From: Minisyncoccota bacterium | Lineage (GTDB): Bacteria > Patescibacteriota > Minisyncoccia > Phycocordibacterales > CAIJYI01 | Direction of reading: 5' to 3' | Assembly (NCBI GenBank): GCA_023229825.1 | Contig: JALNYN010000007.1 | Coordinates: 2,596-66,595, forward strand | Length of the DNA stretch: 64,000 bases | Shown: positions 1 through 64,000 of the stretch, piece after piece | How positions within the stretch are numbered: position 1 is the stretch's first letter | Layout: each line of letters begins with the position of its first letter | Position numbers and translations under genes: made by a program | Notes under the pieces: model-generated | Databases searched by the model: none | Told to the model about the DNA's origin: nothing | The model's input: the letters and a program-made list of their open reading frames with translations, nothing else

Positions 1-630
1 GGTTTCGTATAAGATAACGGGAGTTACGTTGGCAAAGCCTGTTATGTGATCGCTCGCAAATCGGAGCGCTTCATTTATCAGTGTTTCCTGCAAAGTGATA
101 TCTTGTATTTCTTCGTCAAACAGTGTACGTATGGCTACATGCCCGATGCAATAATGGGTTGTTTCGGGAGACATGTTCTCTGCCGCAAAATCTCTCGCAA
201 TGTCCGTTACTTCGGGAGTGAAATCCGTCATGGCATTTTCTTCCGAACGGATCCTCACGAAATAATCGCGATAGGGCTGCCAAACCATAAGTCCGAAATC
301 AGTATCATCGGATACGGTTTTTGCACGGTCGCTGCGGAGTGAATTGACCGGAATGCCGCCTTTGCAAAAATTTGCGAAGACTTGCGCGTACCGGTTCGTT
401 TTTTCCGCAAGGCCGATGCCTTTGATAAACGTATTCGGGTTAGGCATCACCGAAGGTGCGCCGTTCGGCATGAAGACAGGCTGACTCGCGTTCGTTACCG
501 GGGCGTAATTGATCCCGCCCGTAGTTGCCGTAGCGCCCGCCCCCGCGTTCGTCTCAATGTTTTGGTCGGCAAAAGCGCTAAACGCAACAGCAAACCATAA
601 ACACAGTACAATCAACAGATTTTTTTTCAT
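1..630 (-). CDS. secreted hypothetical protein, 3' end cut by window start (signal peptide MKKNLLIVLCLWFAVAFSAFA)
   Basis: Minus-strand frame is open for 210 codons from ATG (rc of cat 628-630) to position 1. It is absent from the ORF track only because no stop lies in the window. N-terminal signal peptide, then a Gly/Ala/Thr-rich linker. The overlapping plus-strand ORFs 46-342, 382-600 and 509-952 are judged spurious. Confidence 0.5.
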   Translation of the reverse strand, partial: MKKNLLIVLCLWFAVAFSAFADQNIETNAGAGATATTGGINYAPVTNASQPVFMPNGAPSVMPNPNTFIKGIGLAEKTNRYAQVFANFCKGGIPVNSLRSDRAKTVSDDTDFGLMVWQPYRDYFVRIRSEENAMTDFTPEVTDIARDFAAENMSPETTHYCIGHVAIRTLFDEEIQDITLQETLINEALRFASDHITGFANVTPVILYET

Positions 631-666
631 GTATTACTCGCTTTTTCAGTTCAGAAATAAAAGGGA

Positions 667-692
667 GAAGGGGGGAACCCCCTTCTCAATTA
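667..692. terminator. GC hairpin gagaagggggg-aa-cccccttctc with flanking T/A runs (rho-independent, bidirectional)
   Basis: Perfect 10-bp stem followed on the minus strand by TTTTATTT, downstream of CDS 711-1244. Confidence 0.5.
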
Positions 693-710
693 TCGGTTTA
701 TTGCGGACGA

Positions 711-1244
711 TTAGTGGTGAACAGCCATATCGAGCCAAACCTTTCCGCCGTTTTCACCGGCAGAATGGGTCAGGTCGACCGCTTTATCAAAAGAAACAGC
801 CGCAGCCTCTCCTTGGATATATATCGGGTCGATCCAGCCGTTCAACATCGTTTTACCTTGTACTTTTGTTAAGCTGTGGTTTATTGTTCCTTGCGGAGTT
901 ATGTTGGCGATTTGCGCTGTTCCGGCTTCGCCGGTTACATGTTTCGCATTGAGAGAGAGATCAACACCTCCTACAACACCGCTTTGTGCGGCAATAGAAC
1001 CGGAACCTTGGGCAAAAGTGCCCGCCATTCCGGTGGTTAATCCTTCCACTCCGTTTCCGCCTTTATAAATACCTGCGTTAATTTCCACTGAGTTGTGTGT
1101 TGCGACCTGCGAAGATTGTCCCAAAGCCGTAGCATAGGAGACACTTCCGCCGGAAATATTCACTGTCGACGTCCCATGTTCCCCATGCGCGAAAAGCGGA
1201 GAGGAAGACAGTAGGAGCGTTATTGCAATGAGAATACTTTTCAT
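711..1244 (-). CDS. secreted Gly/Ser/Thr-rich hypothetical protein
   Basis: The listed ORF 711-1364 begins at a non-ATG codon. The internal ATG at 1244 gives MKSILIAITLLLSSSPLFA, a canonical signal peptide. The rest is low-complexity and glycine-rich. Confidence 0.55.
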   Translation of the reverse strand: MKSILIAITLLLSSSPLFAHGEHGTSTVNISGGSVSYATALGQSSQVATHNSVEINAGIYKGGNGVEGLTTGMAGTFAQGSGSIAAQSGVVGGVDLSLNAKHVTGEAGTAQIANITPQGTINHSLTKVQGKTMLNGWIDPIYIQGEAAAVSFDKAVDLTHSAGENGGKVWLDMAVHH

Positions 1245-1735
1245 TTTTTTTTCCTTTTCAAAGGTTGGTTGCAGAATTTGCCCGCGAAAACATTTTCTTG
1301 GACATGGTTTCCTTTGCGGATTACCGCAAGGATTTCTTGTTTTTGGCCGGATGGCCTTAAACAAAGATCGGTGTAATTTTTTCGCGTGTTCAACGAAAAA
1401 ATGCCTTGTTTTTACTGCATTTTATTGCATATGTAGATATTTTAATTTTCAAAGGACAATGCTTGTCAACACGAATATATGACTTTAGCAAGCACGTTTC
1501 GGTGTGTATTGTATCAAATAGGATAATATTTGTCAATACTAGCCTTCCAGAAAATCGCTATCCTTACTGAGTAAGCTATTCACTCATGAAAACAGCATGA
1601 AGTAAGAGCTTTACGGCAAGTCTTTTTCATGAACCCTTCATTCTGTCTCGTATACTGATGGATGGAGATCGATTTCCTCCCAGTCTGAGGAAAGTCATCA
1701 CTGATGTTTTAAAACAACAACCGGAGAAAAAAATT

Positions 1736-3577
1736 ATGTGTGGAATAGTTGGCGGCGTTTCAAATACGAACGTAATCCCCATCCTCATCGATGGGCTTGA
1801 ACGTCTTGAGTATCGCGGATATGATTCTGCCGGCGTGGCAGCCGTTACCCCCGAAGGTATTTCATGCCTTCGCCGCCTCGGCAAGATCGAGGTACTGAGG
1901 GAAGCGCTTGAAGAAAATCCAATGAGCGCACTCGCCGGCATTGTGCATACCAGATGGGCGACGCACGGAAAACCGTCGGAAAAAAATGCTCACCCGCACG
2001 TGTCGCAAGCGGCGATCGCGGTGGTGCACAACGGGATCATCGAAAATCACGTGGCGCTTCGTGCTGTGCTCCGGGAAAAAGCTTATGAGTTTTCTTCGGA
2101 CACGGACACCGAAGTGATCGCGCATCTCGTGAACGAGCAGTGGAAGGGAGGAGGTTCTCTTTTATCGGCCGTGCAAAACGCGGTACAAGAACTTGAAGGC
2201 GCGTATTCCATTGCCGTCATCAGCAAGAACGATCCTGAAAATATCGTGGCGGTACGAATGAAAAGCCCGCTCGTTATCGGTATAGGAAAGAACGGAAATT
2301 TTGTGGCTTCGGACGTGTCGGCGCTTATTTCCATCACGAATCAATTCGTATATCTGGAAGACGGCGATGTGGCCGACATTTATCAGGCGCACTTCGTCGT
2401 GTATGATAAGACCGGAAAAAAAGTCGAACGTCCGATCAAAGTGAGCGATCTTTCACCGGAAGATGTCAGCCGGGGCGGATTTCTCCACTTCATGCAAAAA
2501 GAGATACACGAGCAGCCGGATGCGGTGTCTCGAGTACTCGACGGCCGGGTGAAAGACGGAAAAGTTTTGATCGAGGAAGCTTTCGGAAACAAAGCGGCGA
2601 AAATATTCGCCCGAACGGAAGCGGTCCAGATCATCGCGTGCGGCACCAGCCACTATTCTTCTCTCGTTGCTCGGTATTGGATGGAGATGGAGTCGCTTGC
2701 GGATATACCATGTCATGTGGATGTCGCGAGCGAGTGGCGTTATCGTAATCCGCGGCTGCATTCGCGCACGCTGTACGTATTCATCTCTCAATCGGGAGAA
2801 ACCGCGGACACGCTCGCCTGTCTCAACATGGTAAAAGAGGGAAAACCGGAGGCGCATACCATCACGATATGCAACGTGCCGGAAAGTTCCATGACGCGCG
2901 AAGCGGAGTTGACCTTTTTAACAAAAGCGGGAGCGGAGATCGGAGTGGCATCGACGAAAGCGTTTACCACGCAGCTCGCGGCGCTCATGCTGCTTACGCT
3001 CGCCCTTGGACGCACGCGCGGAATGACGGCAAAAAAAGAAGCTGAGGTTATCGTTTCGCTTCTCACGGTTCCCGAAAAATTGCGCGAGGCGCTCTTGCTC
3101 GATGGAGAGCTCCGGCTGCTCGCGCCGGGATTTGGAAAGAAAGAACATGCGCTCTATCTCGGACGCGGATCGGAATATCCGATCGCGCTCGAAGGATCGC
3201 TGAAGATGAAAGAAATTTCTTACATTCACGCGGAAGGATATCCGGCGGGAGAATTAAAACACGGACCGCTCGCGCTCGTCAATGAAGAGATGCCGGTCAT
3301 CGCCGTCGCTCCGAATGACGTCCTTGTTGAAAAATTACAGTCGAACCTTAAGGAGGTTCGCGCCAGAAACGGACAATTATTTATTTTTGCATCTCCTGAT
3401 GTGAAGATCGATCTCGATGAAGGTACGACGGTTATCGCACTGCCTCGCGTTGACGAGCTGGTAGCGCCGATCGTTTATGTAGTTCCTTTACAGTTGCTTG
3501 CCTACCACGTTGCCGTAGCGCGCGGCAATAATGTAGACCAGCCGAGAAATTTGGCAAAATCAGTAACGGTGGAATAG
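1736..3577 (+). CDS. glmS: glutamine--fructose-6-phosphate aminotransferase (isomerising)
   Basis: MCGIVGG N-terminus (Cys2 nucleophile) at the ATG at 1736, preceded by GGAG. Class-II glutamine amidotransferase domain plus two SIS domains, length about 613 aa. The ORF upstream extension in the track is not needed. Confidence 0.95.
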   Translation: MCGIVGGVSNTNVIPILIDGLERLEYRGYDSAGVAAVTPEGISCLRRLGKIEVLREALEENPMSALAGIVHTRWATHGKPSEKNAHPHVSQAAIAVVHNGIIENHVALRAVLREKAYEFSSDTDTEVIAHLVNEQWKGGGSLLSAVQNAVQELEGAYSIAVISKNDPENIVAVRMKSPLVIGIGKNGNFVASDVSALISITNQFVYLEDGDVADIYQAHFVVYDKTGKKVERPIKVSDLSPEDVSRGGFLHFMQKEIHEQPDAVSRVLDGRVKDGKVLIEEAFGNKAAKIFARTEAVQIIACGTSHYSSLVARYWMEMESLADIPCHVDVASEWRYRNPRLHSRTLYVFISQSGETADTLACLNMVKEGKPEAHTITICNVPESSMTREAELTFLTKAGAEIGVASTKAFTTQLAALMLLTLALGRTRGMTAKKEAEVIVSLLTVPEKLREALLLDGELRLLAPGFGKKEHALYLGRGSEYPIALEGSLKMKEISYIHAEGYPAGELKHGPLALVNEEMPVIAVAPNDVLVEKLQSNLKEVRARNGQLFIFASPDVKIDLDEGTTVIALPRVDELVAPIVYVVPLQLLAYHVAVARGNNVDQPRNLAKSVTVE

Positions 3578-3584
3578 AAACTCA

Positions 3585-3618
3585 ACCGTCAGTGAAAATT
3601 CACTGACGGTTTTTTTTG
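3585..3618 (+). terminator. rho-independent terminator after glmS
   Basis: accgtcagtg-aaaatt-cactgacggt followed by TTTTTTTT. Confidence 0.75.
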
Positions 3619-3643
3619 AAAAATATCGTTTTCGTCATTCCGG

Positions 3644-3717
3644 GCCGCGACCCGGAATCCACGTTTGTCGCGCACACTCTGGATTCCGGGTCGTAGCCCG
3701 GAATGACGGTATGGTGA
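3644..3717. repeat. GTCATTCCGG palindromic repeat element (forward unit plus inverted unit)
   Basis: gtcattccgggccgcgacccggaatccacg ... ggattccgggtcgtagcccggaatgac. Member of a family recurring at nine intergenic loci. Confidence 0.8.
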
Positions 3718-3732
3718 GCGGTCACACTACGA

Positions 3733-4467
3733 TCATTTTTTCGGAAAGAATGCCGATTCTTTTTTGCTCACTTTGATCGATGTTTCAAGAAGCGACTCGA
3801 TCGTTCCCGCATCGTACCAATCGCCTTTCACGACAAAAAACTCCATCATGCCAGCATCAACATATTGATTCACCGCGTCGGTGACTTCGAGCTCTCCTCT
3901 TTTTGACGGCGTTAATTTTTTTATGAATGAGAAGATGCGGCTGTCGAAAAAATACAAACCGGTCTGCGCAAAATCCGACTTCGGTTTTTTCGGCTTCTCC
4001 TCGATCCGTACGATCTTCTTTCCTGTTCTGTCGAAAACTGGGACGCCGTACCGTTCCGGGTCTTTTACTTTTTTCAAAAAAATTCTCGCGCCGTCGGTAA
4101 AGGTTTCCGCCGATCTCGAAAAATCATCTTCAAAAATATTGTCCCCCAGAATAACAGCGACGTTTTCATTGTCCGAAAAATCCTCTGCGCACGAAAGCGC
4201 GTCGGCGATACCGGCATTGTTTTTATCTTGCACGGCAAAAGAAAGTTTCACTCCGCTTTCTTTTCCGGAACCGAGAAAATTGATGAAGTGTCCGACATGT
4301 TCGCGTCCGCAGACGATCATGATCTCGGTGATCCCCGCGCGCCGAAGGGTTTCAATAGGGTAGGAGATCATCGGCCGGCCGTATACCGGCAGGAGATGTT
4401 TGTTGGTGATGAGCGTCAGAGGACGAAGGCGCGTGCCAAGCCCTCCCGCAAGTACGATCCCTTTCAT
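3733..4467 (-). CDS. sugar-phosphate nucleotidyltransferase (glucose-1-phosphate thymidylyltransferase-like, short form)
   Basis: MKGIVLAGGLGTRLRPLT N-terminal pyrophosphorylase motif. Lies adjacent to the dTDP-glucose dehydratase gene. Confidence 0.75.
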   Translation of the reverse strand: MKGIVLAGGLGTRLRPLTLITNKHLLPVYGRPMISYPIETLRRAGITEIMIVCGREHVGHFINFLGSGKESGVKLSFAVQDKNNAGIADALSCAEDFSDNENVAVILGDNIFEDDFSRSAETFTDGARIFLKKVKDPERYGVPVFDRTGKKIVRIEEKPKKPKSDFAQTGLYFFDSRIFSFIKKLTPSKRGELEVTDAVNQYVDAGMMEFFVVKGDWYDAGTIESLLETSIKVSKKESAFFPKK

Positions 4468-4472
4468 AAAAA

Positions 4473-5528
4473 TTATTTTATTTTTTTATTCCGCTTAATT
4501 TTTTGAGTAATGTGCGTATTAAAACCGGAGGTTTTTTTTCGTATCGCGCGGAGCCATTTTTCATTCGACAAGTACCAGCCGATCGTTTCCCGGAACGCTT
4601 TTTCAAAATCATATTCCGGAACCCAGCCGAGTTCCCGGCGAATTTTTGAACTGTCGATCGCGTATCGCCGGTCATGTCCGGGACGATCCGCCACAAATTC
4701 GAGGTGAGAATCATTCCGCTTGAAATACGAAAGGATCATGCGGGCGATAGTCAAGTTATCGAGTTCCGTATCTGCGCCGATACCGTAAGTTTCTCCGGGA
4801 ATTCCTCGAATAAGGCAAAGCTCAAGCGCACGGCAATGATCCATGACATATATCCAGTCGCGCACATTTTTTCCGTCGCCGTATATCGGCAGCTTCTTAT
4901 TCTCCATCATGCGGGTAATACAGAAGGGTATTAATTTTTCCGGATATTGATTCGGCCCGTAATTATTGGAACAGTGCGTGACGACAACCGGAATTTTCCA
5001 TGTCGAGAAATAGGAGCGACACAAAAGATCACCGCCCGCTTTGGTGGCAGCGTAGGGAGTATTCGGAGCAAAAACAGTTGTCTCCTCGAATTTTTGTTTA
5101 GAGCCGAGCGGTAAGCTGCCGAACACTTCATCGGTGCTGACCTCGACATATTTGAGGATTTTTTTTGATTCCTTTACCGATTCCAGAATATTGAATACTC
5201 CTTCCACATTCGTGCGGACGAACTCAAGCGCTTCGCCGTGCACGCTTCGATCGACGTGAGTTTCTGCGGCAAAGTTTATGACAAAGTCAGGTTTGTATTC
5301 GGAAAAAACGGAGCGCACGTGTTTTTGATCTGCAATATCTCCTTTACTGAAAGAATATCGTTTGTCTTTGCTTACGTCTTTTACATTTTCCAAATTTCCG
5401 GAATAGGTGAGTTTATCGAAATTCACCGCTTTCACTTTTGGATATTTTGACAGGATAAGGCGAATAAAATTGGACCCGATAAATCCGGCTCCCCCAAAAA
5501 CAAGGACGGTTTTGCGATTGAGATCCAT
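4473..5528 (-). CDS. rfbB: dTDP-glucose 4,6-dehydratase
   Basis: GGAGFIGSN Rossmann motif and a YAATKAGGD (YxxxK) catalytic motif, about 350 aa. Extended SDR family, RmlB-like. Confidence 0.85.
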   Translation of the reverse strand: MDLNRKTVLVFGGAGFIGSNFIRLILSKYPKVKAVNFDKLTYSGNLENVKDVSKDKRYSFSKGDIADQKHVRSVFSEYKPDFVINFAAETHVDRSVHGEALEFVRTNVEGVFNILESVKESKKILKYVEVSTDEVFGSLPLGSKQKFEETTVFAPNTPYAATKAGGDLLCRSYFSTWKIPVVVTHCSNNYGPNQYPEKLIPFCITRMMENKKLPIYGDGKNVRDWIYVMDHCRALELCLIRGIPGETYGIGADTELDNLTIARMILSYFKRNDSHLEFVADRPGHDRRYAIDSSKIRRELGWVPEYDFEKAFRETIGWYLSNEKWLRAIRKKTSGFNTHITQKIKRNKKIK

Positions 5529-5586
5529 TTTGTTGGTTTAAGATAAACGATAATAGAGTTCTTTCAAAAGTTATGTCATTTATTCT

Positions 5587-5658
5587 GTCATTCCGGACTT
5601 GATCCGGAATCCACGTCCTGTGATATAACGTGGATCCCGGGTCGCTGCCCGGGATGAC
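5587..5658. repeat. GTCATTCCGG palindromic repeat element (forward plus inverted unit)
   Basis: gtcattccggacttgatccggaatccacg tcctgtgatata acgtggatcccgggtcgctgcccgggatgac. Confidence 0.8.
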
Positions 5659-5759
5659 GACGGGCGACTTTTTAAAGAGATCTAATATACGCGTATCATA
5701 TCCCATTATATTTTACAATGCAAAAAAAACGGGAGGGTGTTAAACCCTCCCGCGTGACA

Positions 5760-6953
5760 TTAGTGGTTCAATTGCATAGCAAGATTTTCCATATCTTTAC
5801 TCGCACTCTGCAGCGCCAATGCCAGAGGACTGCAATTTGAGGGAGAAAATGTCGTTTCGTTCACCACAAGGATCGGATCCTTGAGGTAAGCGGTGTTGGT
5901 TTCAATACGCTGTATGACTCGGGCAAACAATTCATTGGCGCTCTTTGATGCAACGGCTTTTCTCGCATCAACGCGAAGCGCCTTGAGCACTTGAACGGCA
6001 GTATATAAACTTCCTTGTCCGTGGTAATAGGCGTTATCCATCTCATTCCATGATATGTTTTCCGGAGCATTATCTTGTCTCGCAGACTTTCCAGATGAAT
6101 CCTCATGTGTCGACAAAAGAGGAATCCTTGTTTTTTCGACAGACTCAAGCCTTCGTGCCGAGTTTGCCAGTACCGCCGCCATAGTCTTCAGGAGTTCGCC
6201 TGAATTATAGGTGGTCGGATAAATATGTGCCTTTCCTTTTTCTAAAGAGAATCGGAAAGCTTTAATCGCATTTAAACCATCTTTATAGACTCCTTCGGTT
6301 CTTGGAAATGCCCAGCTGTCGGAATCCCAAGCAAATTTATTATATGCTCTTTCTATGAACGGATTAAACGCATCATTTTTTCCGTTTTTCGTAAAGTTAT
6401 CGCGCATTTCCTGCAGAACGAAACGGACCATTTGGAGCTGCCCGATCTGAAAGTTCCGCGGATTGTCTACTCCGAATATCCCTGTTTTTGATGAGGCCCA
6501 AGGAAGGTCGTTATCCTGCCAATTCACTATCATTTCACTGGTTATACTTATCATCGTATCCGCTAACGCCGTGCCCTGATTTTCGTTGTACTCCGCCAAT
6601 TGCTGAGACGATTCAATGGGCATTACGTTGGGTATTTCTTTGGGATAGATGACGCTGGTGTAATTATACGCATACGTACCGACCCAAACCGCGGGGTAGG
6701 TGGACCAAAGGGGACCGAGGACAAGCGCTATAAGGATGATGACCGCCGGAATTCCCGCCAATAAATAGCGATATTTCCAGTCTGCTGCTCCATTATGCCA
6801 CCAGTGCCAAAATGGCGATATTTGTTTCCATGGCCACTTGATCATCCTCCAGAGGAGGTGAAAGGTCGCACCGTATAAGAAATGAATAGTTCGACTCATA
6901 TGGCCTTTTTTGGCGGCAAGGGAGCCTGTTTGTGGGGCTGTCTTTTCTGTCAT
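5760..6953 (-). CDS. membrane-anchored hypothetical protein (possibly DUF2333-like)
   Basis: The ATG at 6953 has GAGGTG 5 nt upstream. The track start at 6971 is also an ATG but has no RBS. One N-terminal TM segment, then a large soluble domain. Confidence 0.5.
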   Translation of the reverse strand: MTEKTAPQTGSLAAKKGHMSRTIHFLYGATFHLLWRMIKWPWKQISPFWHWWHNGAADWKYRYLLAGIPAVIILIALVLGPLWSTYPAVWVGTYAYNYTSVIYPKEIPNVMPIESSQQLAEYNENQGTALADTMISITSEMIVNWQDNDLPWASSKTGIFGVDNPRNFQIGQLQMVRFVLQEMRDNFTKNGKNDAFNPFIERAYNKFAWDSDSWAFPRTEGVYKDGLNAIKAFRFSLEKGKAHIYPTTYNSGELLKTMAAVLANSARRLESVEKTRIPLLSTHEDSSGKSARQDNAPENISWNEMDNAYYHGQGSLYTAVQVLKALRVDARKAVASKSANELFARVIQRIETNTAYLKDPILVVNETTFSPSNCSPLALALQSASKDMENLAMQLNH

Positions 6954-7035
6954 TTTCGCACCTCGCTTCATTGTTTCAAAAAACTATCTCCGACTTATTC
7001 TATACCATAGAATATAAAAAAAAGGAAGCCGACAA

Positions 7036-7064
7036 CTTGACTTTTTTATAAAAATGGTGTATAA
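7036..7064 (+). promoter_or_regulatory. sigma70-like promoter (TTGACT-17 nt-TATAAT) upstream of the sensor kinase gene
   Basis: ttgact tttttataaaaatggtg tataat: perfect -35 and -10 hexamers with 17-nt spacing, about 80 nt upstream of the ATG at 7143. Confidence 0.55.
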
Positions 7065-7142
7065 TGAAGCCGTTTAATTAATACACAAAAAATGGTGTAA
7101 TTGTTCCGATCAAAAGGGCGTTATTTACGCAAGACTTATTTT

Positions 7143-9047
7143 ATGACTGAGCCTTTACCAAAACATCAATTCAATATTCCAACGCTGAAAAAAGCATTGA
7201 TATGGGGATTTTTTCTCATCCCGTTTTTCATTCTGAGCGTATACAACTATCCCGCTTTTCACAGTTTTGCCGACATGGCGACCGTCTTTATTGCGGGCAG
7301 CGTGTTTGTCGTCGTCTGGAACAGGCGGCACGTATTGGATAACCACTATTATCTCTTCGTCGGTATCGCTTTTGTTTTTTACGCCTTTCTGGACTTCATG
7401 CACCTGCTCGGCAATAAAGGAATAGGAATCTTTCCGGGATATGGCAATCTCGGCCCCACATTTTACATTGCCAGTCGATATCTGCTCGGCATTTCGCTTC
7501 TCCTTGCGCCGGCATTCATTAAGCGCAAAGTAAATGTTTTTGCCATGTTCAGCGTGTATTTGTTTGCCGCCACGCTGATCCTGCTTTCTGTTTTTTTGTG
7601 GCGCTCATTTCCGGCCACGTTTATAGAAGGGGTCGGATTGACTCCCTTTAAGATTTTCAGCGATTATCTCATTTGCGCCACGATACTCGGTGCCATTGCC
7701 GTATTATACTTGAATCGACGAGCATTCGATCCGAGGGTATTCCGTCTTTTCATTCACTCACTCCTTTTGTCCGTTGCATCCGGACTGGCTTTTACTTTTT
7801 ATGCGGATCCTTTCGATATAACCAACACGATCGGGCACGTATTTCAGGTCGCGTCGTTTTATCTGATCTATCGCGCATTCGTGGAAACGATCCTGAATAA
7901 GCCTCAGGATATTTTGTACCGCAGCTTGAGAATGAGCGCTGAAGAAAATTTAAAACTTAATACCAAACTGAAAAATACAAATTTCTATCTGAAGCAGAAA
8001 GAAGCCGAGCTTCGCGAAGCTCAGCGTATCGCGCATATCGGAAGCTGGTCTTGGGATTCCGCGACGGATACGATGGCATGGTCGGATGAATTTCTCCGTA
8101 TTTACGGTTTTGATCCGGAAACGGAAACCATGCCTGACTTTAAGGATCAAAGAGGGCGATGTTATCCGATACCGGACTGGGAACGCATAAACAGCGCCGC
8201 AAAAAATACTATAAAAACGGGAGTCGGTTATGAGATCGAAGTTCAGGCGTTCCGCAACGGCGTTCCGATATGGATCACTACGCGCGGCGAAGCGGTGCAC
8301 GATGACGCCGGAAAGGTTATCGGTCTTCGCGGAACGGTTCAAGATACCACGTATCGCAAGATGGGCGAAGAACGGCTCAGAAATTTTATTTCAGTTCTGG
8401 CTCATGAATTGCGCAATCCTTTGTCGCCGATCGTACTCGAAGTTGAAATGCTGAAAATGCGGGAAAATACTGATCGGGAGGTGAAGGAATCATACGAAGT
8501 AATAGAGCGGCAGGCCGCTAATATGACGAAACTGTTGAAAGAGCTTCTCGACGTCTCGCGCATAGAAAGAGGCAAGGTTGAGTTGAGTAAAAAAGACGTG
8601 GAATTATCAACGATCATCGAGGGTGCGGCGGAGGCTTCGAAACCGCTCATTACGAAAGCGAAACAGGAGCTGAAGATCACCATGCCGGAAGGATCGATGC
8701 TGATCCATGCAGATCAGCTGCGAGTGGGACAGATCATAACAAATCTGCTCAATAACGCCTCAAAATATTCGGAGGAAAATAAACTCATTGAGATGATCGT
8801 GGAAAAACTTGGCGATAAAGCCGTCATTAAGATCAAAGATTATGGGGTCGGAATTTCTACGGAAGCACAGAAAGATATCTTTGCACTCTTTTCTCAAAAT
8901 GAGACCATGAGCCGAGTGAAAGGAGGGCTTGGCGTCGGGTTGTATCTGTCGAGAGAACTTGCACAGCTTCATGGCGGTTCAATAACCGTCAAAAGCGCCG
9001 GTCTCGGAAAGGGAAGTGAATTCATTGTTACGCTGCCTCTTAAATGA
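7143..9047 (+). CDS. sensor histidine kinase (multi-TM N-terminal sensor, PAS, HisKA, HATPase_c)
   Basis: The track ORF begins at TTG 7101; the first ATG is 7143. About 8 TM segments, a PAS domain, the H-box HELRNPLSPI, and a C-terminal ATPase (GGLGVGLYLSRELAQLHGG). Confidence 0.85.
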   Translation: MTEPLPKHQFNIPTLKKALIWGFFLIPFFILSVYNYPAFHSFADMATVFIAGSVFVVVWNRRHVLDNHYYLFVGIAFVFYAFLDFMHLLGNKGIGIFPGYGNLGPTFYIASRYLLGISLLLAPAFIKRKVNVFAMFSVYLFAATLILLSVFLWRSFPATFIEGVGLTPFKIFSDYLICATILGAIAVLYLNRRAFDPRVFRLFIHSLLLSVASGLAFTFYADPFDITNTIGHVFQVASFYLIYRAFVETILNKPQDILYRSLRMSAEENLKLNTKLKNTNFYLKQKEAELREAQRIAHIGSWSWDSATDTMAWSDEFLRIYGFDPETETMPDFKDQRGRCYPIPDWERINSAAKNTIKTGVGYEIEVQAFRNGVPIWITTRGEAVHDDAGKVIGLRGTVQDTTYRKMGEERLRNFISVLAHELRNPLSPIVLEVEMLKMRENTDREVKESYEVIERQAANMTKLLKELLDVSRIERGKVELSKKDVELSTIIEGAAEASKPLITKAKQELKITMPEGSMLIHADQLRVGQIITNLLNNASKYSEENKLIEMIVEKLGDKAVIKIKDYGVGISTEAQKDIFALFSQNETMSRVKGGLGVGLYLSRELAQLHGGSITVKSAGLGKGSEFIVTLPLK

Positions 9048-9060
9048 TCGATCTCTCATA

Positions 9061-9101
9061 AAAAAAATAACGTTTGGTAAAAACCAAACGTTATTTTTTT
9101 A
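9061..9101. terminator. bidirectional rho-independent terminator
   Basis: A-run, then ataacgtttggt-aaaa-accaaacgttat, then T-run. Sits between the convergent kinase gene and the holin-like gene. Confidence 0.75.
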
Positions 9102-9107
9102 TCAGCT

Positions 9108-9443
9108 TTATTTTGCGGCTGAATCAAAAAGAATGTTGATAAGCGATATCACGAGCCCGAAGAGGAGGGCGATAAGGAACGAACCCGGCACAAATCCCGG
9201 TACGATCGCTCCCGCGATCAAAACAAGAATGGTGTTGATAACGAGCGTAAAAAGCCCGAGGGTCATAATGTTCAACGGAAGCGTCAGCGCCAAAAGGACC
9301 GGCTTGACGAAAAGATTGAGCAGTCCGAGGACGACCGCTACGACGAAAGCGGTAAACCATCCGCTGACCATTACTCCGGGGATAAGATACGCTGCCACCA
9401 TGACCGCGATGGTATTGATCGCGAAATGAAAAAACATGTTCAT
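9108..9443 (-). CDS. phage-holin-family-4-like (PF04020-type) small membrane protein
   Basis: 111 aa with 4 TM helices. Pattern INTIAVMVAAYLIPGV...LLGLLNLFVKPVLLALTLPLNIMTLGLF is typical of this family. Confidence 0.6.
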   Translation of the reverse strand: MNMFFHFAINTIAVMVAAYLIPGVMVSGWFTAFVVAVVLGLLNLFVKPVLLALTLPLNIMTLGLFTLVINTILVLIAGAIVPGFVPGSFLIALLFGLVISLINILFDSAAK

Positions 9444-9455
9444 AAAGTTAGTTTT

Positions 9456-9647
9456 TTATTTTTTATGTTTAACTTTTAATGGGATCGTGCTTCGCTTCGT
9501 CTTCGCGATCTTACGCAAATCCTTTTCGCTCATGGAACTCGCCATTTTTTTTGACGCTCCTTTAAGCTTTCTTTTTGATATTTGTCCGCGTTTCGCGGAC
9601 AGAGCCGCACCCGCGGCCATCTGTTGTTTTTTTGATCTTGCCGGCAT
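9456..9647 (-). CDS. DUF3008 family small basic protein
   Basis: 63 aa. MPARSKKQQMAAGAALSAKRG...MASSMSEKDLRKIAKTK matches the conserved DUF3008 pattern. Confidence 0.6.
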   Translation of the reverse strand: MPARSKKQQMAAGAALSAKRGQISKRKLKGASKKMASSMSEKDLRKIAKTKRSTIPLKVKHKK

Positions 9648-9742
9648 AGTACCTTTTATTACCGCCGGCTTATGAAATATTCATGAAAATAAAAAAAGCA
9701 GGCCGTTTGACCTGCTCCAAATTTTTATCATCTATACAATGC

Positions 9743-9772
9743 GTCATCCCGGGCCGCGACCCGGGATCCACG
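9743..9772. repeat. GTCATCCCGGG palindromic repeat unit (single)
   Basis: gtcatcccgggccgcgacccgggatccacg. Confidence 0.75.
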
Positions 9773-9779
9773 TCGTGCT

Positions 9780-10334
9780 TCACCTTGCCGCAATTAACAT
9801 GAGATGAAGATCTTCGCAGCATAGACCAACATCTATAAATTCGTAGCGAACGTGCAGTTCTCCGCTGTCGATACATTCTACCAAACGGTGCGCTCTCTTT
9901 ATCTGGCACTGAAAGTATGCAGCCTGTTCCGCAGCAAAATCTCTTTCACTATCGCGCATTTTAGGATTGTTGCTGTATTTTGCTTCAAGATAGCCTTGGG
10001 CCCAATCGCTCATACGGGCAATGTGTGCGGCAAGAAGCGATCTTTTAAAAGAGCGGACAGCTTCTTTGTCGATCGCGTGGTTGATCACTGCTTGATATCG
10101 GCTTGTCGCGTCCTCCGTGCGTTGATCCTCTCCATTGGGCAAACGGATCGGATACGCCATCTCGGAACGGGTCACGGAGACGCGCATCTTGCTTTGGACG
10201 CGTCCGTCTTCTTCAGTGATCCCTCCCGTTGGATAACATTCTTGTTCCACGACAAGAGAATGGTCGAGCAAATGCAGGGTATCTAAATTGCGTTCCAGCT
10301 GCTCCGAAATAGTTTCCGGAATGTTTGTTTTCAT
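9780..10334 (-). CDS. hypothetical protein
   Basis: The ATG at 10334 has AGGTGA upstream. The track ORF extends further to a non-RBS start. No recognised family. Acidic protein with a C-terminal Cys pair. Confidence 0.5.
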   Translation of the reverse strand: MKTNIPETISEQLERNLDTLHLLDHSLVVEQECYPTGGITEEDGRVQSKMRVSVTRSEMAYPIRLPNGEDQRTEDATSRYQAVINHAIDKEAVRSFKRSLLAAHIARMSDWAQGYLEAKYSNNPKMRDSERDFAAEQAAYFQCQIKRAHRLVECIDSGELHVRYEFIDVGLCCEDLHLMLIAAR

Positions 10335-10405
10335 GTTTTCACCTCGTTTTGTTGTTGAAATTCTGTTGCAGACTATATCATAGAAACAATTGTAAGTCAA
10401 GGTAT

Positions 10406-10665
10406 CCGTTAGTATCTCCTCACATCTATCCGTCATTCCAGCCCGCGAGCTGGAATCCACGGCGTAACGACGTGGATTCTGAATCGCACCACAAGAGTAT
10501 TTCCATTTTTATGGTCGCTTCACTCCTTCACCACAAGAGTATTTCCAATTTTATACTCCCTACGGTCGTTAAAATTTAGGTCAAAAATTAGGTCAGTTCA
10601 GAATGACGACGAACGAGTTTTAGCGATTTTTCGGTAAAACATGATGATGGTGTGAGGAATTACGT
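10406..10665. mobile_element. MITE-like intergenic element with TATCTCCTCACA terminal inverted repeats, an internal GTCATTCC unit and two 25-bp direct repeats
   Basis: Left end ccgttagtatctcctcacatc, right end ggtgtgaggaattacgtccg (inverted). Internal gtcattccagcccgcgagctggaatccacg ... cgtggattctgaatcg. Direct repeats caccacaagagtatttcca[t/a]ttttat at 10488-10512 and 10529-10553. Confidence 0.5.
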
Positions 10666-10767
10666 CCGTTATGGTTCAATAGCTTGGAAACGCTCCATCA
10701 TAAAATATCGATTTGCTTTTATTTATGCGCCGGTGTATAAATTAACTATGGTTAACTTATTTACGCG

Positions 10768-11175
10768 ATGAAAAATCAAAGCCAAGAAGATTACTTGAGA
10801 GCGATCTATCGTGAATACGAAAAAAGCGGACAGTCGCCCCATGCCGTTCTTATCGCAGATCGAATGTCGGTGTCAAAACCGGCCGTATCAAAGATGCTGA
10901 AAAAACTGTCCGAAAGAAAGCTTTTGAAAGCGCAGCCGTATTCGAAAATTTCTTTAACGGCAAAAGGGCTAAAAGCCGCTCAAAACCTCACTTACAAGCA
11001 CCGGATAATCGAAGTTTTTCTTTCAGATGTTCTTCGCGTCGATAAAGAGCGTGTACACGATGAGGCACATGTGCTTGAGCATGCCTTTTCAGATACGACC
11101 ATTAAAAAACTCGCAGCCTTTTTAAATGATCCGACCGTTTCTCCCCATGGCAGGAAAATACCGAAACCAAAATAG
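10768..11175 (+). CDS. DtxR/MntR-family metal-dependent transcriptional repressor
   Basis: EDYLRAIY N-terminal wHTH signature, 135 aa (short MntR-like form). Confidence 0.85.
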   Translation: MKNQSQEDYLRAIYREYEKSGQSPHAVLIADRMSVSKPAVSKMLKKLSERKLLKAQPYSKISLTAKGLKAAQNLTYKHRIIEVFLSDVLRVDKERVHDEAHVLEHAFSDTTIKKLAAFLNDPTVSPHGRKIPKPK

Positions 11176-11216
11176 CAGCGACGGAAAAATGATTATTATA
11201 TAATTTTATTAATTTT

Positions 11217-12047
11217 ATGTTTGCACCATTCGTACTCTCATTTCGGGAGATATTGGAGATAGGGCTGCTCTCTATCCTTATTATTACCTATCTTTCTCGC
11301 GCAGGACTGGGGCATCTGGTAAAGTATGTCTGGCACGGGATCATCGGCGGAGCTGTGATCAGCGTTATTCTGGGAGCGATCGCATGGCAAGTTTTTGGGG
11401 GACTTCCCGAGCCGTATGAAAAATTATTTGAAGCCGTCGCTTCGGTTATTGCCGCGGTTGTTCTTACCGTTGTGTTCTTTTGGCTCGCGAGGCATCGCGG
11501 CGACTTGCTGGAACAAAAGCTTCAAAAGCACGTTGATGCATTCAAAGAAAGGGAGGCCATCAGCGGAATTTTCTTTTTTGCCTTTTTGGTCGTTTTGCGC
11601 GAAGGCCTTGAGATCGTACTTTTTCTTTTTCCGTATCTGATCAAAGATCCGGCAAATACGATCTTGGGATTTTCGGCGGGTACTTTTACGGCGCTTGTTC
11701 TTTCTTTTGCCATGTATCGATACGGCACGCATATCGACGTGAATAAAATATTTTATTATTCAAGCCTCATTATCGTTCTCATCGTGGCCGGCATGCTCGG
11801 ATACGGCGTGCATGAATTCATCGAATTTCTCGCATTCAGAGGAATTGAAATAGGATGGCTCGGACAGTTCGTCTATGATCTCCATATCCCAAGCAGCAGT
11901 ATCTGGTCGCACAAAGGAATTCTCGGCGCTCCTTTCGCGATACTTTTCGGCTATTCCACAAAAATGGAATGGGCTCGTCTTCTGATCCAGATCGCCTATC
12001 TCTCCATTTTCATACCGCTCACCGTGCGGATGTACAGACAGAGATAA
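11217..12047 (+). CDS. FTR1/EfeU-family high-affinity iron permease
   Basis: Two REGLE-type motifs (REILEIG and REGLEIV) in a 7-TM protein, immediately downstream of the DtxR-family regulator. Confidence 0.8.
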   Translation: MFAPFVLSFREILEIGLLSILIITYLSRAGLGHLVKYVWHGIIGGAVISVILGAIAWQVFGGLPEPYEKLFEAVASVIAAVVLTVVFFWLARHRGDLLEQKLQKHVDAFKEREAISGIFFFAFLVVLREGLEIVLFLFPYLIKDPANTILGFSAGTFTALVLSFAMYRYGTHIDVNKIFYYSSLIIVLIVAGMLGYGVHEFIEFLAFRGIEIGWLGQFVYDLHIPSSSIWSHKGILGAPFAILFGYSTKMEWARLLIQIAYLSIFIPLTVRMYRQR

Positions 12048-12050
12048 AAT

Positions 12051-12080
12051 AAAAAAACCGTCCCAACGTGGGACGGTTTT
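12051..12080. terminator. bidirectional terminator between convergent permease and transporter genes
   Basis: aaaaaa ccgtccca-acg-tgggacgg tttt. Confidence 0.7.
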
Positions 12081-12093
12081 GAATAAAAAAGGA

Positions 12094-13311
12094 CTAGTTT
12101 TGTTTCGACCAATAGAGGGCGGTAAGCGATACGGCTGCGACTCCCCAGAGGAACATAAAGGCGGTGGTATAAATACCGGTATAGTCGAGGATCGCTCCAA
12201 AGATTATCGGCAAGAGATATCCGCCCAAACCGCCGCCGAGACCAATGGCCCCAAAAACGGCTCCGGTATTTTTTGGAAAATCGTCGGCCGCATATTTGAA
12301 GATCGAGGCATTGCCGATACCAAGCGCCAGTCCGAGAACCATAAGAACCCCGGTAAAGACCCACATGTTGATGTGAATGGGGATCACGATATCGCCGTTC
12401 AGCGTATGGAAGATAACATCCGAAGGCGGATATGAGATTATCGTAAGACAGAAGAGCGCCACCCACATAATCGAGCGTGTCACTTTGAACGCTCCATATT
12501 TATCTGCAAGCCATCCGCCGTATGCCCGTATCAGACTTCCCGGCAGAGCGAATACCATCGCCATCAGAGCGCCGTCTTGGAGAGTAAATCCGTATGCGCT
12601 CATGTAATAGGAAGGCATCCAAAGAGCGAGTGCGATAAATCCTCCGAACGTAAGCGAGTAATATTGAAAATATCTCCACGCTTTGGGATCTTTCATCACA
12701 GCAAATTGTTCCGAGATCTTTGTGTTTGTCCGGTGGCTTTCGTCCGTAAAAGTGAACAAAAGAAAAATGATCGCAACCATGAGCAGGATGACCGCATACA
12801 CTTTTGGCACCATTCTCCACCCGTAGGCAGCGATCAAGATCGGCGCCGCGAATTGCGTGAGAGCCGTCCCGACATTACCTGAACCAAAGATCCCCATGGC
12901 AAATCCTTGCCGTTCTTTCGGGAACCATTTTACTACATAGCTGATCCCGACAGCGAATGACGTTCCCACGATGCCGACGAACAGACCCAAAACAAGAAAA
13001 TGCCAGTAAGCAGAAGCCCATCCTCCGATCAAATAAAGCGGAGGCAATGCCGAGATCATGAGAAGGAAAAATACCCGCCGTCCGCCGAAGCGATCTGATA
13101 AGGCGCCGAAAAGCGGACGAAGGAATGCGCCGGTTAATATCGGCGTACCGATGAGAACGCCGAACTCGGTGTTTGAAAGTCCGAGTTCCGCTTGTATTGG
13201 TTTGCCGATGATGGAAAAAATGACCCATACGGCGAAACAGACGACAAATCCGAACGTGCTCATGGAGAGCACCAGATTTCTTTTTGTTTCATTGGAAGTG
13301 AATAGCTCCAT
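12094..13311 (-). CDS. narK: MFS transporter, nitrate/nitrite porter (NarK-like)
   Basis: The track start is TTG. The ATG at 13311 has AGGGG upstream. FGGRR, G-x-FGSGN-x-G and YGGWLADKYG motifs parallel E. coli NarK. Lies in the nar gene cluster. Confidence 0.7.
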   Translation of the reverse strand: MELFTSNETKRNLVLSMSTFGFVVCFAVWVIFSIIGKPIQAELGLSNTEFGVLIGTPILTGAFLRPLFGALSDRFGGRRVFFLLMISALPPLYLIGGWASAYWHFLVLGLFVGIVGTSFAVGISYVVKWFPKERQGFAMGIFGSGNVGTALTQFAAPILIAAYGWRMVPKVYAVILLMVAIIFLLFTFTDESHRTNTKISEQFAVMKDPKAWRYFQYYSLTFGGFIALALWMPSYYMSAYGFTLQDGALMAMVFALPGSLIRAYGGWLADKYGAFKVTRSIMWVALFCLTIISYPPSDVIFHTLNGDIVIPIHINMWVFTGVLMVLGLALGIGNASIFKYAADDFPKNTGAVFGAIGLGGGLGGYLLPIIFGAILDYTGIYTTAFMFLWGVAAVSLTALYWSKQN

Positions 13312-13467
13312 AATAAACCCCTGAAATTTCAATGTTCAAAAATAACGGATCAAAAAATTTCGATCGATACCTCAACACATGTAAACGTAAAAAACAGTTT
13401 CTGTCAATTTTTTATAAAAAAATCACCCGGCTTGCGTCGGGTGACCTCATGAAGACATCATCTTCGA

Positions 13468-13836
13468 TTAAAGAGCGTGGATCTTCTCTTTTACCTCGCC
13501 GTAGAGTCGTTCCGCGTCAGCGGGGTCGAAGTCAGTATTCTGTATTTTCTTTACGCCCATCTCGGCAAGCTTAATGTGCAGAGTCGGTTTTACGCCGTGG
13601 CGTTTCAAACAGGATTCAACGCAGACCAGCGGACAGCCGTCGATCGCTACGATCTTTCTGTCCGGTTCCGTCGCCTTTTTTACCAAAGCGGGAACATCGC
13701 CGCCAACGCCCGCGATGCATGACATTTCTGCGGTGCCGTCTTTATTCAATTGCAGAGCGAGAAAATTTGCCAGTTGCGCGGCGCTTGAACATCCGGAGCA
13801 CGAATAGACGAGCGGAGTTTCTTTTTTTGCTTTCAT
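13468..13836 (-). CDS. DGC-domain putative metal-binding protein
   Basis: 122 aa with AIDGCPLVC (DGC motif) and multiple Cys. Upstream of narK on the same strand. Confidence 0.6.
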   Translation of the reverse strand: MKAKKETPLVYSCSGCSSAAQLANFLALQLNKDGTAEMSCIAGVGGDVPALVKKATEPDRKIVAIDGCPLVCVESCLKRHGVKPTLHIKLAEMGVKKIQNTDFDPADAERLYGEVKEKIHAL

Positions 13837-13933
13837 AATAACCTCATTCTATCTTGGAAAAAACAAGAGGGATCGAAAAAATCGAGAATTATTGATCGAT
13901 CATCCATACCTAAACTAAACAAAAAAGCTCATG

Positions 13934-13955
13934 TTGTCAATAGACAGCTTGACAA
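13934..13955. promoter_or_regulatory. perfect inverted repeat TTGTCAA-N8-TTGACAA in the divergent DGC/narK to narG intergenic region (candidate operator)
   Basis: ttgtcaatagacagcttgacaa, about 165 bp upstream of the narG ATG and about 100 bp upstream of the DGC gene start. Confidence 0.4.
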
Positions 13956-14117
13956 TTTAGGTGAAATCTAACATTGTAGAAGCATATGTATATTTCGGGA
14001 ACATGACCGTAAAGAAGATGAATGGCAAAGAGCACGATTTGTTGCGAATTTTTTGTTTTGAGATATACCGCTCTTTGACATAATGAAATTGACTGCAAAA
14101 CAGAAGGAGAAAAATAG

Positions 14118-17100
14118 ATGAAGAGAACCTTAGATAAACTTTCGCGTTTGTTTGGAAAAACTTCGAACGAACACGAGGTAGTGACAGAAGAAAGCCGTGA
14201 TTGGGAAAGACTCTATCGGGATCGGCTCGGCGTTCAAAAGACCGTGCGTTCGACGCACGGGGTAAATTGCACCGGCTCATGCAGCTGGGAAATACAAGTA
14301 AAAAACGGACTGGTGATCGGAGAAGTTCAAAAAACGGATTATCCTCGGACCAGACCCGGACTTCCGAACCATGAACCGCGCGGCTGCCCTCGAGGTGCCA
14401 GCGCATCGTGGTATTTATACAGCGCGGCGCGTCTCAAACATCCTCTTGCTCGAGGCGCATTGGTACGGATATGGCGTGAGGCGAGAAAAACGCTTGACCC
14501 TGTTTCCGCATGGGCATCGATCGTTGAGGATCCCGAAAAAACAAAAAGCTATAAGACGAAACGAGGAATGGGCGGTTTTGTTCGTTTGACGTGGGACGAG
14601 GCTATGGAGATCATCGCCGCGGCCAACATTTACACGATCAAAAAATACGGACCCGACCGGGTGGTCGGATTCTCACCCATACCCGCTATGTCTATGGCAA
14701 GCTACTCCGGGGGAACGAGATATCTTTCTCTTATCGGCGGCGCGAACCTTTCATTCTATGATTGGTATTGCGATCTGCCTCCGTCTTCGCCTCAAGTCTG
14801 GGGCGAGCAAACGGATGTTCCCGAAAGCGCGGATTGGTACAATTCCAAATACATTTTGGTTTGGGGTTCGAATGTCCCGCAAACGAGAACGCCTGATGCG
14901 CACTTTCTTTCGGAATCTCGATATAACGGCACGAAGTCTGTCGTCGTTTCATCGGATTACAGCGAAGCGGTAAAATTTGCCGATCTCTGGATGCACCCGA
15001 AACAAGGACACGATGCCGCTCTTGCTATGGCAATGGGGCACGTGATCTTAAACGAGTATCACTCAAAAAACCGGAGCTTATATTTTTCCGAATACTGCAA
15101 AGCCTATACCGACATGCCGCTGCTCGTGGCGCTCGAAGAGAAAGACGGAACCTTTCAAGCCGGAAGATTCCTTCGCGCTTCAGACTTCGATCAAACCATG
15201 AAAGAAGAGAAGAGCGAGTGGAAAACGGTACTTATAAATGAACGTACCGGAAATATTGCCGTTCCGAACGGAAGCATCGGTTTTCGCTGGGACGAAAGTG
15301 GAAAGTGGAATCTTCTTTCTGAAGAGATCACGCCGCGCCTTTCGCTTCTCGGAACAGAGGACGAGACCGTGAAGGTTTCCATGCCTTATTTCGGAGGCGA
15401 CGAGAGCGAGAATATTCTCTTGCGCAGCGTTCCGGTAAAGAAATTTTTCTTAAATGGAAAAGAAGTGCTTGCCGCAACGGTGTACGATCTGCTTTTGGCC
15501 AATTACGGCGTGAGCAGAGATCCCGATGTCACAGAAGAGAGTTATAACGAAGTCGCACCGTATACGCCTGCATGGGCTGAAAAACATTGCGGCGTAAGCA
15601 AAGAGCTCATCATAAAAGTCGCGCGCGAATTCGCTGAAAACGCGGATAAAACGCTCGGCAGATCGATGATCATTCTCGGTGCGGCTATCAACCACTGGTA
15701 CCATTCCGATATGACCTATCGCGGCATTATGAATATGCTCATGATGTGCGGATGCGTCGGACAATCCGGAGGCGGATGGGCTCACTATGTGGGACAGGAA
15801 AAACTCCGACCTCAAACCGGCTGGGCGCCGCTTGCGTTTGCGACCGACTGGTCGCGTCCTCCGCGGCAGATGAACGGAACTTCATTTTTTTACACACACT
15901 CAGATCAGTGGCGTTTTGAAAAACTGAAAGTTTCGGAAATTTTGTCGCCGCTCGCGGATACATCGCTGGGCAATAGTCATTTGTATGACTGGAACACCCG
16001 TGCTATTCGCATGGGATGGCTGCCGACACTGCCGGCTTTGGACGTAAATTCGCTTGAAATTGCAAAGAAGGCGGATAGGGCGGGAATATCTCCGTCCGAA
16101 TACGTGGTATCCGGACTGAAGGATGGTACGATCCGATTCGCATGCGAAGACCCTGACAAAGAGGAAAATTATCCTCGCAACCTGTTTCTTTGGCGTTCAA
16201 ATCTTTTGGGATCGAGCGGCAAAGGACATGAATATCTTTTGAAATATTTGCTGGGAACGCAATCCGCGGTCTTGGGCAACGAATCGAAAGATATGAAACC
16301 GACCGACTCCGAATGGAGAGAGGATCCCCCTGAGGGAAAACTCGACCTGTTCGTTGTTTTGGACTTCCGAAAATCAACATCCGTTCTGTATGCCGACATC
16401 GCGCTTCCTTCCGCCACGTGGTATGAAAAAGATGATATGAACACATCGGATATGCATCCGTTCATTCATCCGCTGCAAGCCGCCGTAGATCCTCTTTTTG
16501 AATCGAAAACGGACTGGGAAATTTTCCGGAGCGTCGCGAAGAAATTTGCGGAACTCACGGAAGGAAATCTCGGAGTGGAAAAAGACGTGGTGCTTACTCC
16601 GCTGCTTCATGATTCTCCGGGGGAACTCGGACAGCCGTTCGGCGAAGTGAAGGATTGGAAAAAAGGAGAGTGTGAACCGGTTCCCGGAAAAACGATGCCG
16701 AACATTACCGTGGTCGAAAGAGACTATCCGAACACGTACAAGAAATTTACGTCGGTCGGTCCGCTTCTGTCGAAACTTGGTAACGGAGGAAAAGGAATTT
16801 CGTGGAATACGGAAAAAGAAGTCGATGGTCTTAAAGCCATAAACGGCTGTGTGGAAGAAGAAGGCGTTTCAAAAGGAATGCCGAAGATCGAAAGCGCAGT
16901 GCAAGCGTGCGAAATGATCCTCGAGTTCGCTCCGGAAACGAACGGTGCGGTCGCGGTGAGATCATGGGAAGCGCTTGAAAAGATAACCGGTCTTTCTCTC
17001 GCCGACCTCGCCAAACCGAGAGAGGCGGACAAGATACGGTTCAAAGATATCGTTGTTCAGCCGAGGAAGATCATTTCTTCTCCGATCTGGAGCGGTATCG

Positions 17101-17756
17101 AATCTGAGGAAGTATGTTATACCGCTTTCTGGACCAACGTCCACAAACGGATACCATGGCGTACGCTCACGGGTCGCCAGCAATTCTATCAAGATCACGC
17201 ATGGATGATCGCGTTCGGTGAAGGTTTCGCGGTATACAAACCGCCGATCGACACGAAAACGATCGAGTCTGTGCTGGGATTTTCCAAGAATGGAAATAAA
17301 GAAATAGTTTTGAATTGGATCACCCCGCATCAAAAATGGGGAATTCACTCGAACTTTTCCGATAACCTGAGAATGCTGACGCTCTCGCGCGGAGGTCCGA
17401 ATGCATGGATTTCCGAAGATGATGCAAAAGAGGCGGGTATCGTCGATAACGATTGGATCGAGATATGGAATGAAAACGGTACGCTCGCGGTTCGCGCGGT
17501 TTTAAGCCAGCGCGTTCCTCGGGGAATGATCCTTATGTATCACGCTCAGGAAAAGAACGTGAATATGCCGCAAGCGGAGATGAGCGGAAAACGAGGAGGG
17601 ATACACAACAGCGTCACTCGCACGGTCGTGAAGCCGACGCACATGATCGGCGGCTACGCGCAGCTTTCTTACGGTTTCAATTATTACGGAACCGTCGGAT
17701 CGAATCGCGATGAGTTCGTCATCGTGCGCAAAATGAAACAAGACGTAAAATGGTAA
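14118..17756 (+). CDS. narG: respiratory nitrate reductase alpha subunit
   Basis: 1212 aa. N-terminal HGVNCTGSCSW cluster motif. Molybdopterin oxidoreductase family. AGGAGA RBS. Confidence 0.95.
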   Translation: MKRTLDKLSRLFGKTSNEHEVVTEESRDWERLYRDRLGVQKTVRSTHGVNCTGSCSWEIQVKNGLVIGEVQKTDYPRTRPGLPNHEPRGCPRGASASWYLYSAARLKHPLARGALVRIWREARKTLDPVSAWASIVEDPEKTKSYKTKRGMGGFVRLTWDEAMEIIAAANIYTIKKYGPDRVVGFSPIPAMSMASYSGGTRYLSLIGGANLSFYDWYCDLPPSSPQVWGEQTDVPESADWYNSKYILVWGSNVPQTRTPDAHFLSESRYNGTKSVVVSSDYSEAVKFADLWMHPKQGHDAALAMAMGHVILNEYHSKNRSLYFSEYCKAYTDMPLLVALEEKDGTFQAGRFLRASDFDQTMKEEKSEWKTVLINERTGNIAVPNGSIGFRWDESGKWNLLSEEITPRLSLLGTEDETVKVSMPYFGGDESENILLRSVPVKKFFLNGKEVLAATVYDLLLANYGVSRDPDVTEESYNEVAPYTPAWAEKHCGVSKELIIKVAREFAENADKTLGRSMIILGAAINHWYHSDMTYRGIMNMLMMCGCVGQSGGGWAHYVGQEKLRPQTGWAPLAFATDWSRPPRQMNGTSFFYTHSDQWRFEKLKVSEILSPLADTSLGNSHLYDWNTRAIRMGWLPTLPALDVNSLEIAKKADRAGISPSEYVVSGLKDGTIRFACEDPDKEENYPRNLFLWRSNLLGSSGKGHEYLLKYLLGTQSAVLGNESKDMKPTDSEWREDPPEGKLDLFVVLDFRKSTSVLYADIALPSATWYEKDDMNTSDMHPFIHPLQAAVDPLFESKTDWEIFRSVAKKFAELTEGNLGVEKDVVLTPLLHDSPGELGQPFGEVKDWKKGECEPVPGKTMPNITVVERDYPNTYKKFTSVGPLLSKLGNGGKGISWNTEKEVDGLKAINGCVEEEGVSKGMPKIESAVQACEMILEFAPETNGAVAVRSWEALEKITGLSLADLAKPREADKIRFKDIVVQPRKIISSPIWSGIESEEVCYTAFWTNVHKRIPWRTLTGRQQFYQDHAWMIAFGEGFAVYKPPIDTKTIESVLGFSKNGNKEIVLNWITPHQKWGIHSNFSDNLRMLTLSRGGPNAWISEDDAKEAGIVDNDWIEIWNENGTLAVRAVLSQRVPRGMILMYHAQEKNVNMPQAEMSGKRGGIHNSVTRTVVKPTHMIGGYAQLSYGFNYYGTVGSNRDEFVIVRKMKQDVKW

Positions 17757-17811
17757 AACAAATCGCGTCCGGCGGCAGCGTCGGACGCCACTCTGAACAA
17801 AGGAGGCAACT

Positions 17812-19341
17812 ATGAAGATCAGAGCGCAAATTGCCATGGTTTTGAATCTCGACAAATGCATCGGCTGCCACACCTGTTCCGTCGTCTGCAAGAATTTGTG
17901 GACATCGCGGAAAGGCGCCGAGTACCAATGGTGGAACAATGTCGAAACGAAACCGGGCACGGGATTTCCCACGAATTGGGAAGACCAAGAAAAATTTCAA
18001 GGAGGATGGGTTCTCAACAAAGCGGGAAAACTGGAATTGAAACAAGGCGCGAAACTTAAACTTCTCGCCAATATCTTTGATAATCCGAATATGCCAAGCC
18101 TGGCGGAGGACTATTATGATCCGTTCACTTTCGATTATGATTATTTGGAAACTGCTCCGGAAGGTCTCACGACCCCGCCGACGGCGAAACCGCGGTCGGT
18201 AGTCACGGGCGAACCGATGAAAAAGATCGAAAAAGGTCCGAACTGGGAAGATGATCTCGGAGGAGAATTTGAAAAACGAGGAAAAGATAAAAACTTTGAA
18301 GGTATTCAAAAAGAGATGCATTCTTTATTTGAAACCACCTTCATGGCGTATCTGCCTCGGCTTTGCGAACATTGTCTTAATCCCTCGTGCGTCGCTTCGT
18401 GCCCAACGGGTTCGATCTACAAACGCGCGGAAGACGGCATTGTTCTCATCGATCAGGACAAATGCCGAGGCTGGCGCATGTGCGTTTCGGGGTGTCCTTA
18501 TAAAAAGATATTCTTTAACTGGGATACGAAAAAATCCGAAAAGTGCGTTTTCTGTTTTCCTCGGATCGAGGCGGGTCTTCCGACCTTGTGTTCGGAATCC
18601 TGCGTAGGACGTATTCGATATCTTGGCGTTATTCTTTATGATGCCGATCGTATCGAAGAAGCCGCCAGCGCCGCGAACGAGCAAGACCTGTACGAAGAAC
18701 AGCTGAAAATATTCCTTGATCCGCACGATGGCAACATTGCGCGCATTGCGGAAGAACAAGGCATTCCTCCGTCTTGGATCGAAGCGGCGAGAAGATCGCC
18801 CGTCTATAAAATGGCGGTCGAGTGGAAGATCGCGTTTCCTCTCCACCCCGAGTGGAGAACGATGCCCATGGTATGGTATGTACCGCCGCTTTCTCCGATC
18901 ACGTCGGCCGCGGAAAATGGGCTTATCGCAAAAAAAGGATTTTTCCCCGATATAGAATCGCTTCGAATTCCGGTGAGATATCTCGCCAATCTGTTAACGG
19001 CGGGAAGTGAGGCTCCTATTGTGCTGGCGTTGAAACGTTTGATCGCGATGCGGGAATACCGGCGCGAAAAAACGCTGAACAGCGAAGAAAAGAGCGAATT
19101 TTTGCGGGAGGCCGGACTGACGGAAAAGCAAGCCGAAGAAATGTACCGATATCTCGGTATCGCAGACTATGAAGATCGGTTCGTCATTCCGACGAGCCAT
19201 AAAGAATATGCTCTGAATGCTTTTGATGAAAAGGGCGCGTGCGGGTTCACTTCCGGAAACGGTTGTGCGCACGGCGAAACTCCTTCATTGGAAGACCTTT
19301 CGGTCCGCTTGGGTCATCGAAAGAAAAAAATGGAGATATGA
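17812..19341 (+). CDS. narH: respiratory nitrate reductase beta subunit
   Basis: 509 aa with four Cys clusters (CIGCHTCSVVC ...). AGGAGG RBS. Confidence 0.95.
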   Translation: MKIRAQIAMVLNLDKCIGCHTCSVVCKNLWTSRKGAEYQWWNNVETKPGTGFPTNWEDQEKFQGGWVLNKAGKLELKQGAKLKLLANIFDNPNMPSLAEDYYDPFTFDYDYLETAPEGLTTPPTAKPRSVVTGEPMKKIEKGPNWEDDLGGEFEKRGKDKNFEGIQKEMHSLFETTFMAYLPRLCEHCLNPSCVASCPTGSIYKRAEDGIVLIDQDKCRGWRMCVSGCPYKKIFFNWDTKKSEKCVFCFPRIEAGLPTLCSESCVGRIRYLGVILYDADRIEEAASAANEQDLYEEQLKIFLDPHDGNIARIAEEQGIPPSWIEAARRSPVYKMAVEWKIAFPLHPEWRTMPMVWYVPPLSPITSAAENGLIAKKGFFPDIESLRIPVRYLANLLTAGSEAPIVLALKRLIAMREYRREKTLNSEEKSEFLREAGLTEKQAEEMYRYLGIADYEDRFVIPTSHKEYALNAFDEKGACGFTSGNGCAHGETPSLEDLSVRLGHRKKKMEI

Positions 19342-19342
19342 A

Positions 19343-19873
19343 ATGAAAACTTATCTTATTCTCTCGCTTCTTCTCGAATATCCGAGCGCGGAATGCGTCG
19401 AAAACATCGGAGGTCTTGAAGATATCCTCCACGAAGAAGCTGATGAAAACAAAGGGGCGGCGGAAGTGCTTGCCCCGCTCTTTGAGAAATTAAAGGCGGA
19501 ACCTTTGCTTTCTCTTGAAATGCATTACACTGATACTTTTGAACAGGGAAGAGGCAATTCGCTTTTTCTCTATGAACATCTGTACGGCGAGGATGCCGCG
19601 CGAGGACTGGCGCTTTCCGATCTTCTGGAGAAGTACGCTTCGCACGATTTCGTCGCGCAAAGCGGAGAGCTGCCGGATTTTGTTCCGGACGTCTTGGAAT
19701 ATCTTTCCGTTCTTTCAAAAGAAGAAGCGGAAGAAATTCTGGGAAGGACGATACACTTGTTTGCCGTTATAAAGAATAATCTCATGAAGAGGGAAAGCGC
19801 ATACGCAGCAGTATTTGAAGTACTGGAGAGTATGTCGCCGATCGCTCCGCAACCACTGGAGGCCTTGCTATGA
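19343..19873 (+). CDS. narJ: nitrate reductase delta subunit / molybdenum cofactor assembly chaperone
   Basis: The ATG at 19343 is 1 nt after the narH stop, with GGAG upstream. TorD/NarJ-like, about 177 aa. The track ORF upstream extension is not needed. Confidence 0.8.
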   Translation: MKTYLILSLLLEYPSAECVENIGGLEDILHEEADENKGAAEVLAPLFEKLKAEPLLSLEMHYTDTFEQGRGNSLFLYEHLYGEDAARGLALSDLLEKYASHDFVAQSGELPDFVPDVLEYLSVLSKEEAEEILGRTIHLFAVIKNNLMKRESAYAAVFEVLESMSPIAPQPLEALL

Positions 19874-20562
19874 ATTATTTTCTTTTCGGCATTTATCCGT
19901 ATATCGCACTCGCCATCTGCATCGTGGGATGCCGGTATCGCTACCGTCATTATCCTGAAAGCTGGAAGGCGAGTTCAGATATGTTTCTCGAAACCGACCG
20001 GCTGCATCGGCTCAGCTTAAGGATCCTCCATTGGGGCATTTTCTTGCTCCTCGGCGGACACGTAGTCGGACTGTTAACTCCGCATGAGATATACGAGCCC
20101 TTTATTTCCATCGCTCACAAGCAAATGCTGGCGATGGTCGGAGGAGGCGTATTTGGAGGAATGGTTCTCGTAGGCCTTTCGCTTTTGCTTTTTCGAAGAA
20201 TATATTTTCTGAGAGTTCGCAGAACGAGCGTGCCGATGGATTATGTAGTTCTCGTTTCGCTTTTACTAAGCGTTATGACAGGACTCGCAACCATTCCCGT
20301 TTCAGCCGGTCATCCTCATGGAGACGTTATGATCGCACTCTCAAGCTGGGCGCAGAATATAGTCACCTTTCAGCCGGGCGCTGCCGATCTGGTCGCCGGT
20401 GTTCCGTTGATCTACAAGATCCATATCTTTATTGGAATGACAACGCTCTTTACGCTTTTGCCGTTCGGACGGCTGATACATGCAATAAGCGGTGTTGCCG
20501 CCATTGCGGTCTATCCGTTCCGTCCTTGGCAGGTCGTTCGTCTCTTGAGGTGGCGAAAATAG
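19870..20562 (+). CDS. narI: respiratory nitrate reductase gamma subunit (cytochrome b)
   Basis: 230 aa, 5 TM, conserved His ligands. Overlaps the narJ stop (ATGA). Confidence 0.9.
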   Translation: MNYFLFGIYPYIALAICIVGCRYRYRHYPESWKASSDMFLETDRLHRLSLRILHWGIFLLLGGHVVGLLTPHEIYEPFISIAHKQMLAMVGGGVFGGMVLVGLSLLLFRRIYFLRVRRTSVPMDYVVLVSLLLSVMTGLATIPVSAGHPHGDVMIALSSWAQNIVTFQPGAADLVAGVPLIYKIHIFIGMTTLFTLLPFGRLIHAISGVAAIAVYPFRPWQVVRLLRWRK

Positions 20563-20594
20563 CCAAACAGTATAATTGTTCTTTTAACTTATCC

Positions 20595-20624
20595 CCGCTC
20601 CGACATTCGTCGGAGCGGTTTTTT
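20595..20624 (+). terminator. rho-independent terminator after narI
   Basis: ccgctccgac-attc-gtcggagcgg tttttt. Confidence 0.75.
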
Positions 20625-20634
20625 ATGTCCGAAT

Positions 20635-21840
20635 TTATCTCTTTTTCACGGTAAACACGAATTGATATGCGGACGGTTCGATCTTTACTCCGGCAACGGC
20701 GGCGGGCAATACTTCGATGAGCGTGACCTCTTCCGCTTCGGTCGTGATCATTTTTCCGAGCGCAAACTCTTGCAGCGCTGTTCCGAGCCCGCTTATCATG
20801 AGAGCTTTCATGCGGACGGTACCCGCCTGAATGCATTGTACGTTCGCCGGGCATCGGCTGTCTTCGAGCAGTTCTCTCGGGGCGATCGAAACATCCGACG
20901 CGGTTTTTTTCTCACCGATACTTACCATTACGGTTTCTTTTTGGGAAGCTTTCGCCGCAGCCAGAAAATTTACGCTTTTGAGAATACTCTCCTGCACCGC
21001 ATCTTTTTCGGTTCGGTTCGTAAAGACAAAAGTGTATCGCGTGCCGTTCTTGGTGGTTTGATAAGCGACGAACGGGGGATCCATAGAGAGAGAAATATCC
21101 CATCGGACGGAACCGACCTCGTCCGATTCCTGAAAGATCGAGCCTTTAAAGTATTTTGGAATTCCCGGCCGGATCGGCTGGATCATGAAAGTAAATTCCG
21201 TTCCGATGCTTCGAAATGAAACTTCAATACCGGTCGGCATGGTTCTTATTTCCGGGGGAAAATTCGAACCGGCGCTCGCGGGATATTTAAACGAAACTCC
21301 TTTTTCGTCGTTCGTATAGATCGCCCAGTTTTTTATTATTTCCGGATCGGATGCCGGATCAGGGGCGGGGCACACGACATTATCGACGAACCATCCGTCT
21401 GCGGTTTTTTTGACATATGCGCGAACATCGAGACTTTGATCGCCGAAAGATTCTTTTACCGTAACTATGGATGATCGCTCGTCGACAGCTTTGACATCGC
21501 CCATCAAAATACTCTCGGGAAGGTTTTGCGCACAGACGATCGGATCGGCTCCGAGTTTGGCGATGCCCGCGGCGGCAATATTCTTTTCAAGATCGACTGT
21601 CGAAACTCCGGTATGGCTTTGGCAGTATTCGGAAACTTTCTCTTTTGCCTCGCGCGGAGGATCTTTCACGCAATTCTGATAATTATTATAAAATGCAAGT
21701 ACCGCTGTTTTAGGGTCTTCTGTCGGTGCGGTATTATTCGGCGAGAAATAAAAAAAATACAGAACCGATCCGACCGCCGCCAGCACGGCCGCAAAAATTA
21801 TTTTTTTTGTGTAGGTATTCATGGAAATACTATACCACAT
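20635..21840 (-). CDS. membrane-anchored/secreted hypothetical protein
   Basis: Signal-anchor N-terminus (alternative ATG at 21822 gives MNTYTKKIIFAAVLAAVG). No recognised domain. Confidence 0.5.
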   Translation of the reverse strand: MWYSISMNTYTKKIIFAAVLAAVGSVLYFFYFSPNNTAPTEDPKTAVLAFYNNYQNCVKDPPREAKEKVSEYCQSHTGVSTVDLEKNIAAAGIAKLGADPIVCAQNLPESILMGDVKAVDERSSIVTVKESFGDQSLDVRAYVKKTADGWFVDNVVCPAPDPASDPEIIKNWAIYTNDEKGVSFKYPASAGSNFPPEIRTMPTGIEVSFRSIGTEFTFMIQPIRPGIPKYFKGSIFQESDEVGSVRWDISLSMDPPFVAYQTTKNGTRYTFVFTNRTEKDAVQESILKSVNFLAAAKASQKETVMVSIGEKKTASDVSIAPRELLEDSRCPANVQCIQAGTVRMKALMISGLGTALQEFALGKMITTEAEEVTLIEVLPAAVAGVKIEPSAYQFVFTVKKR

Positions 21841-22013
21841 TCGATCTACCGCACAAAAAGTTTTTGCCGCCGGACGGGGGTTGTACCCCCGTTCGAAACG
21901 TTTGAACTGACAGATAAGCTTTTGTTTTTCGCACCCAACTTTTAGCAGACATCACAAACGTCATGAACGGGAGTGCAACTCCCGTCCGGCGGACGACGTA
22001 CGGAATGTGAGTA

Positions 22014-22048
22014 AAAAAGAAGACCTTTAAAAAAGGTCTTCTTTATAA
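22014..22048. terminator. bidirectional terminator hairpin
   Basis: aaaaaagaagaccttt-aaaaa-aggtcttcttt. Confidence 0.6.
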
Positions 22049-22055
22049 ACTAAGT

Positions 22056-22550
22056 TTAATTTCCGTAACCGGCTGGCGACGCGTGCGCGAACCAGAGGTG
22101 TCCCGGGCCGTAGGAAAGGTCCTTGCCCTGATCCATGATCACGGCAAATTGTCCCCAGATACCATATCCGCCCTCGGGGATCAAAGTAGGATCTGCGACG
22201 TAATCGCCGACCCATTTGATCTTATAATGCCAAACGGCTCCGGATCCGTCCTTTCCGCTGCCGTTCCATTCATTATTTTCCCAAGCATCATAGCCGTTGG
22301 GATCGGTCCAGCCTTCGGCATTACCCCTATCCCATTCCGCGTTCCATTTCATGATCAGCTTGTCGTTTGCATAGTCGCCGAGATAATCGGCCGGCAAGCC
22401 TTTTTCAAGAGACCAGCTTTCTCCCGTTCCATTAAATATTCGCGCGGTATCGTTATAACCGAATTCATCGAATCCTCCTCCTGCAAGCGCGGAACCCGCA
22501 CCGGCAAAAATAACTCCAGCGATCGCTAATGTAAATAATGTTTTGTTCAT
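22056..22550 (-). CDS. secreted hypothetical protein (Gly/Trp/Asn-rich)
   Basis: Signal peptide MNKTLFTLAIAGVIFAGAGSALA. Confidence 0.55.
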   Translation of the reverse strand: MNKTLFTLAIAGVIFAGAGSALAGGGFDEFGYNDTARIFNGTGESWSLEKGLPADYLGDYANDKLIMKWNAEWDRGNAEGWTDPNGYDAWENNEWNGSGKDGSGAVWHYKIKWVGDYVADPTLIPEGGYGIWGQFAVIMDQGKDLSYGPGHLWFAHASPAGYGN

Positions 22551-22657
22551 AAGATATTTATTTGTTTATCAAACTTGAATAAGTATCGACCGCATCCGTT
22601 CGTCCGAACGTCGTAACTATTATAACGCTTGATTGATGTAAATAAAATGAGAATAAA

Positions 22658-22686
22658 AAAGCTCCGACCTCGTCGGAGCTTTGCGG
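22658..22686 (-). terminator. rho-independent terminator
   Basis: gctccgac-ctc-gtcggagc followed by a T-run on the minus strand. The stem is the same sequence as the narI terminator. Confidence 0.6.
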
Positions 22687-23229
22687 TTACTTGTACCAGT
22701 TTATCGTTGTGCCATGTTTTTCAAGATCGGCGCGAACTTCGTCCCAATTTTTCCAGACGATGTATACTGTCTGAAGCAGAGGAAGGACGGTCCTTCCTTC
22801 GACCGGAAAATACAGCCATATGCCGCCTGATCGCGATTTAGCATCGTAGAAGGGGCTGAACACAGAGCGGGCTATCTCAATATTGCAGATATCTTCCGCT
22901 TTGAGTAAACCTTCCTGCAATGCCGTTGCCACAGAAGAGAACTTCATGGATTTCTTAAACCACTCGCTTTCATCTGCCGGTTCAAAAAGTTCAAAATCCT
23001 CAAAATACATGTCGGGATTTGGGACAGGTATTTTTGTCGACCGTAAGTCGTCTTTGGTGGGCCAGCCAAATTGACCATAGAGCACATAGAGCCTTAACTC
23101 CGGCTTGGTATCGAGCACTTTAAAAGTTTCTTTTCCGTTTATTTTCGCATAGTCCGCATTTCTTCCTATGTAGATCTGATTGTATACGCGTCCTTTTTGA
23201 AGTTCTTTCCAGCTATTTAATTTCTTCAT
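22687..23229 (-). CDS. hypothetical protein
   Basis: ATG at 23229 with GGTGGA RBS. No recognised family. Confidence 0.5.
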   Translation of the reverse strand: MKKLNSWKELQKGRVYNQIYIGRNADYAKINGKETFKVLDTKPELRLYVLYGQFGWPTKDDLRSTKIPVPNPDMYFEDFELFEPADESEWFKKSMKFSSVATALQEGLLKAEDICNIEIARSVFSPFYDAKSRSGGIWLYFPVEGRTVLPLLQTVYIVWKNWDEVRADLEKHGTTINWYK

Positions 23230-23338
23230 TTTTCCACCTTCGGAGAACAATTCCGAACTAGAGAATATCACTAAAGACTTGCTTTGTCAAAGTGCACGCG
23301 CCGACACCCCCCTCGTTCATTAATTTATCATATTCATC

Positions 23339-26300
23339 ATGAAGAATCGTTATCTATTATTAAATTTTATCAAAATTAAGATCACCTATATGAACGCAAG
23401 AAGTAAACGCTACGCACTGCCGGTATTGTCCGGCGTTGTTTTGTCCTCAATGCTTTTTTATTTAAGCGATGATAGTATCGGAGCTCCGATAAATCTCGTG
23501 CAAAATCCTTCGGTGGAGAATGGCACCGCCGTTCCTAACTCGTGGCAAAAAGGCCGCTGGGGTGCGAACACTGTGACCTATACCTATCCCGAAGCCGGAC
23601 TCGCCGGAACGAAGTCGGTTCGTGTCGACATGACGGCACATACTGATGGAGATGCGAAATGGTATTTTTCCGAAGTAGCGGTGAAGCCGTCAACGAAATA
23701 TGTATTTTCAAATAAATATATTTCCAATGTTTCAACGACCTACACCATTCAATATAAAAATACCAGCGGAGCGTTCTCATATGCCGCGCTCGGAACAGTT
23801 CCGGCTGTTCCATCCGCGACGCAAAAACAATTTACTTTTACCACTCCTGCAAATGCGGTTGCGATGACAGTTTTTCATCATATCAATGCGGTCGGTTATC
23901 TGATCACCGACGACTATTCCCTTATGGAAGAAACAGCCGTCGCTGATACGGTTTCTCCAAGCACCTCCATTCTCGCACCGGGAAATGGAAATGAAGTGTC
24001 AGGTATCGTGGCGGTAAACGCAAGCGCAAGCGATAACGTCGGCGTCGTCGGCGTATCGCTGCTTGTAGATGGGGCGGTAATTGGCGCCGAAGATCTTTCT
24101 TCTCCTTATGAATTTTCTCTTGATACCCGCGCTTTTTCGAACGGTTCTCATTCGCTCGCGGCCAGAGCAAGAGATGCGGCCGGAAATATCGGAACGAGTA
24201 CGCCGGTTAATGTCAGTATCAATAACTCGGTTTCCGGAAGCAACCTAATACAAAACGACTCGCTGGAAACCGCAGGCACAAATGGCAACCCGCTTTCATG
24301 GATGCGCGGAGGCTGGGGGCAAAATACTCCCGTATTCACTTATCCCGTAACCGGTCAGCAAGGAGCGAAAGCGGCAAAGCTCGAGATCACCTCATACGTG
24401 AGCGGCGATGCCAAATGGTATTTTTCGGAAGTGCCGGTAACGGCGGGTGCGATCTATAATTTCAAGGATATGTATCGGTCCACGGTCGCGAGTTCGCTCG
24501 TTGCTCAATTTGCCGTGTCCGGCGGATACCAATATCAGTTCATCGCCGATCTTCCGGTTGCCGCCAACTGGACGGAGACAAATTACAATATTACCGTACC
24601 GGCCGGAGCTGCAAAGATGACCGTTTTTCACCTGCTTTCTTCTGTCGGCACGCTTGAAACCGACGCGTTCTCTTTGATGAGCAACTCGGCAGATCTTACG
24701 GCTCCCTCTGTAAACATTACTTCTCCGGTTCCGCTCTCGACGATCTCGGGAACGGTGACTGTTAATGCCTCATCGACCGACAATGTCGCCGTTGCCGAAG
24801 TGGAACTTTTTGTTGACGGCGCGCCTGCGGGGGTTAAAGATATTTCTTCCCCTTACGCGTTCGTTATCGATACTGCTGCTTTTTCCAACGGTTCGCATAC
24901 GCTGCTTGCTAAAGCAAAAGATACTTCCGGAAATATCGGATCGAGCGAAGGCGTGTCGGTTACGGTTTCAAATACTCCATCAGGCACTCCCGGTTTTGAA
25001 GCACAGACCATAGCAGGAGGTTTGATGCTTCCGACCAGCATGGCTTTTTCTCCGGACGGACGAATTTTTATCGCAGAAAAGAACGGAATCATCCGCGCCG
25101 TTAAGAACGGTGCTTTGCTTCCGAATCCGGTGATCACCCTTACGGATGTGAATACGTACGGCGATCGCGGTTTGATCGGCATCGCCGCGGATCCGAATTT
25201 CATCGACAACGGGTATTTGTATTTGTCGTATACTTTTGAAAACTCTCCGGGGGCGAACTTTTCCGGTTCGAAGACCGCGAGGATCGTACGGGTTACCGTC
25301 ATCGGCGACGAAGCGAGTGAATCAAGCAAGAAGATCCTTGTCGGCAGCGTAGGCGGCACAGCGGGATCTCCTTCCTGCGACAATTTCGCGGTGACGTCTG
25401 ATTGCATCCCGTCCGATTCTTCCAGCCATAGTGCGGGAGGACTTCGATTCGGTCCGGACGGCAAACTGTACGCTTCTCTCGGAGAGGGAGCAAGTTTCGA
25501 TTATGTCGACGTTAGAGCCCTTCGCTCGCAGAATCTCGACAGCCTTGGCGGAAAGATCTTGCGGATCAATGCCGACGGCACCGCACCTTCTGATAATCCG
25601 TTCTATAACGGCGATCCGAATTCGAATCGCTCGAAGGTTTACGCCTATGGAATGCGCAACACGTTTCGATTCAATTTCCGGCCGTCCGACGGAGCGCTTT
25701 TCGCAGGAGACGTTGGATGGAGCACTTGGGAAGAGATCAATAGGATCCTTCCCGGGAAAAATTACGGGTGGCCCTGCAAAGAAGGCAATGCGCCGACAAC
25801 GATAGCGCCCGGCGGTCCGGGGTACAATTGTCAGGCAGCAGGAGCTGTTGATCCCATATATTTTTACCAGCATGATCAGGCGGGTGCGGGAGCCGTAACG
25901 GCGGGAGCATTTCCTACCGGCTCCGCTTATCCGGCGGAATATTCGAACTCGCTCTTCTTCGGAGACTTCGCTCAGAATTTCATTCGACGCATTACTCTCG
26001 ATGAGAACAATAATGTTTTATCTGTCCGAGAAGACATCATCGATAACCCCGGAGGTCCCGTCGATCTGTCAACGGGTCTCGACGGAAACGTCTATTATAT
26101 TTCCATTTATAAAGGAACGCTCGAAAGACTGGTGTATACGACGGGGAACAGGAATCCTTCGGCCGTGATAAACGCATCGCGCACCTCGGGCCTCGCTCCT
26201 CTTTCCGTGCAATTTTCTTCGGAGGGATCGTCTGATCCGAACGGTGACGCTCTTGAATATCGCTGGACATTCGGCGACGGTGCGACTTCAAACAGCGACA

Positions 26301-27979
26301 GTCCTTTTCACGTTTTTAGCGATAACGGAACGTATTCGACCGTGCTGAAAGTGACCGATGGAAAAGGAGGCGTCGATATTAAAACGATCAAGATCACTGT
26401 CGGTAATCAATCGCCGAGTGCGGAGATAGTATCTCCTGCGAGCGGAACCCTCTATACTTCCGGAAGTCCGATAAATTTGCGCGGACAGGGAACGGATGCC
26501 GAAGACGGCGCGCTTCCGGCATCGTCGATGCACTGGTCGATCATTCTTCATCACAATATTCACACGCATGTTCTTGAAGAGTTCGATGGCGTATCAGCTC
26601 CGACATTCAATGCTCCTGATCACGGAGGCGAACTCGATGTGTATACCGAAGTGCTCCTCACTGTCACCGACAGCGCAGGACTTATCGGTACGCAAAGCAT
26701 CAATCTGTATCTGAACAACGGCCAGCAAAGCGGCGGCGGAAATCTCATAAAGAACGGATCGATGGAAACCGTCGACCCGAACGCAGCGGAAAGACCGTTG
26801 TATTGGATGAGCGACTTCTACGGCAGTATGAGTCAAAAGTTCACCTATCCGGTCGCCGGACTGGATGGAATGTCCGCCGGAAAAGTTGAGGTGAGTAATT
26901 ATGTCAGCGGTTCGGCAAAATGGTATCACGATCCGGTATTCGTAACGCCGGGCGCGGAATATGATTTTTCCGGATACTATACTTCAACTGCCGATACTGA
27001 TCTTATCGCTGAATTCGGATTCGCGAACGGCACCTATGATTATGTATTTCTCGATAGCATCCCGCCGGCCGCATCTCCGACGCAGATAAAAAAGACGATC
27101 GCGATCCCCGCCAATGTTCAGCGCCTTTCTGTTATTCAAGAATTGGTAGGGAACGGAACCTTGATCACTGATAATTATTCTCTTACATTAAAACAGTCCG
27201 ATCCGGGAGGAGGAGAAATAAATCTGATCTCAAATGGCACCTTTGAAGAGGTTGCCGCGAACGGTGATCCTTCCGGCTGGTTCCGCGGAGCATGGGGAAG
27301 CCAGACAACTTCCTATTTCTATCCGGTCGAAGGAAGGAACGGAGGGAAAGCGGCGAGCGTTGCAATAACATCATATCCGGAGTCCGGGGGAGGCGATTCC
27401 AAATGGTCTTTCGCCGGGATCCCCGTAGAGAGCGGAACTCGGTATACCTATTCCGATTGGTACAAAGCAGGCGACATTTCCGATGTGATCGGAGGATATG
27501 TCATGACGAATGGGCAAGAACACTATTTCGGAGTGGCGAAAGAATTGGTTCCGACCGATACATGGAAAGCCGCCACCGGAAGTTTCTGTCCGCCGGTCGG
27601 AGTATCGACCGTTTCGCTCTACCATATCATCAGCAGCGAAACCACGCTTTCCGTTGATGACGTTTCTCTGACGGCGGGAGGTTCGTGCACCCCCGCGGAG
27701 ACGACCGCTCCAAGCGTTGCTTTTACTGATCCGCTCGAAGGACAAACCGTTTCCGGAGTTGTCACGCTGCAAGCCGCGGCAACCGACGAGTCGGGAGTTT
27801 CCAACTTCTTCTTTGCCGTCGACGGAATTCCGCTCGGAGAAAACTACCCGACCGGACCCTACACTATTCAATGGGACACAACGACCGTCCCGAACGGCAC
27901 GCACACCTTGAAAGCAACCGCAACCGATCCTCACGGAAACAACGACCGCCAGATCATAAGCGTTATTGTGAACAATTAA
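23339..27979 (+). CDS. giant secreted multidomain protein (CBM4/9-like x4, Ig-like x3, GSDH-type beta-propeller, PKD)
   Basis: 1546 aa. N-terminal signal (alternative ATG at 23390). Repeated N(L/G)(V/I)QN..(V/L)E carbohydrate-binding-like modules. Ig-like repeats with NASA(S/T)DNVGV...VDG...SSPY.F..DT...SNGSH.L.A.A.D.AGN. A quinoprotein glucose/sorbosone-dehydrogenase-like propeller (GGLMLPTSMAFSPDGRIFIAEKNG...). A PKD domain (WTFGDGATS...YSTVLKVTDGKGG). Confidence 0.8.
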   Translation: MKNRYLLLNFIKIKITYMNARSKRYALPVLSGVVLSSMLFYLSDDSIGAPINLVQNPSVENGTAVPNSWQKGRWGANTVTYTYPEAGLAGTKSVRVDMTAHTDGDAKWYFSEVAVKPSTKYVFSNKYISNVSTTYTIQYKNTSGAFSYAALGTVPAVPSATQKQFTFTTPANAVAMTVFHHINAVGYLITDDYSLMEETAVADTVSPSTSILAPGNGNEVSGIVAVNASASDNVGVVGVSLLVDGAVIGAEDLSSPYEFSLDTRAFSNGSHSLAARARDAAGNIGTSTPVNVSINNSVSGSNLIQNDSLETAGTNGNPLSWMRGGWGQNTPVFTYPVTGQQGAKAAKLEITSYVSGDAKWYFSEVPVTAGAIYNFKDMYRSTVASSLVAQFAVSGGYQYQFIADLPVAANWTETNYNITVPAGAAKMTVFHLLSSVGTLETDAFSLMSNSADLTAPSVNITSPVPLSTISGTVTVNASSTDNVAVAEVELFVDGAPAGVKDISSPYAFVIDTAAFSNGSHTLLAKAKDTSGNIGSSEGVSVTVSNTPSGTPGFEAQTIAGGLMLPTSMAFSPDGRIFIAEKNGIIRAVKNGALLPNPVITLTDVNTYGDRGLIGIAADPNFIDNGYLYLSYTFENSPGANFSGSKTARIVRVTVIGDEASESSKKILVGSVGGTAGSPSCDNFAVTSDCIPSDSSSHSAGGLRFGPDGKLYASLGEGASFDYVDVRALRSQNLDSLGGKILRINADGTAPSDNPFYNGDPNSNRSKVYAYGMRNTFRFNFRPSDGALFAGDVGWSTWEEINRILPGKNYGWPCKEGNAPTTIAPGGPGYNCQAAGAVDPIYFYQHDQAGAGAVTAGAFPTGSAYPAEYSNSLFFGDFAQNFIRRITLDENNNVLSVREDIIDNPGGPVDLSTGLDGNVYYISIYKGTLERLVYTTGNRNPSAVINASRTSGLAPLSVQFSSEGSSDPNGDALEYRWTFGDGATSNSDSPFHVFSDNGTYSTVLKVTDGKGGVDIKTIKITVGNQSPSAEIVSPASGTLYTSGSPINLRGQGTDAEDGALPASSMHWSIILHHNIHTHVLEEFDGVSAPTFNAPDHGGELDVYTEVLLTVTDSAGLIGTQSINLYLNNGQQSGGGNLIKNGSMETVDPNAAERPLYWMSDFYGSMSQKFTYPVAGLDGMSAGKVEVSNYVSGSAKWYHDPVFVTPGAEYDFSGYYTSTADTDLIAEFGFANGTYDYVFLDSIPPAASPTQIKKTIAIPANVQRLSVIQELVGNGTLITDNYSLTLKQSDPGGGEINLISNGTFEEVAANGDPSGWFRGAWGSQTTSYFYPVEGRNGGKAASVAITSYPESGGGDSKWSFAGIPVESGTRYTYSDWYKAGDISDVIGGYVMTNGQEHYFGVAKELVPTDTWKAATGSFCPPVGVSTVSLYHIISSETTLSVDDVSLTAGGSCTPAETTAPSVAFTDPLEGQTVSGVVTLQAAATDESGVSNFFFAVDGIPLGENYPTGPYTIQWDTTTVPNGTHTLKATATDPHGNNDRQIISVIVNN

Positions 27980-27995
27980 ATAAATCAAACAAAAA

Positions 27996-28028
27996 AGCCA
28001 TCGATCACTTGATGGCTTTTTTGTTATT
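27996..28028 (+). terminator. rho-independent terminator
   Basis: aaaaaa gccatcgatcacttgatggc tttttt. Confidence 0.75.
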
Positions 28029-28114
28029 GAACTTTCGTCTCGGTCTGGGTGGGACTAAAACCCGTCTCAGGTGGAGTCTTTCGTATCGCTTATTTCTGCC
28101 TTCAACTTACCTGT

Positions 28115-28144
28115 CGTCATACCGGACAGGGATCCGGTATCCAC
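28115..28144. repeat. GTCATACCGG palindromic repeat unit
   Basis: gtcataccggacagggatccggtatccacg. Confidence 0.7.
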
Positions 28145-28172
28145 GTCGTCGCGCGAGGTATCGGAGTTCACC

Positions 28173-28460
28173 TCAGAAAAAAAGAGAAGACACAATAAGT
28201 CCTTGAACGATGAGCCCGATAATTCCGTACACTACAGCATTTTCCCCCAGTTTTCTATCCAATGGTGCCGATTTTGTTAGGTAGACAATCCCGAGAATGA
28301 TTCCGGCATAGGGAAGGATTAAACCTAATAGGCAAGATGTTCCGTAAAGGGGGTGTTTATCAACTTTTACTGTGTAGGTCGACAATAACGCGGAGCCGCA
28401 ATGTCTGCATTTTATCGCCTCATCTTTTATCTCTTCAGCACAATAAGGACATTTTTTCAT
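28173..28460 (-). CDS. zinc-ribbon domain small membrane protein
   Basis: ATG at 28460 gives [23 protein letters not shown], followed by 2 TM segments. Longer track forms start at TTG and would overlap the upstream gene. Confidence 0.45.
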
Positions 28461-28488
28461 TTTTTTCCAGCTTTGTTTTAAGTTCAAA

Positions 28489-29703
28489 TTATTTTTTTGT
28501 TTGATTGGTCCTGCACACATCATTCGGATGCAACACAAAAGTGTGGGTATCAGTCGCGACAATAGTCATTGGTTCTATGACACCATTAGACGTTGTGGCG
28601 GCGCTTTTAATGGTAGCGCTTTCTGTCAACAATAGTTTGTCGGGAAATGGTGGCCACTTGAAATAATACAAGGAATACATGGATACCGGAAGGTGATCTG
28701 GTGTCGCTCTGGCAAATATTCTGTATGATATGTCCTTTGTCGAATCGATGGGGGATCCTGCTGTAGGTAGTCCTGCTGCATGTGTGTAAAGTTGCACACC
28801 AGTTGTGTTGTGTATTTTATAATGCACTGTCATATCCGCAAATTGTAATACATCGTTCTCACACGTATATGTCAATTTTGGGTCTATCCGTACTTTGTTT
28901 GAAACCGAACGAAAAATTTTCGCTGCATTATTGACTTTTATGGAAACAGTAGCACTCACACCGATATTCCCCGCAGTATCGCGTGCTTGTGCCACAAGTT
29001 TGTGTTTGCCATTCGTAATAGACGAGGTATTCCATTGGAATTCATAACGACCGCCGCGCGAAATTGTTGCTTCTCCAACATTGAGAGGTTCACCATCGAG
29101 CTTGAGGGTGACCTCGGAAACTCGTCCGGGGCATTGATCATTCGCTATCACGGAAATAGTGCTTGTTCCCGAAACAGTGCTTCCGGAGATCGGTGCCGTT
29201 ATGGAAACCGTCGGCGCGTTGACATCGGGGTTGCTCACCACGATGGAAACCGGCGCGCTTGTGGCGATATTTCCCGCGGCATCTCGTGCGACCACTGTGA
29301 GAACATGGGTTCCATCGCTATACAGACGACCTTTGCATCCGCCGGAATTTTCAGCATACGCCGAAGTATCCCACGTAAATTCGAATGGGGGAATAGTATC
29401 TTCAATGTCCTGCGTTCCATAGGGGCCCACGCGCATCGGTTCTCCGTCGATCCGAAGTTTCACTCCGGCAACGCCGACATTGTCCGTCGCGGCTACCCTG
29501 ACGGTGATCGTTGCCGACGTTGTGGCACCTGCTGTTGCTGAAGTTATGGCGACCTCCGGGGGTTGTGTATCTATGGTTTTGGCGTTAGGAAAAAAGATCC
29601 GTCTGTGAGTACTCGCACTTTCCGCTACATGAGGAAAATATGGAGACAATAAAACAACGCCGAGAAACAAAAAGAAAAGAAACTTTAAATTTGTATTTTT
29701 CAT
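28489..29703 (-). CDS. secreted protein with three Ig-like domains of the same type as in CDS 23339-27979
   Basis: Signal peptide [19 protein letters not shown]. Repeats contain [11 protein letters not shown](I/L)DGEP and ARD(A/T)AGNI. Confidence 0.65.
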
Positions 29704-29769
29704 AGAAATTTAAGATTATTTCTAATATCTGCGTTTCTTAGTACGCCATATAATCGTTCGATATTATTT

Positions 29770-29805
29770 TAATGACGTACAAAAAATCCATCGAGTGATC
29801 GATGG
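29770..29805 (-). terminator. rho-independent terminator after rsgA (inverted copy of the 27996 hairpin)
   Basis: aaaaaa tccatcgagtgatcgatgga tttttt. Confidence 0.7.
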
Positions 29806-29816
29806 ATTTTTTGTGG

Positions 29817-30926
29817 TTAGCGGTCTTCGAACTTTTTTAATTCTTCCTTTGCTGTTTTTATGAACTTTCCGAAACGGCGGTCCTTATTTCTTTTTTCGAC
29901 ATCGGTCATCTCATAGAATTCCGTTTCTTTTTTCAGACTGATGTAATTGGAATATTTCCGCTCGTCGAGTTCTCCCGCTTTGATACGCGCCAGAACGCGG
30001 CAGCCCGGTTCGTGGACGTGCGTACAATCGGCGAATTTACACTGCGCATCAGACGCGATATCTCTTTCAAAGAGATCGTCCACGCCGGCCGCTCCATCGC
30101 TCATTCCCACTTCGCGCATGCCGGGATTGTCTATCACTATGCCTCCGTCCTTCAAAAAATACATTTCTCGTTTCGTGGTGATATGCTTTCCTCTTTCGGC
30201 GCTTGCGCTGATGTCTTCCGTTTTGATAATATCTTTTCCGAGCAATTTATTGATCAAAGAGGATTTTCCCACGCCGGACGAACCGAGAAAACAATAGGTC
30301 TTTCCTTTTTTGATATAGTCTCTCAATTCCATTAAACCCCCATCGGTCACAATGCTGGTTAAGGTATGATCAATGTCTCCGAACCTTTTTTTGATCTGGC
30401 CCAATTTTTCATCCAATTCTTCTTTTGAGACAAGATCAATTTTATTCAATACCGCAACGGGCGTAATGCCTCCCGCATTCGCAAGAGAAAAATACCGTTC
30501 AAAACGGTTCAAATTAAAATCACGGCCGACCGATTCGACGACCAGTGCGGCATCAATATTTGCGGCGATGATCTGCGTATCACTGCTGTTTATACTCTTC
30601 CTTTTTATGCACGTTTTTCTCGGGAGGATAGTATGGATCACGGCTTGTTCTTCGTTGATCGGAAGAATGGCCACCCAGTCGCCCACGGCAGGATAATCTT
30701 CTCTTCTGACCGATTCAAACATTTGTTTTCCGGTGACTTTCGCCGCGTATTCCCCGTCCTCATTTTTGACCTTGTAAGATCCGCGATACTCCGCCGTAAC
30801 TCTTGCCGGGCGGAGATCATTCGTTCCTTCCGTGTGTTTTAAATGAGTTTCAAAATTATCATCAAAGCCGATATCTTCATTGGTTATTTTTTTGTTTTCA
30901 TCGTTCGTATGGCGGCTGTTGTTCAT
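29817..30926 (-). CDS. rsgA: ribosome small subunit-dependent GTPase A
   Basis: OB-fold, circularly permuted GTPase (GSSGVGKSSLIN) and a C-terminal CxH..EPGC zinc knuckle. Confidence 0.85.
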   Translation of the reverse strand: MNNSRHTNDENKKITNEDIGFDDNFETHLKHTEGTNDLRPARVTAEYRGSYKVKNEDGEYAAKVTGKQMFESVRREDYPAVGDWVAILPINEEQAVIHTILPRKTCIKRKSINSSDTQIIAANIDAALVVESVGRDFNLNRFERYFSLANAGGITPVAVLNKIDLVSKEELDEKLGQIKKRFGDIDHTLTSIVTDGGLMELRDYIKKGKTYCFLGSSGVGKSSLINKLLGKDIIKTEDISASAERGKHITTKREMYFLKDGGIVIDNPGMREVGMSDGAAGVDDLFERDIASDAQCKFADCTHVHEPGCRVLARIKAGELDERKYSNYISLKKETEFYEMTDVEKRNKDRRFGKFIKTAKEELKKFEDR

Positions 30927-30968
30927 AATGATAGTAGTATACTAGACGATCGCTCATATATATAGAGG

Positions 30969-31131
30969 GTAAGCGGTATCTCCTCACGCCCCTATCCGTC
31001 ATTCCGGACAGGGCTCCGGAATCCACGGCGTAAACGGAACGACCAACGTGGATCCTGAATCCCGGTTCAGGATGACGACGAATGAATTTTAAAGCTTTTT
31101 TGGTTAAAAAATAAGGGGTGTGAGGAGATAC
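30969..31131. mobile_element. MITE-like element: TATCTCCTCAC terminal inverted repeats enclosing a GTCATTCCGG forward plus inverted unit pair
   Basis: Left end taagcggtatctcctcacgcccc, right end ggggtgtgaggagatacggtaagc (inverted). Internal gtcattccggacagggctccggaatccacg ... cgtggatcctgaatcccggttcaggatgac. Confidence 0.6.
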
Positions 31132-31143
31132 GGTAAGCTTTTA

Positions 31144-32436
31144 CTATGCTTCTCGATATAATTTTGCCAGCAGCTGATAAGCAGGCGAACGCATCGAGAT
31201 GAGCGTTACCGCAAGCCCGGCAAAACCCGCCATGATGAATACGAGCGCCATCCCGCGTCCCGGGCCGGTCCCGAACCAGCCGCCGATGAGCGATACTCCC
31301 GCTCCCGTGGTCATGAAGGGAATGAAAATAAATTCGGCGATCGGACCGATGAGAAAAGCAGCAAGGGGGGAGGCTGCCACTTCGACGCTTTGGGAAAAAC
31401 CGAATACGCGCCCCTGCCGTTCTAGCGGAACGATCTTTTGGATGACCGTGTGCTCGGCCGCTTCAATGAAAGGAGCAAGGCAGACCCAAATAAAAATACC
31501 GATCGCAAGGATGATGATCGAATGACGGATCGGAAAAAGAATGGTTGTGATCCAAATGACGATGTTGATCATAAACAGCGTTCGAAGTGGATCCGGACCG
31601 AGACCTTTCTTTGCGATATACAGACCGCCCAGAATAAATCCCGCGCTTAGTACGCCCCAAAGTACGCTCCACGTCTGCACGTTTACCAGTGTCAATCCAT
31701 AAGGGTCCATGAGCGACATGAATACTCCTCCCAGAAAATTATTGAAAGTGGTAAAGAAAATAAGCGCGAAAAGGCCGGGCATGGTCCGCATGAGATCTAT
31801 CGTTCCGCGAAGATCGATCTTGCCGGCTCCTGCGCCGGTACTCACGATATTGGCTTCGGGGATCTCAAGGAAATAAAGATGGATGAGTGCGAGCGCGGTG
31901 AGGACCACGCCGATAAGCAAGACATAATAAAGACCGGCATATGCCAGAGCAAATCCGCTTGAGAGGCCGGCTCCCATGGATGAAAATCCCATTACCATTC
32001 CGACCATGCCATTCGCGCGATCGCGTTCCTCTTTTGGGACGGTTATCGTAACTATCGTTGACAGTGCGATGCCGCGAAGATTACTTGCCAGCATACCAGA
32101 GAGAACTAAAGCGGCAAGGATCCACAAAGACGGGCTCGTCATCTCTCGAAAGTTCTCCGCCGGGGTCGACGCGTAAAACAGAAATGCGGCGATAAAGAAA
32201 GCAAACGTGATGCTCGTTGACGTCGCCATTACTCGTTTCTTTTTGTGATGATCGACGATCGATCCGAACCAGAAACTCGAGAATGACATCGCGAGCATAA
32301 ACACACCGCCCGAAATAGAGGTCGCAAGAACGGAACGGGTTTCGAGATACATCCAAAAAATGAACGCGAACCACACGAAAAAGTTCGTCACCGTGACAAA
32401 AAGGGAATTGGAAAGAATGTGGTAAAAAATTTTCAT
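31144..32436 (-). CDS. MFS transporter
   Basis: 12 TM. The track start is TTG; the ATG is at 32436. Confidence 0.75.
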   Translation of the reverse strand: MKIFYHILSNSLFVTVTNFFVWFAFIFWMYLETRSVLATSISGGVFMLAMSFSSFWFGSIVDHHKKKRVMATSTSITFAFFIAAFLFYASTPAENFREMTSPSLWILAALVLSGMLASNLRGIALSTIVTITVPKEERDRANGMVGMVMGFSSMGAGLSSGFALAYAGLYYVLLIGVVLTALALIHLYFLEIPEANIVSTGAGAGKIDLRGTIDLMRTMPGLFALIFFTTFNNFLGGVFMSLMDPYGLTLVNVQTWSVLWGVLSAGFILGGLYIAKKGLGPDPLRTLFMINIVIWITTILFPIRHSIIILAIGIFIWVCLAPFIEAAEHTVIQKIVPLERQGRVFGFSQSVEVAASPLAAFLIGPIAEFIFIPFMTTGAGVSLIGGWFGTGPGRGMALVFIMAGFAGLAVTLISMRSPAYQLLAKLYREA

Positions 32437-32530
32437 CAAACAAGTCTATGAGTGCATCATGTAGATACTATTAATTTTATATGGAGGATTCCTTAAAAGC
32501 AAACTCTGATCATGAGTCTCTCGTAAAAAG

Positions 32531-33004
32531 CTATGATGCTTTCGTGTCTCGCTTGGGCGGTTCATTTAAAAGCAGCCAATAGAGTCCTGTTTCGCTGACT
32601 GCGGCGACGAACTTTTCGAACTCTACCGGTTTGACGATGTAGCTGTTCGCCCCGAGACTATAACAGACGTCGAGGTCTCGATTTTCTTTTGATGAAGTGA
32701 GAACAACGACGGGGATGGTTTTTGTTTGCTCATCGGTTTTAATTTTTCGCAGTATCTCAATGCCATTAACTTTCGGAAGTTTCAGGTCGAGCAGGATCAC
32801 TTTTGGGGGATAATGGATATTTCTTGCGGAATATTCTCCCGTGCAAAAGATAAAATCAAGAGCTTCCTCGCCATCTTTTACCCATAACAGGTTGTTGGCG
32901 AGATTATGTTTTGTCAGCGCACGAATGGTGAGTTCTGCGTCGTTGCTGTCGTCTTCAACAAGAAGTATTTCTACTTCTTTCATTTTTTTTTCATAGCCGG
33001 TCAT
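32531..33004 (-). CDS. response regulator, receiver domain only (CheY-like)
   Basis: ILLVEDD...VILLDLKLP...K phosphoacceptor pocket motifs, 157 aa. Confidence 0.85.
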
Positions 33005-33043
33005 AATTGTTTGTTGAAAATTAATATTTGGTTGATGCTTGGA

Positions 33044-33295
33044 TCATTCAGCGTTTGCAGGCGTTCGCACAAGCGCAAGAATGTTTTCGTGAAGAGCGGA
33101 GATCGTTTTCTTGTCATCAGTAATGGCGTTTATCGACGCAACGATTTTTTGGGCGAGGAACGGGATATCATCAAGAGAGAGATCCTCCGGTTTTTTTTGC
33201 AGATGCGTTTCTATATGCCGGACGACGAAACGCCGTGATACCGGTCCCAAAAAAGGTTTTGTAGCTCGAATAACTTGTTCGTAAAGCATTTGCAT
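33044..33295 (-). CDS. small hypothetical protein in the two-component cluster
   Basis: 83 aa, tightly spaced between same-strand genes. No recognised family. Confidence 0.4.
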   Translation of the reverse strand: MQMLYEQVIRATKPFLGPVSRRFVVRHIETHLQKKPEDLSLDDIPFLAQKIVASINAITDDKKTISALHENILALVRTPANAE

Positions 33296-33315
33296 GAATA
33301 TTCAATTATGTTTGG

Positions 33316-34260
33316 CTATACCGATGTGACTGTTTCTATTTTGCGCAATTTTTCAGCCCCTATGGCAATGAGTCTATATCCGGCCGCCTGGACCCCCAAA
33401 AAAATATACAGAACCGCGAGAATCGGCAAAAGTGCGAGATGTCCCAACCTCAACGTTCCTGTCGAAAGGAGCAGGTTGAGTATGATCGCCGCCGCGATGA
33501 GAAGAGAAAACCCTTTCAGCCATTGTCCAAACATTTCTCTGTAGACCGTACCCGTAACGCCATTATAGTATTTTCTCGCATTTAAAATTGCGCATATTCC
33601 GGCCCAAATAGCGGAGAGGAAGGGTATCGCGATGGTAAATAATATATACATATCGGAGAGATAGTATGTAGGAGTAGTACATCCGTTGATGACCGAAAAT
33701 TGGCGGCAATTGTCTGTGACGATGAGCGCAATATAAAGGGACGCGAATGGCAGCATAAAAAGGAAGGAGTGCAAAACAGTTGATCCGCTTTCGACTTTTA
33801 CTGAGTTAACAAGCCGCCGCGTACCGAGAAAAAGGAACGTAAAACCTATCAGAGGAAACCATATAAAAGAGAAAATTTGAATGACCGTTATCGGGGCTGC
33901 GATATTGGAGAAAATATTTTTTAAGGGACCGAGAAAGGGGGTGATAAGGATTCCAATAAAAAGGGCAAAAAGTCCTTTGGCTATCAGGTCGAAACCTTTC
34001 CCGTCCGGATGTTCGGCGATCGTTTTTGCGTAATTTGAGACCCTCATCCATCCGAGTAATGCCATGATCCAAGTAAGCAAATAAGGTACTGCAAATGTGA
34101 TCTGGAGAAATCGGAGTTTTATTCCTACGATCCCGGCGCTGACAGCTCCCGGGGATGGAGGCGATAAAAACAGCATGACAATATATACTACCCACAATAC
34201 GGATGTGGCAAATAAAATAATGCTTTCTTTTCTGTTCATTAAATTGTTCATTGATAGCAT
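33316..34260 (-). CDS. polytopic membrane protein, unknown function
   Basis: About 9 TM segments. Confidence 0.6.
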   Translation of the reverse strand: MLSMNNLMNRKESIILFATSVLWVVYIVMLFLSPPSPGAVSAGIVGIKLRFLQITFAVPYLLTWIMALLGWMRVSNYAKTIAEHPDGKGFDLIAKGLFALFIGILITPFLGPLKNIFSNIAAPITVIQIFSFIWFPLIGFTFLFLGTRRLVNSVKVESGSTVLHSFLFMLPFASLYIALIVTDNCRQFSVINGCTTPTYYLSDMYILFTIAIPFLSAIWAGICAILNARKYYNGVTGTVYREMFGQWLKGFSLLIAAAIILNLLLSTGTLRLGHLALLPILAVLYIFLGVQAAGYRLIAIGAEKLRKIETVTSV

Positions 34261-34290
34261 GTTATAATGATCGACGGCGTGCTTTTGTCA

Positions 34291-35433
34291 TTACGCGGAC
34301 AATTCAAAATAAAATGTTGCTCCGCGCAAAACTGCAGCATCCGCCCATATCCGGCCCCCATGACGTTTAATAATACGCTCCGTGATCGCAAGACCCACTC
34401 CCGTTCCTTCAAATTCGCTTGCGCTGTGAAGACGTTGGAACACTCCAAAAAGTTTATCCGCGTATTTCATGTCGAATCCCACGCCGTTATCTTCTACGAA
34501 GTAGATGCTTTTTCCATCTTTCACGTGTCCGCTTATTCGGATCTTTGCGTGTTCATTTTTGCGTGTAAATTTTACCGCGTTCGAGAGAATGTTAAACCAT
34601 ACCTGTCGTATGAGTGAAACATCCGCTTTGGCATCGGGAAGGCTGTCGATATCCCACTTGATCTTTCGGCCGGGAAAAGCATCCATAAGATCTTTTGTAA
34701 CCGTTTGCACCACATGATCCATATTGGTGTTTTTCAGATCCAGAGCTTGTCGGCCGAGCCGTGAAAATGACAGAAGGTCATCAATGAGATTACTCATTCT
34801 CTGTGCGTTTTTACGGATCGTAGCAATAATACGTTTTCCCTCCGAGTCGAGTTTTTCAGCGTAGTCTTCCTCCAGCATCTGTGAAAAACCATCGATGGCA
34901 CGGAGAGGGGCACGAAGATCATGCGACACGGAATAGCTGAAGGATTCAAGCTCTTTATTGGCCTCTTGCATCGAGAGAATGGCTTTCTTGATCGGAGTGT
35001 AGTCGCGGGCTACAAACAAAACACCGATGATCTCTCCCGCGGCATCCTTATAGACATTTGCCGAAAGGAGCACGTCCATCGAGGTTCCGTTTCGGGAGCG
35101 TAGGCCGAGGGAAGAGTCGATGGAAAAACCTTTTATCAGCGCCTCATTGAATTTTTTTATCGCTATATCTTGGTCAGTGAAGTATGAAGAAAAATGGATC
35201 CCAATGATCTTTTCTCTCGGGGCATTCGTGATTTGTTCCATGGCGCCGTTTATGTCGATGATCATCCCGTCCGTATTGACATTGATGATCGGATCGCGAA
35301 TTGCCTCGAGAAGCGCCCGAGCGTATCCCCCGATCTGTTTCTTGGCAAGTGCCATTATTTGATCATTTTCCTTCATTGAGGCATGGCGGAGTGTTTCTAA
35401 TATTTTCACTCGCGTCCTAATATTTCTCATCAT
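34291..35433 (-). CDS. PAS-domain sensor histidine kinase
   Basis: PAS domain. HisKA H-box SHDLRAPLRAIDGF. HATPase_c with G-boxes. Confidence 0.85.
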   Translation of the reverse strand: MMRNIRTRVKILETLRHASMKENDQIMALAKKQIGGYARALLEAIRDPIINVNTDGMIIDINGAMEQITNAPREKIIGIHFSSYFTDQDIAIKKFNEALIKGFSIDSSLGLRSRNGTSMDVLLSANVYKDAAGEIIGVLFVARDYTPIKKAILSMQEANKELESFSYSVSHDLRAPLRAIDGFSQMLEEDYAEKLDSEGKRIIATIRKNAQRMSNLIDDLLSFSRLGRQALDLKNTNMDHVVQTVTKDLMDAFPGRKIKWDIDSLPDAKADVSLIRQVWFNILSNAVKFTRKNEHAKIRISGHVKDGKSIYFVEDNGVGFDMKYADKLFGVFQRLHSASEFEGTGVGLAITERIIKRHGGRIWADAAVLRGATFYFELSA

Positions 35434-35458
35434 GATGAATTTAGAATGAGCAGTGATC

Positions 35459-37006
35459 TTATTCTTGCGCGATAGCCTTCAAGTCCTTAATACTGACCGG
35501 TTTAACAAGATAGAGATCAAATCCGCTTTCAAATGCGCGGTGTTTGTCTTTCTCTTGCCCATAACCGCTTATGGCGATGATCTTGATATCGTTTCCGAAT
35601 TTTTTTCGAATGGATTGAGCAACGGCGAAACCGTCAAGAAGGGGGAGTCCTATATCGATAAGAGCAATGTCAGGATGCAGTTTGATTGATTCAGACACCG
35701 CTCCCTCTCCATCATAGACGACACTGACATCCGCACCGAGTTTTTGCAAAATTTCACCGATGGCGTCGGCAAGATTCCGGTTGTCGTCAGCGACAAGCAC
35801 CTTTTTTTTCTTTATCGATGTAACGGCACCCATTTGTGATTCAAGAGTTTTTTTTGATGATGCGGTATCTGCTTGTTTTTCAGCGCTATCCAACGCCGGT
35901 AGCACAACGGTAAATTCACTCCCTTTGCCAATACCATCACTTCTTGCGGCAACATTCCCGCCATGAAGTACCGCCAGCTTTCTGGCAAGGGTGAGGCCGA
36001 TTCCGAGCCCGCCTTCCGCGCGTGCAAGCGACTGGTCGGCGCGAATGAAGAGATTAAAAATTTTAGGGAGCATCTCGGCGGCAATTCCCATTCCCGTATC
36101 TTTTATGCGAATGATCGCGTTGGCGTTTTGTTTTTCCGTATCCATTCTGATATACCCTCCCTCCCCGGTATACTTTACTGCGTTGGTTAGAATATTGATC
36201 AGTATTTGTTCTAATCGTACCGGATCCGCTATCAAACGTACTGGTTCAAAGTGAAGCTCGATAGTTTGTTTTTTTGATTCCGCCAAGGGCCGGATGCTCT
36301 CTATTACTCTGAGCGCTATTTTCTCGAGATCGACATTCTCTTTTTTTAAAGCGATCGTCCCCTTTGTGATCCGGGTGATATCTAAAAGGTCATCTAATAA
36401 TCTGGTAATATGCCTGACTTGCTGATAGATCGTTCCTATCCGATCCATCGTGTCCGGATCTTTCACCTTTTCCGCGATGATCTCGACATTGAGAGCGAGG
36501 GCGCCCAATGGATTTCGCAGTTCGTGAGAGAGAAGAGCCAGAAATTCATCTTTGGCGCGGTTTTCCGAAATGAGTTGCTGCTCAATTCGCATTCTCTCCC
36601 TCTCTGTCTGGAGAAGTATTTTTTTTTCACCGGACTCTTTCAGGGCGCGAGAAACGGCCGGCCCAAGTCGAAAAAGTCCGTCTTTGAGAACATAGTCGGT
36701 CGCTCCGCGCTTCAGCGTTTCGACGGCTATCTCTTCGCCGATAGCACCCGAAACAAAAATGATCGGTGTCTCCGGGCAATATTTTTTTCCCAGTTCAACG
36801 GCTTCCAGTCCATGGAATGAGGGTAATGAATAATCTGCCAATATGATGTCAGGAATATGTTCTGAAGAACTGATCGCTTCAATAAAATCTTTTTTTGTGC
36901 CGACTATTTTGGCAGAAAAGACGATCTCTGTTTTTTTTAATGCTCGTAGGACTATTTCTGCGTCAGTCGGCGAATCTTCCAATACGAGAATATTGTATGA
37001 ATTCAT
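35459..37006 (-). CDS. hybrid sensor histidine kinase / response regulator (REC-HisKA-HATPase-REC)
   Basis: N-terminal receiver (ILVLEDSPTD...D), H-box SHELRNPLGAL, ATPase domain, and a C-terminal receiver (VLVADD...DIGLP). Confidence 0.85.
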   Translation of the reverse strand: MNSYNILVLEDSPTDAEIVLRALKKTEIVFSAKIVGTKKDFIEAISSSEHIPDIILADYSLPSFHGLEAVELGKKYCPETPIIFVSGAIGEEIAVETLKRGATDYVLKDGLFRLGPAVSRALKESGEKKILLQTERERMRIEQQLISENRAKDEFLALLSHELRNPLGALALNVEIIAEKVKDPDTMDRIGTIYQQVRHITRLLDDLLDITRITKGTIALKKENVDLEKIALRVIESIRPLAESKKQTIELHFEPVRLIADPVRLEQILINILTNAVKYTGEGGYIRMDTEKQNANAIIRIKDTGMGIAAEMLPKIFNLFIRADQSLARAEGGLGIGLTLARKLAVLHGGNVAARSDGIGKGSEFTVVLPALDSAEKQADTASSKKTLESQMGAVTSIKKKKVLVADDNRNLADAIGEILQKLGADVSVVYDGEGAVSESIKLHPDIALIDIGLPLLDGFAVAQSIRKKFGNDIKIIAISGYGQEKDKHRAFESGFDLYLVKPVSIKDLKAIAQE

Positions 37007-37211
37007 AGATGTATTTAAACGCGTGTTACAAAAACAAAAACCATCCCATGGATGAAGGTGATGGTCTGGAGATTAAGCGTATCTGTTGTCATCCTGCGTA
37101 AAATTATGTTTTTGAATGTTAAAGTTACTGTGAAGATTTTTTCACCATAAAAACCAATGTTGTTGTAGTCAACATTGTCAAACCCACATGATCTTTCTCC
37201 CGCTACTTATT

Positions 37212-37772
37212 TCAAACCTTGAGCGAGCCGCGGAAGCCCCTGCCGGCGTAATATGAATCCGCGCCGTTGTGATACAAGAAAACATGATCGTAGCGCCGAT
37301 CGCAAAAAACGGCACCGCCGAGTTTCCGAATTTCATCGGGTGTTTTCACCCAGCTTGATGTCTTCGTATCGAAATTTCCCAGTTTCTGCAATTCTCGATA
37401 TTCTTCCTCCGTTAAAAGCTCAACACCCATGTCTTCCGCCATACCGACAGCGCTATTTTTTGGTTTATTTTCTTTCCTGTCTTTGAGCGCCTTACGATCA
37501 TAACAAAAACTTCTGCGACCGCTTGGGCTTTCCGCGGAGCAATCATAAAAAATATATTCACCCGTCTTTTTATCGTGACCGACCACATCCGGTTCGCCGC
37601 CGGTCTGTTCCATGAGATACAGCGATCGGAGCTTGTCCGGACGGGCGAGAAGTTTTGCATTGATCTTGTCCCAATCGAGTTCCTTATGGCGAAACGCATT
37701 TTCTTCAAACCGCATCTTCAGTGTAAGAAGCAGCTCATCAATATTTTTTTTGGATAAATTTAATTTTGTCAT
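37212..37772 (-). CDS. DUF4256 family protein
   Basis: ATG at 37772 gives MTKLNLSKKNIDELLLTLKMRFEEN. Family assignment from memory of the conserved N-terminus. Confidence 0.5.
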   Translation of the reverse strand: MTKLNLSKKNIDELLLTLKMRFEENAFRHKELDWDKINAKLLARPDKLRSLYLMEQTGGEPDVVGHDKKTGEYIFYDCSAESPSGRRSFCYDRKALKDRKENKPKNSAVGMAEDMGVELLTEEEYRELQKLGNFDTKTSSWVKTPDEIRKLGGAVFCDRRYDHVFLYHNGADSYYAGRGFRGSLKV

Positions 37773-37784
37773 GGTTTTATAAAC

Positions 37785-37827
37785 GTCATTCCGGCCCGCG
37801 ATCCGCCAGCTGGCGGAGGAATCCACG
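37785..37827. repeat. GTCATTCCGG palindromic repeat unit (long-loop variant)
   Basis: gtcattccggcccgcgatccgccagctggcggaggaatccacg. Confidence 0.7.
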
Positions 37828-37982
37828 TTTTAGTTTACTTATTACTACGCAGAATAATAAAAAAAGTTGAGAATATGCATCCATTTTGACGACACTTTCC
37901 GCTCGTGTCAATATTGCACCCCTCTTCATGAAGGGGTAGTATTTGTGCAAAACCGCCATATTATCAGGTTAATTTCTACATA

Positions 37983-40900
37983 ATGAAAATAAAAATTTCT
38001 CTGCTTACACTCGCATTCTTTTTTGCCCCTTCACTCGTCTTCGCCTCCACTCCAGTCTGGGGTACTATAAATTCCGATACCGTTTGGACAGCAGAAAGCG
38101 GTCCGTACCTTGTAGACTTCTCGATAGTCCCGGAAGGAATAACGCTTACCGTGGAAGAAGGAACCGTAGTTAAATTTACCGGACAGCGTTCAATGCTTGA
38201 AGTTTCCGGAAACCTTGTCGTTTCGGGAACCGAATTGAGTCCTGTCGTTTTTACCTCCATAAATGACGATTCTGTCGGCGGCGATACCGGCACGGGGGCG
38301 AATGAGTGGGGAAACATTCTGATAAAAAACGGAGGAGTGGCAACGATTGATCATGCGGAAATTCGCCACGGCGGATGGACCGGATGGCTTTCTTCCGCCG
38401 CTCCGTCCAACATTTGGAACAACGGGGGAAACCTCACCCTAACAAACTCGAAGATCAGCAATGCATGGACAGGCATAACGCATTCAGCTGGAAATACCGC
38501 GCTCACGGAAAACATATTTACGGAAAACAACACCGGTATTTCTGTCAGTGGAACGGGAAGGGTCCATTTCGATCATAATAATTTTTTTAATAATACCGGC
38601 AATGTGGCTTGGTTCGACCTCACTAACGGCGTTTCCCTTACCCATTCGGATAATACCGCATGGGGAGGAACTCCGGGATTGGTTCTCGCAGGCGAGGCCG
38701 GCGCAGATTATGTTTTTGAGAAAGACGGAGCGCCATACGTCATCGATCACTTCACGGTTCCCGCGGGCAAAACCGTCACCGCACGTCCCGGAACCGCATT
38801 CAAATTATTGAACCCAGTCAGCGAAATATTTATTTCCGGAACTTGGAACACTGAAGGAACCTCGGATGATCCTGTCTATTTCACTTCCATTAAAGATGAT
38901 ACCGTTCTGGGAGATACCAACGGCGACGCCGACAGCTCTCAACCCGCAAACGATGATTGGGAAGGAATCTTTGTTTTGGAAGGCGGTGAAGCGAATTTTG
39001 ATCATGCCATACTGCGCTACGGCGGATACAGTGGCTGGCTGCAAAGTACCATGTTTTCGAATATTTCGAACAACGGCGGCATCCTCAACATTTCCAATTC
39101 TGAGATATCACGCAGCTGGTATGGTATTCATCATGAAAAGGGAACGACAAATATCGACTCGAGTACTATTTCGCAAAGCAGTATCGGAATTTATGCAGGA
39201 GGAACGGGATCGATAACCATCAACAACAATACTTTTTTCAATAATGACCGTCCGGCATTGCTTGATCTTTCAAGTGTTATTCTAACCAATGCGAACAACA
39301 CGGCGCACGGTACAGGAAAAAAAGGTTTGGAACTCGGGGGTGCGATCTCTGTCGATCAAACACTTACAAAAGATCTGCCATATTTGATCGACCATCTCAC
39401 CATTCCAGCAGGAAGAACACTAACAGTACGATCCGGATCAGTATTCAAATTTTTGAACAACGTAAGCGAGATGTTTGTCTCGGGAAAAATGAATGTCGAA
39501 GGAAGCGGAAATGAACCGGTCTATTTCACTTCCGTCAAAGATGATACCGTTCTCGGCGATACCAATGGCGATGCCGATGCCTCTCAACCCACAAACGATG
39601 ATTGGGAGGGGATCCTCGTTTTATCCGGCGGTGAAGCGAACTTCGATCATTCCGTCCTTCGCTACGGCGGATACAGCGGTTGGCTGCAAAGCTATATGGC
39701 TTCGAATATTTCAAATGACGGGGGAATTCTCAATATTTCTCACTCCGACTTCTCGAACAGCTGGTTTGGCATTCACCACGAAAAGGGAACCACCACCATT
39801 TCGCAAAGTTCGATACATGATAATCCGGGTTATGGAGTATACAACGGTTCCGCTCAAACCTTAAACGCCGAAAACAATTATTGGGGATCCGTAAACGGCC
39901 CGACTCATCCAAGCAACCCGCTCGGGACAGGAGACAAGGTGACTGACCGCGTTGATTTCATGCCGTATTTGGGTTTTGATCCGACGGTTCCGGTATCAGT
40001 AGCACTTACCAATGGCGGCGAAACGGAAAATGATGATTTGCAGGACGGAAAAGGAGTGGCGGATAAAACTCAGTTTACGTTTTCTGTTGTTGCATCGGAA
40101 AATCTAGTGGACATAAAACTTGTAACCGATTCATCGGACGTCGGCATAAATCCGGGTCAATTCTTTTTGTACGCTTCAGGAACCGAAGGTGTTTACTCTC
40201 GCGCTCTTACCTTTCCGAAAGGACACTATCGTTACCATTTTGAAGCGGTAGACGGAAACGGCGGCGTGTACCGTTACCCGGAGACAGAGGAGTTGAAATT
40301 CACGACAGGGTATTCAAATGTCGCGTTTTTGCCCGGGATCGAAGCAAGTAGACTTTATGGCGGAACCGGAGAACAGCTTTGGGAACCGGAATATTTTGGA
40401 AATCCATCCGTTCTCGCTCTCGATGAAAACGGTAGCTCGACCCGTTCCGATATTTACACGAAAGATGTCATTGATAATGCCTACCTCGCGTTTAAAGGAA
40501 ATATTTATTCCTCGTTTATTTCTTCAATGAACGATCTGAAAAGCAATGGAACGATTGCGGATTGGGAACCGTTGCCGTACGACTGGCGTCTTTCTTTTGA
40601 CGACATTTTGAATAACGGTGCTGAACTCTCGGATGGCAGGATTTATTACACAGGGAGTCTCGCCGCGACTGGTACGCCATATATCATTCAGGAAATCCGA
40701 CGGCTTGCCGCGACCTCCGACACAGGAAAAGTTACTATCATCTCTCATTCCATGGGCGGACTTGTCGCAAAGAATCTCACGGTTAAACTCGGAACGGAAG
40801 AATCTTCAAAACTTATCGATCAAATGATATTTATCGATTCTCCCCAAACAGGAACGCCTCAAACCATCGGCGTTTTGCTTCATGGTTTTGATCAAGGACT

Positions 40901-42488
40901 TCCGGCCGCATGGCTTCCCGCTGCCCTTACTGCCGAAGAAACACGCGATTTGTCGCAAAACATGCCTTCGATCTACAACCTGCTTCCTTCCTCAAAATAT
41001 TTCGCCTACACGGATGATCCGGTGGTAACATTTGACGACTCGCCACTGCTTGCTTCGTGGAGAACAAAATATGGAGCGCAAATTCATTCAAGTTTTTATC
41101 TTTCCAAATTTTTAACGGACCCGGCGAGAGAACCGCTTTTAACGAAAGAAGCGCTCAACGACCCGCCGATCGTAAATCCATTGTTGCTTGAAAAAGCCAA
41201 AACGCTACATACTGTTCTCGATTCTTGGATTCCTCCGGTAAATGTGCGAATATCTGAGATCATCGGATGGGGAGAAATGACCGCAAAGACGATCGAGTAC
41301 AAACAGGGAACGAAGGGTGTGTGTATTGAATGGAACGAAAACAACACTTGCAAAAAAGGGGAGCAAAGACCCGCTCTTGAATATGATGTTGCGGAAACAA
41401 TGGACGGCGACGGGACGGTGGTTGCTCCGAGCGCGCTCTATACGACGGGGTCGGAGAGGTGGTGGGTGGATTTGAAAAAGTATGATACACCTCTTACTCT
41501 TCAAAGAAAACATGCCGATATACTCGAAGTTCCCACCCTGCGAACTCACATTCAAAACGTCATTACTCGCACAGAAGGTTCTGTGTCACTTGATTTTATA
41601 AGCAGAAACAAACCGATAAACACAGAAGATCCAAAAACCCGCCTTCGCTTCACACTTCATTCGCCGCTGTCGATTTTAGTTTGTGATAACCTCGGAAATT
41701 GCACCGATCGAACGGAACAAAACATCCTCGAAAGCGATTACCGCGAATATGGTTCGCTGAAAATTATCGATGTTCCGAATACGTCGGATCTTCACCTTGA
41801 GCTGAAAGGAATTGCGCCTGGATCGTTTACTCTCAACATGCAAGAATTTATGGGCGATGCGGAAATCGCGAGTACGACCTTCGCCGGCATACCATCGCTC
41901 GCCGAAACAATCGCAACGCTCAATATTCCTGCAAACGGTGGAATTGCAGGTTCATCTCCGCTTTTGGTTGACGAAAACGGCGACGGAACGATTGACCTTA
42001 CACTTGCGCCAAAACTCGGTGAAGTGATTTTGCCTGATTTTACGTATCCAGAAGCGAAAATCTCCGTTGATCCAATAACAAAAGATCTGAAAATCGAAGG
42101 AATCGATGAAAATCCGACAACGGTTTCAAAAAACGGAAGCAATTATACGATTACCGATTCGTCGGGAAACACGACAACTCTCTTCTTTCAAAAAACCTTC
42201 ACCGCAAAGCGTCTCACTTTTGCAAAATTGACAGGTGTTCAATACGGAACAGATCCGAAAATATCACTCCCATCGTCTTCATTTCTGTATCTTTGGAATC
42301 CTGCTCTTATCAGTCAAACCATCTCGGTGAAAAAAGATTTCGTTATTGAAGCGATGTACAACAAGAAAAAAGACGAAACGACCGTTTGGATAAAAAAGGA
42401 AGGAGAGAAAACACAAAAACAGATATTCACGGGATTGAAGGTTGTAGAATTGACTGTGGACAAAGGGGTGGTGGGATATGAGATGTAG
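37983..42488 (+). CDS. giant secreted protein: three tandem right-handed parallel beta-helix modules plus an alpha/beta-hydrolase (lipase/esterase-like, GHSMGG) domain
   Basis: 1501 aa. Signal peptide MKIKISLLTLAFFFAPSLVFA. Three ~215-aa modules with NxxGxLxIxNSxISxSWxGIHH beta-helix repeats. VTIISHSMGGLVAKNL nucleophile elbow at about aa 920. Confidence 0.8.
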   Translation: MKIKISLLTLAFFFAPSLVFASTPVWGTINSDTVWTAESGPYLVDFSIVPEGITLTVEEGTVVKFTGQRSMLEVSGNLVVSGTELSPVVFTSINDDSVGGDTGTGANEWGNILIKNGGVATIDHAEIRHGGWTGWLSSAAPSNIWNNGGNLTLTNSKISNAWTGITHSAGNTALTENIFTENNTGISVSGTGRVHFDHNNFFNNTGNVAWFDLTNGVSLTHSDNTAWGGTPGLVLAGEAGADYVFEKDGAPYVIDHFTVPAGKTVTARPGTAFKLLNPVSEIFISGTWNTEGTSDDPVYFTSIKDDTVLGDTNGDADSSQPANDDWEGIFVLEGGEANFDHAILRYGGYSGWLQSTMFSNISNNGGILNISNSEISRSWYGIHHEKGTTNIDSSTISQSSIGIYAGGTGSITINNNTFFNNDRPALLDLSSVILTNANNTAHGTGKKGLELGGAISVDQTLTKDLPYLIDHLTIPAGRTLTVRSGSVFKFLNNVSEMFVSGKMNVEGSGNEPVYFTSVKDDTVLGDTNGDADASQPTNDDWEGILVLSGGEANFDHSVLRYGGYSGWLQSYMASNISNDGGILNISHSDFSNSWFGIHHEKGTTTISQSSIHDNPGYGVYNGSAQTLNAENNYWGSVNGPTHPSNPLGTGDKVTDRVDFMPYLGFDPTVPVSVALTNGGETENDDLQDGKGVADKTQFTFSVVASENLVDIKLVTDSSDVGINPGQFFLYASGTEGVYSRALTFPKGHYRYHFEAVDGNGGVYRYPETEELKFTTGYSNVAFLPGIEASRLYGGTGEQLWEPEYFGNPSVLALDENGSSTRSDIYTKDVIDNAYLAFKGNIYSSFISSMNDLKSNGTIADWEPLPYDWRLSFDDILNNGAELSDGRIYYTGSLAATGTPYIIQEIRRLAATSDTGKVTIISHSMGGLVAKNLTVKLGTEESSKLIDQMIFIDSPQTGTPQTIGVLLHGFDQGLPAAWLPAALTAEETRDLSQNMPSIYNLLPSSKYFAYTDDPVVTFDDSPLLASWRTKYGAQIHSSFYLSKFLTDPAREPLLTKEALNDPPIVNPLLLEKAKTLHTVLDSWIPPVNVRISEIIGWGEMTAKTIEYKQGTKGVCIEWNENNTCKKGEQRPALEYDVAETMDGDGTVVAPSALYTTGSERWWVDLKKYDTPLTLQRKHADILEVPTLRTHIQNVITRTEGSVSLDFISRNKPINTEDPKTRLRFTLHSPLSILVCDNLGNCTDRTEQNILESDYREYGSLKIIDVPNTSDLHLELKGIAPGSFTLNMQEFMGDAEIASTTFAGIPSLAETIATLNIPANGGIAGSSPLLVDENGDGTIDLTLAPKLGEVILPDFTYPEAKISVDPITKDLKIEGIDENPTTVSKNGSNYTITDSSGNTTTLFFQKTFTAKRLTFAKLTGVQYGTDPKISLPSSSFLYLWNPALISQTISVKKDFVIEAMYNKKKDETTVWIKKEGEKTQKQIFTGLKVVELTVDKGVVGYEM
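38740..39810 (+). repeat. intragenic tandem duplication (645-bp period, about 85% nt identity) within the beta-helix protein gene
   Basis: ctatttcacttcc[a/g]t[t/c]aaagatgataccgttct[g/c]gg[a/c]gatacca... at 38876 and again at 39521. A third, more diverged copy lies at about 38110-38530. Confidence 0.75.
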
Positions 42489-42529
42489 GGTGGTATAATG
42501 GAAGGGTAAAAGAAGCATCAAAAAAATAT

Positions 42530-42940
42530 ATGACAAAAAAACAAAATTTATTTTATTCATTAATTCCAGTTACTCTCTTTATGTTTCTGGCGTGGCTACA
42601 ATCAGAGAGCTCTTGCTATGATATTATTTGGTGTAACAGATTATGGGGATTGATTAACGTGATTGGCATCTTCCTTTATATTTTTTTGGCGCATTTCCTC
42701 CTCTCCCTCATCACCTATAAACTTCGCGAAGAAACTTTCCGCACTTGGTTTCGTTTCGCTTGCGGTTTCGTTCCGCTTTCCATTTTTCTCATTTTTCTTG
42801 CTCGCAACAGCCACGGCGGTTCCATGGGGATTCCGAACATTTTGGATCAGGAAACCGTTGCGTTTCTTCTCTCTCTTTTGTTTCTCGTAATTTCCCTTAT
42901 TCTCATCCTCTACAAATCTTGGAACCTCCGAGGGAAGTAA
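42530..42940 (+). CDS. small membrane protein, hypothetical
   Basis: 136 aa with 4 predicted TM segments. Confidence 0.45.
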   Translation: MTKKQNLFYSLIPVTLFMFLAWLQSESSCYDIIWCNRLWGLINVIGIFLYIFLAHFLLSLITYKLREETFRTWFRFACGFVPLSIFLIFLARNSHGGSMGIPNILDQETVAFLLSLLFLVISLILILYKSWNLRGK

Positions 42941-43028
42941 TCTTGCTAAAAAAATCCACAAAAAGCGAGCCGATGGGTTCGTTTTTTTTGTTTGACGAAA
43001 ACGGAAATGTGAATCCTGATTACTACTT

Positions 43029-43493
43029 TTAACTATTTTTTTCTTCGTTCTTTTTCATTCTTGCCTTTATTAATTTCTTTATAAGGCCAACAGGAAGTTT
43101 TTTGTCGAGTGAAAAATGAACGGCGGATTTTGTGGTCGTGTAGCCGATCAGATCCTTCCCATGCTCCGCTACGACCGGAGGGGGAAGATATAATCCGATA
43201 TGATGTTTCGCGAGCGCAAACCACGCCAGCCGGCCGTGATACTTATAATACGGCATCTGATAGCTGAAACTTTCTTCTGCGCGAGGCGCGGCCTGTCGTA
43301 TAATTTTTCTCATCTCGGAGAGCTTCGGCTGCAATTCTTTCGGCGCATGTGAGATATACCGATCCACATCTTTCGATGAAGCCGAATTCTTTATTCGTCC
43401 GGGCCAGCAGATCGGACAAGGTCCGGGTCCCGTGTAAGAATGCCCGCGGCTGCAGATCTTTATTGCATTGTCTTTTTTCATAGCAATTACCAT
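43029..43493 (-). CDS. DUF1801 (YdhG-like) domain protein with N-terminal Cys cluster
   Basis: YISHAPKELQPKLSEMRKIIRQAAPRAEE...HIGLYL matches DUF1801. Alternative ATG at 43481. Confidence 0.5.
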   Translation of the reverse strand: MVIAMKKDNAIKICSRGHSYTGPGPCPICWPGRIKNSASSKDVDRYISHAPKELQPKLSEMRKIIRQAAPRAEESFSYQMPYYKYHGRLAWFALAKHHIGLYLPPPVVAEHGKDLIGYTTTKSAVHFSLDKKLPVGLIKKLIKARMKKNEEKNS

Positions 43494-43544
43494 TCTACCA
43501 CTTTGTAAATGAGCAATCTATCAAAATGATGAAGAGGTAAAAAG

Positions 43545-43760
43545 TGTCGTTACGTCCGGCGGTACAACGTGGATCCCGGGTCCATCCTTCGCCAAGGCTA
43601 CGGCAAGGCACGGCGTTGCCCGGGATGACGACAGACAATTTTAAAGTCTTTTATCGTCATTCCGGACTTGATCCGGAATCCACGTCTGTCAGCTCACGTG
43701 GATCCCGGGTCCATCCTTCGCCAAGGCTACGGCAAGGCACGGCGTTGCCCGGGATGACGA
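43545..43760. repeat. cluster of GTCATTCCGG-family units including two identical 62-bp long-variant copies
   Basis: acgtggatcccgggtccatccttcgccaaggctacggcaaggcacggcgttgcccgggatgac at 43567-43628 and 43696-43757, with gtcattccggacttgatccggaatccacg between them. The ORF-track ORF 43544-43807 is a translation of these repeats. Confidence 0.8.
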
Positions 43761-43775
43761 ATAGGTACGGAACAA

Positions 43776-43800
43776 AGAAAAAGCCCGACTTTGCAGCCGG
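43776..43800 (-). terminator. rho-independent terminator after pntB
   Basis: Minus-strand gcccggctgcaaagtcgggc followed by ttttt. Confidence 0.65.
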
Positions 43801-43817
43801 GCCATAATTGAGGATCC

Positions 43818-45209
43818 TTATCCTCTTAAAGTTTTCAATACTTCCTGCATGGTTGCATTGGCATCGCCAAAGAGCATTCTGGTATTTTCCAATACGAACA
43901 GGGGATTACCCACGCCCGCATAGCCTGTCGCCATGCTGCGTTTCAGAACGATCGTGGTTCCGCCTTTCCAACATTCGAGCACCGGCATTCCGGCGATCGG
44001 GCTGTTTGGGTCATTGAGAGCCGAAGGGTTCACGATGTCGTTCGCTCCGATGACGATCGAAACATCGACATCGCCCCAATCATCATTGATCTCGTCCATC
44101 TCGTACACGATGTCGTACGGCACTTTCGCTTCCGCGAGCAGCACGTTCATATGTCCGGGCATCCTTCCCGCAACCGGGTGAATGCCGAATCCGACTTTTT
44201 TGCCTTTATCGCGCAAAAGTTTCGTGATCTCGTAGACCGTATGCTGAGCTTGCGCCACCGCCATTCCGTAGCCGGGAATGATCATGATGCTTTTTGCTTC
44301 GAGCAGCAATTGCGCGGTGTCTCCGGCAGAAACGCTTTGCACTTCGCCTTCGATCTCCGCCGCTTTTCCTCCGGTCGAACCGAAGCCCCCGGCTATTACG
44401 CTGATAAAGTGGCGGTTCATCGCACGGCACATGATGTAACTCAATATCGCGCCGCTTGATCCGACCAATGCACCGGTAACGATCAGAAGATCATTGCCGA
44501 GCATAAAACCGGTCGCTGCCGCCGCCCATCCCGAATAGCTGTTAAGCATCGAGATAACCACCGGCATATCCGCGCCGCCTATCGCCATGACCATATGCAC
44601 GCCGAGTACGAGCGCGATCGCGGTCATAATAAGCAGAACAACAAATCCTCCGTCGCTCTCAGCTTGTTCCAAAAACAACCAACCGAGGAAAACGGTCAGA
44701 ACGACCATTCCCAAATTCAGCCAATGACGAGCGGGAAGCGTTAAAGGTTTTCCGCCGATCCGTTCGCTCAGTTTTCCGAACGCAATGACCGAACCGGAAA
44801 AAGTAACGGCACCGATAAAAATGCCCAAATAAATTTCCAGTTCGTGGATCGTTTTTTCCGCGCCCGAAAGGCTCGCGGAATTATCCATGAAAGTGGCATA
44901 GGCCACGAGCACGGCTGCGAGACCGACCAAGCTGTGCATGATCGCGACGAGTTCCGGCATTTGCGTCATTTCGACCTTCAATGCGGCTCTTGTTCCGATC
45001 AATCCGCCGACAGCAAGCGCGGCGATCAAAACGCCATACGAGCTGACGGAAGCGCTGAACGCGGTCGCCGTAACAGCGATCGCCATGCCGATCATTCCGT
45101 AATAATTTCCTTTGCGCGCCGTTTCCTGACTGCTTAAACCGCTCAGGCTTAAGATGAAAAGAATGAAGGCGACAATGTATGATATGACAACTAAATTTTG
45201 CGACATCAT
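43818..45209 (-). CDS. pntB: NAD(P) transhydrogenase subunit beta
   Basis: 463 aa. N-terminal TM bundle plus C-terminal dIII NADP(H)-binding domain. AGGAG RBS. Confidence 0.9.
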
Positions 45210-45218
45210 CTTCTCCTC

Positions 45219-46778
45219 TTATTTCTTGAACATTTGGAGCATGCGGCGAGTGACCAAAAAGCCACCGAAAATATTGATCGCCGCTAAGAATATCCCCGCA
45301 CCCGCAAGAACGGCGACGGGAAGACTTAGACTCGATACCTGTATGATCGCACCGATGACAATAATACTGCTGATGGCGTTCGTCACGCTCATGAGCGGCG
45401 TATGCAGCGAATGCGAAACATTCCAGATAACCTGATAGCCCACAAAGCACGCAAGCACGAACACCGTAAAGTGCGTCATGAATGATGCCGGAGCATACAG
45501 CCCCAGTCCGTACATCGCAAGACCTGCGACCGCGTACGGCAGTAATGTTTTCAATACTTTTCGGAAGACAGAAGGTTTCTTCTCAGGTTTTTCCTCGGAA
45601 GGTTTCTTCTCGTCCGGTTTTGGAGTGACGCTGATCGTCGGAGGGGGAGGCGGCCAGGTGATCTTTCCTTCTTTTATAACCGTGGTTCCTCGTATGACCT
45701 CATCTTCCATATTGACGTTGATCTCTCCTTTTTTCTCGGGAGTGAGCTCGGTCAATAAATGCCGCAAGTTGGTCGCATACAATTGGCTTGATTGATTCGC
45801 GAGACGGCTCGGCAAGTTGCTGTAACCGATGATCGTTACGCCGTGTTTTACGACGACGGCATCTTTCTCGGTCAATTCGCAATTTCCGCCCTGTTCCGCG
45901 GCTAAGTCCACGACTATGCTGCCTTGGCGCATGGTGCGCACCATTTCTTCGGTGATGAGCTTCGGTGCCGGTTTTCCCGGAATAAGCGCAGTAGTGATGA
46001 TGATATCAACCTCTTTCGCTTGCTTGGCGAAAAGCGCCATCTCAGCTTCAATGAATTCTTTGGACATGGTTTTTGCATAACCGCCCGTGCCCGAACCTTC
46101 TTCTTTGAAGTCGAGCATCAAGAATTCCGCGTCCATGCTTTCTATCTGTTCTTTCACTTCCGGTCTCGTGTCGAATGATCTGACGATCGCGCCCATGCTT
46201 TTTGCCGCGCCGATCGCAGCCAACCCGGCCACGCCCGCGCCGATCACCAAAACTTTTGCCGGCGGAATTTTTCCCGCGGCGGTAATTTGCCCGGTAAAAA
46301 ATCGTCCGAAATGCTGCGCCGCTTCGACGACCGCACGATAACCGGCAATGTTCGCCATCGAGCTCAGAGCATCAAGCTTCTGCGCTCTCGAAATACGCGG
46401 AACGCTGTCCATCGCAAGTACCGTAACATGTTTCGCCGAAAGTTTCGCCATCAGGTCCGGATTTTGCGCCGGCCATATAAAGCTGATCAAACAGCGGCCG
46501 TCTACTAAAAGTTCCGTTTCGTCGAGCCCGAGTTCCGGATGATGTTCCGGCGCTCTGACTTTCATGACGATATCCGATCCGCTCCACAGAGCTTTCGCAT
46601 CGGCCACGATCGCAACGCCCGCTTTTTCATAATCCGCATCGGAAATATCCGCGCCCGTTCCGGCACCGCTCTCAAGCAATACCGAAAAGCCAAGCTTGAT
46701 CAGCTGCCCAGCCGATTCCGGCGTAAGTGCCACGCGTTTTTCATCAATATGAACCTCTCTAGGTACGCCAATTTTCAT
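45219..46778 (-). CDS. pntA: NAD(P) transhydrogenase subunit alpha (dI plus membrane dII part)
   Basis: ATG at 46778 with GGAGG gives MKIGVPREVHIDEKRVALTPE. Ala-dehydrogenase-like dI, Pro/Lys-rich linker, 4 C-terminal TM segments. Confidence 0.9.
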   Translation of the reverse strand: MKIGVPREVHIDEKRVALTPESAGQLIKLGFSVLLESGAGTGADISDADYEKAGVAIVADAKALWSGSDIVMKVRAPEHHPELGLDETELLVDGRCLISFIWPAQNPDLMAKLSAKHVTVLAMDSVPRISRAQKLDALSSMANIAGYRAVVEAAQHFGRFFTGQITAAGKIPPAKVLVIGAGVAGLAAIGAAKSMGAIVRSFDTRPEVKEQIESMDAEFLMLDFKEEGSGTGGYAKTMSKEFIEAEMALFAKQAKEVDIIITTALIPGKPAPKLITEEMVRTMRQGSIVVDLAAEQGGNCELTEKDAVVVKHGVTIIGYSNLPSRLANQSSQLYATNLRHLLTELTPEKKGEINVNMEDEVIRGTTVIKEGKITWPPPPPTISVTPKPDEKKPSEEKPEKKPSVFRKVLKTLLPYAVAGLAMYGLGLYAPASFMTHFTVFVLACFVGYQVIWNVSHSLHTPLMSVTNAISSIIVIGAIIQVSSLSLPVAVLAGAGIFLAAINIFGGFLVTRRMLQMFKK

Positions 46779-46804
46779 GTACAACCTCCAATAAAATTTT
46801 GAAT

Positions 46805-46945
46805 TCGTCGTCATTCGTCGTCACATTTTGTCGTCATTCGTCGTCATTTTGTCGTCATTCTGAACTAGATTCAGAATCCACGTCCGTAGTCGTTCGCCGT
46901 CGTTCGTCGTCATTCCGGACTCGATCCGGAATCCACGTTCGTCGT
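46805..46945. repeat. degenerate cluster of TCGTCGTCATTC tandem motifs plus two GTCATTC...GAATCCACG units
   Basis: tcgtcgtcattcgtcgtcacattttgtcgtcattcgtcgtcattttgtcgtcattctgaactagattcagaatccacg ... gtcattccggactcgatccggaatccacg. Confidence 0.7.
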
Positions 46946-47294
46946 CTAAAACGTCCTAACACATGGTTTTCCTCGTTCGTAATTTTGATAAATGGAAATA
47001 CGTGTTTCCTTTTTGACAAAGTGCAATCAAGAAACATCCGCTACCAAACTACCGCATTATGTATGTTTCGTCAACATTGAAATTTGGTGAAATAAGTGGT
47101 GTTGTTCTTTATTCACCAAGTTAATTATTTCATTGTAAAAGCGGTCTTTTCGGAGTATTATTTTAATAATTCAAGGTTTTTCTTTGCGAGGAATTATAAT
47201 ACGAATTTACAGATGAAAATAAAAAATCGGAAAAATTCGCAAAAACATAGATGTTGCCGGAAATGAAGATTTAACTTTTTAGTCAAAATTTATT

Positions 47295-48146
47295 ATGAAA
47301 AGATCAAATTCAATAATACTATTTAATCAAAAACAAATTCGCCGTGTGTGGGATGAAGAAAAAGAACTTTGGTATTTTTCGGTAATTGATACGATCGGTG
47401 TGTTAAGCGAAAGTCAAGACCCGAGAAATTATTGGAAAGTGTTAAAAATTCGCTTAAAACAAGAAGGAAACGAGTCGGTTACAAAATGTAACCAACTGAA
47501 AATGCAGTCATCAGACGGTAAATATTATCTTACCGATGTTGCCGACACGGAAACGATGTTTCGCCTTATCCAATCAATTCCTTCTCCGAAAGCGGAACCA
47601 TTCAAGCTCTGGCTTGCGAAAGTTGGATATGAAAGGATGGAAGAAATGGAAGATCCGGAACTTTCTTTTGATCGTGCAGTGAAAACATACTTACAGAAAG
47701 GATACTCCGAAAAATGGGTGAATCAAAGGATCAAAAGCATTGAGGTGCGGAAAGATCTGGTTACCGAATGGGGAGAACGCGGAATAAACGAAAATTCAGA
47801 ATATGCCTTATTAACCGACGAGATTACGCGAGCATGGGCGGATAAAAGCGTGAAAGATTATAAAAAATTTAAGGGATTGAAAAAAGAAAATCTCCGCGAC
47901 AATATGACGAATCTTGAATTGGCTTTGAATACGCTTGCGGAAGTTTCCACAACGGAAATCTCCAAAAAGAAAAAACCGCAAGGGTTGGCAAGCAACAAAC
48001 AAGTCGCGCGTGCAGGAGGGCTTGCTGCGAAAAAAGCGAGGATCGAGATCGAAAAACAGATAGGCGAAAGCGTGATTACACCAAGAAATGCAAAAATTTT
48101 AATGAGTAAACAAAATCCGGCTTTATCGGCTAAAAATAAGAAATAG
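47295..48146 (+). CDS. Bro-N / DinD-like (antirepressor-family N-terminal domain) protein
   Basis: N-terminal ILFNQKQIRRVWDEEKELWYFSVIDTIGVLSES resembles the Bro-N/DNA-damage-inducible D fold. Lys-rich C-terminus. Sits in an AT-rich stretch. Confidence 0.5.
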   Translation: MKRSNSIILFNQKQIRRVWDEEKELWYFSVIDTIGVLSESQDPRNYWKVLKIRLKQEGNESVTKCNQLKMQSSDGKYYLTDVADTETMFRLIQSIPSPKAEPFKLWLAKVGYERMEEMEDPELSFDRAVKTYLQKGYSEKWVNQRIKSIEVRKDLVTEWGERGINENSEYALLTDEITRAWADKSVKDYKKFKGLKKENLRDNMTNLELALNTLAEVSTTEISKKKKPQGLASNKQVARAGGLAAKKARIEIEKQIGESVITPRNAKILMSKQNPALSAKNKK

Positions 48147-48185
48147 GCATGTCAATCCAAATTTTAACAGACAAAGGTAAAATTT

Positions 48186-48377
48186 ATGGAGGTCGATAAA
48201 AAATTACGAAATAAATATTTTTACGAAAGACCGAAACTTGTAAATAGAGCTCGGTGTAAAAATTATAACCCAGAAAAAGGATGCTTGTATTGCGGAAGCA
48301 AAACTTTTCGTTTTTATTCCAGTGTTTATGGTAAAAAATATTATCAGTGCGAAAAGTGCCACGGAATAAATCATTGA
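48186..48377 (+). CDS. small zinc-ribbon protein (possible IS1595-type transposase N-terminal Zn-ribbon remnant)
   Basis: 63 aa with CLYCGS...YQCEKCH (CxxC-N17-CxxC). Immediately followed by a REP-like repeat copy. Confidence 0.4.
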   Translation: MEVDKKLRNKYFYERPKLVNRARCKNYNPEKGCLYCGSKTFRFYSSVYGKKYYQCEKCHGINH

Positions 48378-48393
48378 GATCAAAGAGCGATCC

Positions 48394-48445
48394 GTAATAA
48401 AGGGGACAGCCACCATTGTTTGTTAAAATATGTGTTGTAATTTAT
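48394..48445. repeat. REP-like repeat, direct copy of the left flank of the RAYT gene
   Basis: aataaaggggacagccaccattgtttgttaaaatatgtgttgtaat versus 51937-51992. Confidence 0.75.
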
Positions 48446-48543
48446 TTATAAAAAAGAAAAACGCCAACTTAACTTGTGGGGTATTTTATTTTTGCATATA
48501 TTTCTATCCCCTCTCTTGGCATCCGTGATATAATGGAAGACAT

Positions 48544-49098
48544 ATGAACATCTTCGACATATTTCTCACGGGGTTCAGCCTTTCGCTTGATGCGGTGGCT
48601 ATCGCTGTGGCGGCGGGGGCGTTGCATAAGATCGATCTTCGGCATGCGGTGAAGATCGCGGTGTTTTTTGGCGGGTTTCAAATGTTCATGCCGCTTATCG
48701 GATGGATGGCCGGTTTGGGGTGGAGCGGATATTTGGAATCTTATGGAAATATGATCGGGTTCGTTCTTCTCTTTGCTGTCGGGCTGAAAATGCTTTTGGA
48801 GACGTTCAAGAAAGAAACAAAAGAAGAGGTCAAACAAGAAAAACATCTGGCGGAAACCAAAACGCTCACCATCATGGCGGTCGCGACGAGTATCGATGCT
48901 CTCGTCGTCGGGATAACTTTCAACTTCGTTCCCGTCAATATCCCGCTTGCGGTCGGTATCATCGGAGCCGTCACGTTCGTCCTATCCCTCGCCGCCGTTT
49001 ACATCGGAGAAAAATTCAAACGCATCATCGGCAAAGAGATCGAATGGCTGGGCGGCCTGGTCTTGATCGGCCTTTCCATAAAAATTCTGTTAAGCTGA
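48544..49098 (+). CDS. mntP: manganese efflux pump MntP
   Basis: 184 aa, 6 TM, with duplicated SLDA(V/L)(A/V)(I/V)G DUF204 motifs. Confidence 0.8.
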   Translation: MNIFDIFLTGFSLSLDAVAIAVAAGALHKIDLRHAVKIAVFFGGFQMFMPLIGWMAGLGWSGYLESYGNMIGFVLLFAVGLKMLLETFKKETKEEVKQEKHLAETKTLTIMAVATSIDALVVGITFNFVPVNIPLAVGIIGAVTFVLSLAAVYIGEKFKRIIGKEIEWLGGLVLIGLSIKILLS

Positions 49099-49281
49099 TA
49101 AAATTAAAATAATTAAAATATCCAGAACCTCCAAAATTTGCGATTAAAACCGCTAGTTGGCGGTTTTGCTTTTAATTACAGTATTCCTCTTCTATTGTTT
49201 GTTTATTGCAGTACCTAAATTACATCTATTTCTGGGGAGCATTGTTTAGACAATATTCTCTTTTTTAGATATACTTTCATT

Positions 49282-49893
49282 ATGGAAAAACAACAAATAC
49301 TTGTCATTCACGGAGGAAATGCTTTTACTACCAACGAACAATATATCAATTCTCTCCAAAATTCACGCTTGGATCTAGACAAATTGCGAATGAAAAAAGA
49401 TTGGAAAGATTCGCTTCAAGAAAAACTCGGGGGAGCTTTTGATGTCCTTCAACCGAGGATGCCGAACGCTTCCAACGCACAATATGAGGAGTGGAAATTA
49501 TGGTTTGAAAAAGCGGCAGTATTGCTGGATGACGACATTATTCTTGTAGGGCATTCGCTCGGCGGAATTTTCCTTGCCAAATATCTTTCAGAAAATGATT
49601 TTCCAAAAAAGATCAAAGCAACATTCTTGATTTCGGCCCCCTTTAGCAATGGGGAAGATGAACCTCTCGGCTCATTTGTTTTGTCGAAACCATTAAAAAA
49701 AATGGAGAAACAAGGAGGAAAAATTTTCTTGTATCACAGTAAAGATGACAAGGTTGTACCTTTTACCGAAGTAAAAAAATACATAGATCAATTGGCTGGA
49801 GCGACCACTCATTTCTTTGAAGATCGCGGTCATTTTAATCTGGAAAGTTTTCCGGAATTGATACAGGAAATACAAAATATCTCCAGCTATTGA
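49282..49893 (+). CDS. alpha/beta hydrolase, RBBP9/YdeN-type serine hydrolase
   Basis: ILVIHGG...LVGHSLGG nucleophile elbow, about 200 aa. Confidence 0.65.
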   Translation: MEKQQILVIHGGNAFTTNEQYINSLQNSRLDLDKLRMKKDWKDSLQEKLGGAFDVLQPRMPNASNAQYEEWKLWFEKAAVLLDDDIILVGHSLGGIFLAKYLSENDFPKKIKATFLISAPFSNGEDEPLGSFVLSKPLKKMEKQGGKIFLYHSKDDKVVPFTEVKKYIDQLAGATTHFFEDRGHFNLESFPELIQEIQNISSY

Positions 49894-49972
49894 AATTTTT
49901 GACATATTAGGATAATGTGTCTTTTATAGGTTCTTTTTAAGACCAAAATTTATATAGAAAGGAGAATAATCA

Positions 49973-51025
49973 ATGAATAAGCCAAAACGTCTTGAAAAAG
50001 GCGATACTATTGCTTTGGTCAACCCGGCGGGATTGCCGCCATTAAGATTTAGACACTTTATTCCATTGATGAAGCAATATCTGGAGAAAGAAGGTTTTTT
50101 CGTAAAACTGTACTTAGCTGAAGAAACAGCTACCGCTGAACGACTTGGTAATGTTTTTACAGAAGCATGGCTTGATTCTGAAGTTCAGGCCGTTTTTCCC
50201 ATTTGTGGAAGCTCTGTCATTTTTGAAGTATTGCCTTGTCTTTACAGTGATCTCTTAAAACAAAAAAAGGTAATATTTTGCGGATCAAGTGTTTTATCTT
50301 CGTTATCTATCTGGTTAAGTCAGCACGCTCAAGTTGTAACATTCTTTGGACCACACATTCCTTTCATTCATTCTTGTGCGCCTCAAAGAGAAAATGAATT
50401 TACCGTGCAAAGTTTTTGGGATATGATAATGTGGAAAAAGGGAAAAGCGAATAATATGTCTTCAGTCCATGAGCGACATAATTTTTTCAGCGTTAATGAT
50501 TCAAACACTCAAGATATTAAGATTAAGAATCTCTATTTACGCCCAGACTTAATCAAAGATAAACAAAAACGAGTTGCACTGTTTTTTTCATTAACAGAAA
50601 AAGTTGTTAGCGGAAAAACCTTTTGCATCACAATGGAGTGTCTACTCAGTATGGCGCGCTTGGGTTTATTGCCGAGCGTGACAAATTCGATTATCTTCAC
50701 GGAAACAATGGATTGGAATTTGGAACAGATAAAAAATACTTTCGAAGAGCTCTCGAGGCTAGATGCTTTTCATGGGGCAAATGCAGTATTCATTACGGCC
50801 TTCACCGAAAGGACTGACCGCAAAGAATTAGACTTCCCTGAATTGAGAGACCCAGCGAAAGTAAAAATTCTATGTTCTTCTATTTCCGAAAGAATCCAGT
50901 TACCTGTTCTTTATGGGTTTCCCATGGGGCATGGTTCATATAAATTAACTTTACCTCAAAACATTTCTTGTTCAATAAATCCAGAAGACGGCAGTGTTTA
51001 CTTATTGGAGCGTCCAGTTGCATAA
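49973..51025 (+). CDS. peptidase S66 family (LD-carboxypeptidase / MccF-like), divergent
   Basis: N-terminal L.KGDTIALVNPAGLP pattern and overall length and layout fit S66. The catalytic-Ser region is divergent (GSSVLSSLS). AAGGAG RBS. Confidence 0.5.
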   Translation: MNKPKRLEKGDTIALVNPAGLPPLRFRHFIPLMKQYLEKEGFFVKLYLAEETATAERLGNVFTEAWLDSEVQAVFPICGSSVIFEVLPCLYSDLLKQKKVIFCGSSVLSSLSIWLSQHAQVVTFFGPHIPFIHSCAPQRENEFTVQSFWDMIMWKKGKANNMSSVHERHNFFSVNDSNTQDIKIKNLYLRPDLIKDKQKRVALFFSLTEKVVSGKTFCITMECLLSMARLGLLPSVTNSIIFTETMDWNLEQIKNTFEELSRLDAFHGANAVFITAFTERTDRKELDFPELRDPAKVKILCSSISERIQLPVLYGFPMGHGSYKLTLPQNISCSINPEDGSVYLLERPVA

Positions 51026-51061
51026 TAATTATCCCCCGAGAAATTTTCTCGGGGGATTATT

Positions 51062-51838
51062 TTATTTTTTTAACTTTGCTATCTCGGCAAGAATTCGGAT
51101 GTGCGATCTATCTCCTAGTCCATGCCTTTCACCAAGTATCTTTCTAAGATTGTCTTGAGTGAACGGGGGTGTTCCAAAATTTTCTCCGACCATCTTCACA
51201 AGTGATTTGGTCTCGTTTTTGTATTCAAGAGTTTTTGAATATACAAGGTTTCTTAACAGGGTAACGACCTTTTCTTCTTTTGAGAGATTGGCAAACTTTT
51301 TTAGATCCAGTTGATTTGCAAGAACATTTCGTATTCTCTCGATAAGCACCACATAAAGATCGTTGGCGTCACAAGTATTACCACTTTCAATTGTTTTGAG
51401 TAACTCACCGATGATATCTGAAAAATCAACACTGGTGTTTAATGTAGCACATCCAAATGATATATCCGTCGTCCCAATATCGAGTGTCGTATTTTCGAAT
51501 AACAATGTTGGAATATGTATTTGTGTTAAATACTCAAAAAAAGATGAAGTTTCATTCGGTGTATCTGCTGTACCGAGAATAAAAATTTCCTCACCTGCAG
51601 GTAAAAAGTTGCATTCAAAAAATTTGTGCGGTCTTTTGTTGAGATACTGATAATATATCGAGCCAACCACACGATTATAGCTGTCAACTAAAACTTCTGC
51701 TTTGGCTCTGCCGTTTTTTGCCACATATACTCCGAGATTATCAATGTCTCCGGTTACACCAAAAAGAGTAACATGCGGATTCAGATAAAAGTAACGTAAT
51801 ACCGCAACGATTTTCTTACTCCAGATTCGAATTTTCAT
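51062..51838 (-). CDS. standalone divergent GGDEF-like (nucleotidyl cyclase palm) domain protein with uncharacterised C-terminal region
   Basis: GDIDNLGVY...GRAKAEVLVDSYNRVVGSIYY...FLPAGEEIFILG parallels GGDEF DIDHFKxIND...GHxxGDxVL...RYGGEEFxxLL, with AGEEI in place of GG(D/E)EF. No sensor domain. GGAGG RBS. Confidence 0.45.
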   Translation of the reverse strand: MKIRIWSKKIVAVLRYFYLNPHVTLFGVTGDIDNLGVYVAKNGRAKAEVLVDSYNRVVGSIYYQYLNKRPHKFFECNFLPAGEEIFILGTADTPNETSSFFEYLTQIHIPTLLFENTTLDIGTTDISFGCATLNTSVDFSDIIGELLKTIESGNTCDANDLYVVLIERIRNVLANQLDLKKFANLSKEEKVVTLLRNLVYSKTLEYKNETKSLVKMVGENFGTPPFTQDNLRKILGERHGLGDRSHIRILAEIAKLKK

Positions 51839-51936
51839 GGGTTCCTCCGATTTTTTAATTTTTCTACATCAATAGTACATAAAAATAAATAAATGTCAAA
51901 AAACCGACCATTTCTGGTCGGCTGTACTTAGTCTAA

Positions 51937-52714
51937 GAATAAAGGGGACAGTCACCATTGTTTTATAAAAAATATGTTGTAATATATAAGATATGCCAAG
52001 AAACGCAAGAACAGATGTCGGCGGTGAGATCTATCACGTCATCAACCGAGCAAACGGTCGCATGGTGATCTTTAATACTCCGGAGGATTATCTTCTATTC
52101 GAAAATCTTTTGTTTGATACAAAAGAACTGACTGGAATGAGGATCCTCGCTTACACCATTATGCCGAATCATTGGCACTTTATTCTACATCCGCAAAAAG
52201 ATGGGGACCTTGGTATATTTATGCATCGTCTTTCAAATGCGCATACACGAAAAGTTCACGCACTAACAAACACTAATGGGACAGGCCATCTCTACCAGGG
52301 TCGCTACAAATCTTTTCTCGTTGATTCCGACAGTTATTTTCTCACACTTTTGAAATATGTCGAAAGAAATCCGGTCAGATCAAAGACGGTAGAACATTGC
52401 GAAGATTGGCAATGGGGAAGCGCATGGCGGAGAATAAACGGTTCAAAAGCGGAAAAAAAGTTGATCGATCCGCCGATCGTGGAACTTCCTCATGGATACA
52501 AAAAATGGATAAATACACCGGATAAGGAAGATGACCTCGCTGTCATCCGCACTTCTGTAAACAAAAGCGTGCCGTTCGGAAGAGATAAATGGGTGGATCA
52601 AATGGTGACAAAGTTTCATCTTGAATCAACGCAAAAAAAACAGGGCAGACCGAAGAAAAGATAAACATTAGAACACGTGAAATGCAAAACAATGGTGGCT
52701 GTCCCCTTTATTGG
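51937..52714. mobile_element. REP-associated tyrosine transposase (RAYT) unit: Y1 HUH transposase gene flanked by inverted REP-like repeats
   Basis: Left flank aataaaggggacagtcaccattgtttt (51937-51964), right flank aaaacaatggtggctgtcccctttatt (52688-52714), in inverted orientation around the gene. Confidence 0.7.
51993..52664 (+). CDS. IS200-like HUH Y1 transposase, REP-associated (RAYT / TnpA_REP) type
   Basis: YHVINRANGRMVIF, HUH motif HWHFIL, catalytic-Tyr region YQGRYKSFLV. 223 aa. Confidence 0.8.
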   Translation: MPRNARTDVGGEIYHVINRANGRMVIFNTPEDYLLFENLLFDTKELTGMRILAYTIMPNHWHFILHPQKDGDLGIFMHRLSNAHTRKVHALTNTNGTGHLYQGRYKSFLVDSDSYFLTLLKYVERNPVRSKTVEHCEDWQWGSAWRRINGSKAEKKLIDPPIVELPHGYKKWINTPDKEDDLAVIRTSVNKSVPFGRDKWVDQMVTKFHLESTQKKQGRPKKR

Positions 52715-52751
52715 AATGACGGCTTATTCCGTGGTTGCGTATAAACGTCAC

Positions 52752-53237
52752 TTACACTTCCGCAAACAGAAGCACGTAGTTGTGTTGGTATTTTTTGGCG
52801 CATTTCGGGCAGTAGGCATAATGCACATAATAGTCTTTGGCTTTCTTTCCGCTGCTCGCGAGATGCGCATCCATTTCCTTGATGAATTTCGGTATCGCGT
52901 TGTATGACCCGTCAAAGACCTTGCTCACGAATGTTCCCGATATCTTCGCGTTGTCGGCACCGGGGATCTCTTTCGTTACGCTAAAATACAGTTCGGATCG
53001 AAACGCCGACGGGTCGCGAAAGAGGATCAAAACTTCCTCTTTGTTCTCCGGCATCGCTTTCGCATCTTCCGCCGTTTTACTCATTTTGGTTATCTTTGAT
53101 CCGATCATCGGAGGGAAAGGAATATGGAACAGAGTCGGAACTGTTTCTTTGATAAAAAGTTTGTCTTTCCACTCCAAGGTTTTGCCATCCCATTTTTCGG
53201 GATGAAACTCGACGCAGCAAATATTGTTTTGATCCAT
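52752..53237 (-). CDS. hypothetical protein (possibly GyrI-like effector-binding fold)
   Basis: 161 aa. Fold guess is weak and no family motif was recognised. Confidence 0.4.
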   Translation of the reverse strand: MDQNNICCVEFHPEKWDGKTLEWKDKLFIKETVPTLFHIPFPPMIGSKITKMSKTAEDAKAMPENKEEVLILFRDPSAFRSELYFSVTKEIPGADNAKISGTFVSKVFDGSYNAIPKFIKEMDAHLASSGKKAKDYYVHYAYCPKCAKKYQHNYVLLFAEV

Positions 53238-53450
53238 AAAATTTATTCATATTTATTGATAATTATGAAACTATGATCGAGAATAAAAGCATCAAACTGA
53301 ATCAAGTTTTGCATGACTAACTTTATTTATAAATATAACATACAAACCATGAAGCTAGAATGGATATGTAGGTGGCCATCATTGCATTTTTATGAAAATA
53401 TGTCAGTATGGGTTCAACGAATTCTGTAAATTGACACACAGAGGTTTCTT

Positions 53451-54758
53451 ATGAAAACACTTAAAACGTGGACTACCGATCCGAACGGCGATCGTCTGGA
53501 ACGGAGGAAAACAGTCTTTTTCCGTAAGCGTTCCCAAAATACGGATCGGATCGTCGTTCGAAAAGATGAACGATTCCAGTCCATGGACGGTTTTGGTTTC
53601 TCATTGACAGGCGGAAGCGCTTATCACATCATGCGGCTGCCGGCAAAAAAAAGAAAAGCTCTTTTAAAAGAACTGTTCTCGAAAAGCGGGATCGGTGTGA
53701 GCGCGTTGCGTCTTACGATCGGTGCATCCGATCTGGACATGGCACCATACTCATACGCCGATACGCCTTCGGACGATCTCGCGAACTTTGATCTGTTTGC
53801 TGGAGGAAAGGAAGTCGTTCCGTTACTTCAGGAGATCTTGAAGATCGCACCGGATATCAGAATTTTTGCGTCCCCGTGGTCGGCGCCTCCTTGGATGAAA
53901 ACAAACAATAGTTTCGTCAGCGGACGTTTAAAAAATGAATGTTACTCGGTGTATGCCGAGTACTTCGTTCGATATATTTTGGCGATGCGCGAACAGGGAA
54001 TAAACGTGTACGGCGTAACGGTCCAGAACGAACCGCTGAACGATCTGAACGAACCGTCCATGCTCATGGACCCGTCGGAACAGATCGACTTCGTCGGCAA
54101 TCATCTCGGTCCCGTGTTTCGTGATCGTAAGATCAATACAAAGATCTATTGCTGGGATCACAATTGTGACCGGCCCGATTATGTACTGCGCGTGCTGAAA
54201 GATGAAAAAGCGCGTGAGTATGTAAACGGTTCGGCTTGGCATCTCTACGGCGGATCGATCGATATTTTGGACTACATTCACGAAGAGCATCCGGAGCACG
54301 AGATCATTTTTACCGAGCAGTGGGTAGCGAAGAAAAGCGATTTCGGCGGCAATCTCTCCTGGCATGCCAAGAACATCATCATCGGCGCACCGCGCAACTT
54401 TGCGAAAGCTGTTTTTGAATGGAACCTCGCCAACGACCCCGAATGTAATCCGCACACAGAAAAAGGCTGTGCGGAATGCCTCGGAGCTTTAACGATCGAT
54501 GAGAACGGGGAAGTCACACGAAACGTCGCCTATTACCTCATTGCTCACGCTTCAAAATTCGTCCCGCTCGGATCGCATCGGATAGGATCAAATGTCGAGA
54601 AAGGTCTGCCGAACGTCGCCTACGAAACCTCCGGTGGAAAGCTCGTACTGATCGTGTTCAACGAAGAACCACAACTCCGTTCGTTCGCAATACAAGAAGG
54701 CGAATATTTTGCGGAAGTAAGTTTACCCGCAGGAACGCTCGCCACATATATGTGGTAA
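53451..54758 (+). CDS. glycoside hydrolase family 30 (glucosylceramidase-like)
   Basis: GFGFSLTGGSAYHI, FASPWSAPPWMKTNN and VTVQNEP motifs characteristic of GH30. Confidence 0.75.
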   Translation: MKTLKTWTTDPNGDRLERRKTVFFRKRSQNTDRIVVRKDERFQSMDGFGFSLTGGSAYHIMRLPAKKRKALLKELFSKSGIGVSALRLTIGASDLDMAPYSYADTPSDDLANFDLFAGGKEVVPLLQEILKIAPDIRIFASPWSAPPWMKTNNSFVSGRLKNECYSVYAEYFVRYILAMREQGINVYGVTVQNEPLNDLNEPSMLMDPSEQIDFVGNHLGPVFRDRKINTKIYCWDHNCDRPDYVLRVLKDEKAREYVNGSAWHLYGGSIDILDYIHEEHPEHEIIFTEQWVAKKSDFGGNLSWHAKNIIIGAPRNFAKAVFEWNLANDPECNPHTEKGCAECLGALTIDENGEVTRNVAYYLIAHASKFVPLGSHRIGSNVEKGLPNVAYETSGGKLVLIVFNEEPQLRSFAIQEGEYFAEVSLPAGTLATYMW

Positions 54759-54770
54759 TTTGAAAAAGAA

Positions 54771-54810
54771 AAATCCCTCGTCCGACAACGGACGGGGGAT
54801 TGTATTTTTG
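54771..54810. terminator. bidirectional terminator hairpin
   Basis: aatccctcgtccg-acaa-cggacgggggatt followed by TGTATTTTT. Confidence 0.6.
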
Positions 54811-54824
54811 AACTGTGGTCGCTT

Positions 54825-55253
54825 CTATTTTTCTTGTTGAGCGATTCGCATTTCCATTTCTGCGATGGCTTCCGACATCTCTCCGTTTTTTGGATTGTTC
54901 GGATATATCTCTATCGCTTGTTTATAATGTTCGATCGCTTTTTTCGTGTCTTTTTCAAAACGTCCGAGATTTATCATCGCTTCCGCGGCTCGGTGGCGCA
55001 ACATAAAGTTAAACATATCATGTGCGAAAAGAGCCGAGCGTTCTTCGTAATAATTTGGAAGTCGCTCTGTCTGTTTTAAGAAGTGTTTACGATACTCTTC
55101 AGAGTCGAATGGTCTCATTTCTGAAAGATAGTAATCGCGGACCTTGATCCAGAACGGCAGCGCCGCATCGAAGTCAAAGTTTTTTACGGCTTCTATCATT
55201 GCCAGCCGTTCTTCTTCGGTCGGCATGGCAGGATATTTGTTGTCATGAGTCAT
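54825..55253 (-). CDS. TPR-like helical hypothetical protein
   Basis: ATG at 55253 with GGAGG. The track start is TTG. Confidence 0.5.
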   Translation of the reverse strand: MTHDNKYPAMPTEEERLAMIEAVKNFDFDAALPFWIKVRDYYLSEMRPFDSEEYRKHFLKQTERLPNYYEERSALFAHDMFNFMLRHRAAEAMINLGRFEKDTKKAIEHYKQAIEIYPNNPKNGEMSEAIAEMEMRIAQQEK

Positions 55254-55416
55254 GACGGTCCTCCAGTTTGGTGAAAAATACAAATATTACAGGTAATATT
55301 TACTAATGTTAATTATACATTAAATATGTTATTTGTCAATTTTTATTATCTTTTAATTTAGTGTAGGATAAAGAGCTATAGTAAAAATATAATTTATTAA
55401 ATTGTGATCTACTATT

Positions 55417-56121
55417 ATGCCTGATCCCGTTCCATTTGATGCCGTTATCGATACCGATGAAATATTTGTAAAAATTTACGACAAATGCAAAAAATACACG
55501 ATGACCTCCAAGGAGAGAATGTATGCTTTGTATAGATCGGTCGAATATATAGTGAAGAACGATATTCAAGGCGATCTGTTGGAATGCGGCGTTTGGCGAG
55601 GGGGAAGCGCGATGCTGATGGCTTATACTCTTCTTGAATTCAATGTCAAAGACAGAAAGATCTTTCTCTATGATACATTTGAGGGGATGAGTGAGCCGAC
55701 GGAGTTTGATCATAAAGTGGGAAACGATCGCGCTCGCGCTTTTGACAAATGGAAGGAGCAACAAAAAACGGATCATAACAGGTGGTGTTACGCCTCTTTA
55801 CCAGAAGTCCGAAACAACATGTCTTCGACCGGCTATCCGGAAGAAAATATTGTTTTTGTTGAAGGCAAAGTAGAAGAAACCATTCCCAAGATCTCACCCT
55901 CTCGGATAGCTATACTGAGATTGGATACCGATTGGTATGAATCAACGAAACATGAATTAATTTATTTCTATCCGATATTATCCACACACGGCGTCTTAAT
56001 AATAGACGATTACGGACATTGGGCCGGGGCAAAAAAAGCCGTCGATGAATATTTTTCTCGCGGACAAATATTATTGAACCGGATCGATTATACCGGAAAG
56101 ATCGGCATCAAAATCGAATAA
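55417..56121 (+). CDS. TylF/MycF-family (macrocin O-methyltransferase-like) SAM-dependent methyltransferase
   Basis: GDLLECGVWRGGSAMLMA and LRLDTDWYEST motifs. Confidence 0.75.
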   Translation: MPDPVPFDAVIDTDEIFVKIYDKCKKYTMTSKERMYALYRSVEYIVKNDIQGDLLECGVWRGGSAMLMAYTLLEFNVKDRKIFLYDTFEGMSEPTEFDHKVGNDRARAFDKWKEQQKTDHNRWCYASLPEVRNNMSSTGYPEENIVFVEGKVEETIPKISPSRIAILRLDTDWYESTKHELIYFYPILSTHGVLIIDDYGHWAGAKKAVDEYFSRGQILLNRIDYTGKIGIKIE

Positions 56122-56191
56122 ATCGGCGGACGCTCTTTCTTGAAAAAGTGTCGTAATTTATTCTTAACGTTCATTGCGTTTTTTCTTTTGG

Positions 56192-56213
56192 CTTCGAGCT
56201 TGGGACGATATTC
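56192..56213 (+). repeat. partial copy of the CGAGC(N)TGGGACGAT repeat motif (motif A)
   Basis: cttcgagcttgggacgatattc. Fuller copies at 57472 and 60954. Confidence 0.5.
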
Positions 56214-56279
56214 AAAATGTATTAATTAAAAACGACCATCGGAGTTGGATCCGACAGTCGTTTACTTTTTGGAAAATTA

Positions 56280-57161
56280 TTACGGTGTAGCAGGAGTGGT
56301 CGGTTCTTCGGCCGGTGGTAGAGTTTCGGAAGTTGTTTCCTGCTTTAGATTTATTACCGACATACCAATTAAAATGATGGTGAAGAGAAAAGGTACGGAC
56401 AAAGGTGATCCGGGGATGAGATTCAAGATCGGCATTAAGATGATCGGCGCAGTCATGAGATGAATACCGAGTCGGTAGGATTTTTTGTAGGTCATCTCGA
56501 TCTTTCTTATTTTACTAACCAGCCAGATAACAAATGCTCCGAATATCAGATACAATAGATATCCGGCGTAGATGAAGAAAAATACGATCAACAATAATGT
56601 GAACAAAATAGGTAACACGAATTTCAGATACGGTTCTGCCTTGCCGATAAAAGATTTGACGTCGGTTTTGTTTACGGTCAAATTGAGATCGGCGGGAATT
56701 TGTACGATCTTCATGCTGTTGTTATTGTCGTAACACGTAAAAGATGTTTGATTGAGAAGGCATGCTGTTTTGTAACCCTTGAAGGTTTCAACCGAAAACG
56801 GATCCTTGGTATCTATGACAAGCATGTTTTCAATATCGTTTGGTTTGGAGTGCTCGTTTGATCTCCATTCCTTCGGCATTTGGATAAAATATGGTTGTGG
56901 AACAGAAGCTGAAGTCTTTCCTTTTGTTATGACGATCTCTAGTTCGGAGGGGTATTGCTTTAAAATTTTTTCACCCAATGTGCTTAAAAATGTGTTGATC
57001 TGCGGAAAAAAAGTAACGGAAAATACCGCGACGGAAAGAATTGACATCAACAACGAAAATAGCAGAAAATATTTTATGGAGTAAGAAGAAGGTTTGTCTG
57101 AAAGTTCTTTATAATAATCAGGGTTATAAACACTATTTTTTATTTTTTGAAAAATGTTCAT
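56280..57161 (-). CDS. DUF1189-like membrane protein
   Basis: ATG at 57161 gives MNIFQKIKNSVYNPDYY. The track start is TTG. 2-3 TM segments. Pro/Thr-rich C-terminus. Confidence 0.45.
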   Translation of the reverse strand: MNIFQKIKNSVYNPDYYKELSDKPSSYSIKYFLLFSLLMSILSVAVFSVTFFPQINTFLSTLGEKILKQYPSELEIVITKGKTSASVPQPYFIQMPKEWRSNEHSKPNDIENMLVIDTKDPFSVETFKGYKTACLLNQTSFTCYDNNNSMKIVQIPADLNLTVNKTDVKSFIGKAEPYLKFVLPILFTLLLIVFFFIYAGYLLYLIFGAFVIWLVSKIRKIEMTYKKSYRLGIHLMTAPIILMPILNLIPGSPLSVPFLFTIILIGMSVINLKQETTSETLPPAEEPTTPATP

Positions 57162-57269
57162 AAAATTTTGTGAGTGAATAACATAGTTATCTTTATCTAG
57201 ATTATAAGAACAAAACAAATAAAAAGCCAGGGAATTGCACTTTAATCTACGCCGGCTCAGTGAATTTCG

Positions 57270-57475
57270 CCTGAGGAATTTCTCGGCTTACCGCCGCAGT
57301 ACCCCTTTCCGATTTGTTCACAGCGACCACGCCGCTCACAAATATCGGAGAAGGGTGGAGTTTATACTCCGTAGCGCAGCGGAGGGGTGAATCCTACCTC
57401 GCGAGTGACGCAGGTCACTCGCTCGCGGAGCAAATGAAAAAACACCCGATCAAAGGTGTTTTCTCATTTGCTTCG
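57270..57475 (+). ncRNA. structured ~200-nt repeat element, copy 1 (homologous to 61558-61740); candidate ncRNA or tRNA-end-derived mobile remnant
   Basis: Shares blocks aggaatttctc, gcagtacccctttccgatttgttc, ctcacaaata.cggagaagg, gaatcctacc.cgcgag and ctcgctcgcggagcaa with copy 2. The internal hairpin tgac-gcag-gtca versus acaa-gcag-ttgt shows compensatory changes. Ends in a 17-bp hairpin gcaaatga.aaaacacc. Confidence 0.5.
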
Positions 57476-57510
57476 AGCATGGGACGATGTTCGGCAAGCG
57501 ATTATTGAGG
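57472..57510 (+). repeat. motif A repeat (ttcgagcatgggacgatgttcggcaagcgattattgagga)
   Basis: Near-identical to 60954-60992. Confidence 0.6.
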
Positions 57511-57589
57511 AAGGAGAGTAAATTCTGGCTTGCGAGATATCCACATTTTACTTTCCCGTGTTTTCTTTTTTTTTGTGTATAATTACTTT

Positions 57590-58816
57590 ATGAAAGAAAA
57601 ACTCTCGCGAATTCGTAAACACCCGAAGACACCGGGTTTTTTAACAGCACTTCTTTTTACTGGTGTTACGGTAGCCACTCTTCATAACATCCCCAAACCC
57701 CCGCTTTTCCCAAATACCGATAATTTCGTCATCTTCGCCGAACAATCGTTTACTTTTGAAGATGAAGCGTCGGTTTCAAGTGGAGATATCGGAACGAACG
57801 GCAATCTTGATATCGGAAAAGATACAACAGTAAACGGCAATATTTTCGCCAACAAAATCACTATCGCAAAAAATACGACGATAAACGGCAATGCAAATTA
57901 CAACAAACTTTCCAACAAAGGAGAAATTCTCGGTACGAAAACAACACCTGTATCACTGCCGATTGCTAATCTTCCCCCAATTTCCAATTTCACCATCGGA
58001 ACGCAAGACAAAATATTCACCGGAAATGTAAACACACTACCACCAGGAAATTACAAGAATATCACTCTACAAAAAGATTCCACCCTCACTCTTTCCGGCG
58101 GAACTTACAACCTGAACATCCTCGACCTCAAAGAACATTCCACCCTCATTTTCACCGCACCAACCACGCTCAATATCCAATTCAAACTTCGCGGACGAGA
58201 TGCTGTTTCAATTTTAAACGGAGCAAATGTAAAACCAACCGATTTGCACATTAATTATATCGGGATACGGAATGAACAAAAGAGCAATAAAACAATGGAA
58301 CAGGATGACGAAGACGAAGTAATGGCGTTTCTTGATAAACAAGAAAAAGCAGACTGCAAAAACCAGAAAATCGGGAGACCGATACTTTTCGGCAAAAACT
58401 CGTTTCTCAATTTTACACTGATTGCGCCGAAAGCGAATGTGAACATTGAAAGAGATTCTACGCTGCGAGGGCAGATGTTGGCGAGGAAGATAAGAGTGAG
58501 GAACGGGGTAAGTTTAAGTAAAAATGAGTTTTTTTCTAAAAATGCCGATCCAAAAAAAGTAGTTGGCGATACTGGTGCACGATTTATCGTTAATGAGGTT
58601 GTTATACGATTGACCGCGGAAGCATCTTTGGGAGACATCCAACAGGTCGTTGGTACAGTAAATGGAAAAATAACGGGATTTCTTGATATTTTGGGGATGG
58701 TAAAAATAGAAATTCCAGCCAAAACGGTTGCAGAATTGAATCTGTCGGTTGATAAATTAAAAGCGTTACATAGTCCATACATTCAAGATGTTATGATTAA
58801 TTTTGTTTATAATTAG
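57590..58816 (+). CDS. secreted/anchored protein with bactofilin-like (polymer-forming) beta-helix repeats
   Basis: The ATG at 57590 gives a signal-anchor. GDIGTNGNLDIGKDTTVNGNIFANKITIAKNTTINGNANYN repeat pattern. The C-terminal ~90 aa is loosely propeptide (I9)-like. Confidence 0.55.
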   Translation: MKEKLSRIRKHPKTPGFLTALLFTGVTVATLHNIPKPPLFPNTDNFVIFAEQSFTFEDEASVSSGDIGTNGNLDIGKDTTVNGNIFANKITIAKNTTINGNANYNKLSNKGEILGTKTTPVSLPIANLPPISNFTIGTQDKIFTGNVNTLPPGNYKNITLQKDSTLTLSGGTYNLNILDLKEHSTLIFTAPTTLNIQFKLRGRDAVSILNGANVKPTDLHINYIGIRNEQKSNKTMEQDDEDEVMAFLDKQEKADCKNQKIGRPILFGKNSFLNFTLIAPKANVNIERDSTLRGQMLARKIRVRNGVSLSKNEFFSKNADPKKVVGDTGARFIVNEVVIRLTAEASLGDIQQVVGTVNGKITGFLDILGMVKIEIPAKTVAELNLSVDKLKALHSPYIQDVMINFVYN

Positions 58817-58819
58817 TGT

Positions 58820-59137
58820 ATGAAAAAATTTGCAAATGTCTCCGGATTTTATCTGGCATTGTCTGTTGTGGCTCCGATCGTTCTTCTTCCGATGCTTTTA
58901 CTCTCTATGTCCGGATTTTTTGATGGTGTTTTTGGGTCAAATATTGAAGTTGTAACCGGTTGTATTATTGTTCTTTCAGTAATAACATTGCCGTCAGTGG
59001 GTTTTTATTTAAAAGAAAAATTTAAAAATGAAAATGAGCAGTTGCAAAATATAAAAAAAGGTCTTCGGTATAATATAATCTTTATTATTATTTTATTACT
59101 TATATCTTATTCGATTTTTGGCGCACATTTAGATTGA
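58820..59137 (+). CDS. small membrane protein, hypothetical
   Basis: 105 aa, 3 TM. Confidence 0.45.
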   Translation: MKKFANVSGFYLALSVVAPIVLLPMLLLSMSGFFDGVFGSNIEVVTGCIIVLSVITLPSVGFYLKEKFKNENEQLQNIKKGLRYNIIFIIILLLISYSIFGAHLD

Positions 59138-59142
59138 TTATT

Positions 59143-60849
59143 ATGAAACAAAAAACACGTTACAAATATACGATTCTTTTGGTGTTTTTTCTTCTTTTTA
59201 CGCAAGCAAACGCCGAAGAAAACTTTTCCATTGACTTTTTAAATCTGGTACAGACAAATAGTATTTTTTTTGAACCGTTGAATAAAATAAAAATGAAGGA
59301 AACTTGGGGAAAAATGAATCTTACCACGCCTATTCGGTTTGTAAAAATTGGGATAATTGATTCTGGTTTGGATGCATCTGGAGAAAGGCATCCGGAATTC
59401 CGCGGAGTAGATTTGGGAAATACTCCAAACGATGCCAAAGTCGATACCGAACCATCAGATATTCCAGGCGCCACAGCAGGTCACGGGACACAAATTGCAG
59501 GCATTATCGGAGCCAACAATATATCGGCCAGTGGAGTTGATTTTTACGAACACCCTCAAATGAACGGAATTTTAAGTGGTGTAAAGAATTTAAATTATAC
59601 TTTGGAAATACGAAGGCCCACTTTTGCTTCGGTGTTCACAACAGATGCATGGTCGGTATTTGCAGAAATAAACAAACTTGAAAGCGAAGGGGTGGATATT
59701 ATAAATATAAGTAGCGGTTCTCCGTATTTGCCAGGCATTCATGATATTTGGTATATACCAACCTTTACGATGTTAAACAAAACCTTGTTCGTTGTATCCG
59801 CTGGTAATGATGACAGATCAGCAGAACTACAGATACCAGCAAATTATGGTGATAATTTTAATAATGTAATAACCGTCGGGTCAACAATTTTTGATGATAC
59901 GAGATTGAGTTACGGTAATTACGGAAGCGCGGTAAGTATTTCCGCACCGGGGTTAGGTCTTTACTCTCCATCACCGAGAGGAAAAGGTGATTATCCAACA
60001 GAGGTTCCAGGAATAAAAAATTATGATACCAATTTCTCCGGCACCTCCGCCTCCGCCCCTCTCGTCACCGGTGTCGCGGGACTTTTAAAAGCAATCAAAC
60101 CCTCGCTCACCCCCGCGCAAATCAAACAAATCCTCATTCGCACCGCCGACCCGATACAAACAGGGGAAACTGACAAGCGTCTCGGCGTGGGTTGTTATTT
60201 AAACCCAAACGACACGTTAAAAACCGGCTGTCGTTTAAACGCCTACCGCGCCGTCTGCGATTCGGAAGTCGGACTCAATTGCGCACCTTCCGTCATTGCC
60301 GTCAGCGATGCGACCACCATGGTAGGAACATCACCCGCCGTCCCCCTTTCTTTTATTCATCCGTCATGGTCCGCCGACCTCGACGGAGGACACGACCCGC
60401 TTCGAAACGACGGCACGTTCGATGGTTCAAAATGGATATGGGCAACTGACGGTCCAACTGATCCAACGGTTGCCGAAATCTTCACTTTTGAAAAAACATT
60501 TACAGTAAACAATCCCGTCTCTACTTCCACTTTGTATTTTGCCGTAGACGATAGCGCGACCGTCCGTCTAAATGGAAACAACATCCCCGTATCGTCCGGT
60601 AACAGTTACTCCGCCTCAACCGAAGGAGTATACGTTGTTCCGGCAAGTAATTTTGTTCTCGGGCAAAACGTTCTTTCTGTCACGGCGACAAATTATGCGG
60701 GCGGGTATGACCCGCAAGCAAATCCCGCCGGAATTCTTTTTAAACTCGTTGAGGGAACACCCGCGAGTGAAGCATTTTCCGCTTCGGCAAAATCATTGAT
60801 GTCGAATGTTGGCGCTCTTACTGTCAGTACCGATCTTTCCGGTGAATGA
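59143..60849 (+). CDS. secreted S8 (subtilisin-family) serine peptidase with C-terminal extension
   Basis: The track start is TTG; the ATG is at 59143. Signal peptide. Asp (IIDSGLD), His (HGTQIAG) and Ser (GTSASAPLVTG) catalytic motifs. Confidence 0.8.
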   Translation: MKQKTRYKYTILLVFFLLFTQANAEENFSIDFLNLVQTNSIFFEPLNKIKMKETWGKMNLTTPIRFVKIGIIDSGLDASGERHPEFRGVDLGNTPNDAKVDTEPSDIPGATAGHGTQIAGIIGANNISASGVDFYEHPQMNGILSGVKNLNYTLEIRRPTFASVFTTDAWSVFAEINKLESEGVDIINISSGSPYLPGIHDIWYIPTFTMLNKTLFVVSAGNDDRSAELQIPANYGDNFNNVITVGSTIFDDTRLSYGNYGSAVSISAPGLGLYSPSPRGKGDYPTEVPGIKNYDTNFSGTSASAPLVTGVAGLLKAIKPSLTPAQIKQILIRTADPIQTGETDKRLGVGCYLNPNDTLKTGCRLNAYRAVCDSEVGLNCAPSVIAVSDATTMVGTSPAVPLSFIHPSWSADLDGGHDPLRNDGTFDGSKWIWATDGPTDPTVAEIFTFEKTFTVNNPVSTSTLYFAVDDSATVRLNGNNIPVSSGNSYSASTEGVYVVPASNFVLGQNVLSVTATNYAGGYDPQANPAGILFKLVEGTPASEAFSASAKSLMSNVGALTVSTDLSGE

Positions 60850-60909
60850 GAAGGGAACAAAGGAATGAGGTGACCACATCTTTCAATTAGGTTCGATATT
60901 TCTAAAAGA

Positions 60910-60992
60910 TAGTACAAAAATTACCCCTATAAATAAGGGTATTTTTGACTGTTCCGAGCCTGGGACGATGTTCGGCAAGCGATAATAGAGGA
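60910..60992 (+). repeat. composite repeat: motif B (tagtacaaaaattacccctataaataagggtattttt hairpin) followed by motif A
   Basis: B at 60910-60946, A at 60954-60992. B recurs at 61516-61550. Confidence 0.6.
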
Positions 60993-61055
60993 ATAAAAAA
61001 GAAAAAGCCGAGGGAGGGTTTACAACCTCACTCGGCAGAACAATTATGTGTCTAT

Positions 61056-61400
61056 TTAGGACAAGAAAATGATCTTGGGTTTTTTGATTTGTTCAATCTC
61101 ACTTCCAATGACTTCTGTGCCTCCGAATATCCGCTTTATTCGTTTGTTAAGTTGCTTTAGAGATATCTGATTGATTAGAGTGGTAACCGGAAGCCCGGCC
61201 CATTCTTTTGGAATTTTGGCCGCGTTGTTCTGGGTCAATACACCAAGTCCCACGATCTCCGTCTTGACTAATCCAATGGCGATATATGAAATTCCTGACC
61301 CTTCAAGATATTCTTTCAGATGGTCGCGGTCTTTCAAAAGTTCTTCTATTGTTTTCGGTAGAAGATTTGTTGTTTCGTTCTCTTTTTCTATGTTATTCAT
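61056..61400 (-). CDS. hypothetical protein flanked by motif-A and motif-B repeats
   Basis: 114 aa. ATG at 61400. No recognised family. Confidence 0.4.
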   Translation of the reverse strand: MNNIEKENETTNLLPKTIEELLKDRDHLKEYLEGSGISYIAIGLVKTEIVGLGVLTQNNAAKIPKEWAGLPVTTLINQISLKQLNKRIKRIFGGTEVIGSEIEQIKKPKIIFLS

Positions 61401-61497
61401 TCTATTTTTCTCCTTTCAAAGTCTATGGTGCAAATATTTTTTTATAGGCACTCCACACTTGTTTATATCATTAAATATAAAGTAAGTCAAGTTGCGC

Positions 61498-61550
61498 TCC
61501 GAGCTTCGCAAAAGGTAGTACAAAAATACCCCTATAAAAAGGGTATTTTG
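61498..61550 (+). repeat. partial motif A plus motif B repeat
   Basis: ccgagct ... tagtacaaaaatacccctataaaaagggtattttg. Confidence 0.55.
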
Positions 61551-61557
61551 TTTGGCT

Positions 61558-61740
61558 CCGCAGGTAGGAATTTCTCTCCTTACTGGAGCAGTACACCTTT
61601 CCGATTTGTTCGGATTGCTATCCTCACAAATAGCGGAGAAGGTTTTCGAATCCTACCGCGCGAGACAAGCAGTTGTCTCGCTCGCGGAGCAATACAAAAA
61701 AGACACTTTATATAAAGTGTCTTTTTTGTATTGCTCCGCG
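61558..61740 (+). ncRNA. structured repeat element copy 2, abutting the tRNA-Asn 3' end; terminates in a 28-bp perfect palindrome
   Basis: Homologous to 57270-57475. Contains ggttttcgaatcctaccgcgcgag, which mimics the tRNA-Asn T-arm plus acceptor in the opposite orientation. A direct repeat of the tRNA 3' end (tcctacctgcggagcc, minus sense) lies at 61551-61567. The palindrome at 61683-61740 overlaps the tRNA acceptor 3' strand. Confidence 0.5.
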
Positions 61741-61771
61741 GGTAGGATTCGAACCTACGACCAATCGGTTA

Positions 61772-62359
61772 CACTTGTCCTTGTGTTACCACTAGGGGTG
61801 GACTATATCATCTCCTTGTTTGTCTTGCGACAAGTTTAGGAGTGGGGCGCTTCGGGCTGAAATGTTTTTTAAAATATTCCAGGCCTACTCCCTTGCGGGA
61901 TAGTCTCTGAACCTTTCCTGCTTCGCTAAAGCTTCACAGGACTTGGCTGCTGATTGCCCCTCAATTACTCTCGGGGTTTCCAGCAATTCACCTCATTTTT
62001 CAACCTAAGTTTCCTTAGGAAGCTGCGTGAGACCATCGTGCACTTCCATGTGACAGTTTGCGCACAAGAGAACGCATTTCGCGATCTCCTTTTGAATTTT
62101 TTCCCACGATTTCGTGAGCCCTCTAGCCGACAACCCAAAATCTTTTTTCTTTGGATCTCGGTGATGAAAACTCAATGCCCGAGGGCATTTATCGTAACCG
62201 CAGATTGCACACTTATCACCTTTATATTTGCGTGCCATTTCTCGAAGCTTTTTACGGCGTTCAGAAACAGCCTTTTTCAAATACTCTGCACGATCGGCAT
62301 AAGTTCTTGTTTCTGGCATATACATCGTAGTATACCATAGAAAAACTTATTACGTGTCC
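61772..62359 (-). mobile_element. group I intron (about 588 nt) with internal HNH endonuclease ORF
   Basis: Conserved core elements on the minus strand in canonical order: P AATTGCTGGAAA (61988-61977), Q AATCAGCAGCC (61955-61945), R GGTTCAGAGACTATCCCGC (61913-61895), S GATGATATAGTCCAC (~61812-61798). The 5' exon ends in U and the intron ends in G. Confidence 0.7.
62005..62325 (-). CDS. HNH homing-type endonuclease (intron-encoded)
   Basis: 106 aa. CAICGY...HHRDP...N...LLCANCH HNH/His-Me finger motif. Located between the 5' splice site and the P element of the intron. Confidence 0.75.
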   Translation of the reverse strand: MYMPETRTYADRAEYLKKAVSERRKKLREMARKYKGDKCAICGYDKCPRALSFHHRDPKKKDFGLSARGLTKSWEKIQKEIAKCVLLCANCHMEVHDGLTQLPKET

Positions 62360-62473
62360 ACAGCCGATTGCTCTACCGCTGAGCTACCGCGGAATGTTGT
62401 GTAGCTCTTTGTGCTTTTTGGCACTTTTTGATAATAGCAAAAAAACTCCCGAAATGCAACGAACTGGAGGGAT

Positions 62474-63316
62474 ATGTTTTATTGTATTCTTTGCGGGTCA
62501 TTTGATATAATATGGGGCATGAACGAACAATTTTTTCCTCCTGTCGAAAACGAACGGCCCGAAAACGGTTTGGGGGCGGAGTTGAATACGCTGAAGTCCG
62601 AACATTTGAACGAGGGTGTTCGCCCGATAATTGCCGGGGTGGGAACGTTAAGCGAGTTTTATCAGGAAGAAGACAGTATTGTCAGAAAAATATTTAAAGG
62701 TCCGGAGAACGATACAACACTCGACGATGTTAATTATTTTGACAGCCCCGAAAATCTGACCAACAGGAATTACAAAAATCCCAGCGAGGACTCTTACGTT
62801 ATTTCACCCGTAAACGACAAAGATAAAATATCGCGGTCATACAGAGATTGCACAGGAATAGCGGTTTCGGGCGTGGATAAAGAAACGGGAAAGAATATTT
62901 CTTTTTTAAGCCACCAGGATCCGAAGTATTTTTTGTCGGAGCAAAATACTGATGCGTTTTTTAAAGATCTCGAAGGGCAGATAGCTGAATTGAAAAAACA
63001 ATGCCTCCCCGGAACGATAGACGCCGTCATATTTGGGGGCAACTACTACGTTGGCAGAAAGGGCGGCAAGTTCAGTAAAAATTATATTGGATCGATCAAC
63101 ATTCTTTCGACAAAAATTTCTCCGCTTCTCGGATTTACTCCCGCCGTTATAACCGGACCAAAGACCGGAGACGGCGGTGAGAGCATTTATTTTGATAATG
63201 AAAATCGCCGGCTGTATATTGTCCGGCTAAGAGTGGGAGATTCTGGTACGGAAAGCTACATGCCGGCCGACATTAAGGATCAAGAAGCGAAATGGAAAAA
63301 AGACGCCGAGTGGTAG
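62474..63316 (+). CDS. hypothetical protein
   Basis: ATG at 62474 with GGAGGG RBS, 280 aa. No recognised family. Confidence 0.5.
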   Translation: MFYCILCGSFDIIWGMNEQFFPPVENERPENGLGAELNTLKSEHLNEGVRPIIAGVGTLSEFYQEEDSIVRKIFKGPENDTTLDDVNYFDSPENLTNRNYKNPSEDSYVISPVNDKDKISRSYRDCTGIAVSGVDKETGKNISFLSHQDPKYFLSEQNTDAFFKDLEGQIAELKKQCLPGTIDAVIFGGNYYVGRKGGKFSKNYIGSINILSTKISPLLGFTPAVITGPKTGDGGESIYFDNENRRLYIVRLRVGDSGTESYMPADIKDQEAKWKKDAEW

Positions 63317-63334
63317 AAAAAGGGATGCCCGACT

Positions 63335-64000
63335 TTAAATATCGTCCCCATATACTCCGCGCAACAGATCAAGATCTTTTCCGCTGGTTTTGAGAAGATG
63401 ATTATTTTTCTTTTCAAAAGATCGAAGCGCTTCCGTTCCTCGCGGATCGTCGAGTAATTTTTCGTACAGATTTGCGAAGGCGGCGAAGTCTTTGATGAAA
63501 CAGTGTCCGCCCGCGCCGCGGCCGCTTTTGTGGACCGGGTCAAGGTGGGAATCTCCGATCCTTGGGTCCGCTTTCATTGCATCGCGCACGGTTTCGTATT
63601 TCACATTCGGAATTTGCTGCGAGAGATCGTGGAGCATATTCACGAAAACGACTTTCACATACAGCCAGCAATTGCCTCCGTATTTTACCAGTTCGGCTTC
63701 CTCGGCGGTGCACACCTTTTCAAACGGCGCTTTCGGCATCACACTGAGCGCTTTTTCCGCAGCCGTCCGATATTTTTTATTATCGACCGGAATGCCGACG
63801 ATGTTGCGGTCGGGATTCGCCGTGTCGAACTTTGCGGAAACTTCGCGCAGGAATTCCGGGGAGTGCATTAATATAATATCCGGAAACTTTTTTTGCAGCT
63901 TTGCGGTCGTGCCCGGAAGGAGTGTGGATTTCAAAACGACAATTTTTCCCTTCCCGACGAGCGGAAGAACTTTGCGCAAAATGGAGTCGTCAAACCCTTT
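63335..64000 (-). CDS. UDP-glucose/GDP-mannose dehydrogenase family protein, C-terminal part (gene continues beyond the window end)
   Basis: GRGAGGHCFIKD catalytic-Cys motif and a UDPG_MGDP_dh C-terminal domain. The reading frame stays open to position 64000. Confidence 0.7.
   Translation of the reverse strand, partial: KGFDDSILRKVLPLVGKGKIVVLKSTLLPGTTAKLQKKFPDIILMHSPEFLREVSAKFDTANPDRNIVGIPVDNKKYRTAAEKALSVMPKAPFEKVCTAEEAELVKYGGNCWLYVKVVFVNMLHDLSQQIPNVKYETVRDAMKADPRIGDSHLDPVHKSGRGAGGHCFIKDFAAFANLYEKLLDDPRGTEALRSFEKKNNHLLKTSGKDLDLLRGVYGDDI

Follow-up and report, generated by a model that had tools for sequence, protein, structure and literature searches.

The DNA stretch analysed here (64 kb in full, hereafter the window) is dotted with short palindromic repeats, which raises the question of what class of element they represent and which enzyme acts on them. 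An earlier note had described them as a REP-like intergenic family present at nine loci and often arranged in inverted pairs. In the 64-kb window, both halves of the motif are enriched: GTCATTCCGG was matched 20 times when up to one mismatch was allowed (5.0 expected) and CCGGAATCCACG 21 times with up to two mismatches (6.6 expected), and neither count was reached in any of 100 shuffles. A flank-anchored search together with a covariance model run with its filters off yielded an inventory of 16 oriented units in nine intergenic loci, spanning 3.6-47 kb (Table 1). Enrichment and inventory together confirm the nine loci, and the coordinates given earlier are correct to within 1 nt, save that 3644 should read 3634. 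Twelve units are canonical, each with E < 1e-10, scores that hold by construction since these units form part of the model's training set; the informative result of the unfiltered run is that it found no further canonical unit in the window. The other four are one variant (37784-37827), two identical long-loop units and one unit split by a loop insert of ~110 nt. No unit was found past position 46,937 of the 64 kb. Five head-to-head dimers are present (3633/3708, 5586/5659, 10431/10608, 30997/31077 and 43655/43759), units otherwise occur singly in intergenic DNA, and the description as an intergenic palindromic family with frequent inverted pairs is hence borne out.

Table 1. Repeat units (SRM, Ssn-related motif) and composite elements in the window; scores are those of the covariance model.
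Feature	Position	Strand	Score	Description
SRM unit	3633..3663	+	52 bits	CGTCATTCCGGG-CCGCGA-CCCGGAATCCACG; left half of head-to-head homodimer
SRM unit	3678..3708	-	45.9 bits	tail CCAGA; right half of homodimer
SRM unit	5586..5615	+	54.1 bits	TGTC tag, stem ATTCCGGA, loop CTTGA; left half of heterodimer
SRM unit	5629..5659	-	49.9 bits	stem variant ATCCCGGG; right half of heterodimer
SRM unit	9742..9772	+	50.6 bits	single
SRM unit	10431..10461	+	47.6 bits	stem variant ATTCCAGC/GCTGGAAT; within composite 10412..10663
SRM unit	10471..10608	-		stem variant ATTCTGAA/TTCAGAAT; long insertion splits loop; within composite 10412..10663
SRM unit	28115..28145	+	48.4 bits	single; stem variant ATACCGGA/TCCGGTAT
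SRM unit	30997..31027	+	48.3 bits	within composite 30976..31131
SRM unit	31047..31077	-	44.7 bits	stem variant ATCCTGAA/TTCAGGAT; within composite 30976..31131
Degenerate/variant unit	37784..37827	+	15.9 bits, E = 0.027	
Long-loop SRM unit	43568..43630	-		62-nt core, 38-nt loop insert; copy 1 of 129-bp tandem duplication
SRM unit	43655..43684	+	55.2 bits	heterodimer with long-loop unit 43697-43759
Long-loop SRM unit	43697..43759	-		copy 2; identical to copy 1
SRM unit	46853..46882	+	47.7 bits	single; stem variant ATTCTGAA/TTCAGAAT
SRM unit	46908..46937	+	54.1 bits	single
Composite MITE-like element	10412..10663	.		252 bp; terminal inverted repeats and flanking direct repeat
Composite MITE-like element	30976..31131	.		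156 bp; perfect 12-bp terminal inverted repeat GTATCTCCTCAC

Each unit opens with a (C/T)GTC tag that stays unpaired, followed by an 8-bp stem whose first bases are AT; after the loop and the returning strand of the stem comes a CCA(CG) tail, likewise unpaired. Plain modules are 29-31 nt long and oriented. The 5' tag reads CGTC in 15 of the 16 units and TGTC in one (5586), and each of the 16 stems is followed by CCA, extended to CCACG in 15 and to CCAGA in one. GTC on the 5' side of the stem and C on its 3' side are thus conserved in 16/16. Loops measure 5 nt in the CTTGA type and 6 nt in the CCGCGA and CAGGGA types, and three units carry inserts of 38 to ~110 nt. In the unit at 37784-37827 the tags remain, as do the outermost 5 bp of the stem; the inner part is a 16-nt palindrome, TCCGCCAGCTGGCGGA. 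Units at different loci have diverged from one another. The 29-nt core of the unit at 5586 is identical to that of the unit at 43656, and head fragments in tandem (TCGTCGTCAT, 46803-46860) precede the unit at 46853. The dimer region 3628-3713 folds as a single long DNA hairpin (-35.4 kcal/mol, z = -8.7), and the heterodimer 5586/5659 adopts a three-way fold. We aligned 12 units of the window with 25 from other phyla (37 in all). Across this alignment 99.7% of stem cells pair, the first two pairs are A-T then T-A in 37/37, and the GTC tag and CCA tail are invariant. Five of the eight stem pairs show changes on both sides, values that none of 500 shuffles reached, and no one-sided (wobble, G-U type) change occurs in the 296 stem cells. 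The stem is maintained by strictly Watson-Crick compensatory changes.

These features place the units, very probably, among the CGTC-tagged REP elements, a class also named NTS-like or Ssn-related motifs (SRM). CGTC REPs, divided into families CGTC-1 to CGTC-4 by Di Nocera, De Gregorio and Rocco in 2013 (PMC3733652), are defined by a CGTC or TGTC tag (variant CCTC), an 8-9-bp stem with AT first and a CCA tail. They predominantly form head-to-head dimers, heterodimers included, are intergenic and lie near 3' ends, for the most part between convergent or unidirectional ORFs (PMC3733652). The window shares with them the CGTC/TGTC head, the 8-bp AT-first stem, the short loop and the CCA tail, the common head-to-head dimers, including heterodimers of different stems, the intergenic sites often near 3' ends, and the lack of an associated RAYT. 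It differs in its loops, which are of 5-6 nt as against the 4-5 nt given, with exceptions noted, for the described families (PMC3733652), in two variants with long loop inserts, and in its Methylococcales-like gammaproteobacterial host, absent from the list of the 2013 survey. The 22-base pattern GTCATYCCGGN{6,9}CCGGRATCCACG has at least 120 matches in public genomes, whose labels cover many phyla. The family is no orphan: it fits in with the CGTC-tagged REPs, a superfamily already described (PMC3733652), a point that the earlier note had missed. Because this class is already described and very widespread, the repeats of the window are an ordinary new example of it and not a new kind of element.

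The partner documented for such hairpins is not a transposase but Ssn, a GIY-YIG nuclease whose binding and cleavage of the hairpins in single-stranded DNA were shown by Chenal et al. 2025 (PMC11893778). These authors call the repeats NTS or Ssn-related motifs and give the NTS as CGTCATTCCCGCG..CGCGGGAATC. Binding by Ssn depends critically on the C that adjoins the palindrome on its 3' side, and cleavage on the 3 nt that precede the palindrome, while loop identity is dispensable (PMC11893778). As loop extensions are tolerated as well (PMC11893778), the 38-nt and ~110-nt inserts found here fit this substrate. The window shares with the NTS/SRM-Ssn system the oriented hairpin, the GTC before and C after the palindrome, a loop open to change and extension, and the broad phylogenetic spread. 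Furthermore, ssn-like genes are flanked by such hairpins in fetched loci: Ssn-like GIY-YIG genes (PF01541) were found in 4 of 120 fetched 8-kb loci, from a total of at least 120 pattern matches, and in 4/27 metagenome loci (three distinct, L142 and L149 being one sequence), and in every case, that is, at seven distinct loci (L014, L020, L051, L085, L140, L142/L149 and L147), the gene adjoins SRMs. There are also differences. The stem is CCGG-based here and CCCGCG in Neisseria, and the published search string, HGTCWYN(0-2)YYVSBRHN(0-5)WNVSBRGN(0-2)RNCYNB, which is a hand-made heuristic and not a definition, matches only 2 of the 16 units (5629 and 9743, ATCCCGGG variants), the other 14 each departing from it in one or two of its degenerate positions, close to the loop or to the 3' stem. 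No Ssn-like or GIY-YIG ORF occurs in the 64-kb window or in the contigs that overlap or extend it (L121-L124), and the best 120 profile matches include no Ssn from an organism named Methylobacter. With no ssn gene in the window, we infer the partner enzyme of this Methylobacter-like MAG; about 19% of SRM-rich genomes are without a detectable Ssn (PMC11893778). Taken together, CGTC REP/SRM units coupled to an Ssn-based mechanism are the best overall explanation, to which we assign a probability of roughly 0.65. By analogy with the described systems, we lean slightly towards a cognate Ssn acting on the window's own copies in this organism.

The main alternative is that the hairpins work as RNA, being transcribed at operon 3' ends and serving as terminators, mRNA stabilisers or RNase targets, a view favoured for REPs in general (PMC3733652). 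All units lie between ORFs with Pfam support, and six of the nine loci are downstream of at least one gene (two convergent, four unidirectional), but the other three lie between divergent gene starts, among them the region of the unit at 37784-37827 and that of the unit at 46908..46937, upstream of pntA. At four loci, moreover, the neighbouring gene has an intrinsic terminator of its own, and the units follow just past it and are distinct from it: these canonical terminators have a T-tract, whereas no SRM hairpin has a T-run. Convergent glmS and rmlA-like genes flank the dimer 3633/3708, which is found just beyond the glmS terminator (3584-3611). The unit 5629..5659 lies just beyond the terminator 5753-5729 of a DUF2333 gene, the unit 28115..28145 between convergent genes, beyond the terminator 27988-28025, and the unit 43568..43630 downstream of the pntB terminator (43803-43782). 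Both unit orientations occur relative to the flanking genes, the lack of G-U type changes in the stems is more typical of constraint at the DNA level, and RNA is not a substrate of Ssn (PMC11893778). We therefore regard a general RNA-level role as unlikely. Nevertheless, the unit 9742..9772, which separates the stop codon of a minus-strand gene (9780) from that gene's terminator (9718-9695), is probably transcribed, and units inside transcripts such as this one may have such a role.

Two dimers are embedded in larger elements, and a second alternative is that the whole family consists of ordinary MITEs moved in trans by a DDE transposase, with the hairpins as internal structure or decay products. 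The earlier note had reported terminal inverted repeats (TIRs) of the GTATCTCCTCAC type around these two copies; they are indeed present, with 10/12 matching positions at 10412-10423 / 10652-10663 and 12/12 at 30976-30987 / 31120-31131, and we found in addition flanking 7-bp direct repeats, TCCGTTA (10405-10411 and 10665-10671) and GGTAAGC (30968-30974 and 31132-31138). A flanking direct repeat of at least 7 nt has a null probability of 1.1e-3 at each composite. Composite 10412..10663 reads, in order, 12-bp TIR, forward unit, reverse unit, AT-rich module and second TIR, and the ~110-nt insert in the loop of its reverse unit includes a 2 x 42-bp tandem; composite 30976..31131 lies between rsgA and an MFS gene. 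Both are intergenic and without an ORF, their internal dimers are homologous, and the window holds these two copies. The two composites, of 156 and 252 bp, look like bacterial MITEs in view of their 12-bp TIRs and the 7-bp direct repeats that flank them. This resemblance, however, extends to only 2 of the 9 loci, as the other 12 units (7 loci) have neither TIRs nor flanking direct repeats. The part conserved across phyla is the internal 30-nt hairpin and not the ends, whereas the window's lineage alone yielded GTATCTCCTCAC-type ends and the AT-rich module, and no transposase matching the composites was found in the window. An origin of the family as ordinary MITEs is accordingly improbable. 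Dimers inside a larger palindromic frame have a precedent in H. neapolitanus (PMC3733652), but dimers in elements with TIRs and direct repeats, as in the window, are not described there.

The density of repeats had suggested active proliferation to the earlier note, a claim that our results do not support. The long-loop copies 43568-43630 / 43697-43759, already singled out as identical, are so over 65 nt (100% identity), but they are the only identical copies and stem from a local tandem duplication of 129-nt period, one period of which is missing from assembly L121. Across three further assemblies of this population, all of them 100% identical, no insertion polymorphism was seen except in the copy number of this 129-bp tandem, and, as seen above, the units of different loci have diverged.

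Mobilization as REPINs by a RAYT also has to be considered, since a Y1_Tnp (RAYT-like) gene lies in the same window (51993-52664) and hairpin dimers without target-site duplications are what single-strand transposition of the IS200/IS605 type predicts. Like GTAG REPs and REPINs, the units are short hairpins whose dimers are the likely replicative unit, without target-site duplication, and for both a single-strand DNA mechanism is presumed. But the tag here is CGTC and not GTAG, CGTC REPs have no RAYT association (PMC3733652), and the local RAYT has 51-nt inverted repeats of its own on either side (AATAAAGGGGACAG...). These show no relation to the units, and a third, solo copy of them lies at 48396-48445. 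This agrees with the earlier observation that the flanking repeats of the RAYT differ. No other transposase was found among the annotated ORFs of the window. Mobilization by this gene is thus very improbable.

We give equally little credence to the units being attachment or target sites. Neisseria dRS3 serves Nf filamentous prophages and their IS110/Piv-like integrases as an insertion site, and the units belong to the same superfamily, share with the dRS3/NIME arrays a mosaic intergenic clustering (for example at 43545-43760), and dRS3 itself has been equated with CGTC-1 (PMC3733652). Yet no IS110/Piv-like gene or prophage abuts any unit in the window, RS elements are absent from it, its repeat density is far below that of pathogenic Neisseria arrays, and 2.9 million viral contigs yielded only 10 matches. 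Finally, that the units are conserved coding fragments is effectively refuted: the 87-codon ORF 43544-43807 spans the unit cluster with the 129-bp duplication in frame, but it has no Pfam match and no homologue in 5.8 billion proteins, a set in which the ORF itself has not been called as a gene either, its interval is left empty by gene callers in L121 and L122, and units occur on both strands in differing frames.

Under the preferred reading, that of CGTC REP/SRM units acted on by Ssn, the tagged strand would become single-stranded when DNA is, for example, replicated, repaired or taken up. Ssn, a small single-domain GIY-YIG nuclease (cd10448) presumably encoded elsewhere in the genome, would then bind the hairpin and nick the DNA on the 5' side of the tag, a few nucleotides away from it, as the characterised Neisseria and Wolbachia systems suggest, and nicking would modulate the recombination of motif-bearing DNA and possibly seed new copies. 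Dimer types shared between loci indicate that spread in the lineage has apparently occurred as dimers, at least one type of which has also been carried passively within an apparent MITE having TIRs and target-site duplications. A bolder version, in which dimers of this methanotroph lineage are truly mobile in two ways, by a transposition-like copying that relies on nicking by Ssn and leaves no target-site duplication, and by hitch-hiking on a DDE-type MITE with TIRs and target-site duplications, is unlikely. The idea of a domesticated IS is already a hypothesis in PMC11893778; the route of carriage by a MITE is not raised there. If this version were true, CGTC REPs would have in Ssn their long-sought 'transposase', the counterpart of RAYT for GTAG REPs, and a MITE could bring Ssn targets into new genomes, which would help to explain the identity of the 30-nt motif across phyla.

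The palindromic repeats of the window are a lineage-specific set of CGTC-type REPs, or Ssn-related motifs (SRMs), a known and widespread class. Both halves of the hairpin motif are enriched in the window (20 matches against 5.0 expected for the first half, 21 against 6.6 for the second), and neither count was reached by any of 100 dinucleotide shuffles. A flank-anchored search, in which the outer tags GTCAT … ATCCACG alone were specified and the inner ends had to be able to pair, yielded 13 strict units in the window. Three further units that this search missed bring the full inventory to 16, located at precisely the nine loci of the earlier note, so that the repeat family proposed there is borne out; its coordinates were right to 1 nt, save that 3644 should be 3634. 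An unfiltered scan of the entire window with a covariance model based on 37 units scored the 12 canonical units in the range 45-55 bits and the 37784 variant at 16 bits, with no further canonical unit, none within well-supported genes and none past 46,937. Since the reverse strand of every unit scored at most 12 bits, the units are clearly oriented. The local density is thus 16 units within the first 47 kb. An Rfam scan of the window covered the units with no family, its sole match being a group I intron.

Features of the window discussed in the text (coordinates in nt)
Feature	Position	Strand	Details
Unit missed by flank-anchored search	3678-3708	minus	tail CCAGA
Unit missed by flank-anchored search	37784-37827		degenerate variant
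Unit missed by flank-anchored search	10471-10608	minus	loop split by long insertion
Homodimer	3628-3713
Recurring dimer, first type	5586-5659; 43655-43759		repeats D2, D7, D9
Recurring dimer, second type	10431-10608; 30997-31077		repeat D3
38-nt loop insertion	43568 and 43697		two identical 62-nt units
~110-nt loop insertion	unit 10471-10608		includes 2 x 42-bp tandem
Tandem duplication of hairpin dimer	43567-43760		129-bp period
Head-fragment array	46803-46860		period 10 or 21
Composite	30976-31131		perfect 12-bp terminal inverted repeats; GGTAAGC on either flank
Composite	10412-10663		inverted repeats 10/12; TCCGTTA on either flank
Intrinsic terminators	3584-3611; 5753-5729; 27988-28025; 43803-43782
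Large secreted-type proteins	23339-27979; 37983-42488		1546 and 1501 aa
RAYT-like Y1_Tnp gene	51993-52664		span with inverted repeats 51938-52712
Solo copy of RAYT 51-nt repeat	48396-48445		3.5 kb upstream
tRNA-Thr(TGT) with intron	61733-62393	minus	588-nt group I intron
Rfam RF00028 match	61779-62093		89.5 bits
Partly duplicated stretch (~240 bp)	57274-57512		upstream of gene 57530-58816
Its duplicate segments	60950-60993; 61566-61704		repeats D4, D6, D10

Each unit is laid out as (C/T)GTC, ATYCCGGN, a loop of 5-6 nt, N′CCGGRAT and CCA(CG). In an alignment of 12 window units with 25 from other organisms, 99.7% of cells pair in the 8-bp stem, five of the eight stem pairs have changed on both sides and one-sided (wobble-type) changes occur in 0 of 296 cells; no shuffle and no slid register approached these pairing values. 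Since the CCGG positions of the 25 outside units were fixed by the search pattern, these columns receive unbiased support only from the units of the window. The window units alone include six stem versions (ATTCCGG, ATCCCGG, ATTCCAG, ATACCGG, ATCCTGA and ATTCTGA), each with a matching 3′ half. Neither the GTC tag nor the CCA tail varies anywhere in the alignment.

Ten units are arranged as five pairs with their tags facing outwards. As single-stranded DNA, the homodimer is predicted to fold into one long hairpin (-35.4 kcal/mol, z = -8.7) and the heterodimers, which combine different stems, into three-way structures. Because two dimer types each recur at different loci, the first of them with related spacers, it is the dimer that appears to be copied as a unit. 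Loop insertions occur in three units. Within the 38-nt insert (window 43580-43610), an exact 18-mer, CCTTCGCCAAGGCTACGG, is shared with positions 2064-2081 of L029, a contig labelled Marinimicrobia in which it adjoins an SRM, and the insert could be a further small, widespread repeat in its own right. About five tandem copies of the head fragment alone (ATTCGTCGTC / GTCGTCAT) immediately precede the unit at 46853, an array that could have arisen through slippage, or through repeated repair where Ssn-type enzymes would cut.

The superfamily of CGTC-tagged REPs was defined by Di Nocera et al. (PMC3733652) by a CGTC or TGTC head, a stem of 8-9 bp starting from AT, a short loop and a CCA tail; its members are intergenic, occur mainly as head-to-head dimers, often heterodimers, and have no dedicated transposase. 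Neisseria dRS3 is CGTC-1 in this scheme (PMC3733652), and NTS is its oriented version, CGTCATTCCCGCG…CGCGGGAATC… (Chenal et al., PMC11893778). SsnA, a single-domain GIY-YIG nuclease of 94 aa, binds NTS and cuts it, as single-stranded DNA only, a few nt 5′ of the hairpin; binding depends critically on the C that follows the palindrome and cleavage on the three bases that precede it, and changes or extensions of the loop are tolerated (PMC11893778). SRMs are found near 71% of ssn homologues, and Ssn is encoded in 81% of genomes with >200 SRMs (PMC11893778). Every checkable feature of the window units fits these descriptions except the length of the loop (5-6 nt versus 4-5 nt in published CGTC REPs) and the hand-made degenerate SRM string (PMC11893778), which as printed matches only 2 of the 16 units and was for this reason left out of the inventory. 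The earlier REP/MITE-like reading hence named the correct kind of element, but the repeats are not an orphan family. By analogy with NTS, their partner would probably be an Ssn nuclease rather than a transposase.

The pattern GTCATYCCGGN{6,9}CCGGRATCCACG gave at least 120 matches in a collection of species-representative genomes. Those listed were labelled Alpha-, Beta- and Gammaproteobacteria, Chloroflexota, Actinomycetota, Gemmatimonadota, Omnitrophota and several candidate-phyla groups, some of whose labels are to be treated with caution since the window contig is itself mislabelled; inverted pairs were again frequent among them. Among the unselected 8-kb loci around these matches, four (L014, L020, L051 and L085) each contain a GIY-YIG gene (PF01541) of ~95-110 aa within a few hundred bases of SRMs, and an Ssn HMM built from 120 database homologues revealed four more genes (3 distinct) adjoining SRMs in metagenome loci L140, L142/L149 and L147. 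The published ssn-SRM association is thus reproduced independently here.

GIY-YIG and HMM searches of the window and of the contigs overlapping or extending it (L121-L124) found no Ssn-like gene, and extension of the contig via an exact protein match added 3.3 kb containing neither units nor ssn. We infer that the organism would encode its Ssn elsewhere in the genome. A profile search with four Ssn-like proteins returned at least 7999 matches, and the lack of a Methylobacter-labelled Ssn among the best 120 of them is uninformative on the lineage. Most database Ssn-like GIY-YIG proteins (P0121-P0240) are encoded on very short contigs (0.5-2 kb), a pattern to be expected of a gene enclosed by assembly-breaking repeats. 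Related units are present but sparse in the DNA of Methylobacter relatives examined, with none in 46 kb around pntAB. A metagenome pattern combining the lineage-specific flank with the head (CTTTAAAAN{4,9}GTCGTCATYCYGR) gave 27 matches, mostly due to chance and none from the window's organism; it did supply the three distinct SRM loci with an adjoining ssn-like gene named above (L140, L142/L149 and L147), all of other organisms. A scan of viral contigs gave only 10 matches.

The window has the gene content of an ordinary chromosome (glmS, rml genes, narGHJI, pntAB, sensor kinases and similar genes), and its PntB shares 83% identity with Methylobacter proteins. Judged from these sequences, the DNA is assigned to a Methylobacter-like gammaproteobacterium. 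The public record of the sequence (L122; NCBI GCA_041666085.1, JBAYHP010000024.1) is labelled Candidatus Paceibacterota and is probably mis-binned, because its genes, narGHJI and pntAB included, are ~83% identical to those of Methylobacter. The two very large secreted-type proteins have Big_7/PKD/GSDH and beta-helix/LCAT domains, and their genes hold internal DNA repeats of 100-300 nt (D1, D5, D14).

All nine loci are intergenic (2 convergent, 4 unidirectional and 3 divergent). A role of the SRMs as operon terminators is ruled out, since at four loci a separate canonical intrinsic terminator (GC stem and T-run) stands between the gene end and the repeats. Some ORF calls reach into repeats, solely through upstream alternative starts, and the repeats account for spurious calls or start extensions at 43544-43807 and at the 5′ ends of 9780-10460 and 37212-37826. 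The first of these had been singled out as a possible real gene, which would have made the units coding fragments; it has no Pfam match, no homologue among 5.8 billion proteins and no gene call in other assemblies, and is not a gene.

The RAYT stands between 51-nt inverted repeats of its own (AATAAAGGGGACAGTCACCATTG…), a third, solo copy of which lies upstream. These are unrelated to the CGTC/SRM units, as the earlier note had held, and agree with the finding that RAYTs accompany GTAG REPs or their own inverted repeats, not CGTC REPs (PMC3733652). The region between the solo repeat and the RAYT is low in GC (37-39%). More broadly, the right-hand 17 kb (47000-64000), where the RAYT, a BRO-N gene and an intron-containing tRNA are located, have a lower GC content (37-46%) and contain no CGTC/SRM unit, versus 16 in the first 47 kb; this region may be acquired DNA. 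The tRNA, interrupted in its anticodon loop, was identified by ARAGORN with introns allowed, a standard tRNA scan of the window giving none; the 5′ part of its intron holds an ORF with an HNH-like CxxC…HH motif. Beside it lie partial duplicates (81-89% identity) of the ~240-bp stretch listed in the table, one duplicated segment being an inverted partial copy of the tRNA 3′ end, GAATCCTACC…CGCGGAGCAA.

Plain units and dimers have no flanking direct repeats, which fits a single-strand or recombinational origin and not cut-and-paste transposition. Two copies of the repeat had been described inside larger elements bounded by terminal inverted repeats, and these composites (252 and 156 bp) are confirmed, with ends GTATCTCCTCAC...GTGAGGAGATAC. 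The larger is located upstream of the Fe-repressor gene and the smaller in the interval separating rsgA from an MFS gene. Flanking repeats of at least 7 nt occur in 0.11% of random intervals of the window, and the internal dimers and AT-rich module of the two composites are homologous to each other. Their terminal inverted repeats, direct repeats on either flank and homologous interiors point to a MITE-like element in which the dimer was already present when it transposed, a candidate case of transposition. BLAST of the composite against plasmids gave no match. The pntAB locus of the Methylobacter relatives (83% amino-acid identity) has no SRMs and a different gene order on either side, so no precise empty site is readable.

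For the active proliferation suggested earlier, no evidence of ongoing spread was found: three other assemblies from this population show 100% identity to the window save for one tandem period, the ENA contig L121 lacking one 129-bp period of the tandem duplication. The duplicated hairpin dimer is present in two copies in the window and L122 and in a single copy in L121 (11447-11511), which may reflect copy-number polymorphism or assembly collapse.

What is new here is the host lineage, the long-loop variants, the MITE-like carrier and the local density. The discovery value is small; there is some value for annotation, in that the dense 'orphan' palindromes of an uncultured Methylobacter-like genome are placed in the CGTC REP/SRM class. 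The composites, with their terminal inverted and flanking direct repeats, offer a small lead on how such hairpins move. The class assignment predicts an Ssn-type single-strand nuclease elsewhere in this genome, and the unit inventory could supply substrates if the cognate Ssn were characterised.

Follow-up and report, generated by a model that had tools for sequence, protein, structure and literature searches.

The locus

The window analyzed here is a 64,000-nt stretch of a contig from a Minisyncoccota bacterium. It contains a gene for a 258-aa protein, referred to below as the palm protein, next to a peptidase gene on the opposite strand and a transposase gene. The following features were identified around it:

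51062..51838, minus strand: palm-protein gene, 258 aa, ATG start, stop codon included (open reading frame list, and homologues to E = 1e-96)
51844..51848, minus strand: ribosome-binding site GGAGG, 5 nt 5' of the ATG (read from the sequence)
51872..51899, minus strand: promoter-like site TTGACA-16-TACTAT (consensus scan, 10/12; a pattern match only, with a count not above shuffled expectation)
51031..51057, no strand: GC-rich 12-bp hairpin in the gap separating the convergent genes, resembling a terminator on either strand
49973..51025, plus strand: divergent S66 serine peptidase, 350 aa, convergent with the palm gene and 36 bp from it (PF02016 and PF17676)
49282..49893, plus strand: PF06821 serine hydrolase, 203 aa (Pfam match), in a slot that S51 peptidases occupy elsewhere, in other lineages
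51993-52664: Y1/RAYT transposase gene, directly upstream of the palm gene

The original prediction for this locus had described the open reading frame with its own strong ribosome-binding site and a RAYT neighbor in an AT-rich region, all of which agreed with our analysis (the GC content around the palm gene is 36–38%). The open reading frame is not a chance one, since the protein has 52 homologues (clustered at 90%) with E-values down to 1e-96, one of which, in an NCBI Candidatus Paceibacterota MAG, is identical.

The suggestion that the gene belongs to a mobile context did not hold up. A 50-nt repeat occurs three times in the window (48396–48445, 51938–51987 and, inverted, 52662–52712), and two of the copies flank the RAYT gene as inverted repeats. 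None of the 38 related loci checked has the RAYT gene or the repeats. The RAYT neighbor is specific to this genome. We considered whether the palm gene was cargo of a repeat-bounded mobile segment and rejected this, because the 38 loci without the repeat keep the palm/S66/hydrolase order and because no palm homologues were found in IMG/VR, phage or plasmid collections. A partnership with the gene at 52752–53237 (a PF20603 hydrolase), with which a conserved neighborhood had been proposed, was likewise rejected, as none of the 38 related loci has a counterpart of it. A defense role for the palm protein is possible, though the local context gives no sign of one.

Structure and conservation of the palm protein

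The AlphaFold model of the 258-aa protein (pLDDT 95.2, pTM 0.88) was divided into a palm domain and a C-terminal helical domain, with the following boundaries and motifs:

51434..51781, minus strand: palm (GGDEF/Cas10-like) domain, residues ≈20–135 (Foldseek against PDB and BFVD; weak PF22335 matches in relatives)
51731..51754, minus strand: TGDIDNLG, residues 29–36, predicted first metal-binding strand with D31 and D33 (conservation of 90% or more among 52 sequences)
51584..51598, minus strand: AGEEI, residues 81–85, counterpart of GG(D/E)EF or GGDD (G82, E83 and E84 invariant in 52 sequences)
51065..51433, minus strand: family-specific helical domain, residues 136–258 (conservation; domain model pLDDT 93.6)

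Foldseek searches against the PDB matched the GGDEF domains of DosC, WspR and GcbC as well as Csm1, all with a probability of 1.0. The GGDEF matches (4zvf, 3i5b, 5euh, 5llx and others) had E-values between 1.6e-4 and 1e-2 over ≈150 columns, and the superpositions gave TM-scores of ≈0.5 when normalized to the target. The Csm1/Cas10 match had an E-value of about 2e-3. Phage GGDEF proteins in BFVD also matched by fold. Class III cyclases and Thg1 scored lower than GGDEF and Cas10, in agreement with the GGDEF-type palm originally proposed. The palm does lie in the N-terminal half of the protein, as predicted, but it spans ≈115 residues (20–135) rather than the first 110. In the model, the first palm strand begins after only ≈20 residues, which leaves no upstream sensor or receiver domain, again as predicted.

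Sequence models gave a much fainter signal. The window protein had no Pfam match even at E ≤ 10, PF00990 (GGDEF) and PF22335 (Cas10-Cmr2_palm2) included, and no NCBIfam or PADLOC match; no mCpol sequence model matched it either. A match to a fragment of LmuA in the scans of the window protein (E = 0.011) was dismissed as being at chance level. Among the 52 family members, PF22335 gave weak matches in eight (best E = 0.001, below the Pfam thresholds) and PF00990 matched a single one (E = 0.013). Searches of PDB chain sequences with the full-length protein, the family profile or a palm-only profile found no palm protein; the sole marginal matches were to an aspartokinase ACT region (residues 84–132, E ≥ 0.02), and these were not significant. 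Aligning the palm profile in hhalign with a PleD GGDEF sequence gave no meaningful alignment, and the palm-only profile retrieved only fragments of the same family from a large protein database, with no bridge to annotated families. Since the sequence models did not match, the superfamily assignment rests on the fold, the motifs and the weak Pfam matches in 8 of 52 relatives.

The motifs named in the original prediction (a DID metal site, a GHxxGDxxL-like helix and GEE) were all present, as T29-G-D31-I-D33-N-L-G36, G43-R-x-x-A-E48-x-L-V-D52 and A81-G-E83-E84-I, respectively. TGDIDNLG was invariant in a 24-sequence palm alignment, and the catalytic motifs of the family as a whole can be written GDxDNLG and (A/S)GEE. 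The residue at position 81 is usually A or S, and the F of GGDEF is I or V in the family (residue equivalence judged by eye). Both metal-binding motifs are kept at ≈30% identity and in all genomic contexts. The only exception seen was D33N in one protein (L023), which is also the only full-length member without an S66 or sigma-54 partner gene adjoining it. The prediction had offered a degenerate scaffold as its alternative; this is disfavored by the family-wide conservation of the catalytic motifs, in which the DID and GEE acidic residues are invariant or nearly so among the 52 homologues. Judged from sequence and model, the palm protein is a putative enzyme that retains the catalytic residues of signal-nucleotide synthases of the GGDEF/Cas10 type.

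The C-terminal region was correctly described as uncharacterized, but comprises ≈125 rather than ≈140 residues. Conserved positions include R170, L177-D178, K181-F182, R196-N197, Y200, Y206-K207 and T210. The isolated domain matched no fold in the PDB, the Thg1 fingers included (best E = 4.0).

The family has no Pfam, NCBIfam or PADLOC model. It forms ≈77 clusters at 50% identity in a protein database of 1.84 billion representatives, and a motif-limited scan of 185,579 GTDB species found 29 loci. The module, present in dozens of uncultured bacteria, occurs mainly in bacteria of the candidate phyla radiation (CPR); two- and three-gene operons are also known from gut alphaproteobacterial MAGs. 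In the alphaproteobacterial loci L014 and L025, S66 comes after the palm gene.

The S66 peptidase partner

The palm gene had been described as an orphan. This description does not apply, because an S66 peptidase gene, represented in the window by the convergent neighbor at 49973–51025, adjoins it in 32 of 36 related loci. The neighbor scored above the Pfam cut-offs for both S66 domains (PF02016, 40.2 bits against 25; PF17676, 45.2 bits against 23.7). The two genes occur in three arrangements, among them the tail-to-tail one and a co-directional operon in which the stop and start codons overlap (gaps of −1 to −26 nt). In addition, the palm and helical domains are fused to an S51 peptidase in two proteins, P0064 (found on 10 contigs, with an overlapping S66 gene after it) and P0112. 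This range of co-directional, convergent and fused forms argues against inherited synteny within one narrow clade. Palm and S66 identities fall together from locus to locus. The close homologues of the S66 protein make up a group of their own, after which the E-value drops from 1e-100 to 1e-9. For at least 12 of these 21, the longest contig has the same length as that of a palm homologue, which suggests that the two genes share contigs and co-occur. The palm gene and the S66 peptidase form a conserved module, with S66 as the obligatory partner.

Other genes join the module in many lineages. An S51 peptidase is present in 19 of 39 clustered loci, sometimes together with a SAM methyltransferase. 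The order palm/S66/serine hydrolase is kept in five loci (L001, L002, L010, L011 and L012), and S51 takes the PF06821 slot in most other loci that have an S66 partner.

Among 27 partner peptidases, the catalytic Ser106 is conserved in 26 and His320 in all 27, while the acid is E in 12 and D in 15. The partner resembles LdcA and MccF in having both S66 domains and a conserved triad Ser and His, but is far from either and carries subfamily motifs of its own (GPH, NIY and GFPxGHxxYKLTxP). Its best PDB sequence matches (E = 5e-7) were Lmo1638 and MccF-like proteins rather than LdcA, and the score against the LdcA equivalog model NF008424 was 39.3 bits, far below its cut-off of 378. No recognizable nucleotide-sensor domain was found in the S66 or S51 partners when SAVED, CARF and STING were looked for.

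A sister branch of the family has different neighbors, including CARF-sigma-54, reverse-transcriptase or ubiquitin-like/JAB genes. In three loci (L013, L039 and L040), the next gene encodes a sigma-54 AAA+ activator with a CARF domain (Cas_NE0113/CARF5), overlapping the palm gene or 1–22 bp away from it. CARF domains sense (cyclic) oligonucleotides (PMC4012209, PMC13577387). In L044–L046, the sigma-54 activator encoded by the next gene carries another type of N-terminal domain, which gave the impression of a macro domain from its sequence; Pfam did not confirm this identity, and it was dropped. The sister-branch activators resemble RtcR, and RtcB and Archease genes lie upstream in L047–L049. 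ThiF/E1-type adenylyltransferase genes are found near L038 and L041, those of L041 within a ubiquitin-like/JAB cluster.

Comparison with known systems

The closest parallel in overall logic is mCpol, a dimeric mini-Cas10 without a sensor whose product is 2',3'-c-di-AMP or cA3 (PMC12657230, PMC13577387). Two types of mCpol/Panoptes system are distinguished, type I with OptS, a 2TM-beta effector and 2',3'-c-di-AMP, and type II with mCpol, CARF-TM and cA3. Panoptes is characterized by constitutive production of cyclic oligoadenylate, which keeps a toxic effector inactive, and by an anti-phage phenotype. Like mCpol, the palm protein is a stand-alone, sensor-less protein with a single Cas10-related palm and a variable partner gene adjoining it. 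The CARF5 domain in one palm branch is the CARF type that best matches the CARF-TM models, and the palm–S51 fusions parallel the cyclase–effector fusions reported for mCpol (PMC13577387). On the other hand, no mCpol family appeared among the Pfam results of the 52 palm members, and the mCpol entry 9NWN was absent from both the PDB sequence matches and the top 50 Foldseek matches of the palm protein, which has an extra conserved helical domain of 125 residues. Instead of membrane effectors, the palm protein is partnered by sigma-54 activators or by soluble serine peptidases (S66/S51), and the palm loci examined showed no gene for 2TM-beta or CARF-TM. By analogy, and going by its predicted activity, the palm protein may be regarded as mCpol-like in logic, yet a member of a separate family.

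The best structural matches came from the GGDEF diguanylate cyclases (PF00990), a family that includes DosC, WspR and PleD and makes c-di-GMP from GTP. The palm protein shares their order of motifs: a DxD strand, a G-x-x-x-(G/A)-(D/E) helix and an xGEE hairpin. Dimer-dependent catalysis would be expected, as for GGDEF cyclases. The palm protein differs from these in failing the Pfam model, in having no N-terminal sensor or stalk, and in its added C-terminal helical domain. Many, but not all, GGDEF proteins have an inhibitory RxxD site, placed five residues ahead of the signature; the palm protein, which reads ECNFLPAGEE in this region, has no such I-site. The position of the guanine-contacting Asn appears to be V or A in the palm family (alignment by eye), which makes specificity for GTP doubtful.

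PF22335, the second palm of Cas10 (Csm1/Cmr2), is the only Pfam family matched repeatedly by palm relatives, and alignments with Csm1 structures extend to as many as ≈195 columns. Unlike Cas10, however, the palm protein is a 258-aa protein with a single palm; no HD domain, second palm or CRISPR array was found at the loci examined, and no cas genes were present in any of 49 loci.

Discussion

Our preferred reading, to which we assign slightly less than an even chance, is that the palm protein is a nucleotidyltransferase of the GGDEF/Cas10 palm superfamily that is competent for catalysis and stands alone, set in an S66-partnered module, with a putative product that couples to the partner. The enzyme would consist of one palm with an intact two-metal site and the family-specific helical domain, lacking a sensor, and would be accompanied in most lineages by a second hydrolase (S51, or PF06821 here) and sometimes a SAM methyltransferase. 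As in other single-palm enzymes (GGDEF, mCpol), it would act as a homodimer, probably formed through the long helical hairpin, and could link at least two NTPs to give a cyclic dinucleotide, a cyclic oligonucleotide or some related conjugate of nucleotides. Either this product or a palm–peptidase complex would tie the synthesis of the nucleotide to the partner. Where the partners are peptidases, the coupling would control, or respond to, S66/S51 activity; in the other branch, the ligand-binding domain of the sigma-54 activator would recognize the product. The analysis shows the fold, the conserved catalytic residues, the gene linkage and the fusions; the CARF-sigma-54 neighbors speak for a nucleotide ligand, and mCpol offers a precedent, whereas catalysis, dimerization, the product and the direction of control are inferred. 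How a nucleotide would act on S66 or S51 is left unexplained, since neither has a recognizable sensor domain. Set against this reading are the resemblance of two sequential hydrolases and a methyltransferase to a small metabolic pathway as much as to a signaling pair, the convergent orientation of the palm and S66 genes in the window, where they are not co-transcribed, and the rarity of the family.

More tentatively, the locus may represent an undescribed nucleotide-signaling module, in which a mini-Cas10-like synthase is wired to cell-wall-type S66 peptidases, with or without S51, and to CARF-sigma-54 activators elsewhere; we consider this possible, but doubtful. Peptidases would then take the place of nucleases, pore-formers or NADases. 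The nucleotide might toggle the peptidases in a Panoptes- or CBASS-like guard or suicide system acting on peptidoglycan precursors, or the peptidases might be the input, reporting muropeptides or peptides to the synthase. Full-text literature searches found no described pairing of S66 or S51 with Cas10, GGDEF or palm enzymes, nor an anti-phage link, and we know of no described CPR signaling system of this palm–peptidase kind.

Rather than a messenger, the product might be a conjugate: an NMP placed on an amino acid, short peptide, SAM or other metabolite, which the hydrolases then process in biosynthesis, detoxification or salvage. The S66 family includes MccF, which hydrolyzes aminoacyl-nucleotides, and the partner is nearer to the Lmo1638/MccF-like proteins than to LdcA. 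Two hydrolases and a small-molecule-type SAM methyltransferase in one overlapping operon also fit such a role, as does the non-orthologous exchange of S51 and PF06821, which is what might be seen for a pathway step. However, we know of no palm-fold enzyme that nucleotidylates a peptide, and the loci contain no transporter or recognizable precursor peptide. A precedent is SAM-AMP, in which Cas10 enzymes use a non-nucleotide acceptor (as relayed in PMC13577387). The ThiF-type adenylyltransferase genes would be in keeping with conjugation, but occur near only two loci, in one of which they belong to the ubiquitin-like/JAB cluster, and the CARF-sigma-54 branch is a better fit for a diffusible ligand. 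We regard conjugate chemistry as unlikely.

Another reading that we would not favor, and hold to be improbable, is that the module serves the housekeeping turnover of cell-wall peptides, with LdcA- and PepE-like peptidases recycling muropeptides and the palm protein regulating or reporting this as a c-di-NMP-type cyclase. There is a parallel in CdaA-GlmM, which ties c-di-AMP to the synthesis of peptidoglycan precursors. The partner is annotated as a muramoyltetrapeptide carboxypeptidase by the sources, YceG and VanY genes lie near L003 and a YkuD-like protein near L028 (read from the sequence), and NusA, YidC, SecDF and tRNA synthetases are among the neighbors in several loci. The CPR loci also have no defense-island hallmarks, and there was no PADLOC match. 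Nevertheless, the family is too rare and patchy for a housekeeping function, the partners are a distinct S66 subfamily that fails the LdcA equivalog model, and the neighbors in the sister branch look like conflict systems.

A non-catalytic palm, either a degenerate GGDEF-like scaffold or a ligand-binding regulatory subunit of the peptidases with an ACT-like, ferredoxin-like fold, is very unlikely. In its favor are the A or S that stands in for the first Gly of GGDEF, the marginal ACT matches as the only ones to PDB sequences, and the lack of a match to any sequence model of an active cyclase; but a scaffold would not be expected to conserve the metal-binding motifs at such low identity in all contexts, and the sole D33N variant is the copy without an adjoining partner gene. 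Least probable of all, to the point that we give it hardly any weight, is a Thg1-like enzyme for 3'–5' nucleotide addition or RNA-end repair, for which the comparable size (≈250 aa), the layout of palm and helical "fingers", the RtcB and Archease genes and the RtcR-like activators might speak, but of which only yeast Thg1 (5xox) was matched, over the full length and far more weakly than GGDEF or Cas10 (E = 0.016, probability 0.85) with a superposition too poor to indicate a Thg1 fold (TM 0.29, rmsd 14), while the helical domain does not resemble the Thg1 fingers and the peptidase link would be left unexplained.

If the palm protein is active as in the preferred reading, the family would join GGDEF and mCpol as the third lineage in which a minimal, stand-alone palm synthesizes nucleotides, with an accessory domain of its own and a new kind of partner for palm synthases. 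In the searchable literature, we could find no counterpart to such a direct wiring of a Cas10-like synthase to S66/S51 peptidases, which extends to gene fusion and, if true, would tie nucleotide second messengers or conjugates to peptide or cell-wall chemistry. The family is also a candidate source of the ligand for CARF-sigma-54 activators outside the Rtc operon, and the module may be among the few tractable signaling modules of CPR bacteria.

The palm gene and its local DNA

At the coordinates originally given, the palm gene is a single open reading frame, on the minus strand, and it is accompanied by the following features:

51062–51838, minus strand: palm gene, the only long open reading frame at this position, with an ATG start and encoding 258 residues
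51844–51848, minus strand: ribosome-binding site GGAGG, 5 nt 5' of the ATG
51899–51872, minus strand: promoter-like TTGACA-16-TACTAT, a pattern match only
51031–51057, scored as terminator-like on both strands: 12-bp GC-rich hairpin between the palm gene and the convergent gene at 49973–51025

The GC content around the palm gene is 36–38%, against 44–54% over much of the window, and equally AT-rich DNA is present in further parts of the window.

Fold and conservation of the palm protein

An AlphaFold2 model of the palm protein, built from the family alignment (mean pLDDT 95.2, pTM 0.88), showed a palm followed by a C-terminal helical domain, with no sensor domain, as had been noted. In Foldseek searches of the PDB, the top matches were GGDEF domains (DosC, 4zvf, E = 1.6e-4; WspR; GcbC; the Idiomarina phytochrome cyclase), with Cas10/Csm1 structures ranking close behind; probability was 1.0 throughout, over 150–195 columns. 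Class III adenylyl cyclase (E = 6.6e-3) and Thg1 (E = 0.016, TM 0.29) scored lower, and phage GGDEF proteins were the only good matches among viral structure models. The original assignment to a GGDEF-like palm fold was thereby confirmed. Scans of the window protein with Pfam, NCBIfam and PADLOC models gave no match, and profile searches of PDB sequences found no palm protein; weak matches were seen in eight of 52 relatives to PF22335, the second palm of Cas10/Cmr2 (best E = 0.001), and in one of the 52 to the Pfam GGDEF model. Since the fold matches are strong while the relationship at the sequence level is almost invisible, the palm protein is assigned to the GGDEF/Cas10 palm superfamily as a highly diverged member that lacks a sensor domain and carries a private helical domain. 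Modeled alone, the latter (pLDDT 93.6) formed five helices, including a long hairpin, and had no match among PDB structures (best E = 4.0).

A hypothetical protein of identical sequence is found in an NCBI Candidatus Paceibacterota MAG. At 90% clustering there were 51 more homologues, with E-values down to 1e-96 and lengths of 234–281 residues, apart from two fragments of 209 and 175 residues; none of the homologues at this clustering carried a Pfam domain. When 1.84 billion cluster representatives were searched exhaustively with HMMER, 77 clusters matched. This is a genuine, conserved and rare gene family.

The DID- and GEE-type motifs named in the original prediction were present and conserved in alignments of 52 sequences and of 24 more diverse, palm-only sequences, and neither absence of a palm fold nor loss of these acidic residues among homologues was found. 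Among the 52 sequences, G82-E83-E84 is invariant, and T29, G30, D31, D33, N34, L35, G36, G43, R44, A47, E48, D52, N55 and P80 are at least 90% conserved; conservation of the palm half persists in the 24-sequence alignment. The C-terminal half has conserved polar residues of its own (R170, D178, K181-F182, R196-N197, Y200, Y206-K207 and T210). The Uhrbacteria copy (L023:5890–6759) was the only family member seen in which the second metal-binding aspartate is replaced (D33N, GDLNNLG), and the only full-length member seen without an adjacent S66 or sigma-54 partner gene; because of these two features, it is perhaps decaying.

Linkage to S66 and S51 peptidases

A total of 49 related loci were fetched, 41 of which entered a scripted comparison of neighbors by tblastn and clustering of all open reading frames. 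The palm gene had been described as an orphan, which proved incorrect: of the 36 loci whose palm reading frame is intact, 32 have a gene for an S66 serine peptidase next to the palm gene, and 19 of the 39 clustered loci encode an S51 peptidase. The genes are arranged in four ways. In arrangement A, S66 and S51 lie on the opposite strand to the palm gene, tail-to-tail across a gap of 18–44 bp. In arrangement B, palm, S51 and S66, in many cases with a SAM methyltransferase, all run in one direction and have overlapping stop and start codons, while arrangement C, from gut and rumen MAGs labeled Alphaproteobacteria, has co-directional, overlapping palm and S66 genes. Arrangement D resembles A, with a PF06821 serine hydrolase replacing S51; it is found in the window (S66 at 49973–51025, hydrolase at 49282–49893) and its closest relatives (L001, L002 and L010–L012).

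The linkage of palm and S66 is not inherited synteny alone, since it is kept through changes of order and strand and between proteins only 30–35% identical. That it is functional is supported by several observations. The identities of palm and S66 proteins drop in parallel across loci. The close homologues of the window S66 form a discrete set of 21 (47–61% identity), after which similarity drops, from E = 1e-100 to 1e-9; for at least 12 of the 21, the longest contig is equal in length to that of a palm homologue, which suggests that the two share these contigs. The partner S66 proteins have common motifs, F(F/Y)GPH, NIY and GFPxGHxxYKLTxP, which are absent from a second, generic S66 in one locus (L015). 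Finally, palm, helical domain and S51 are fused into one protein in two cluster representatives, P0064 (488 residues) and P0112; the P0064 gene was present on 10 contigs, which come from different samples, and is overlapped by an S66 gene.

The catalytic residues suggest that both peptidases are active: Ser106 and His320 are retained in S66, where the acid is glutamate or aspartate, as are the GxSAG serine and the histidine in S51. The partner S66 was rejected as an LdcA orthologue (39 bits against a cut-off of 378) and as a near relative of solved MccF-like proteins (E ≥ 5e-7).

Individual loci showed further variations. At L024:7353–9468, palm and S51 are followed by two tandem S66 paralogues, the second of which is probably inactive, because alanine replaces the nucleophilic serine (CGYAG). 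At L038:9746–10870, and in this locus only, a 374-residue ThiF-family protein, whose C-terminal region matches TOMM leader-peptide-binding/cyclodehydratase models, is encoded just 3' of the palm–S51–S66–methyltransferase operon. At L047:1–9334, and likewise in L048 and L049, a palm–helical–S51 fusion and its overlapping S66 gene are co-directional with genes for Archease, the RNA ligase RtcB, and unknown proteins of 307, 175, 564 and 598 residues. The presence of RtcB and Archease is notable, as RtcR-like CARF–sigma-54 activators are the partners in another branch of the family.

Sigma-54 activators and other neighbors

In three loci (L013, from a Zixibacteria MAG, L039 and L040), the gene for a sigma-54 AAA+ activator overlaps the palm gene or lies no more than 22 bp 3' of it. 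At their N-termini these activators carry a CARF domain (Pfam Cas_NE0113, E = 6e-22; NCBIfam cas_NE0113, above cut-off), and they match the PADLOC CARF5 and RtcR_PspF2 CARF_AAA_HTH models. CARF domains act as sensors for cyclic oligoadenylates or RNA ends, and the sigma-54/CARF context points to a nucleotide ligand. A paper of 2014 drew attention to CARF–NtrC-type activators not linked to rtc, for which no source of ligand was known (PMC4012209). In L044–L046, the activator that follows the palm gene has a different N-terminal domain of about 290 residues, which gave no Pfam match in L044:909–2780 and L045:1232–2110; by eye, its FPCDAIINTIH stretch recalls macro domains, a resemblance that the Pfam search did not bear out.

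In a neighbor-joining tree, the sigma-54-linked members fell between two peptidase-linked clades. The catalytic and C-terminal motifs do not differ between these groups, so they probably have a common chemistry.

One member (L026) adjoins a reverse transcriptase. A distant one (L041) adjoins a ubiquitin-like conjugation cluster, divergent from the palm gene (L041:1600–4386, minus strand), which encodes a ThiS-like protein of 71 residues, a 378-residue protein, a weakly JAB/MPN-like protein (Pfam Prok-JAB, E = 0.011, below threshold) and a ThiF/E1-like protein.

The RAYT unit

The RAYT gene, the copies of its flanking element and the genes upstream of it are as follows:

51993–52664: Y1/RAYT transposase gene (PF01797)
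51938–51988 and 52662–52712: inverted copies of a 50-nt element (core AAAGGGGACAGYCACCATTGTTT) flanking RAYT
48396–48445: third, direct copy of this element, 3.5 kb away
52752–53237: PF20603 "bacterial hydrolase" (161 residues, E = 9e-51), upstream of RAYT
53451–54758: GH30 glycoside hydrolase (435 residues), upstream of RAYT

The 50-nt element has only these three copies in the 64-kb window and was absent from all 38 related loci searched. No relatives of the palm protein were found in IMG/VR or in phage or plasmid records. It therefore seems that the RAYT unit is an insertion specific to this lineage, next to a gene pair that is older, and the mobile context originally proposed for the palm gene was not supported. 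The PF20603 gene, suggested as a conserved neighbor, occurred in none of the 38 loci and was rejected as a partner; tblastn with the GH30 gene likewise gave no match in them.

In a gut alphaproteobacterial MAG, an IS200-like Y1 transposase gene (L032:5209–5664, minus strand) is found immediately 5' of the palm gene, in divergent orientation, the same position as RAYT in the window; the two genomes are unrelated, and this may be coincidence. At the start of the AT-rich stretch, 47295–48146 encodes a 283-residue Bro-N domain protein, of a type typical of phage or mobile antirepressor-like proteins, and a short array of TTCGTCGTCA-type repeats (46804–46912) lies just upstream of it.

Possible function

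The family has a GGDEF/Cas10-type palm with conserved two-metal acidic residues, no sensor domain and a conserved private helical domain, and its gene is tightly linked, sometimes covalently, to S66/S51 hydrolases or ligand-gated sigma-54 activators. From this we infer its function. The palm enzyme would be active and, in the manner of GGDEF and mCpol enzymes with a single palm, would function as a homodimer, for which the helical hairpin is a plausible interface. From NTPs it would form a cyclic dinucleotide or oligonucleotide, or else a nucleotide conjugate, and this product would couple it to its partner. In this signaling-type reading, to which we give slightly less than an even chance, the peptidases may be the output, as regulated effectors, or the input.

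Two other schemes are unlikely, to a similar degree. In one, the palm enzyme belongs to a small pathway and produces a nucleotide–peptide or aminoacyl conjugate, which is then processed by the MccF-like S66 and the second hydrolase. The other is a housekeeping messenger for muropeptide recycling, a scheme that partly overlaps the signaling reading. That the palm protein is a non-catalytic scaffold seems very improbable. A Thg1-like RNA-end enzyme is more improbable still, and is kept alive by RtcB and Archease upstream in L047–L049 and by the RtcR-like sigma-54 activators.

Comparison with known systems

The closest system in logic to the palm module is mCpol of Panoptes, a sensor-less, dimeric mini-Cas10 that makes 2',3'-c-di-AMP or cA3 and is encoded beside, and sometimes fused to, a 2TM-beta or CARF-TM effector (PMC12657230, PMC12657218, PMC13577387). 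However, mCpol gave neither a sequence match nor a top-ranked structural match to the palm protein, which, unlike mCpol, carries an extra conserved domain and has other partners; membership of mCpol/Panoptes is unsupported. Although it has the superfamily fold, the palm protein falls outside the GGDEF family (no match to the Pfam model, no I-site, no sensor) and the Cas10 family (no cas context). The palm proteins are an undescribed family within a known palm superfamily.

A literature search found no paper tying S66/S51 peptidases to such palm enzymes, and this partnership is both unprecedented and strongly supported. The original prediction was largely right, including the fold; its framing of the gene as an orphan in a mobile context was wrong, and hid what is the most interesting fact about the family, its partnership with S66 and S51 peptidases.

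What the first reader, a model, noticed from the sequence alone, without database searches (positions are those of the whole stretch)
51937..52714. RAYT-type Y1 transposase flanked by inverted REP-like repeats, with a third solo repeat 3.5 kb away next to a zinc-ribbon ORF
The 223-aa protein has the HUH (HWHFIL) and Tyr (YQGRYKSF) motifs of REP-associated tyrosine transposases. It is bracketed by aataaaggggacag[t/c]caccattgtttt in inverted orientation (51937-51964 and 52688-52714), the classic RAYT/REP arrangement. A 50-bp direct copy of the left flank sits at 48394-48445. It lies immediately after a 63-aa CxxC...CxxC zinc-ribbon ORF that looks like an orphan IS1595-type transposase N-terminus. 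The about 3.5-kb segment between the two direct copies (mntP, RBBP9-like hydrolase, S66 peptidase, GGDEF-like gene) could have been co-mobilised.
Basis: partly seen in the sequence, partly recalled or inferred. Interest (0 to 1): 0.55.

Follow-up and report, generated by a model that had tools for sequence, protein, structure and literature searches.

The report
Tyrosine nuclease gene between inverted repeats
This is a small gene for a single-strand DNA-cutting enzyme, related to REP-associated transposases, bracketed by its own matching inverted repeats; the arrangement (a "TIRtron") has already been described in other bacteria, so this is a new example from Patescibacteria, not a new kind of system.

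Summary
A 223-aa Y1/HUH protein (51993-52664, +) is bracketed by inverted repeats at 51938-51988 and 52662-52712. The 26-nt core is identical apart from one C/T. A third, solo copy lies at 48396-48445. No such matches are expected by chance.

The protein is closest to E. coli TnpA_REP (PDB 4ER8) by sequence and by predicted fold. It scores below NCBI's RAYT cut-off (65.9 vs 80 bits). The repeats are not GTAG-tagged REP palindromes. They carry GGGGACAG, which fits the GGGGWSAS motif that defines the terminal inverted repeats of TIRYT genes ("TIRtrons", Di Nocera 2013).

The catalytic tyrosine is Y122 (KYVERNP), not the YQGRYKSF motif. The 63-aa zinc-ribbon ORF is not shown to be IS1595-derived. 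In relatives it sits between a PLD-type nuclease gene and a DNA methyltransferase gene. Co-mobilisation of the 3.5-kb block is not supported.

In 80 related loci the same gene-plus-repeat unit recurs. The repeat core is an imperfect CAG-loop hairpin that changes along with the protein. Extra repeat copies are few. Partial "stutter" copies lie outside many ends in relatives.

Verdict: a new Patescibacteria member of a known, biochemically untested kind. Interest is moderate to low.

The parts
51938..51988 (+). Left terminal inverted repeat. The 26-nt conserved core is 51938-51963. The imperfect hairpin core AAAGGGGA-CAG-TCACCATT is 51941-51959, with the CAG loop at 51949-51951. The inner part (about 51975-51985, TGTTGTAATAT) looks like an extended -10 element 8-10 nt before the ATG.
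   Evidence: The promoter reading is an inference from TGnTAnAAT being conserved before the ATG in related loci. The consensus promoter scan did not flag it.
51993..52664 (+). Gene for a 223-aa Y1/HUH tyrosine endonuclease (TIRYT, RAYT-like). HUH is H60/H62. The catalytic Tyr is Y122 and the metal ligand is N126. A helical C-terminal extension spans about aa 140-210, and the protein ends in GRPKKR.
52662..52712 (-). Right terminal inverted repeat. The core is 52687-52712. On the + strand the hairpin core is 52691-52709, with the loop CTG at 52699-52701. The repeat overlaps the stop codon of the gene.
48396..48445 (+). Solo copy of the repeat, in the orientation of the left end (88% identity to it over 50 nt). 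The CAG loop is at 48407-48409. It starts 18 nt after the stop codon of the 63-aa ORF, where homology to related genomes ends.
   Evidence: tblastn found no gene remnant beside it.

Best explanation
**What it is.** The locus is a TIRtron. It is a gene for a RAYT-like Y1/HUH single-strand DNA endonuclease (a TIRYT) flanked by its own cognate terminal inverted repeats.

**The repeat.** Each repeat carries a GGGGACAG motif. Across the family this motif forms the 5' arm and loop of an imperfect 8-bp hairpin with a CAG loop.

**Most likely mechanism (inferred by analogy with E. coli TnpA_REP and IS608/ISDra2 TnpA).**
1. The enzyme recognises this structured repeat on single-stranded DNA.
2. It nicks via Y122, with H60/H62/N126 holding the metal, and forms a 5'-phosphotyrosine link.
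3. It can rejoin the strands.

**Expected consequences (inferred).**
- This activity would maintain the matched pair of ends.
- It would occasionally spawn solo copies, such as 48396-48445, gene-less doublets and partial duplications.
- The left repeat also overlaps the gene's probable promoter, so binding could autoregulate expression.

**How the gene behaves.** It looks like a conserved resident gene under purifying selection, not a proliferating insertion sequence.

**Shown versus inferred.** Shown: the anatomy, the homology, the co-variation of repeat and protein, and the hairpin signal. Inferred: binding, cleavage site, strandedness and biological role.
For: **Protein.**
- Pfam Y1_Tnp, E 1.3e-12.
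- The only NCBIfam hit is REP_Tyr_transpos.
- The best PDB sequence hit is 4ER8.
- The AlphaFold model has mean pLDDT 77.8. Its best fold match is 4ER8, with E 8.9e-8 and TM-score 0.65 normalised to the target.
- H60, H62, Y122 and N126 are invariant in 76 intact ORFs of 222-227 aa, at 47-100% identity.

**Repeats.**
- The three copies have a chance expectation of 0.
- GGGGACAG fits the GGGGWSAS motif of TIRYT repeats.
- The same 21-mer is present in 8 other Patescibacteria MAGs. Mostly it lies about 35 nt upstream of a homologue, with an inverted copy 750-850 nt downstream.
- In 81 loci the motif is present at 69 left ends and 76 right ends.
- The left and right cores are identical in 53 of 65 loci. 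Mean mismatches are 0.25 within a locus and 2.6 between loci.
- The core type tracks the protein clade.

**Hairpin.**
- 71.9% of cells are paired, against 67.3% in shuffles. No shuffle of 500 reached the observed value.
- All four Watson-Crick pair types occur at one position.
- Family variants fold with z scores of -3 to -4.3.

**Signs of DNA processing in relatives.**
- Partial outer-arm copies lie outside 60 of 133 ends, against 7 of 133 on the inner side. Many break in the loop.
- Gene-less doublets occur in L008 and L009.

**Stable locus.** Related genes keep related flanks.
Against: - No biochemical data exist for any TIRYT, so binding and cleavage are inferred by analogy only.
- The three copies in this window are the weakest hairpins of the family. 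They read AAAGG...CCATT, with one extra mismatch, and fold at z about 0.
- 42 of 139 sequences are unpaired at the co-varying position, and the pair nearest the loop centre is mostly a mismatch.
- The CAG loop is invariant partly by construction, because it was in the search pattern.
- Palindromic co-variation would also arise from a dimeric double-strand DNA-binding site.
- Pfam detects no HTH domain in the C-terminus. Assignment to subclass 2.1 of Quentin et al. is therefore unproven.
- The window's own copies show no stutter footprints.
Confidence: 0.72

Rival explanations
1. The 775-bp unit is an autonomous insertion sequence. The whole unit, from repeat to repeat, is a currently mobile element that transposes as a block.
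For: - Two contigs of one Nomurabacteria MAG (L001 and L005) carry the same left end and gene start with different outer flanks.
- 5' gene fragments lie next to full copies in L050, L052, L060 and L090.
- Many homologues sit on contigs of about 1 kb, as collapsed repeats do.
- The closest homologue (P0002, 82% aa identity) lies in an unrelated gene neighbourhood.
Against: - There is one copy in 64 kb.
- No target-site duplication is visible at the ends.
- Genes of 76-96% nucleotide identity keep homologous flanks, which points to a stable, vertically inherited locus.
- 76 of 81 copies are intact with uniform length, and residues are invariant down to 47% identity.
- There are no relatives in IMG/VR.
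- Inverted ends put the recognised hairpin on opposite strands. This does not fit one-strand excision as in IS608.
Confidence: 0.15
2. This is a canonical RAYT/REP system. The flanking repeats would belong to a genome-wide family of REP palindromes or REPINs spread by the enzyme.
For: - The protein is closest to TnpA_REP.
- The flanking copies are in inverted orientation.
- One solo copy occurs in the window.
- Relatives carry REPIN-like doublets.
- About 18 dispersed copies occur in 314 kb of related flanks.
Against: - The NCBIfam score is 65.9, below the cut-off of 80.
- There is no GT[AG]G foot.
- The GTAG-reading motif WQxRFxEH is replaced by YQGRYKSF.
- The repeats in the window are not stable palindromes.
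- Only one extra copy occurs in 64 kb.
- The conserved repeat is about 50 nt long and includes non-palindromic inner sequence.
Confidence: 0.08
3. The repeats are only expression signals. They would be an upstream insulator or operator plus promoter, and a downstream bidirectional terminator, and the enzyme's substrate would lie elsewhere.
For: - In many relatives the hairpin is flanked by an A-run and a T-run, for example AAAAGGTGTCAGACACCTTTT.
- The left repeat lies 27-53 nt before the ATG and overlaps the -35/-10 region.
- The right repeat overlaps the stop codon.
Against: - The loop and the asymmetric mismatches stay the same or change together with the protein across 47-100% identity, and the two ends stay identical.
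- Gene-less doublets, solo copies and loop-truncated partial copies occur.
- The stems in this window are too weak to terminate transcription, and the terminator scan did not flag them.
Confidence: 0.05

Closest known systems
TIRYT / TIRtron (Di Nocera, De Gregorio and Rocco 2013, PMC3733652)
   Same: - A RAYT-like tyrosine transposase gene flanked by terminal inverted repeats instead of REPs.
- The repeat carries the GGGGWSAS motif (here GGGGACAG).
- The repeats sit at a fixed distance from the gene, and the 3' repeat overlaps the coding end.
- A few extra single or dimeric repeat copies occur in the genome.
   Different: - The described examples came from Acidobacteria, Proteobacteria and others. 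None came from Patescibacteria.
- Here the repeat core shows hairpin co-variation.
- Many relatives have stutter copies outside the ends. I did not find this described in the passages of the two TIRYT papers I read.
TnpA_Y1 subclass 2.1 (Quentin, Siguier, Chandler and Fichant 2018, PMC6006769)
   Same: - A Y1/HUH core with a C-terminal extension.
- No canonical REP nearby.
- The authors equate this subclass with the TIRYTs.
- The motif in the GTAG-reading region differs from that of REP-associated subclasses.
   Different: - Subclass 2.1 proteins are described as among the longest, with a C-terminal HTH (Bac_DnaA_C, HTH_23 or HTH_28).
- This protein is 223 aa and has no Pfam HTH hit.
- The subclass profiles were not available, so I could not test membership.
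E. coli TnpA_REP / RAYT with REP and BIME sequences (PDB 4ER8; PMC3479197)
   Same: - It is the best sequence and fold match.
- The HUH motif, the catalytic Tyr and the Asn metal ligand all align.
- The gene lies between inverted copies of its cognate structured repeat.
- In that system a mismatch in the hairpin is needed for binding. The conserved mismatches here may play the same role.
   Different: - 17% identity in the fold alignment.
- No GTAG guide, and no known CT cleavage site.
- The repeat is longer and only weakly palindromic.
- The repeat copy number is low.
- The C-terminal extension is 80 aa longer and helical.
IS200/IS605 TnpA (IS608, ISDra2)
   Same: - The Y1 HUH fold.
- Pfam Y1_Tnp.
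- Presumed action on single-stranded hairpin DNA.
   Different: - Those elements have different left and right subterminal hairpins and no terminal inverted repeats.
- Their TnpA is about 130-155 aa, and they often carry tnpB.
- None of these features applies here.

Membership tests
TIRYT / TIRtron | The protein is a RAYT-like Y1 enzyme with HUH and a catalytic Tyr. | tested here: met
TIRYT / TIRtron | The gene is flanked by terminal inverted repeats, not by REP palindromes. | tested here: met
   The arms are 51 nt at 76% complementarity, and the 26-nt core differs at one position. Single copies do not fold.
TIRYT / TIRtron | The repeat carries the GGGGWSAS motif. | tested here: met
   GGGGACAG is present in all three copies.
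TnpA_Y1 subclass 2.1 | The protein has a C-terminal HTH-like domain (Bac_DnaA_C, HTH_23 or HTH_28). | tested here: not met
   Pfam gives only Y1_Tnp, covering aa 13-126. The model shows a helical extension at aa 143-207. All 19 PDB matches with E <= 0.001 are Y1 transposases. I did not search the C-terminal extension on its own.
TnpA_Y1 subclass 2.1 | Placement by the authors' subclass HMMs or MCL clustering. | not testable with these tools
RAYT / REPtron | The protein reaches the curated RAYT model threshold. | tested here: not met
   NF047646 scores 65.9 bits against a cut-off of 80.
RAYT / REPtron | The flanking repeats are REPs: 20-40 nt palindromes with a GT[AG]G foot. | tested here: not met
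   There is no GTAG. The window copies fold at z about 0. Across the family the core is an imperfect hairpin.
RAYT / REPtron | The flanking repeat is abundant genome-wide. | tested here: inconclusive
   One extra copy occurs in 64 kb. About 18 occur in 314 kb of related flanks. The whole source genome was not available.
RAYT / REPtron | The gene is single-copy and vertically inherited. | tested here: inconclusive
   There is one copy in the window. Three groups of relatives have syntenic flanks. One MAG has two copies, and the 82%-identical homologue has a different context.
IS200/IS605 | Distinct subterminal hairpins at the left and right ends, no terminal inverted repeats, and a short TnpA often with TnpB. 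| tested here: not met
   The ends are inverted copies of each other. The protein is 223 aa. No TnpB-like ORF is nearby. No IS200 NCBIfam model matched.
IS1595 (for the 63-aa ORF) | A match to the N-terminal zinc ribbon of IS1595 transposases, or homology to such transposases. | tested here: not met
   The Pfam PF12760 hit has E 0.1 and 13 bits against a cut-off of 25.4. The only homologues are three 63-aa ORFs that lie between PLDc_2 and N6_N4_Mtase genes.

The most novel reading that the evidence does not exclude
Across Patescibacteria this family could be a domesticated enzyme-plus-hairpin pair in which the Y1 nuclease nicks inside the CAG loop of its cognate hairpin. That would resemble a rolling-circle Rep protein at an origin, and differ from IS608 and TnpA_REP, which cut outside the hairpin. 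The tandem partial copies ending at ...CA or ...CAG outside many ends would then be the footprints of repeated nicking and rejoining. The system would be a conserved, host-retained driver of local rearrangements in these tiny genomes. The solo repeat at the synteny breakpoint at 48396 would be one example.
Probability: 0.12. Interest if true: 0.6.

Novelty: new member of a known kind. Interest (0 to 1): 0.33.

Why it matters
**What is still unknown.** The cellular role of RAYT-like domesticated tyrosine transposases is unknown. No TIRYT has been tested biochemically.

**What this locus adds.**
- It shows that a large and very uniform TIRYT family exists in Patescibacteria: more than 1,600 clusters at 90% identity, all 222-228 aa.
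- The repeats co-vary with the protein and contain a short hairpin with a constant loop.
- This gives a compact, well-defined substrate and enzyme pair for in vitro work.
- The family is also a natural series of matched variants for studying specificity.

**For this window itself.** The element is an ordinary member of a described class. The annotation should read TIR-associated tyrosine transposase (RAYT-like), not IS200 transposase or classic RAYT/REP.

Tried and rejected
- **Single-copy hairpins.** I folded the three window repeats as ssDNA, on both strands. None was better than shuffles, so the REP-palindrome reading was dropped for this window.
- **Rfam and tRNA scans.** Nothing was found at the locus.
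- **Consensus promoter and terminator scan.** The repeats were not flagged. The promoter reading therefore rests only on family conservation.
- **IMG/VR.** There are no relatives, so a phage-borne origin has no support.
- **Synteny test of the co-mobilised block.** None of the neighbouring proteins accompanies a homologue in 89 loci, apart from one Bro-N gene in L052.
- **Search for an empty site.** I used homologues of the PF20603 neighbour. The nearest relatives are at most 72% identical and not syntenic, so the search was uninformative.
- **Remainder of the restriction-modification-like module.** I looked for it downstream of the right repeat. It is absent from the whole window, so a clean insertion of the 48396-52712 block could not be shown.
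- **IS1595 origin of the 63-aa ORF.** Rejected.
- **Tandem repeat near 43.6 kb.** Comparison with L093 suggested a length difference there, but TRF found nothing.
- **Literature.** I found no paper on this family in Patescibacteria.

Full report
**1. The observation**

- The pattern AATAAAGGGGACAGYCACCATTGTTT occurs three times in the window: 48396-48421 (+), 51938-51963 (+) and 52687-52712 (-). None of 100 dinucleotide-preserving shuffles gave any match.
- A looser 13-nt search adds no further credible copy in 64 kb.
- The repeat finder extends the inverted pair to 51 nt, 51938-51988 and 52662-52712, at 76% complementarity.
- The direct pair spans 50 nt, 48396-48445 against 51938-51987, at 88% identity.
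- Between the inverted arms lies one ORF, 51993-52664 (+), of 223 aa. Its stop codon falls inside the right arm. Its ATG lies 5 nt after the left arm.

**2. The protein**

- Pfam gives Y1_Tnp with E 1.3e-12 over residues 13-126.
- NCBIfam gives a single hit, REP_Tyr_transpos (NF047646), at 65.9 bits. This is below the curated cut-off of 80. No IS200 model matched.
- The best solved-structure sequence match is E. coli TnpA_REP, 4ER8 (E 1.2e-3).
- An AlphaFold model built on 30 homologues has mean pLDDT 77.8 and pTM 0.77.
- Its best fold match is 4ER8 (E 8.9e-8, TM-score 0.65 normalised to the target). The IS608, ISDra2 and IS200 transposases follow.
- In the 4ER8 alignment, H60-W61-H62 aligns with the HUH motif H59-M60-H61. 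Y122 (KYVERNPV) aligns with the catalytic Y115. N126 aligns with the metal ligand N119 (residue roles from PMC3479197).
In TnpA_REP that segment reads the GTAG guide sequence. It is a family signature, not the nucleophile.
- Residues about 140-210 form a helical extension with no Pfam match.

**3. The family**

- A protein search returned 1,648 clusters. The best 120 are all 222-243 aa and 65-82% identical. Where they carry a name, they come from Patescibacteria such as Paceibacterota, Kaiser-, Nomura-, Lloyd- and Yonathbacteria. The source contig is a Candidatus Paceibacterota MAG.
- Of the 80 metagenome loci fetched with the protein (47-73% identity) plus the window, 76 of 81 have an intact ORF of 222-227 aa.
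- H60, H62, Y122, N126 and the block GxGHLYQGRYKSF are invariant or nearly so.
- This is the pattern of a gene under purifying selection.

**4. The repeats across the family**

- The exact 21-mer AAAGGGGACAGYCACCATTGT occurs in 10 stretches from 8 other Patescibacteria MAGs. Usually it lies about 35 nt upstream of a homologous MPRxxR gene, with an inverted copy 750-850 nt downstream.
- In the 81 loci a GG[GT]G[AT]CAG motif lies within 110 nt upstream of the start in 69 and within 130 nt downstream of the end in 76. Most of the remainder are cut by contig ends.
- The repeat changes with the protein. It is GGGGACAG in 39 of 43 ends where identity to the query is at least 60%. It is GG[GT]GTCAG in 98 of 102 ends below 60%.
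- The left and right 9-nt cores are identical in 53 of 65 loci. Mean mismatches are 0.25 within a locus and 2.6 between loci.
- The gene and its two ends therefore evolve as one matched unit.

**5. Hairpin content**

- The three window copies do not fold better than shuffles.
- Family variants show that the core is an imperfect palindrome, 5'-AAWGGKGW-CAG-NNNCCWTT.
- Some variants are perfect. AAAGGTGT-CAG-ACACCTTT folds at -8.5 kcal/mol with z = -4.3.
- On an alignment of 139 distinct ends, chosen only by the 5'-arm motif, the 8-pair helix has 71.9% of cells paired against 67.3% in shuffles. No shuffle of 500 reached the observed value. The best slid register gave 63.9%.
- One position shows all four Watson-Crick pairs (UA 73, AU 17, CG 4, GC 2). 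However, 42 sequences are unpaired there, and the third pair from the loop is mostly G·A or G·G.
- The window's copies read AAAGG...CCATT, with one extra mismatch.
- The signal is real but moderate. A dimeric double-strand binding site would also give it.
- The invariance of CAG is partly built into the search pattern.

**6. What is known**

- Di Nocera et al. 2013 (PMC3733652) described RAYT-like genes flanked by terminal inverted repeats instead of REPs. They named these TIRYTs and TIRtrons. Many of the repeats share GGGGWSAS, sit at similar distances from the gene, and have a few extra single or dimeric copies. GGGGACAG fits that motif exactly.
- Quentin et al. 2018 (PMC6006769) place 20 of the 26 TIRYTs in TnpA_Y1 subclass 2.1. 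They found no REPs near that subclass.
- They do not mention Patescibacteria. I found no later paper on TIRYTs, nor one on this family in the Candidate Phyla Radiation.
- The locus is therefore a new member of a known kind that has never been tested biochemically.

**7. Mobile element or resident gene**

Evidence for mobility:
- One MAG has the same left end on two contigs with different flanks.
- 5' gene fragments lie beside full genes in L050, L052, L060 and L090.
- Gene-less doublets occur in L008 and L009.
- The 82%-identical homologue P0002 lies in an unrelated neighbourhood containing an RHS/YD-repeat gene.

Evidence for residence:
- There is one gene copy in 64 kb.
- Pairs or trios of genes at 76-96% nucleotide identity keep homologous flanks: L047/L048/L050 and L069/L077.
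- ORF length is uniform and the ORFs are intact.
- No viral relatives were found.

Dispersed repeat copies are few. About 18 occur in 314 kb of flanks more than 400 nt from the gene, and one in this window.

I favour a RAYT-like, host-retained gene that acts on its own repeats. An active IS is the main rival.

**8. Stutter copies (relatives only)**

- Outside 60 of 133 ends there are one to five tandem partial copies of the outer flank plus the outer hairpin arm. The inner-side control gave 7 of 133.
- Their 3' ends cluster in the G-run (59 copies) or in the loop: after CA (13 copies) and after CAG (16, plus 6 ambiguous).
- This fits nicking and rejoining in the loop, or slippage at a hairpin. 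I could not decide between the two.
- The window's copies lack these partial copies.

**9. The solo copy and the 63-aa ORF**

- The ORF's Pfam hit to the IS1595 zinc ribbon is far below threshold.
- It has three homologues of 63 aa, 81-84% identical.
- In their contigs it overlaps a PLDc_2 nuclease gene upstream and an N6_N4 DNA methyltransferase gene downstream, next to a Bro-N gene.
- The window retains Bro-N (72% nucleotide identity) and the small ORF (83%). It lacks the nuclease gene.
- Homology ends at the small ORF's stop codon, 18 nt before the solo repeat.
- The rest of that module is nowhere in the window.
- The solo repeat therefore marks a synteny breakpoint at the edge of a decayed restriction-modification-like module.
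- This does not show that 48396-52712 moved as a block.
  - No related locus has these neighbours.
  - The low-GC stretch runs from 46.8 to 53.4 kb, beyond both repeats.

**10. Verdict**

- The locus is a TIRYT gene with its inverted repeats plus one solo repeat.
- The mechanism is inferred from TnpA_REP and IS608.
- Novelty: a new member of a known kind.
- Interest: 0.33.

Noticed in passing
window 61730-62395, - strand: A tRNA gene is split in its anticodon loop by a group I intron of about 620 nt (Rfam RF00028, 89.5 bits, 61779-62093). The intron carries a 106-aa HNH-type ORF (62005-62325). The tRNA halves read TCCGCGG-TA-GCTC-AGCGGTA-GAGC-A-ATCGG-CT... and ...AA-CCGAT-TGGTC-GTAGG-TTCGAAT-CCTAC-CCGCGGA-G. 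ARAGORN missed the gene. The anticodon (UGU, GUU or GUG) depends on the splice site.
   Followed up: partly
window 47295-48377; L095, L096, L097: This is the remnant of a mobile restriction-modification-like module. Relatives have Bro-N, a PLDc_2 nuclease gene, the 63-aa zinc-ribbon ORF, an N6_N4 methyltransferase gene, a 157-aa ORF and an AAA_14/DUF4143 gene. The window keeps only Bro-N and the 63-aa ORF. In L097 the methyltransferase gene is followed directly by Bro-N, so the gene order varies.
   Followed up: yes
L011-L090 (for example L056, L082, L055, L052, L064, L066, L077): Tandem partial 'stutter' copies of the outer flank plus the outer hairpin arm lie just outside the inverted repeats at 60 of 133 ends, against 7 of 133 on the inner side. 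Their break points cluster in the G-run and after CA or CAG of the loop.
   Followed up: partly
L008 4314-4356; L009 404-481: Gene-less doublets consist of two repeat cores in inverted orientation, 9 and 44 nt apart. They resemble REPINs or MITEs derived from the element's ends.
   Followed up: no
window 51975-51993 and 48523-48546; upstream regions: A TGnTAnAAT-type extended -10 element lies 6-10 nt before the ATG with no Shine-Dalgarno sequence. It occurs at the TIRYT gene, at mntP, and at nearly all homologues. This suggests leaderless or near-leaderless mRNAs.
   Followed up: no
window about 43631-43696 against L093 1704-1768: An otherwise identical assembly of the same locus from another data set differs by about 64 nt in the intergenic region between the DUF1801 and PNTB genes. 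TRF found no tandem repeat there.
   Followed up: partly
window 51031-51057: A perfect 12-bp GC-rich palindrome with T-runs on both sides lies between the convergent S66 peptidase gene and the 258-aa ORF. It is a likely bidirectional terminator.
   Followed up: no
The GGDEF label has no support.
   Followed up: partly
L002, L003, L004 (Saccharibacteria MAG CAYIBP01): A MAG labelled Saccharibacteria carries the Paceibacteria-type core GGGGACAGCCACCATTG on three contigs. One contig has the gene and two have solo or tandem copies. This could reflect transfer between classes or a binning error.
   Followed up: no
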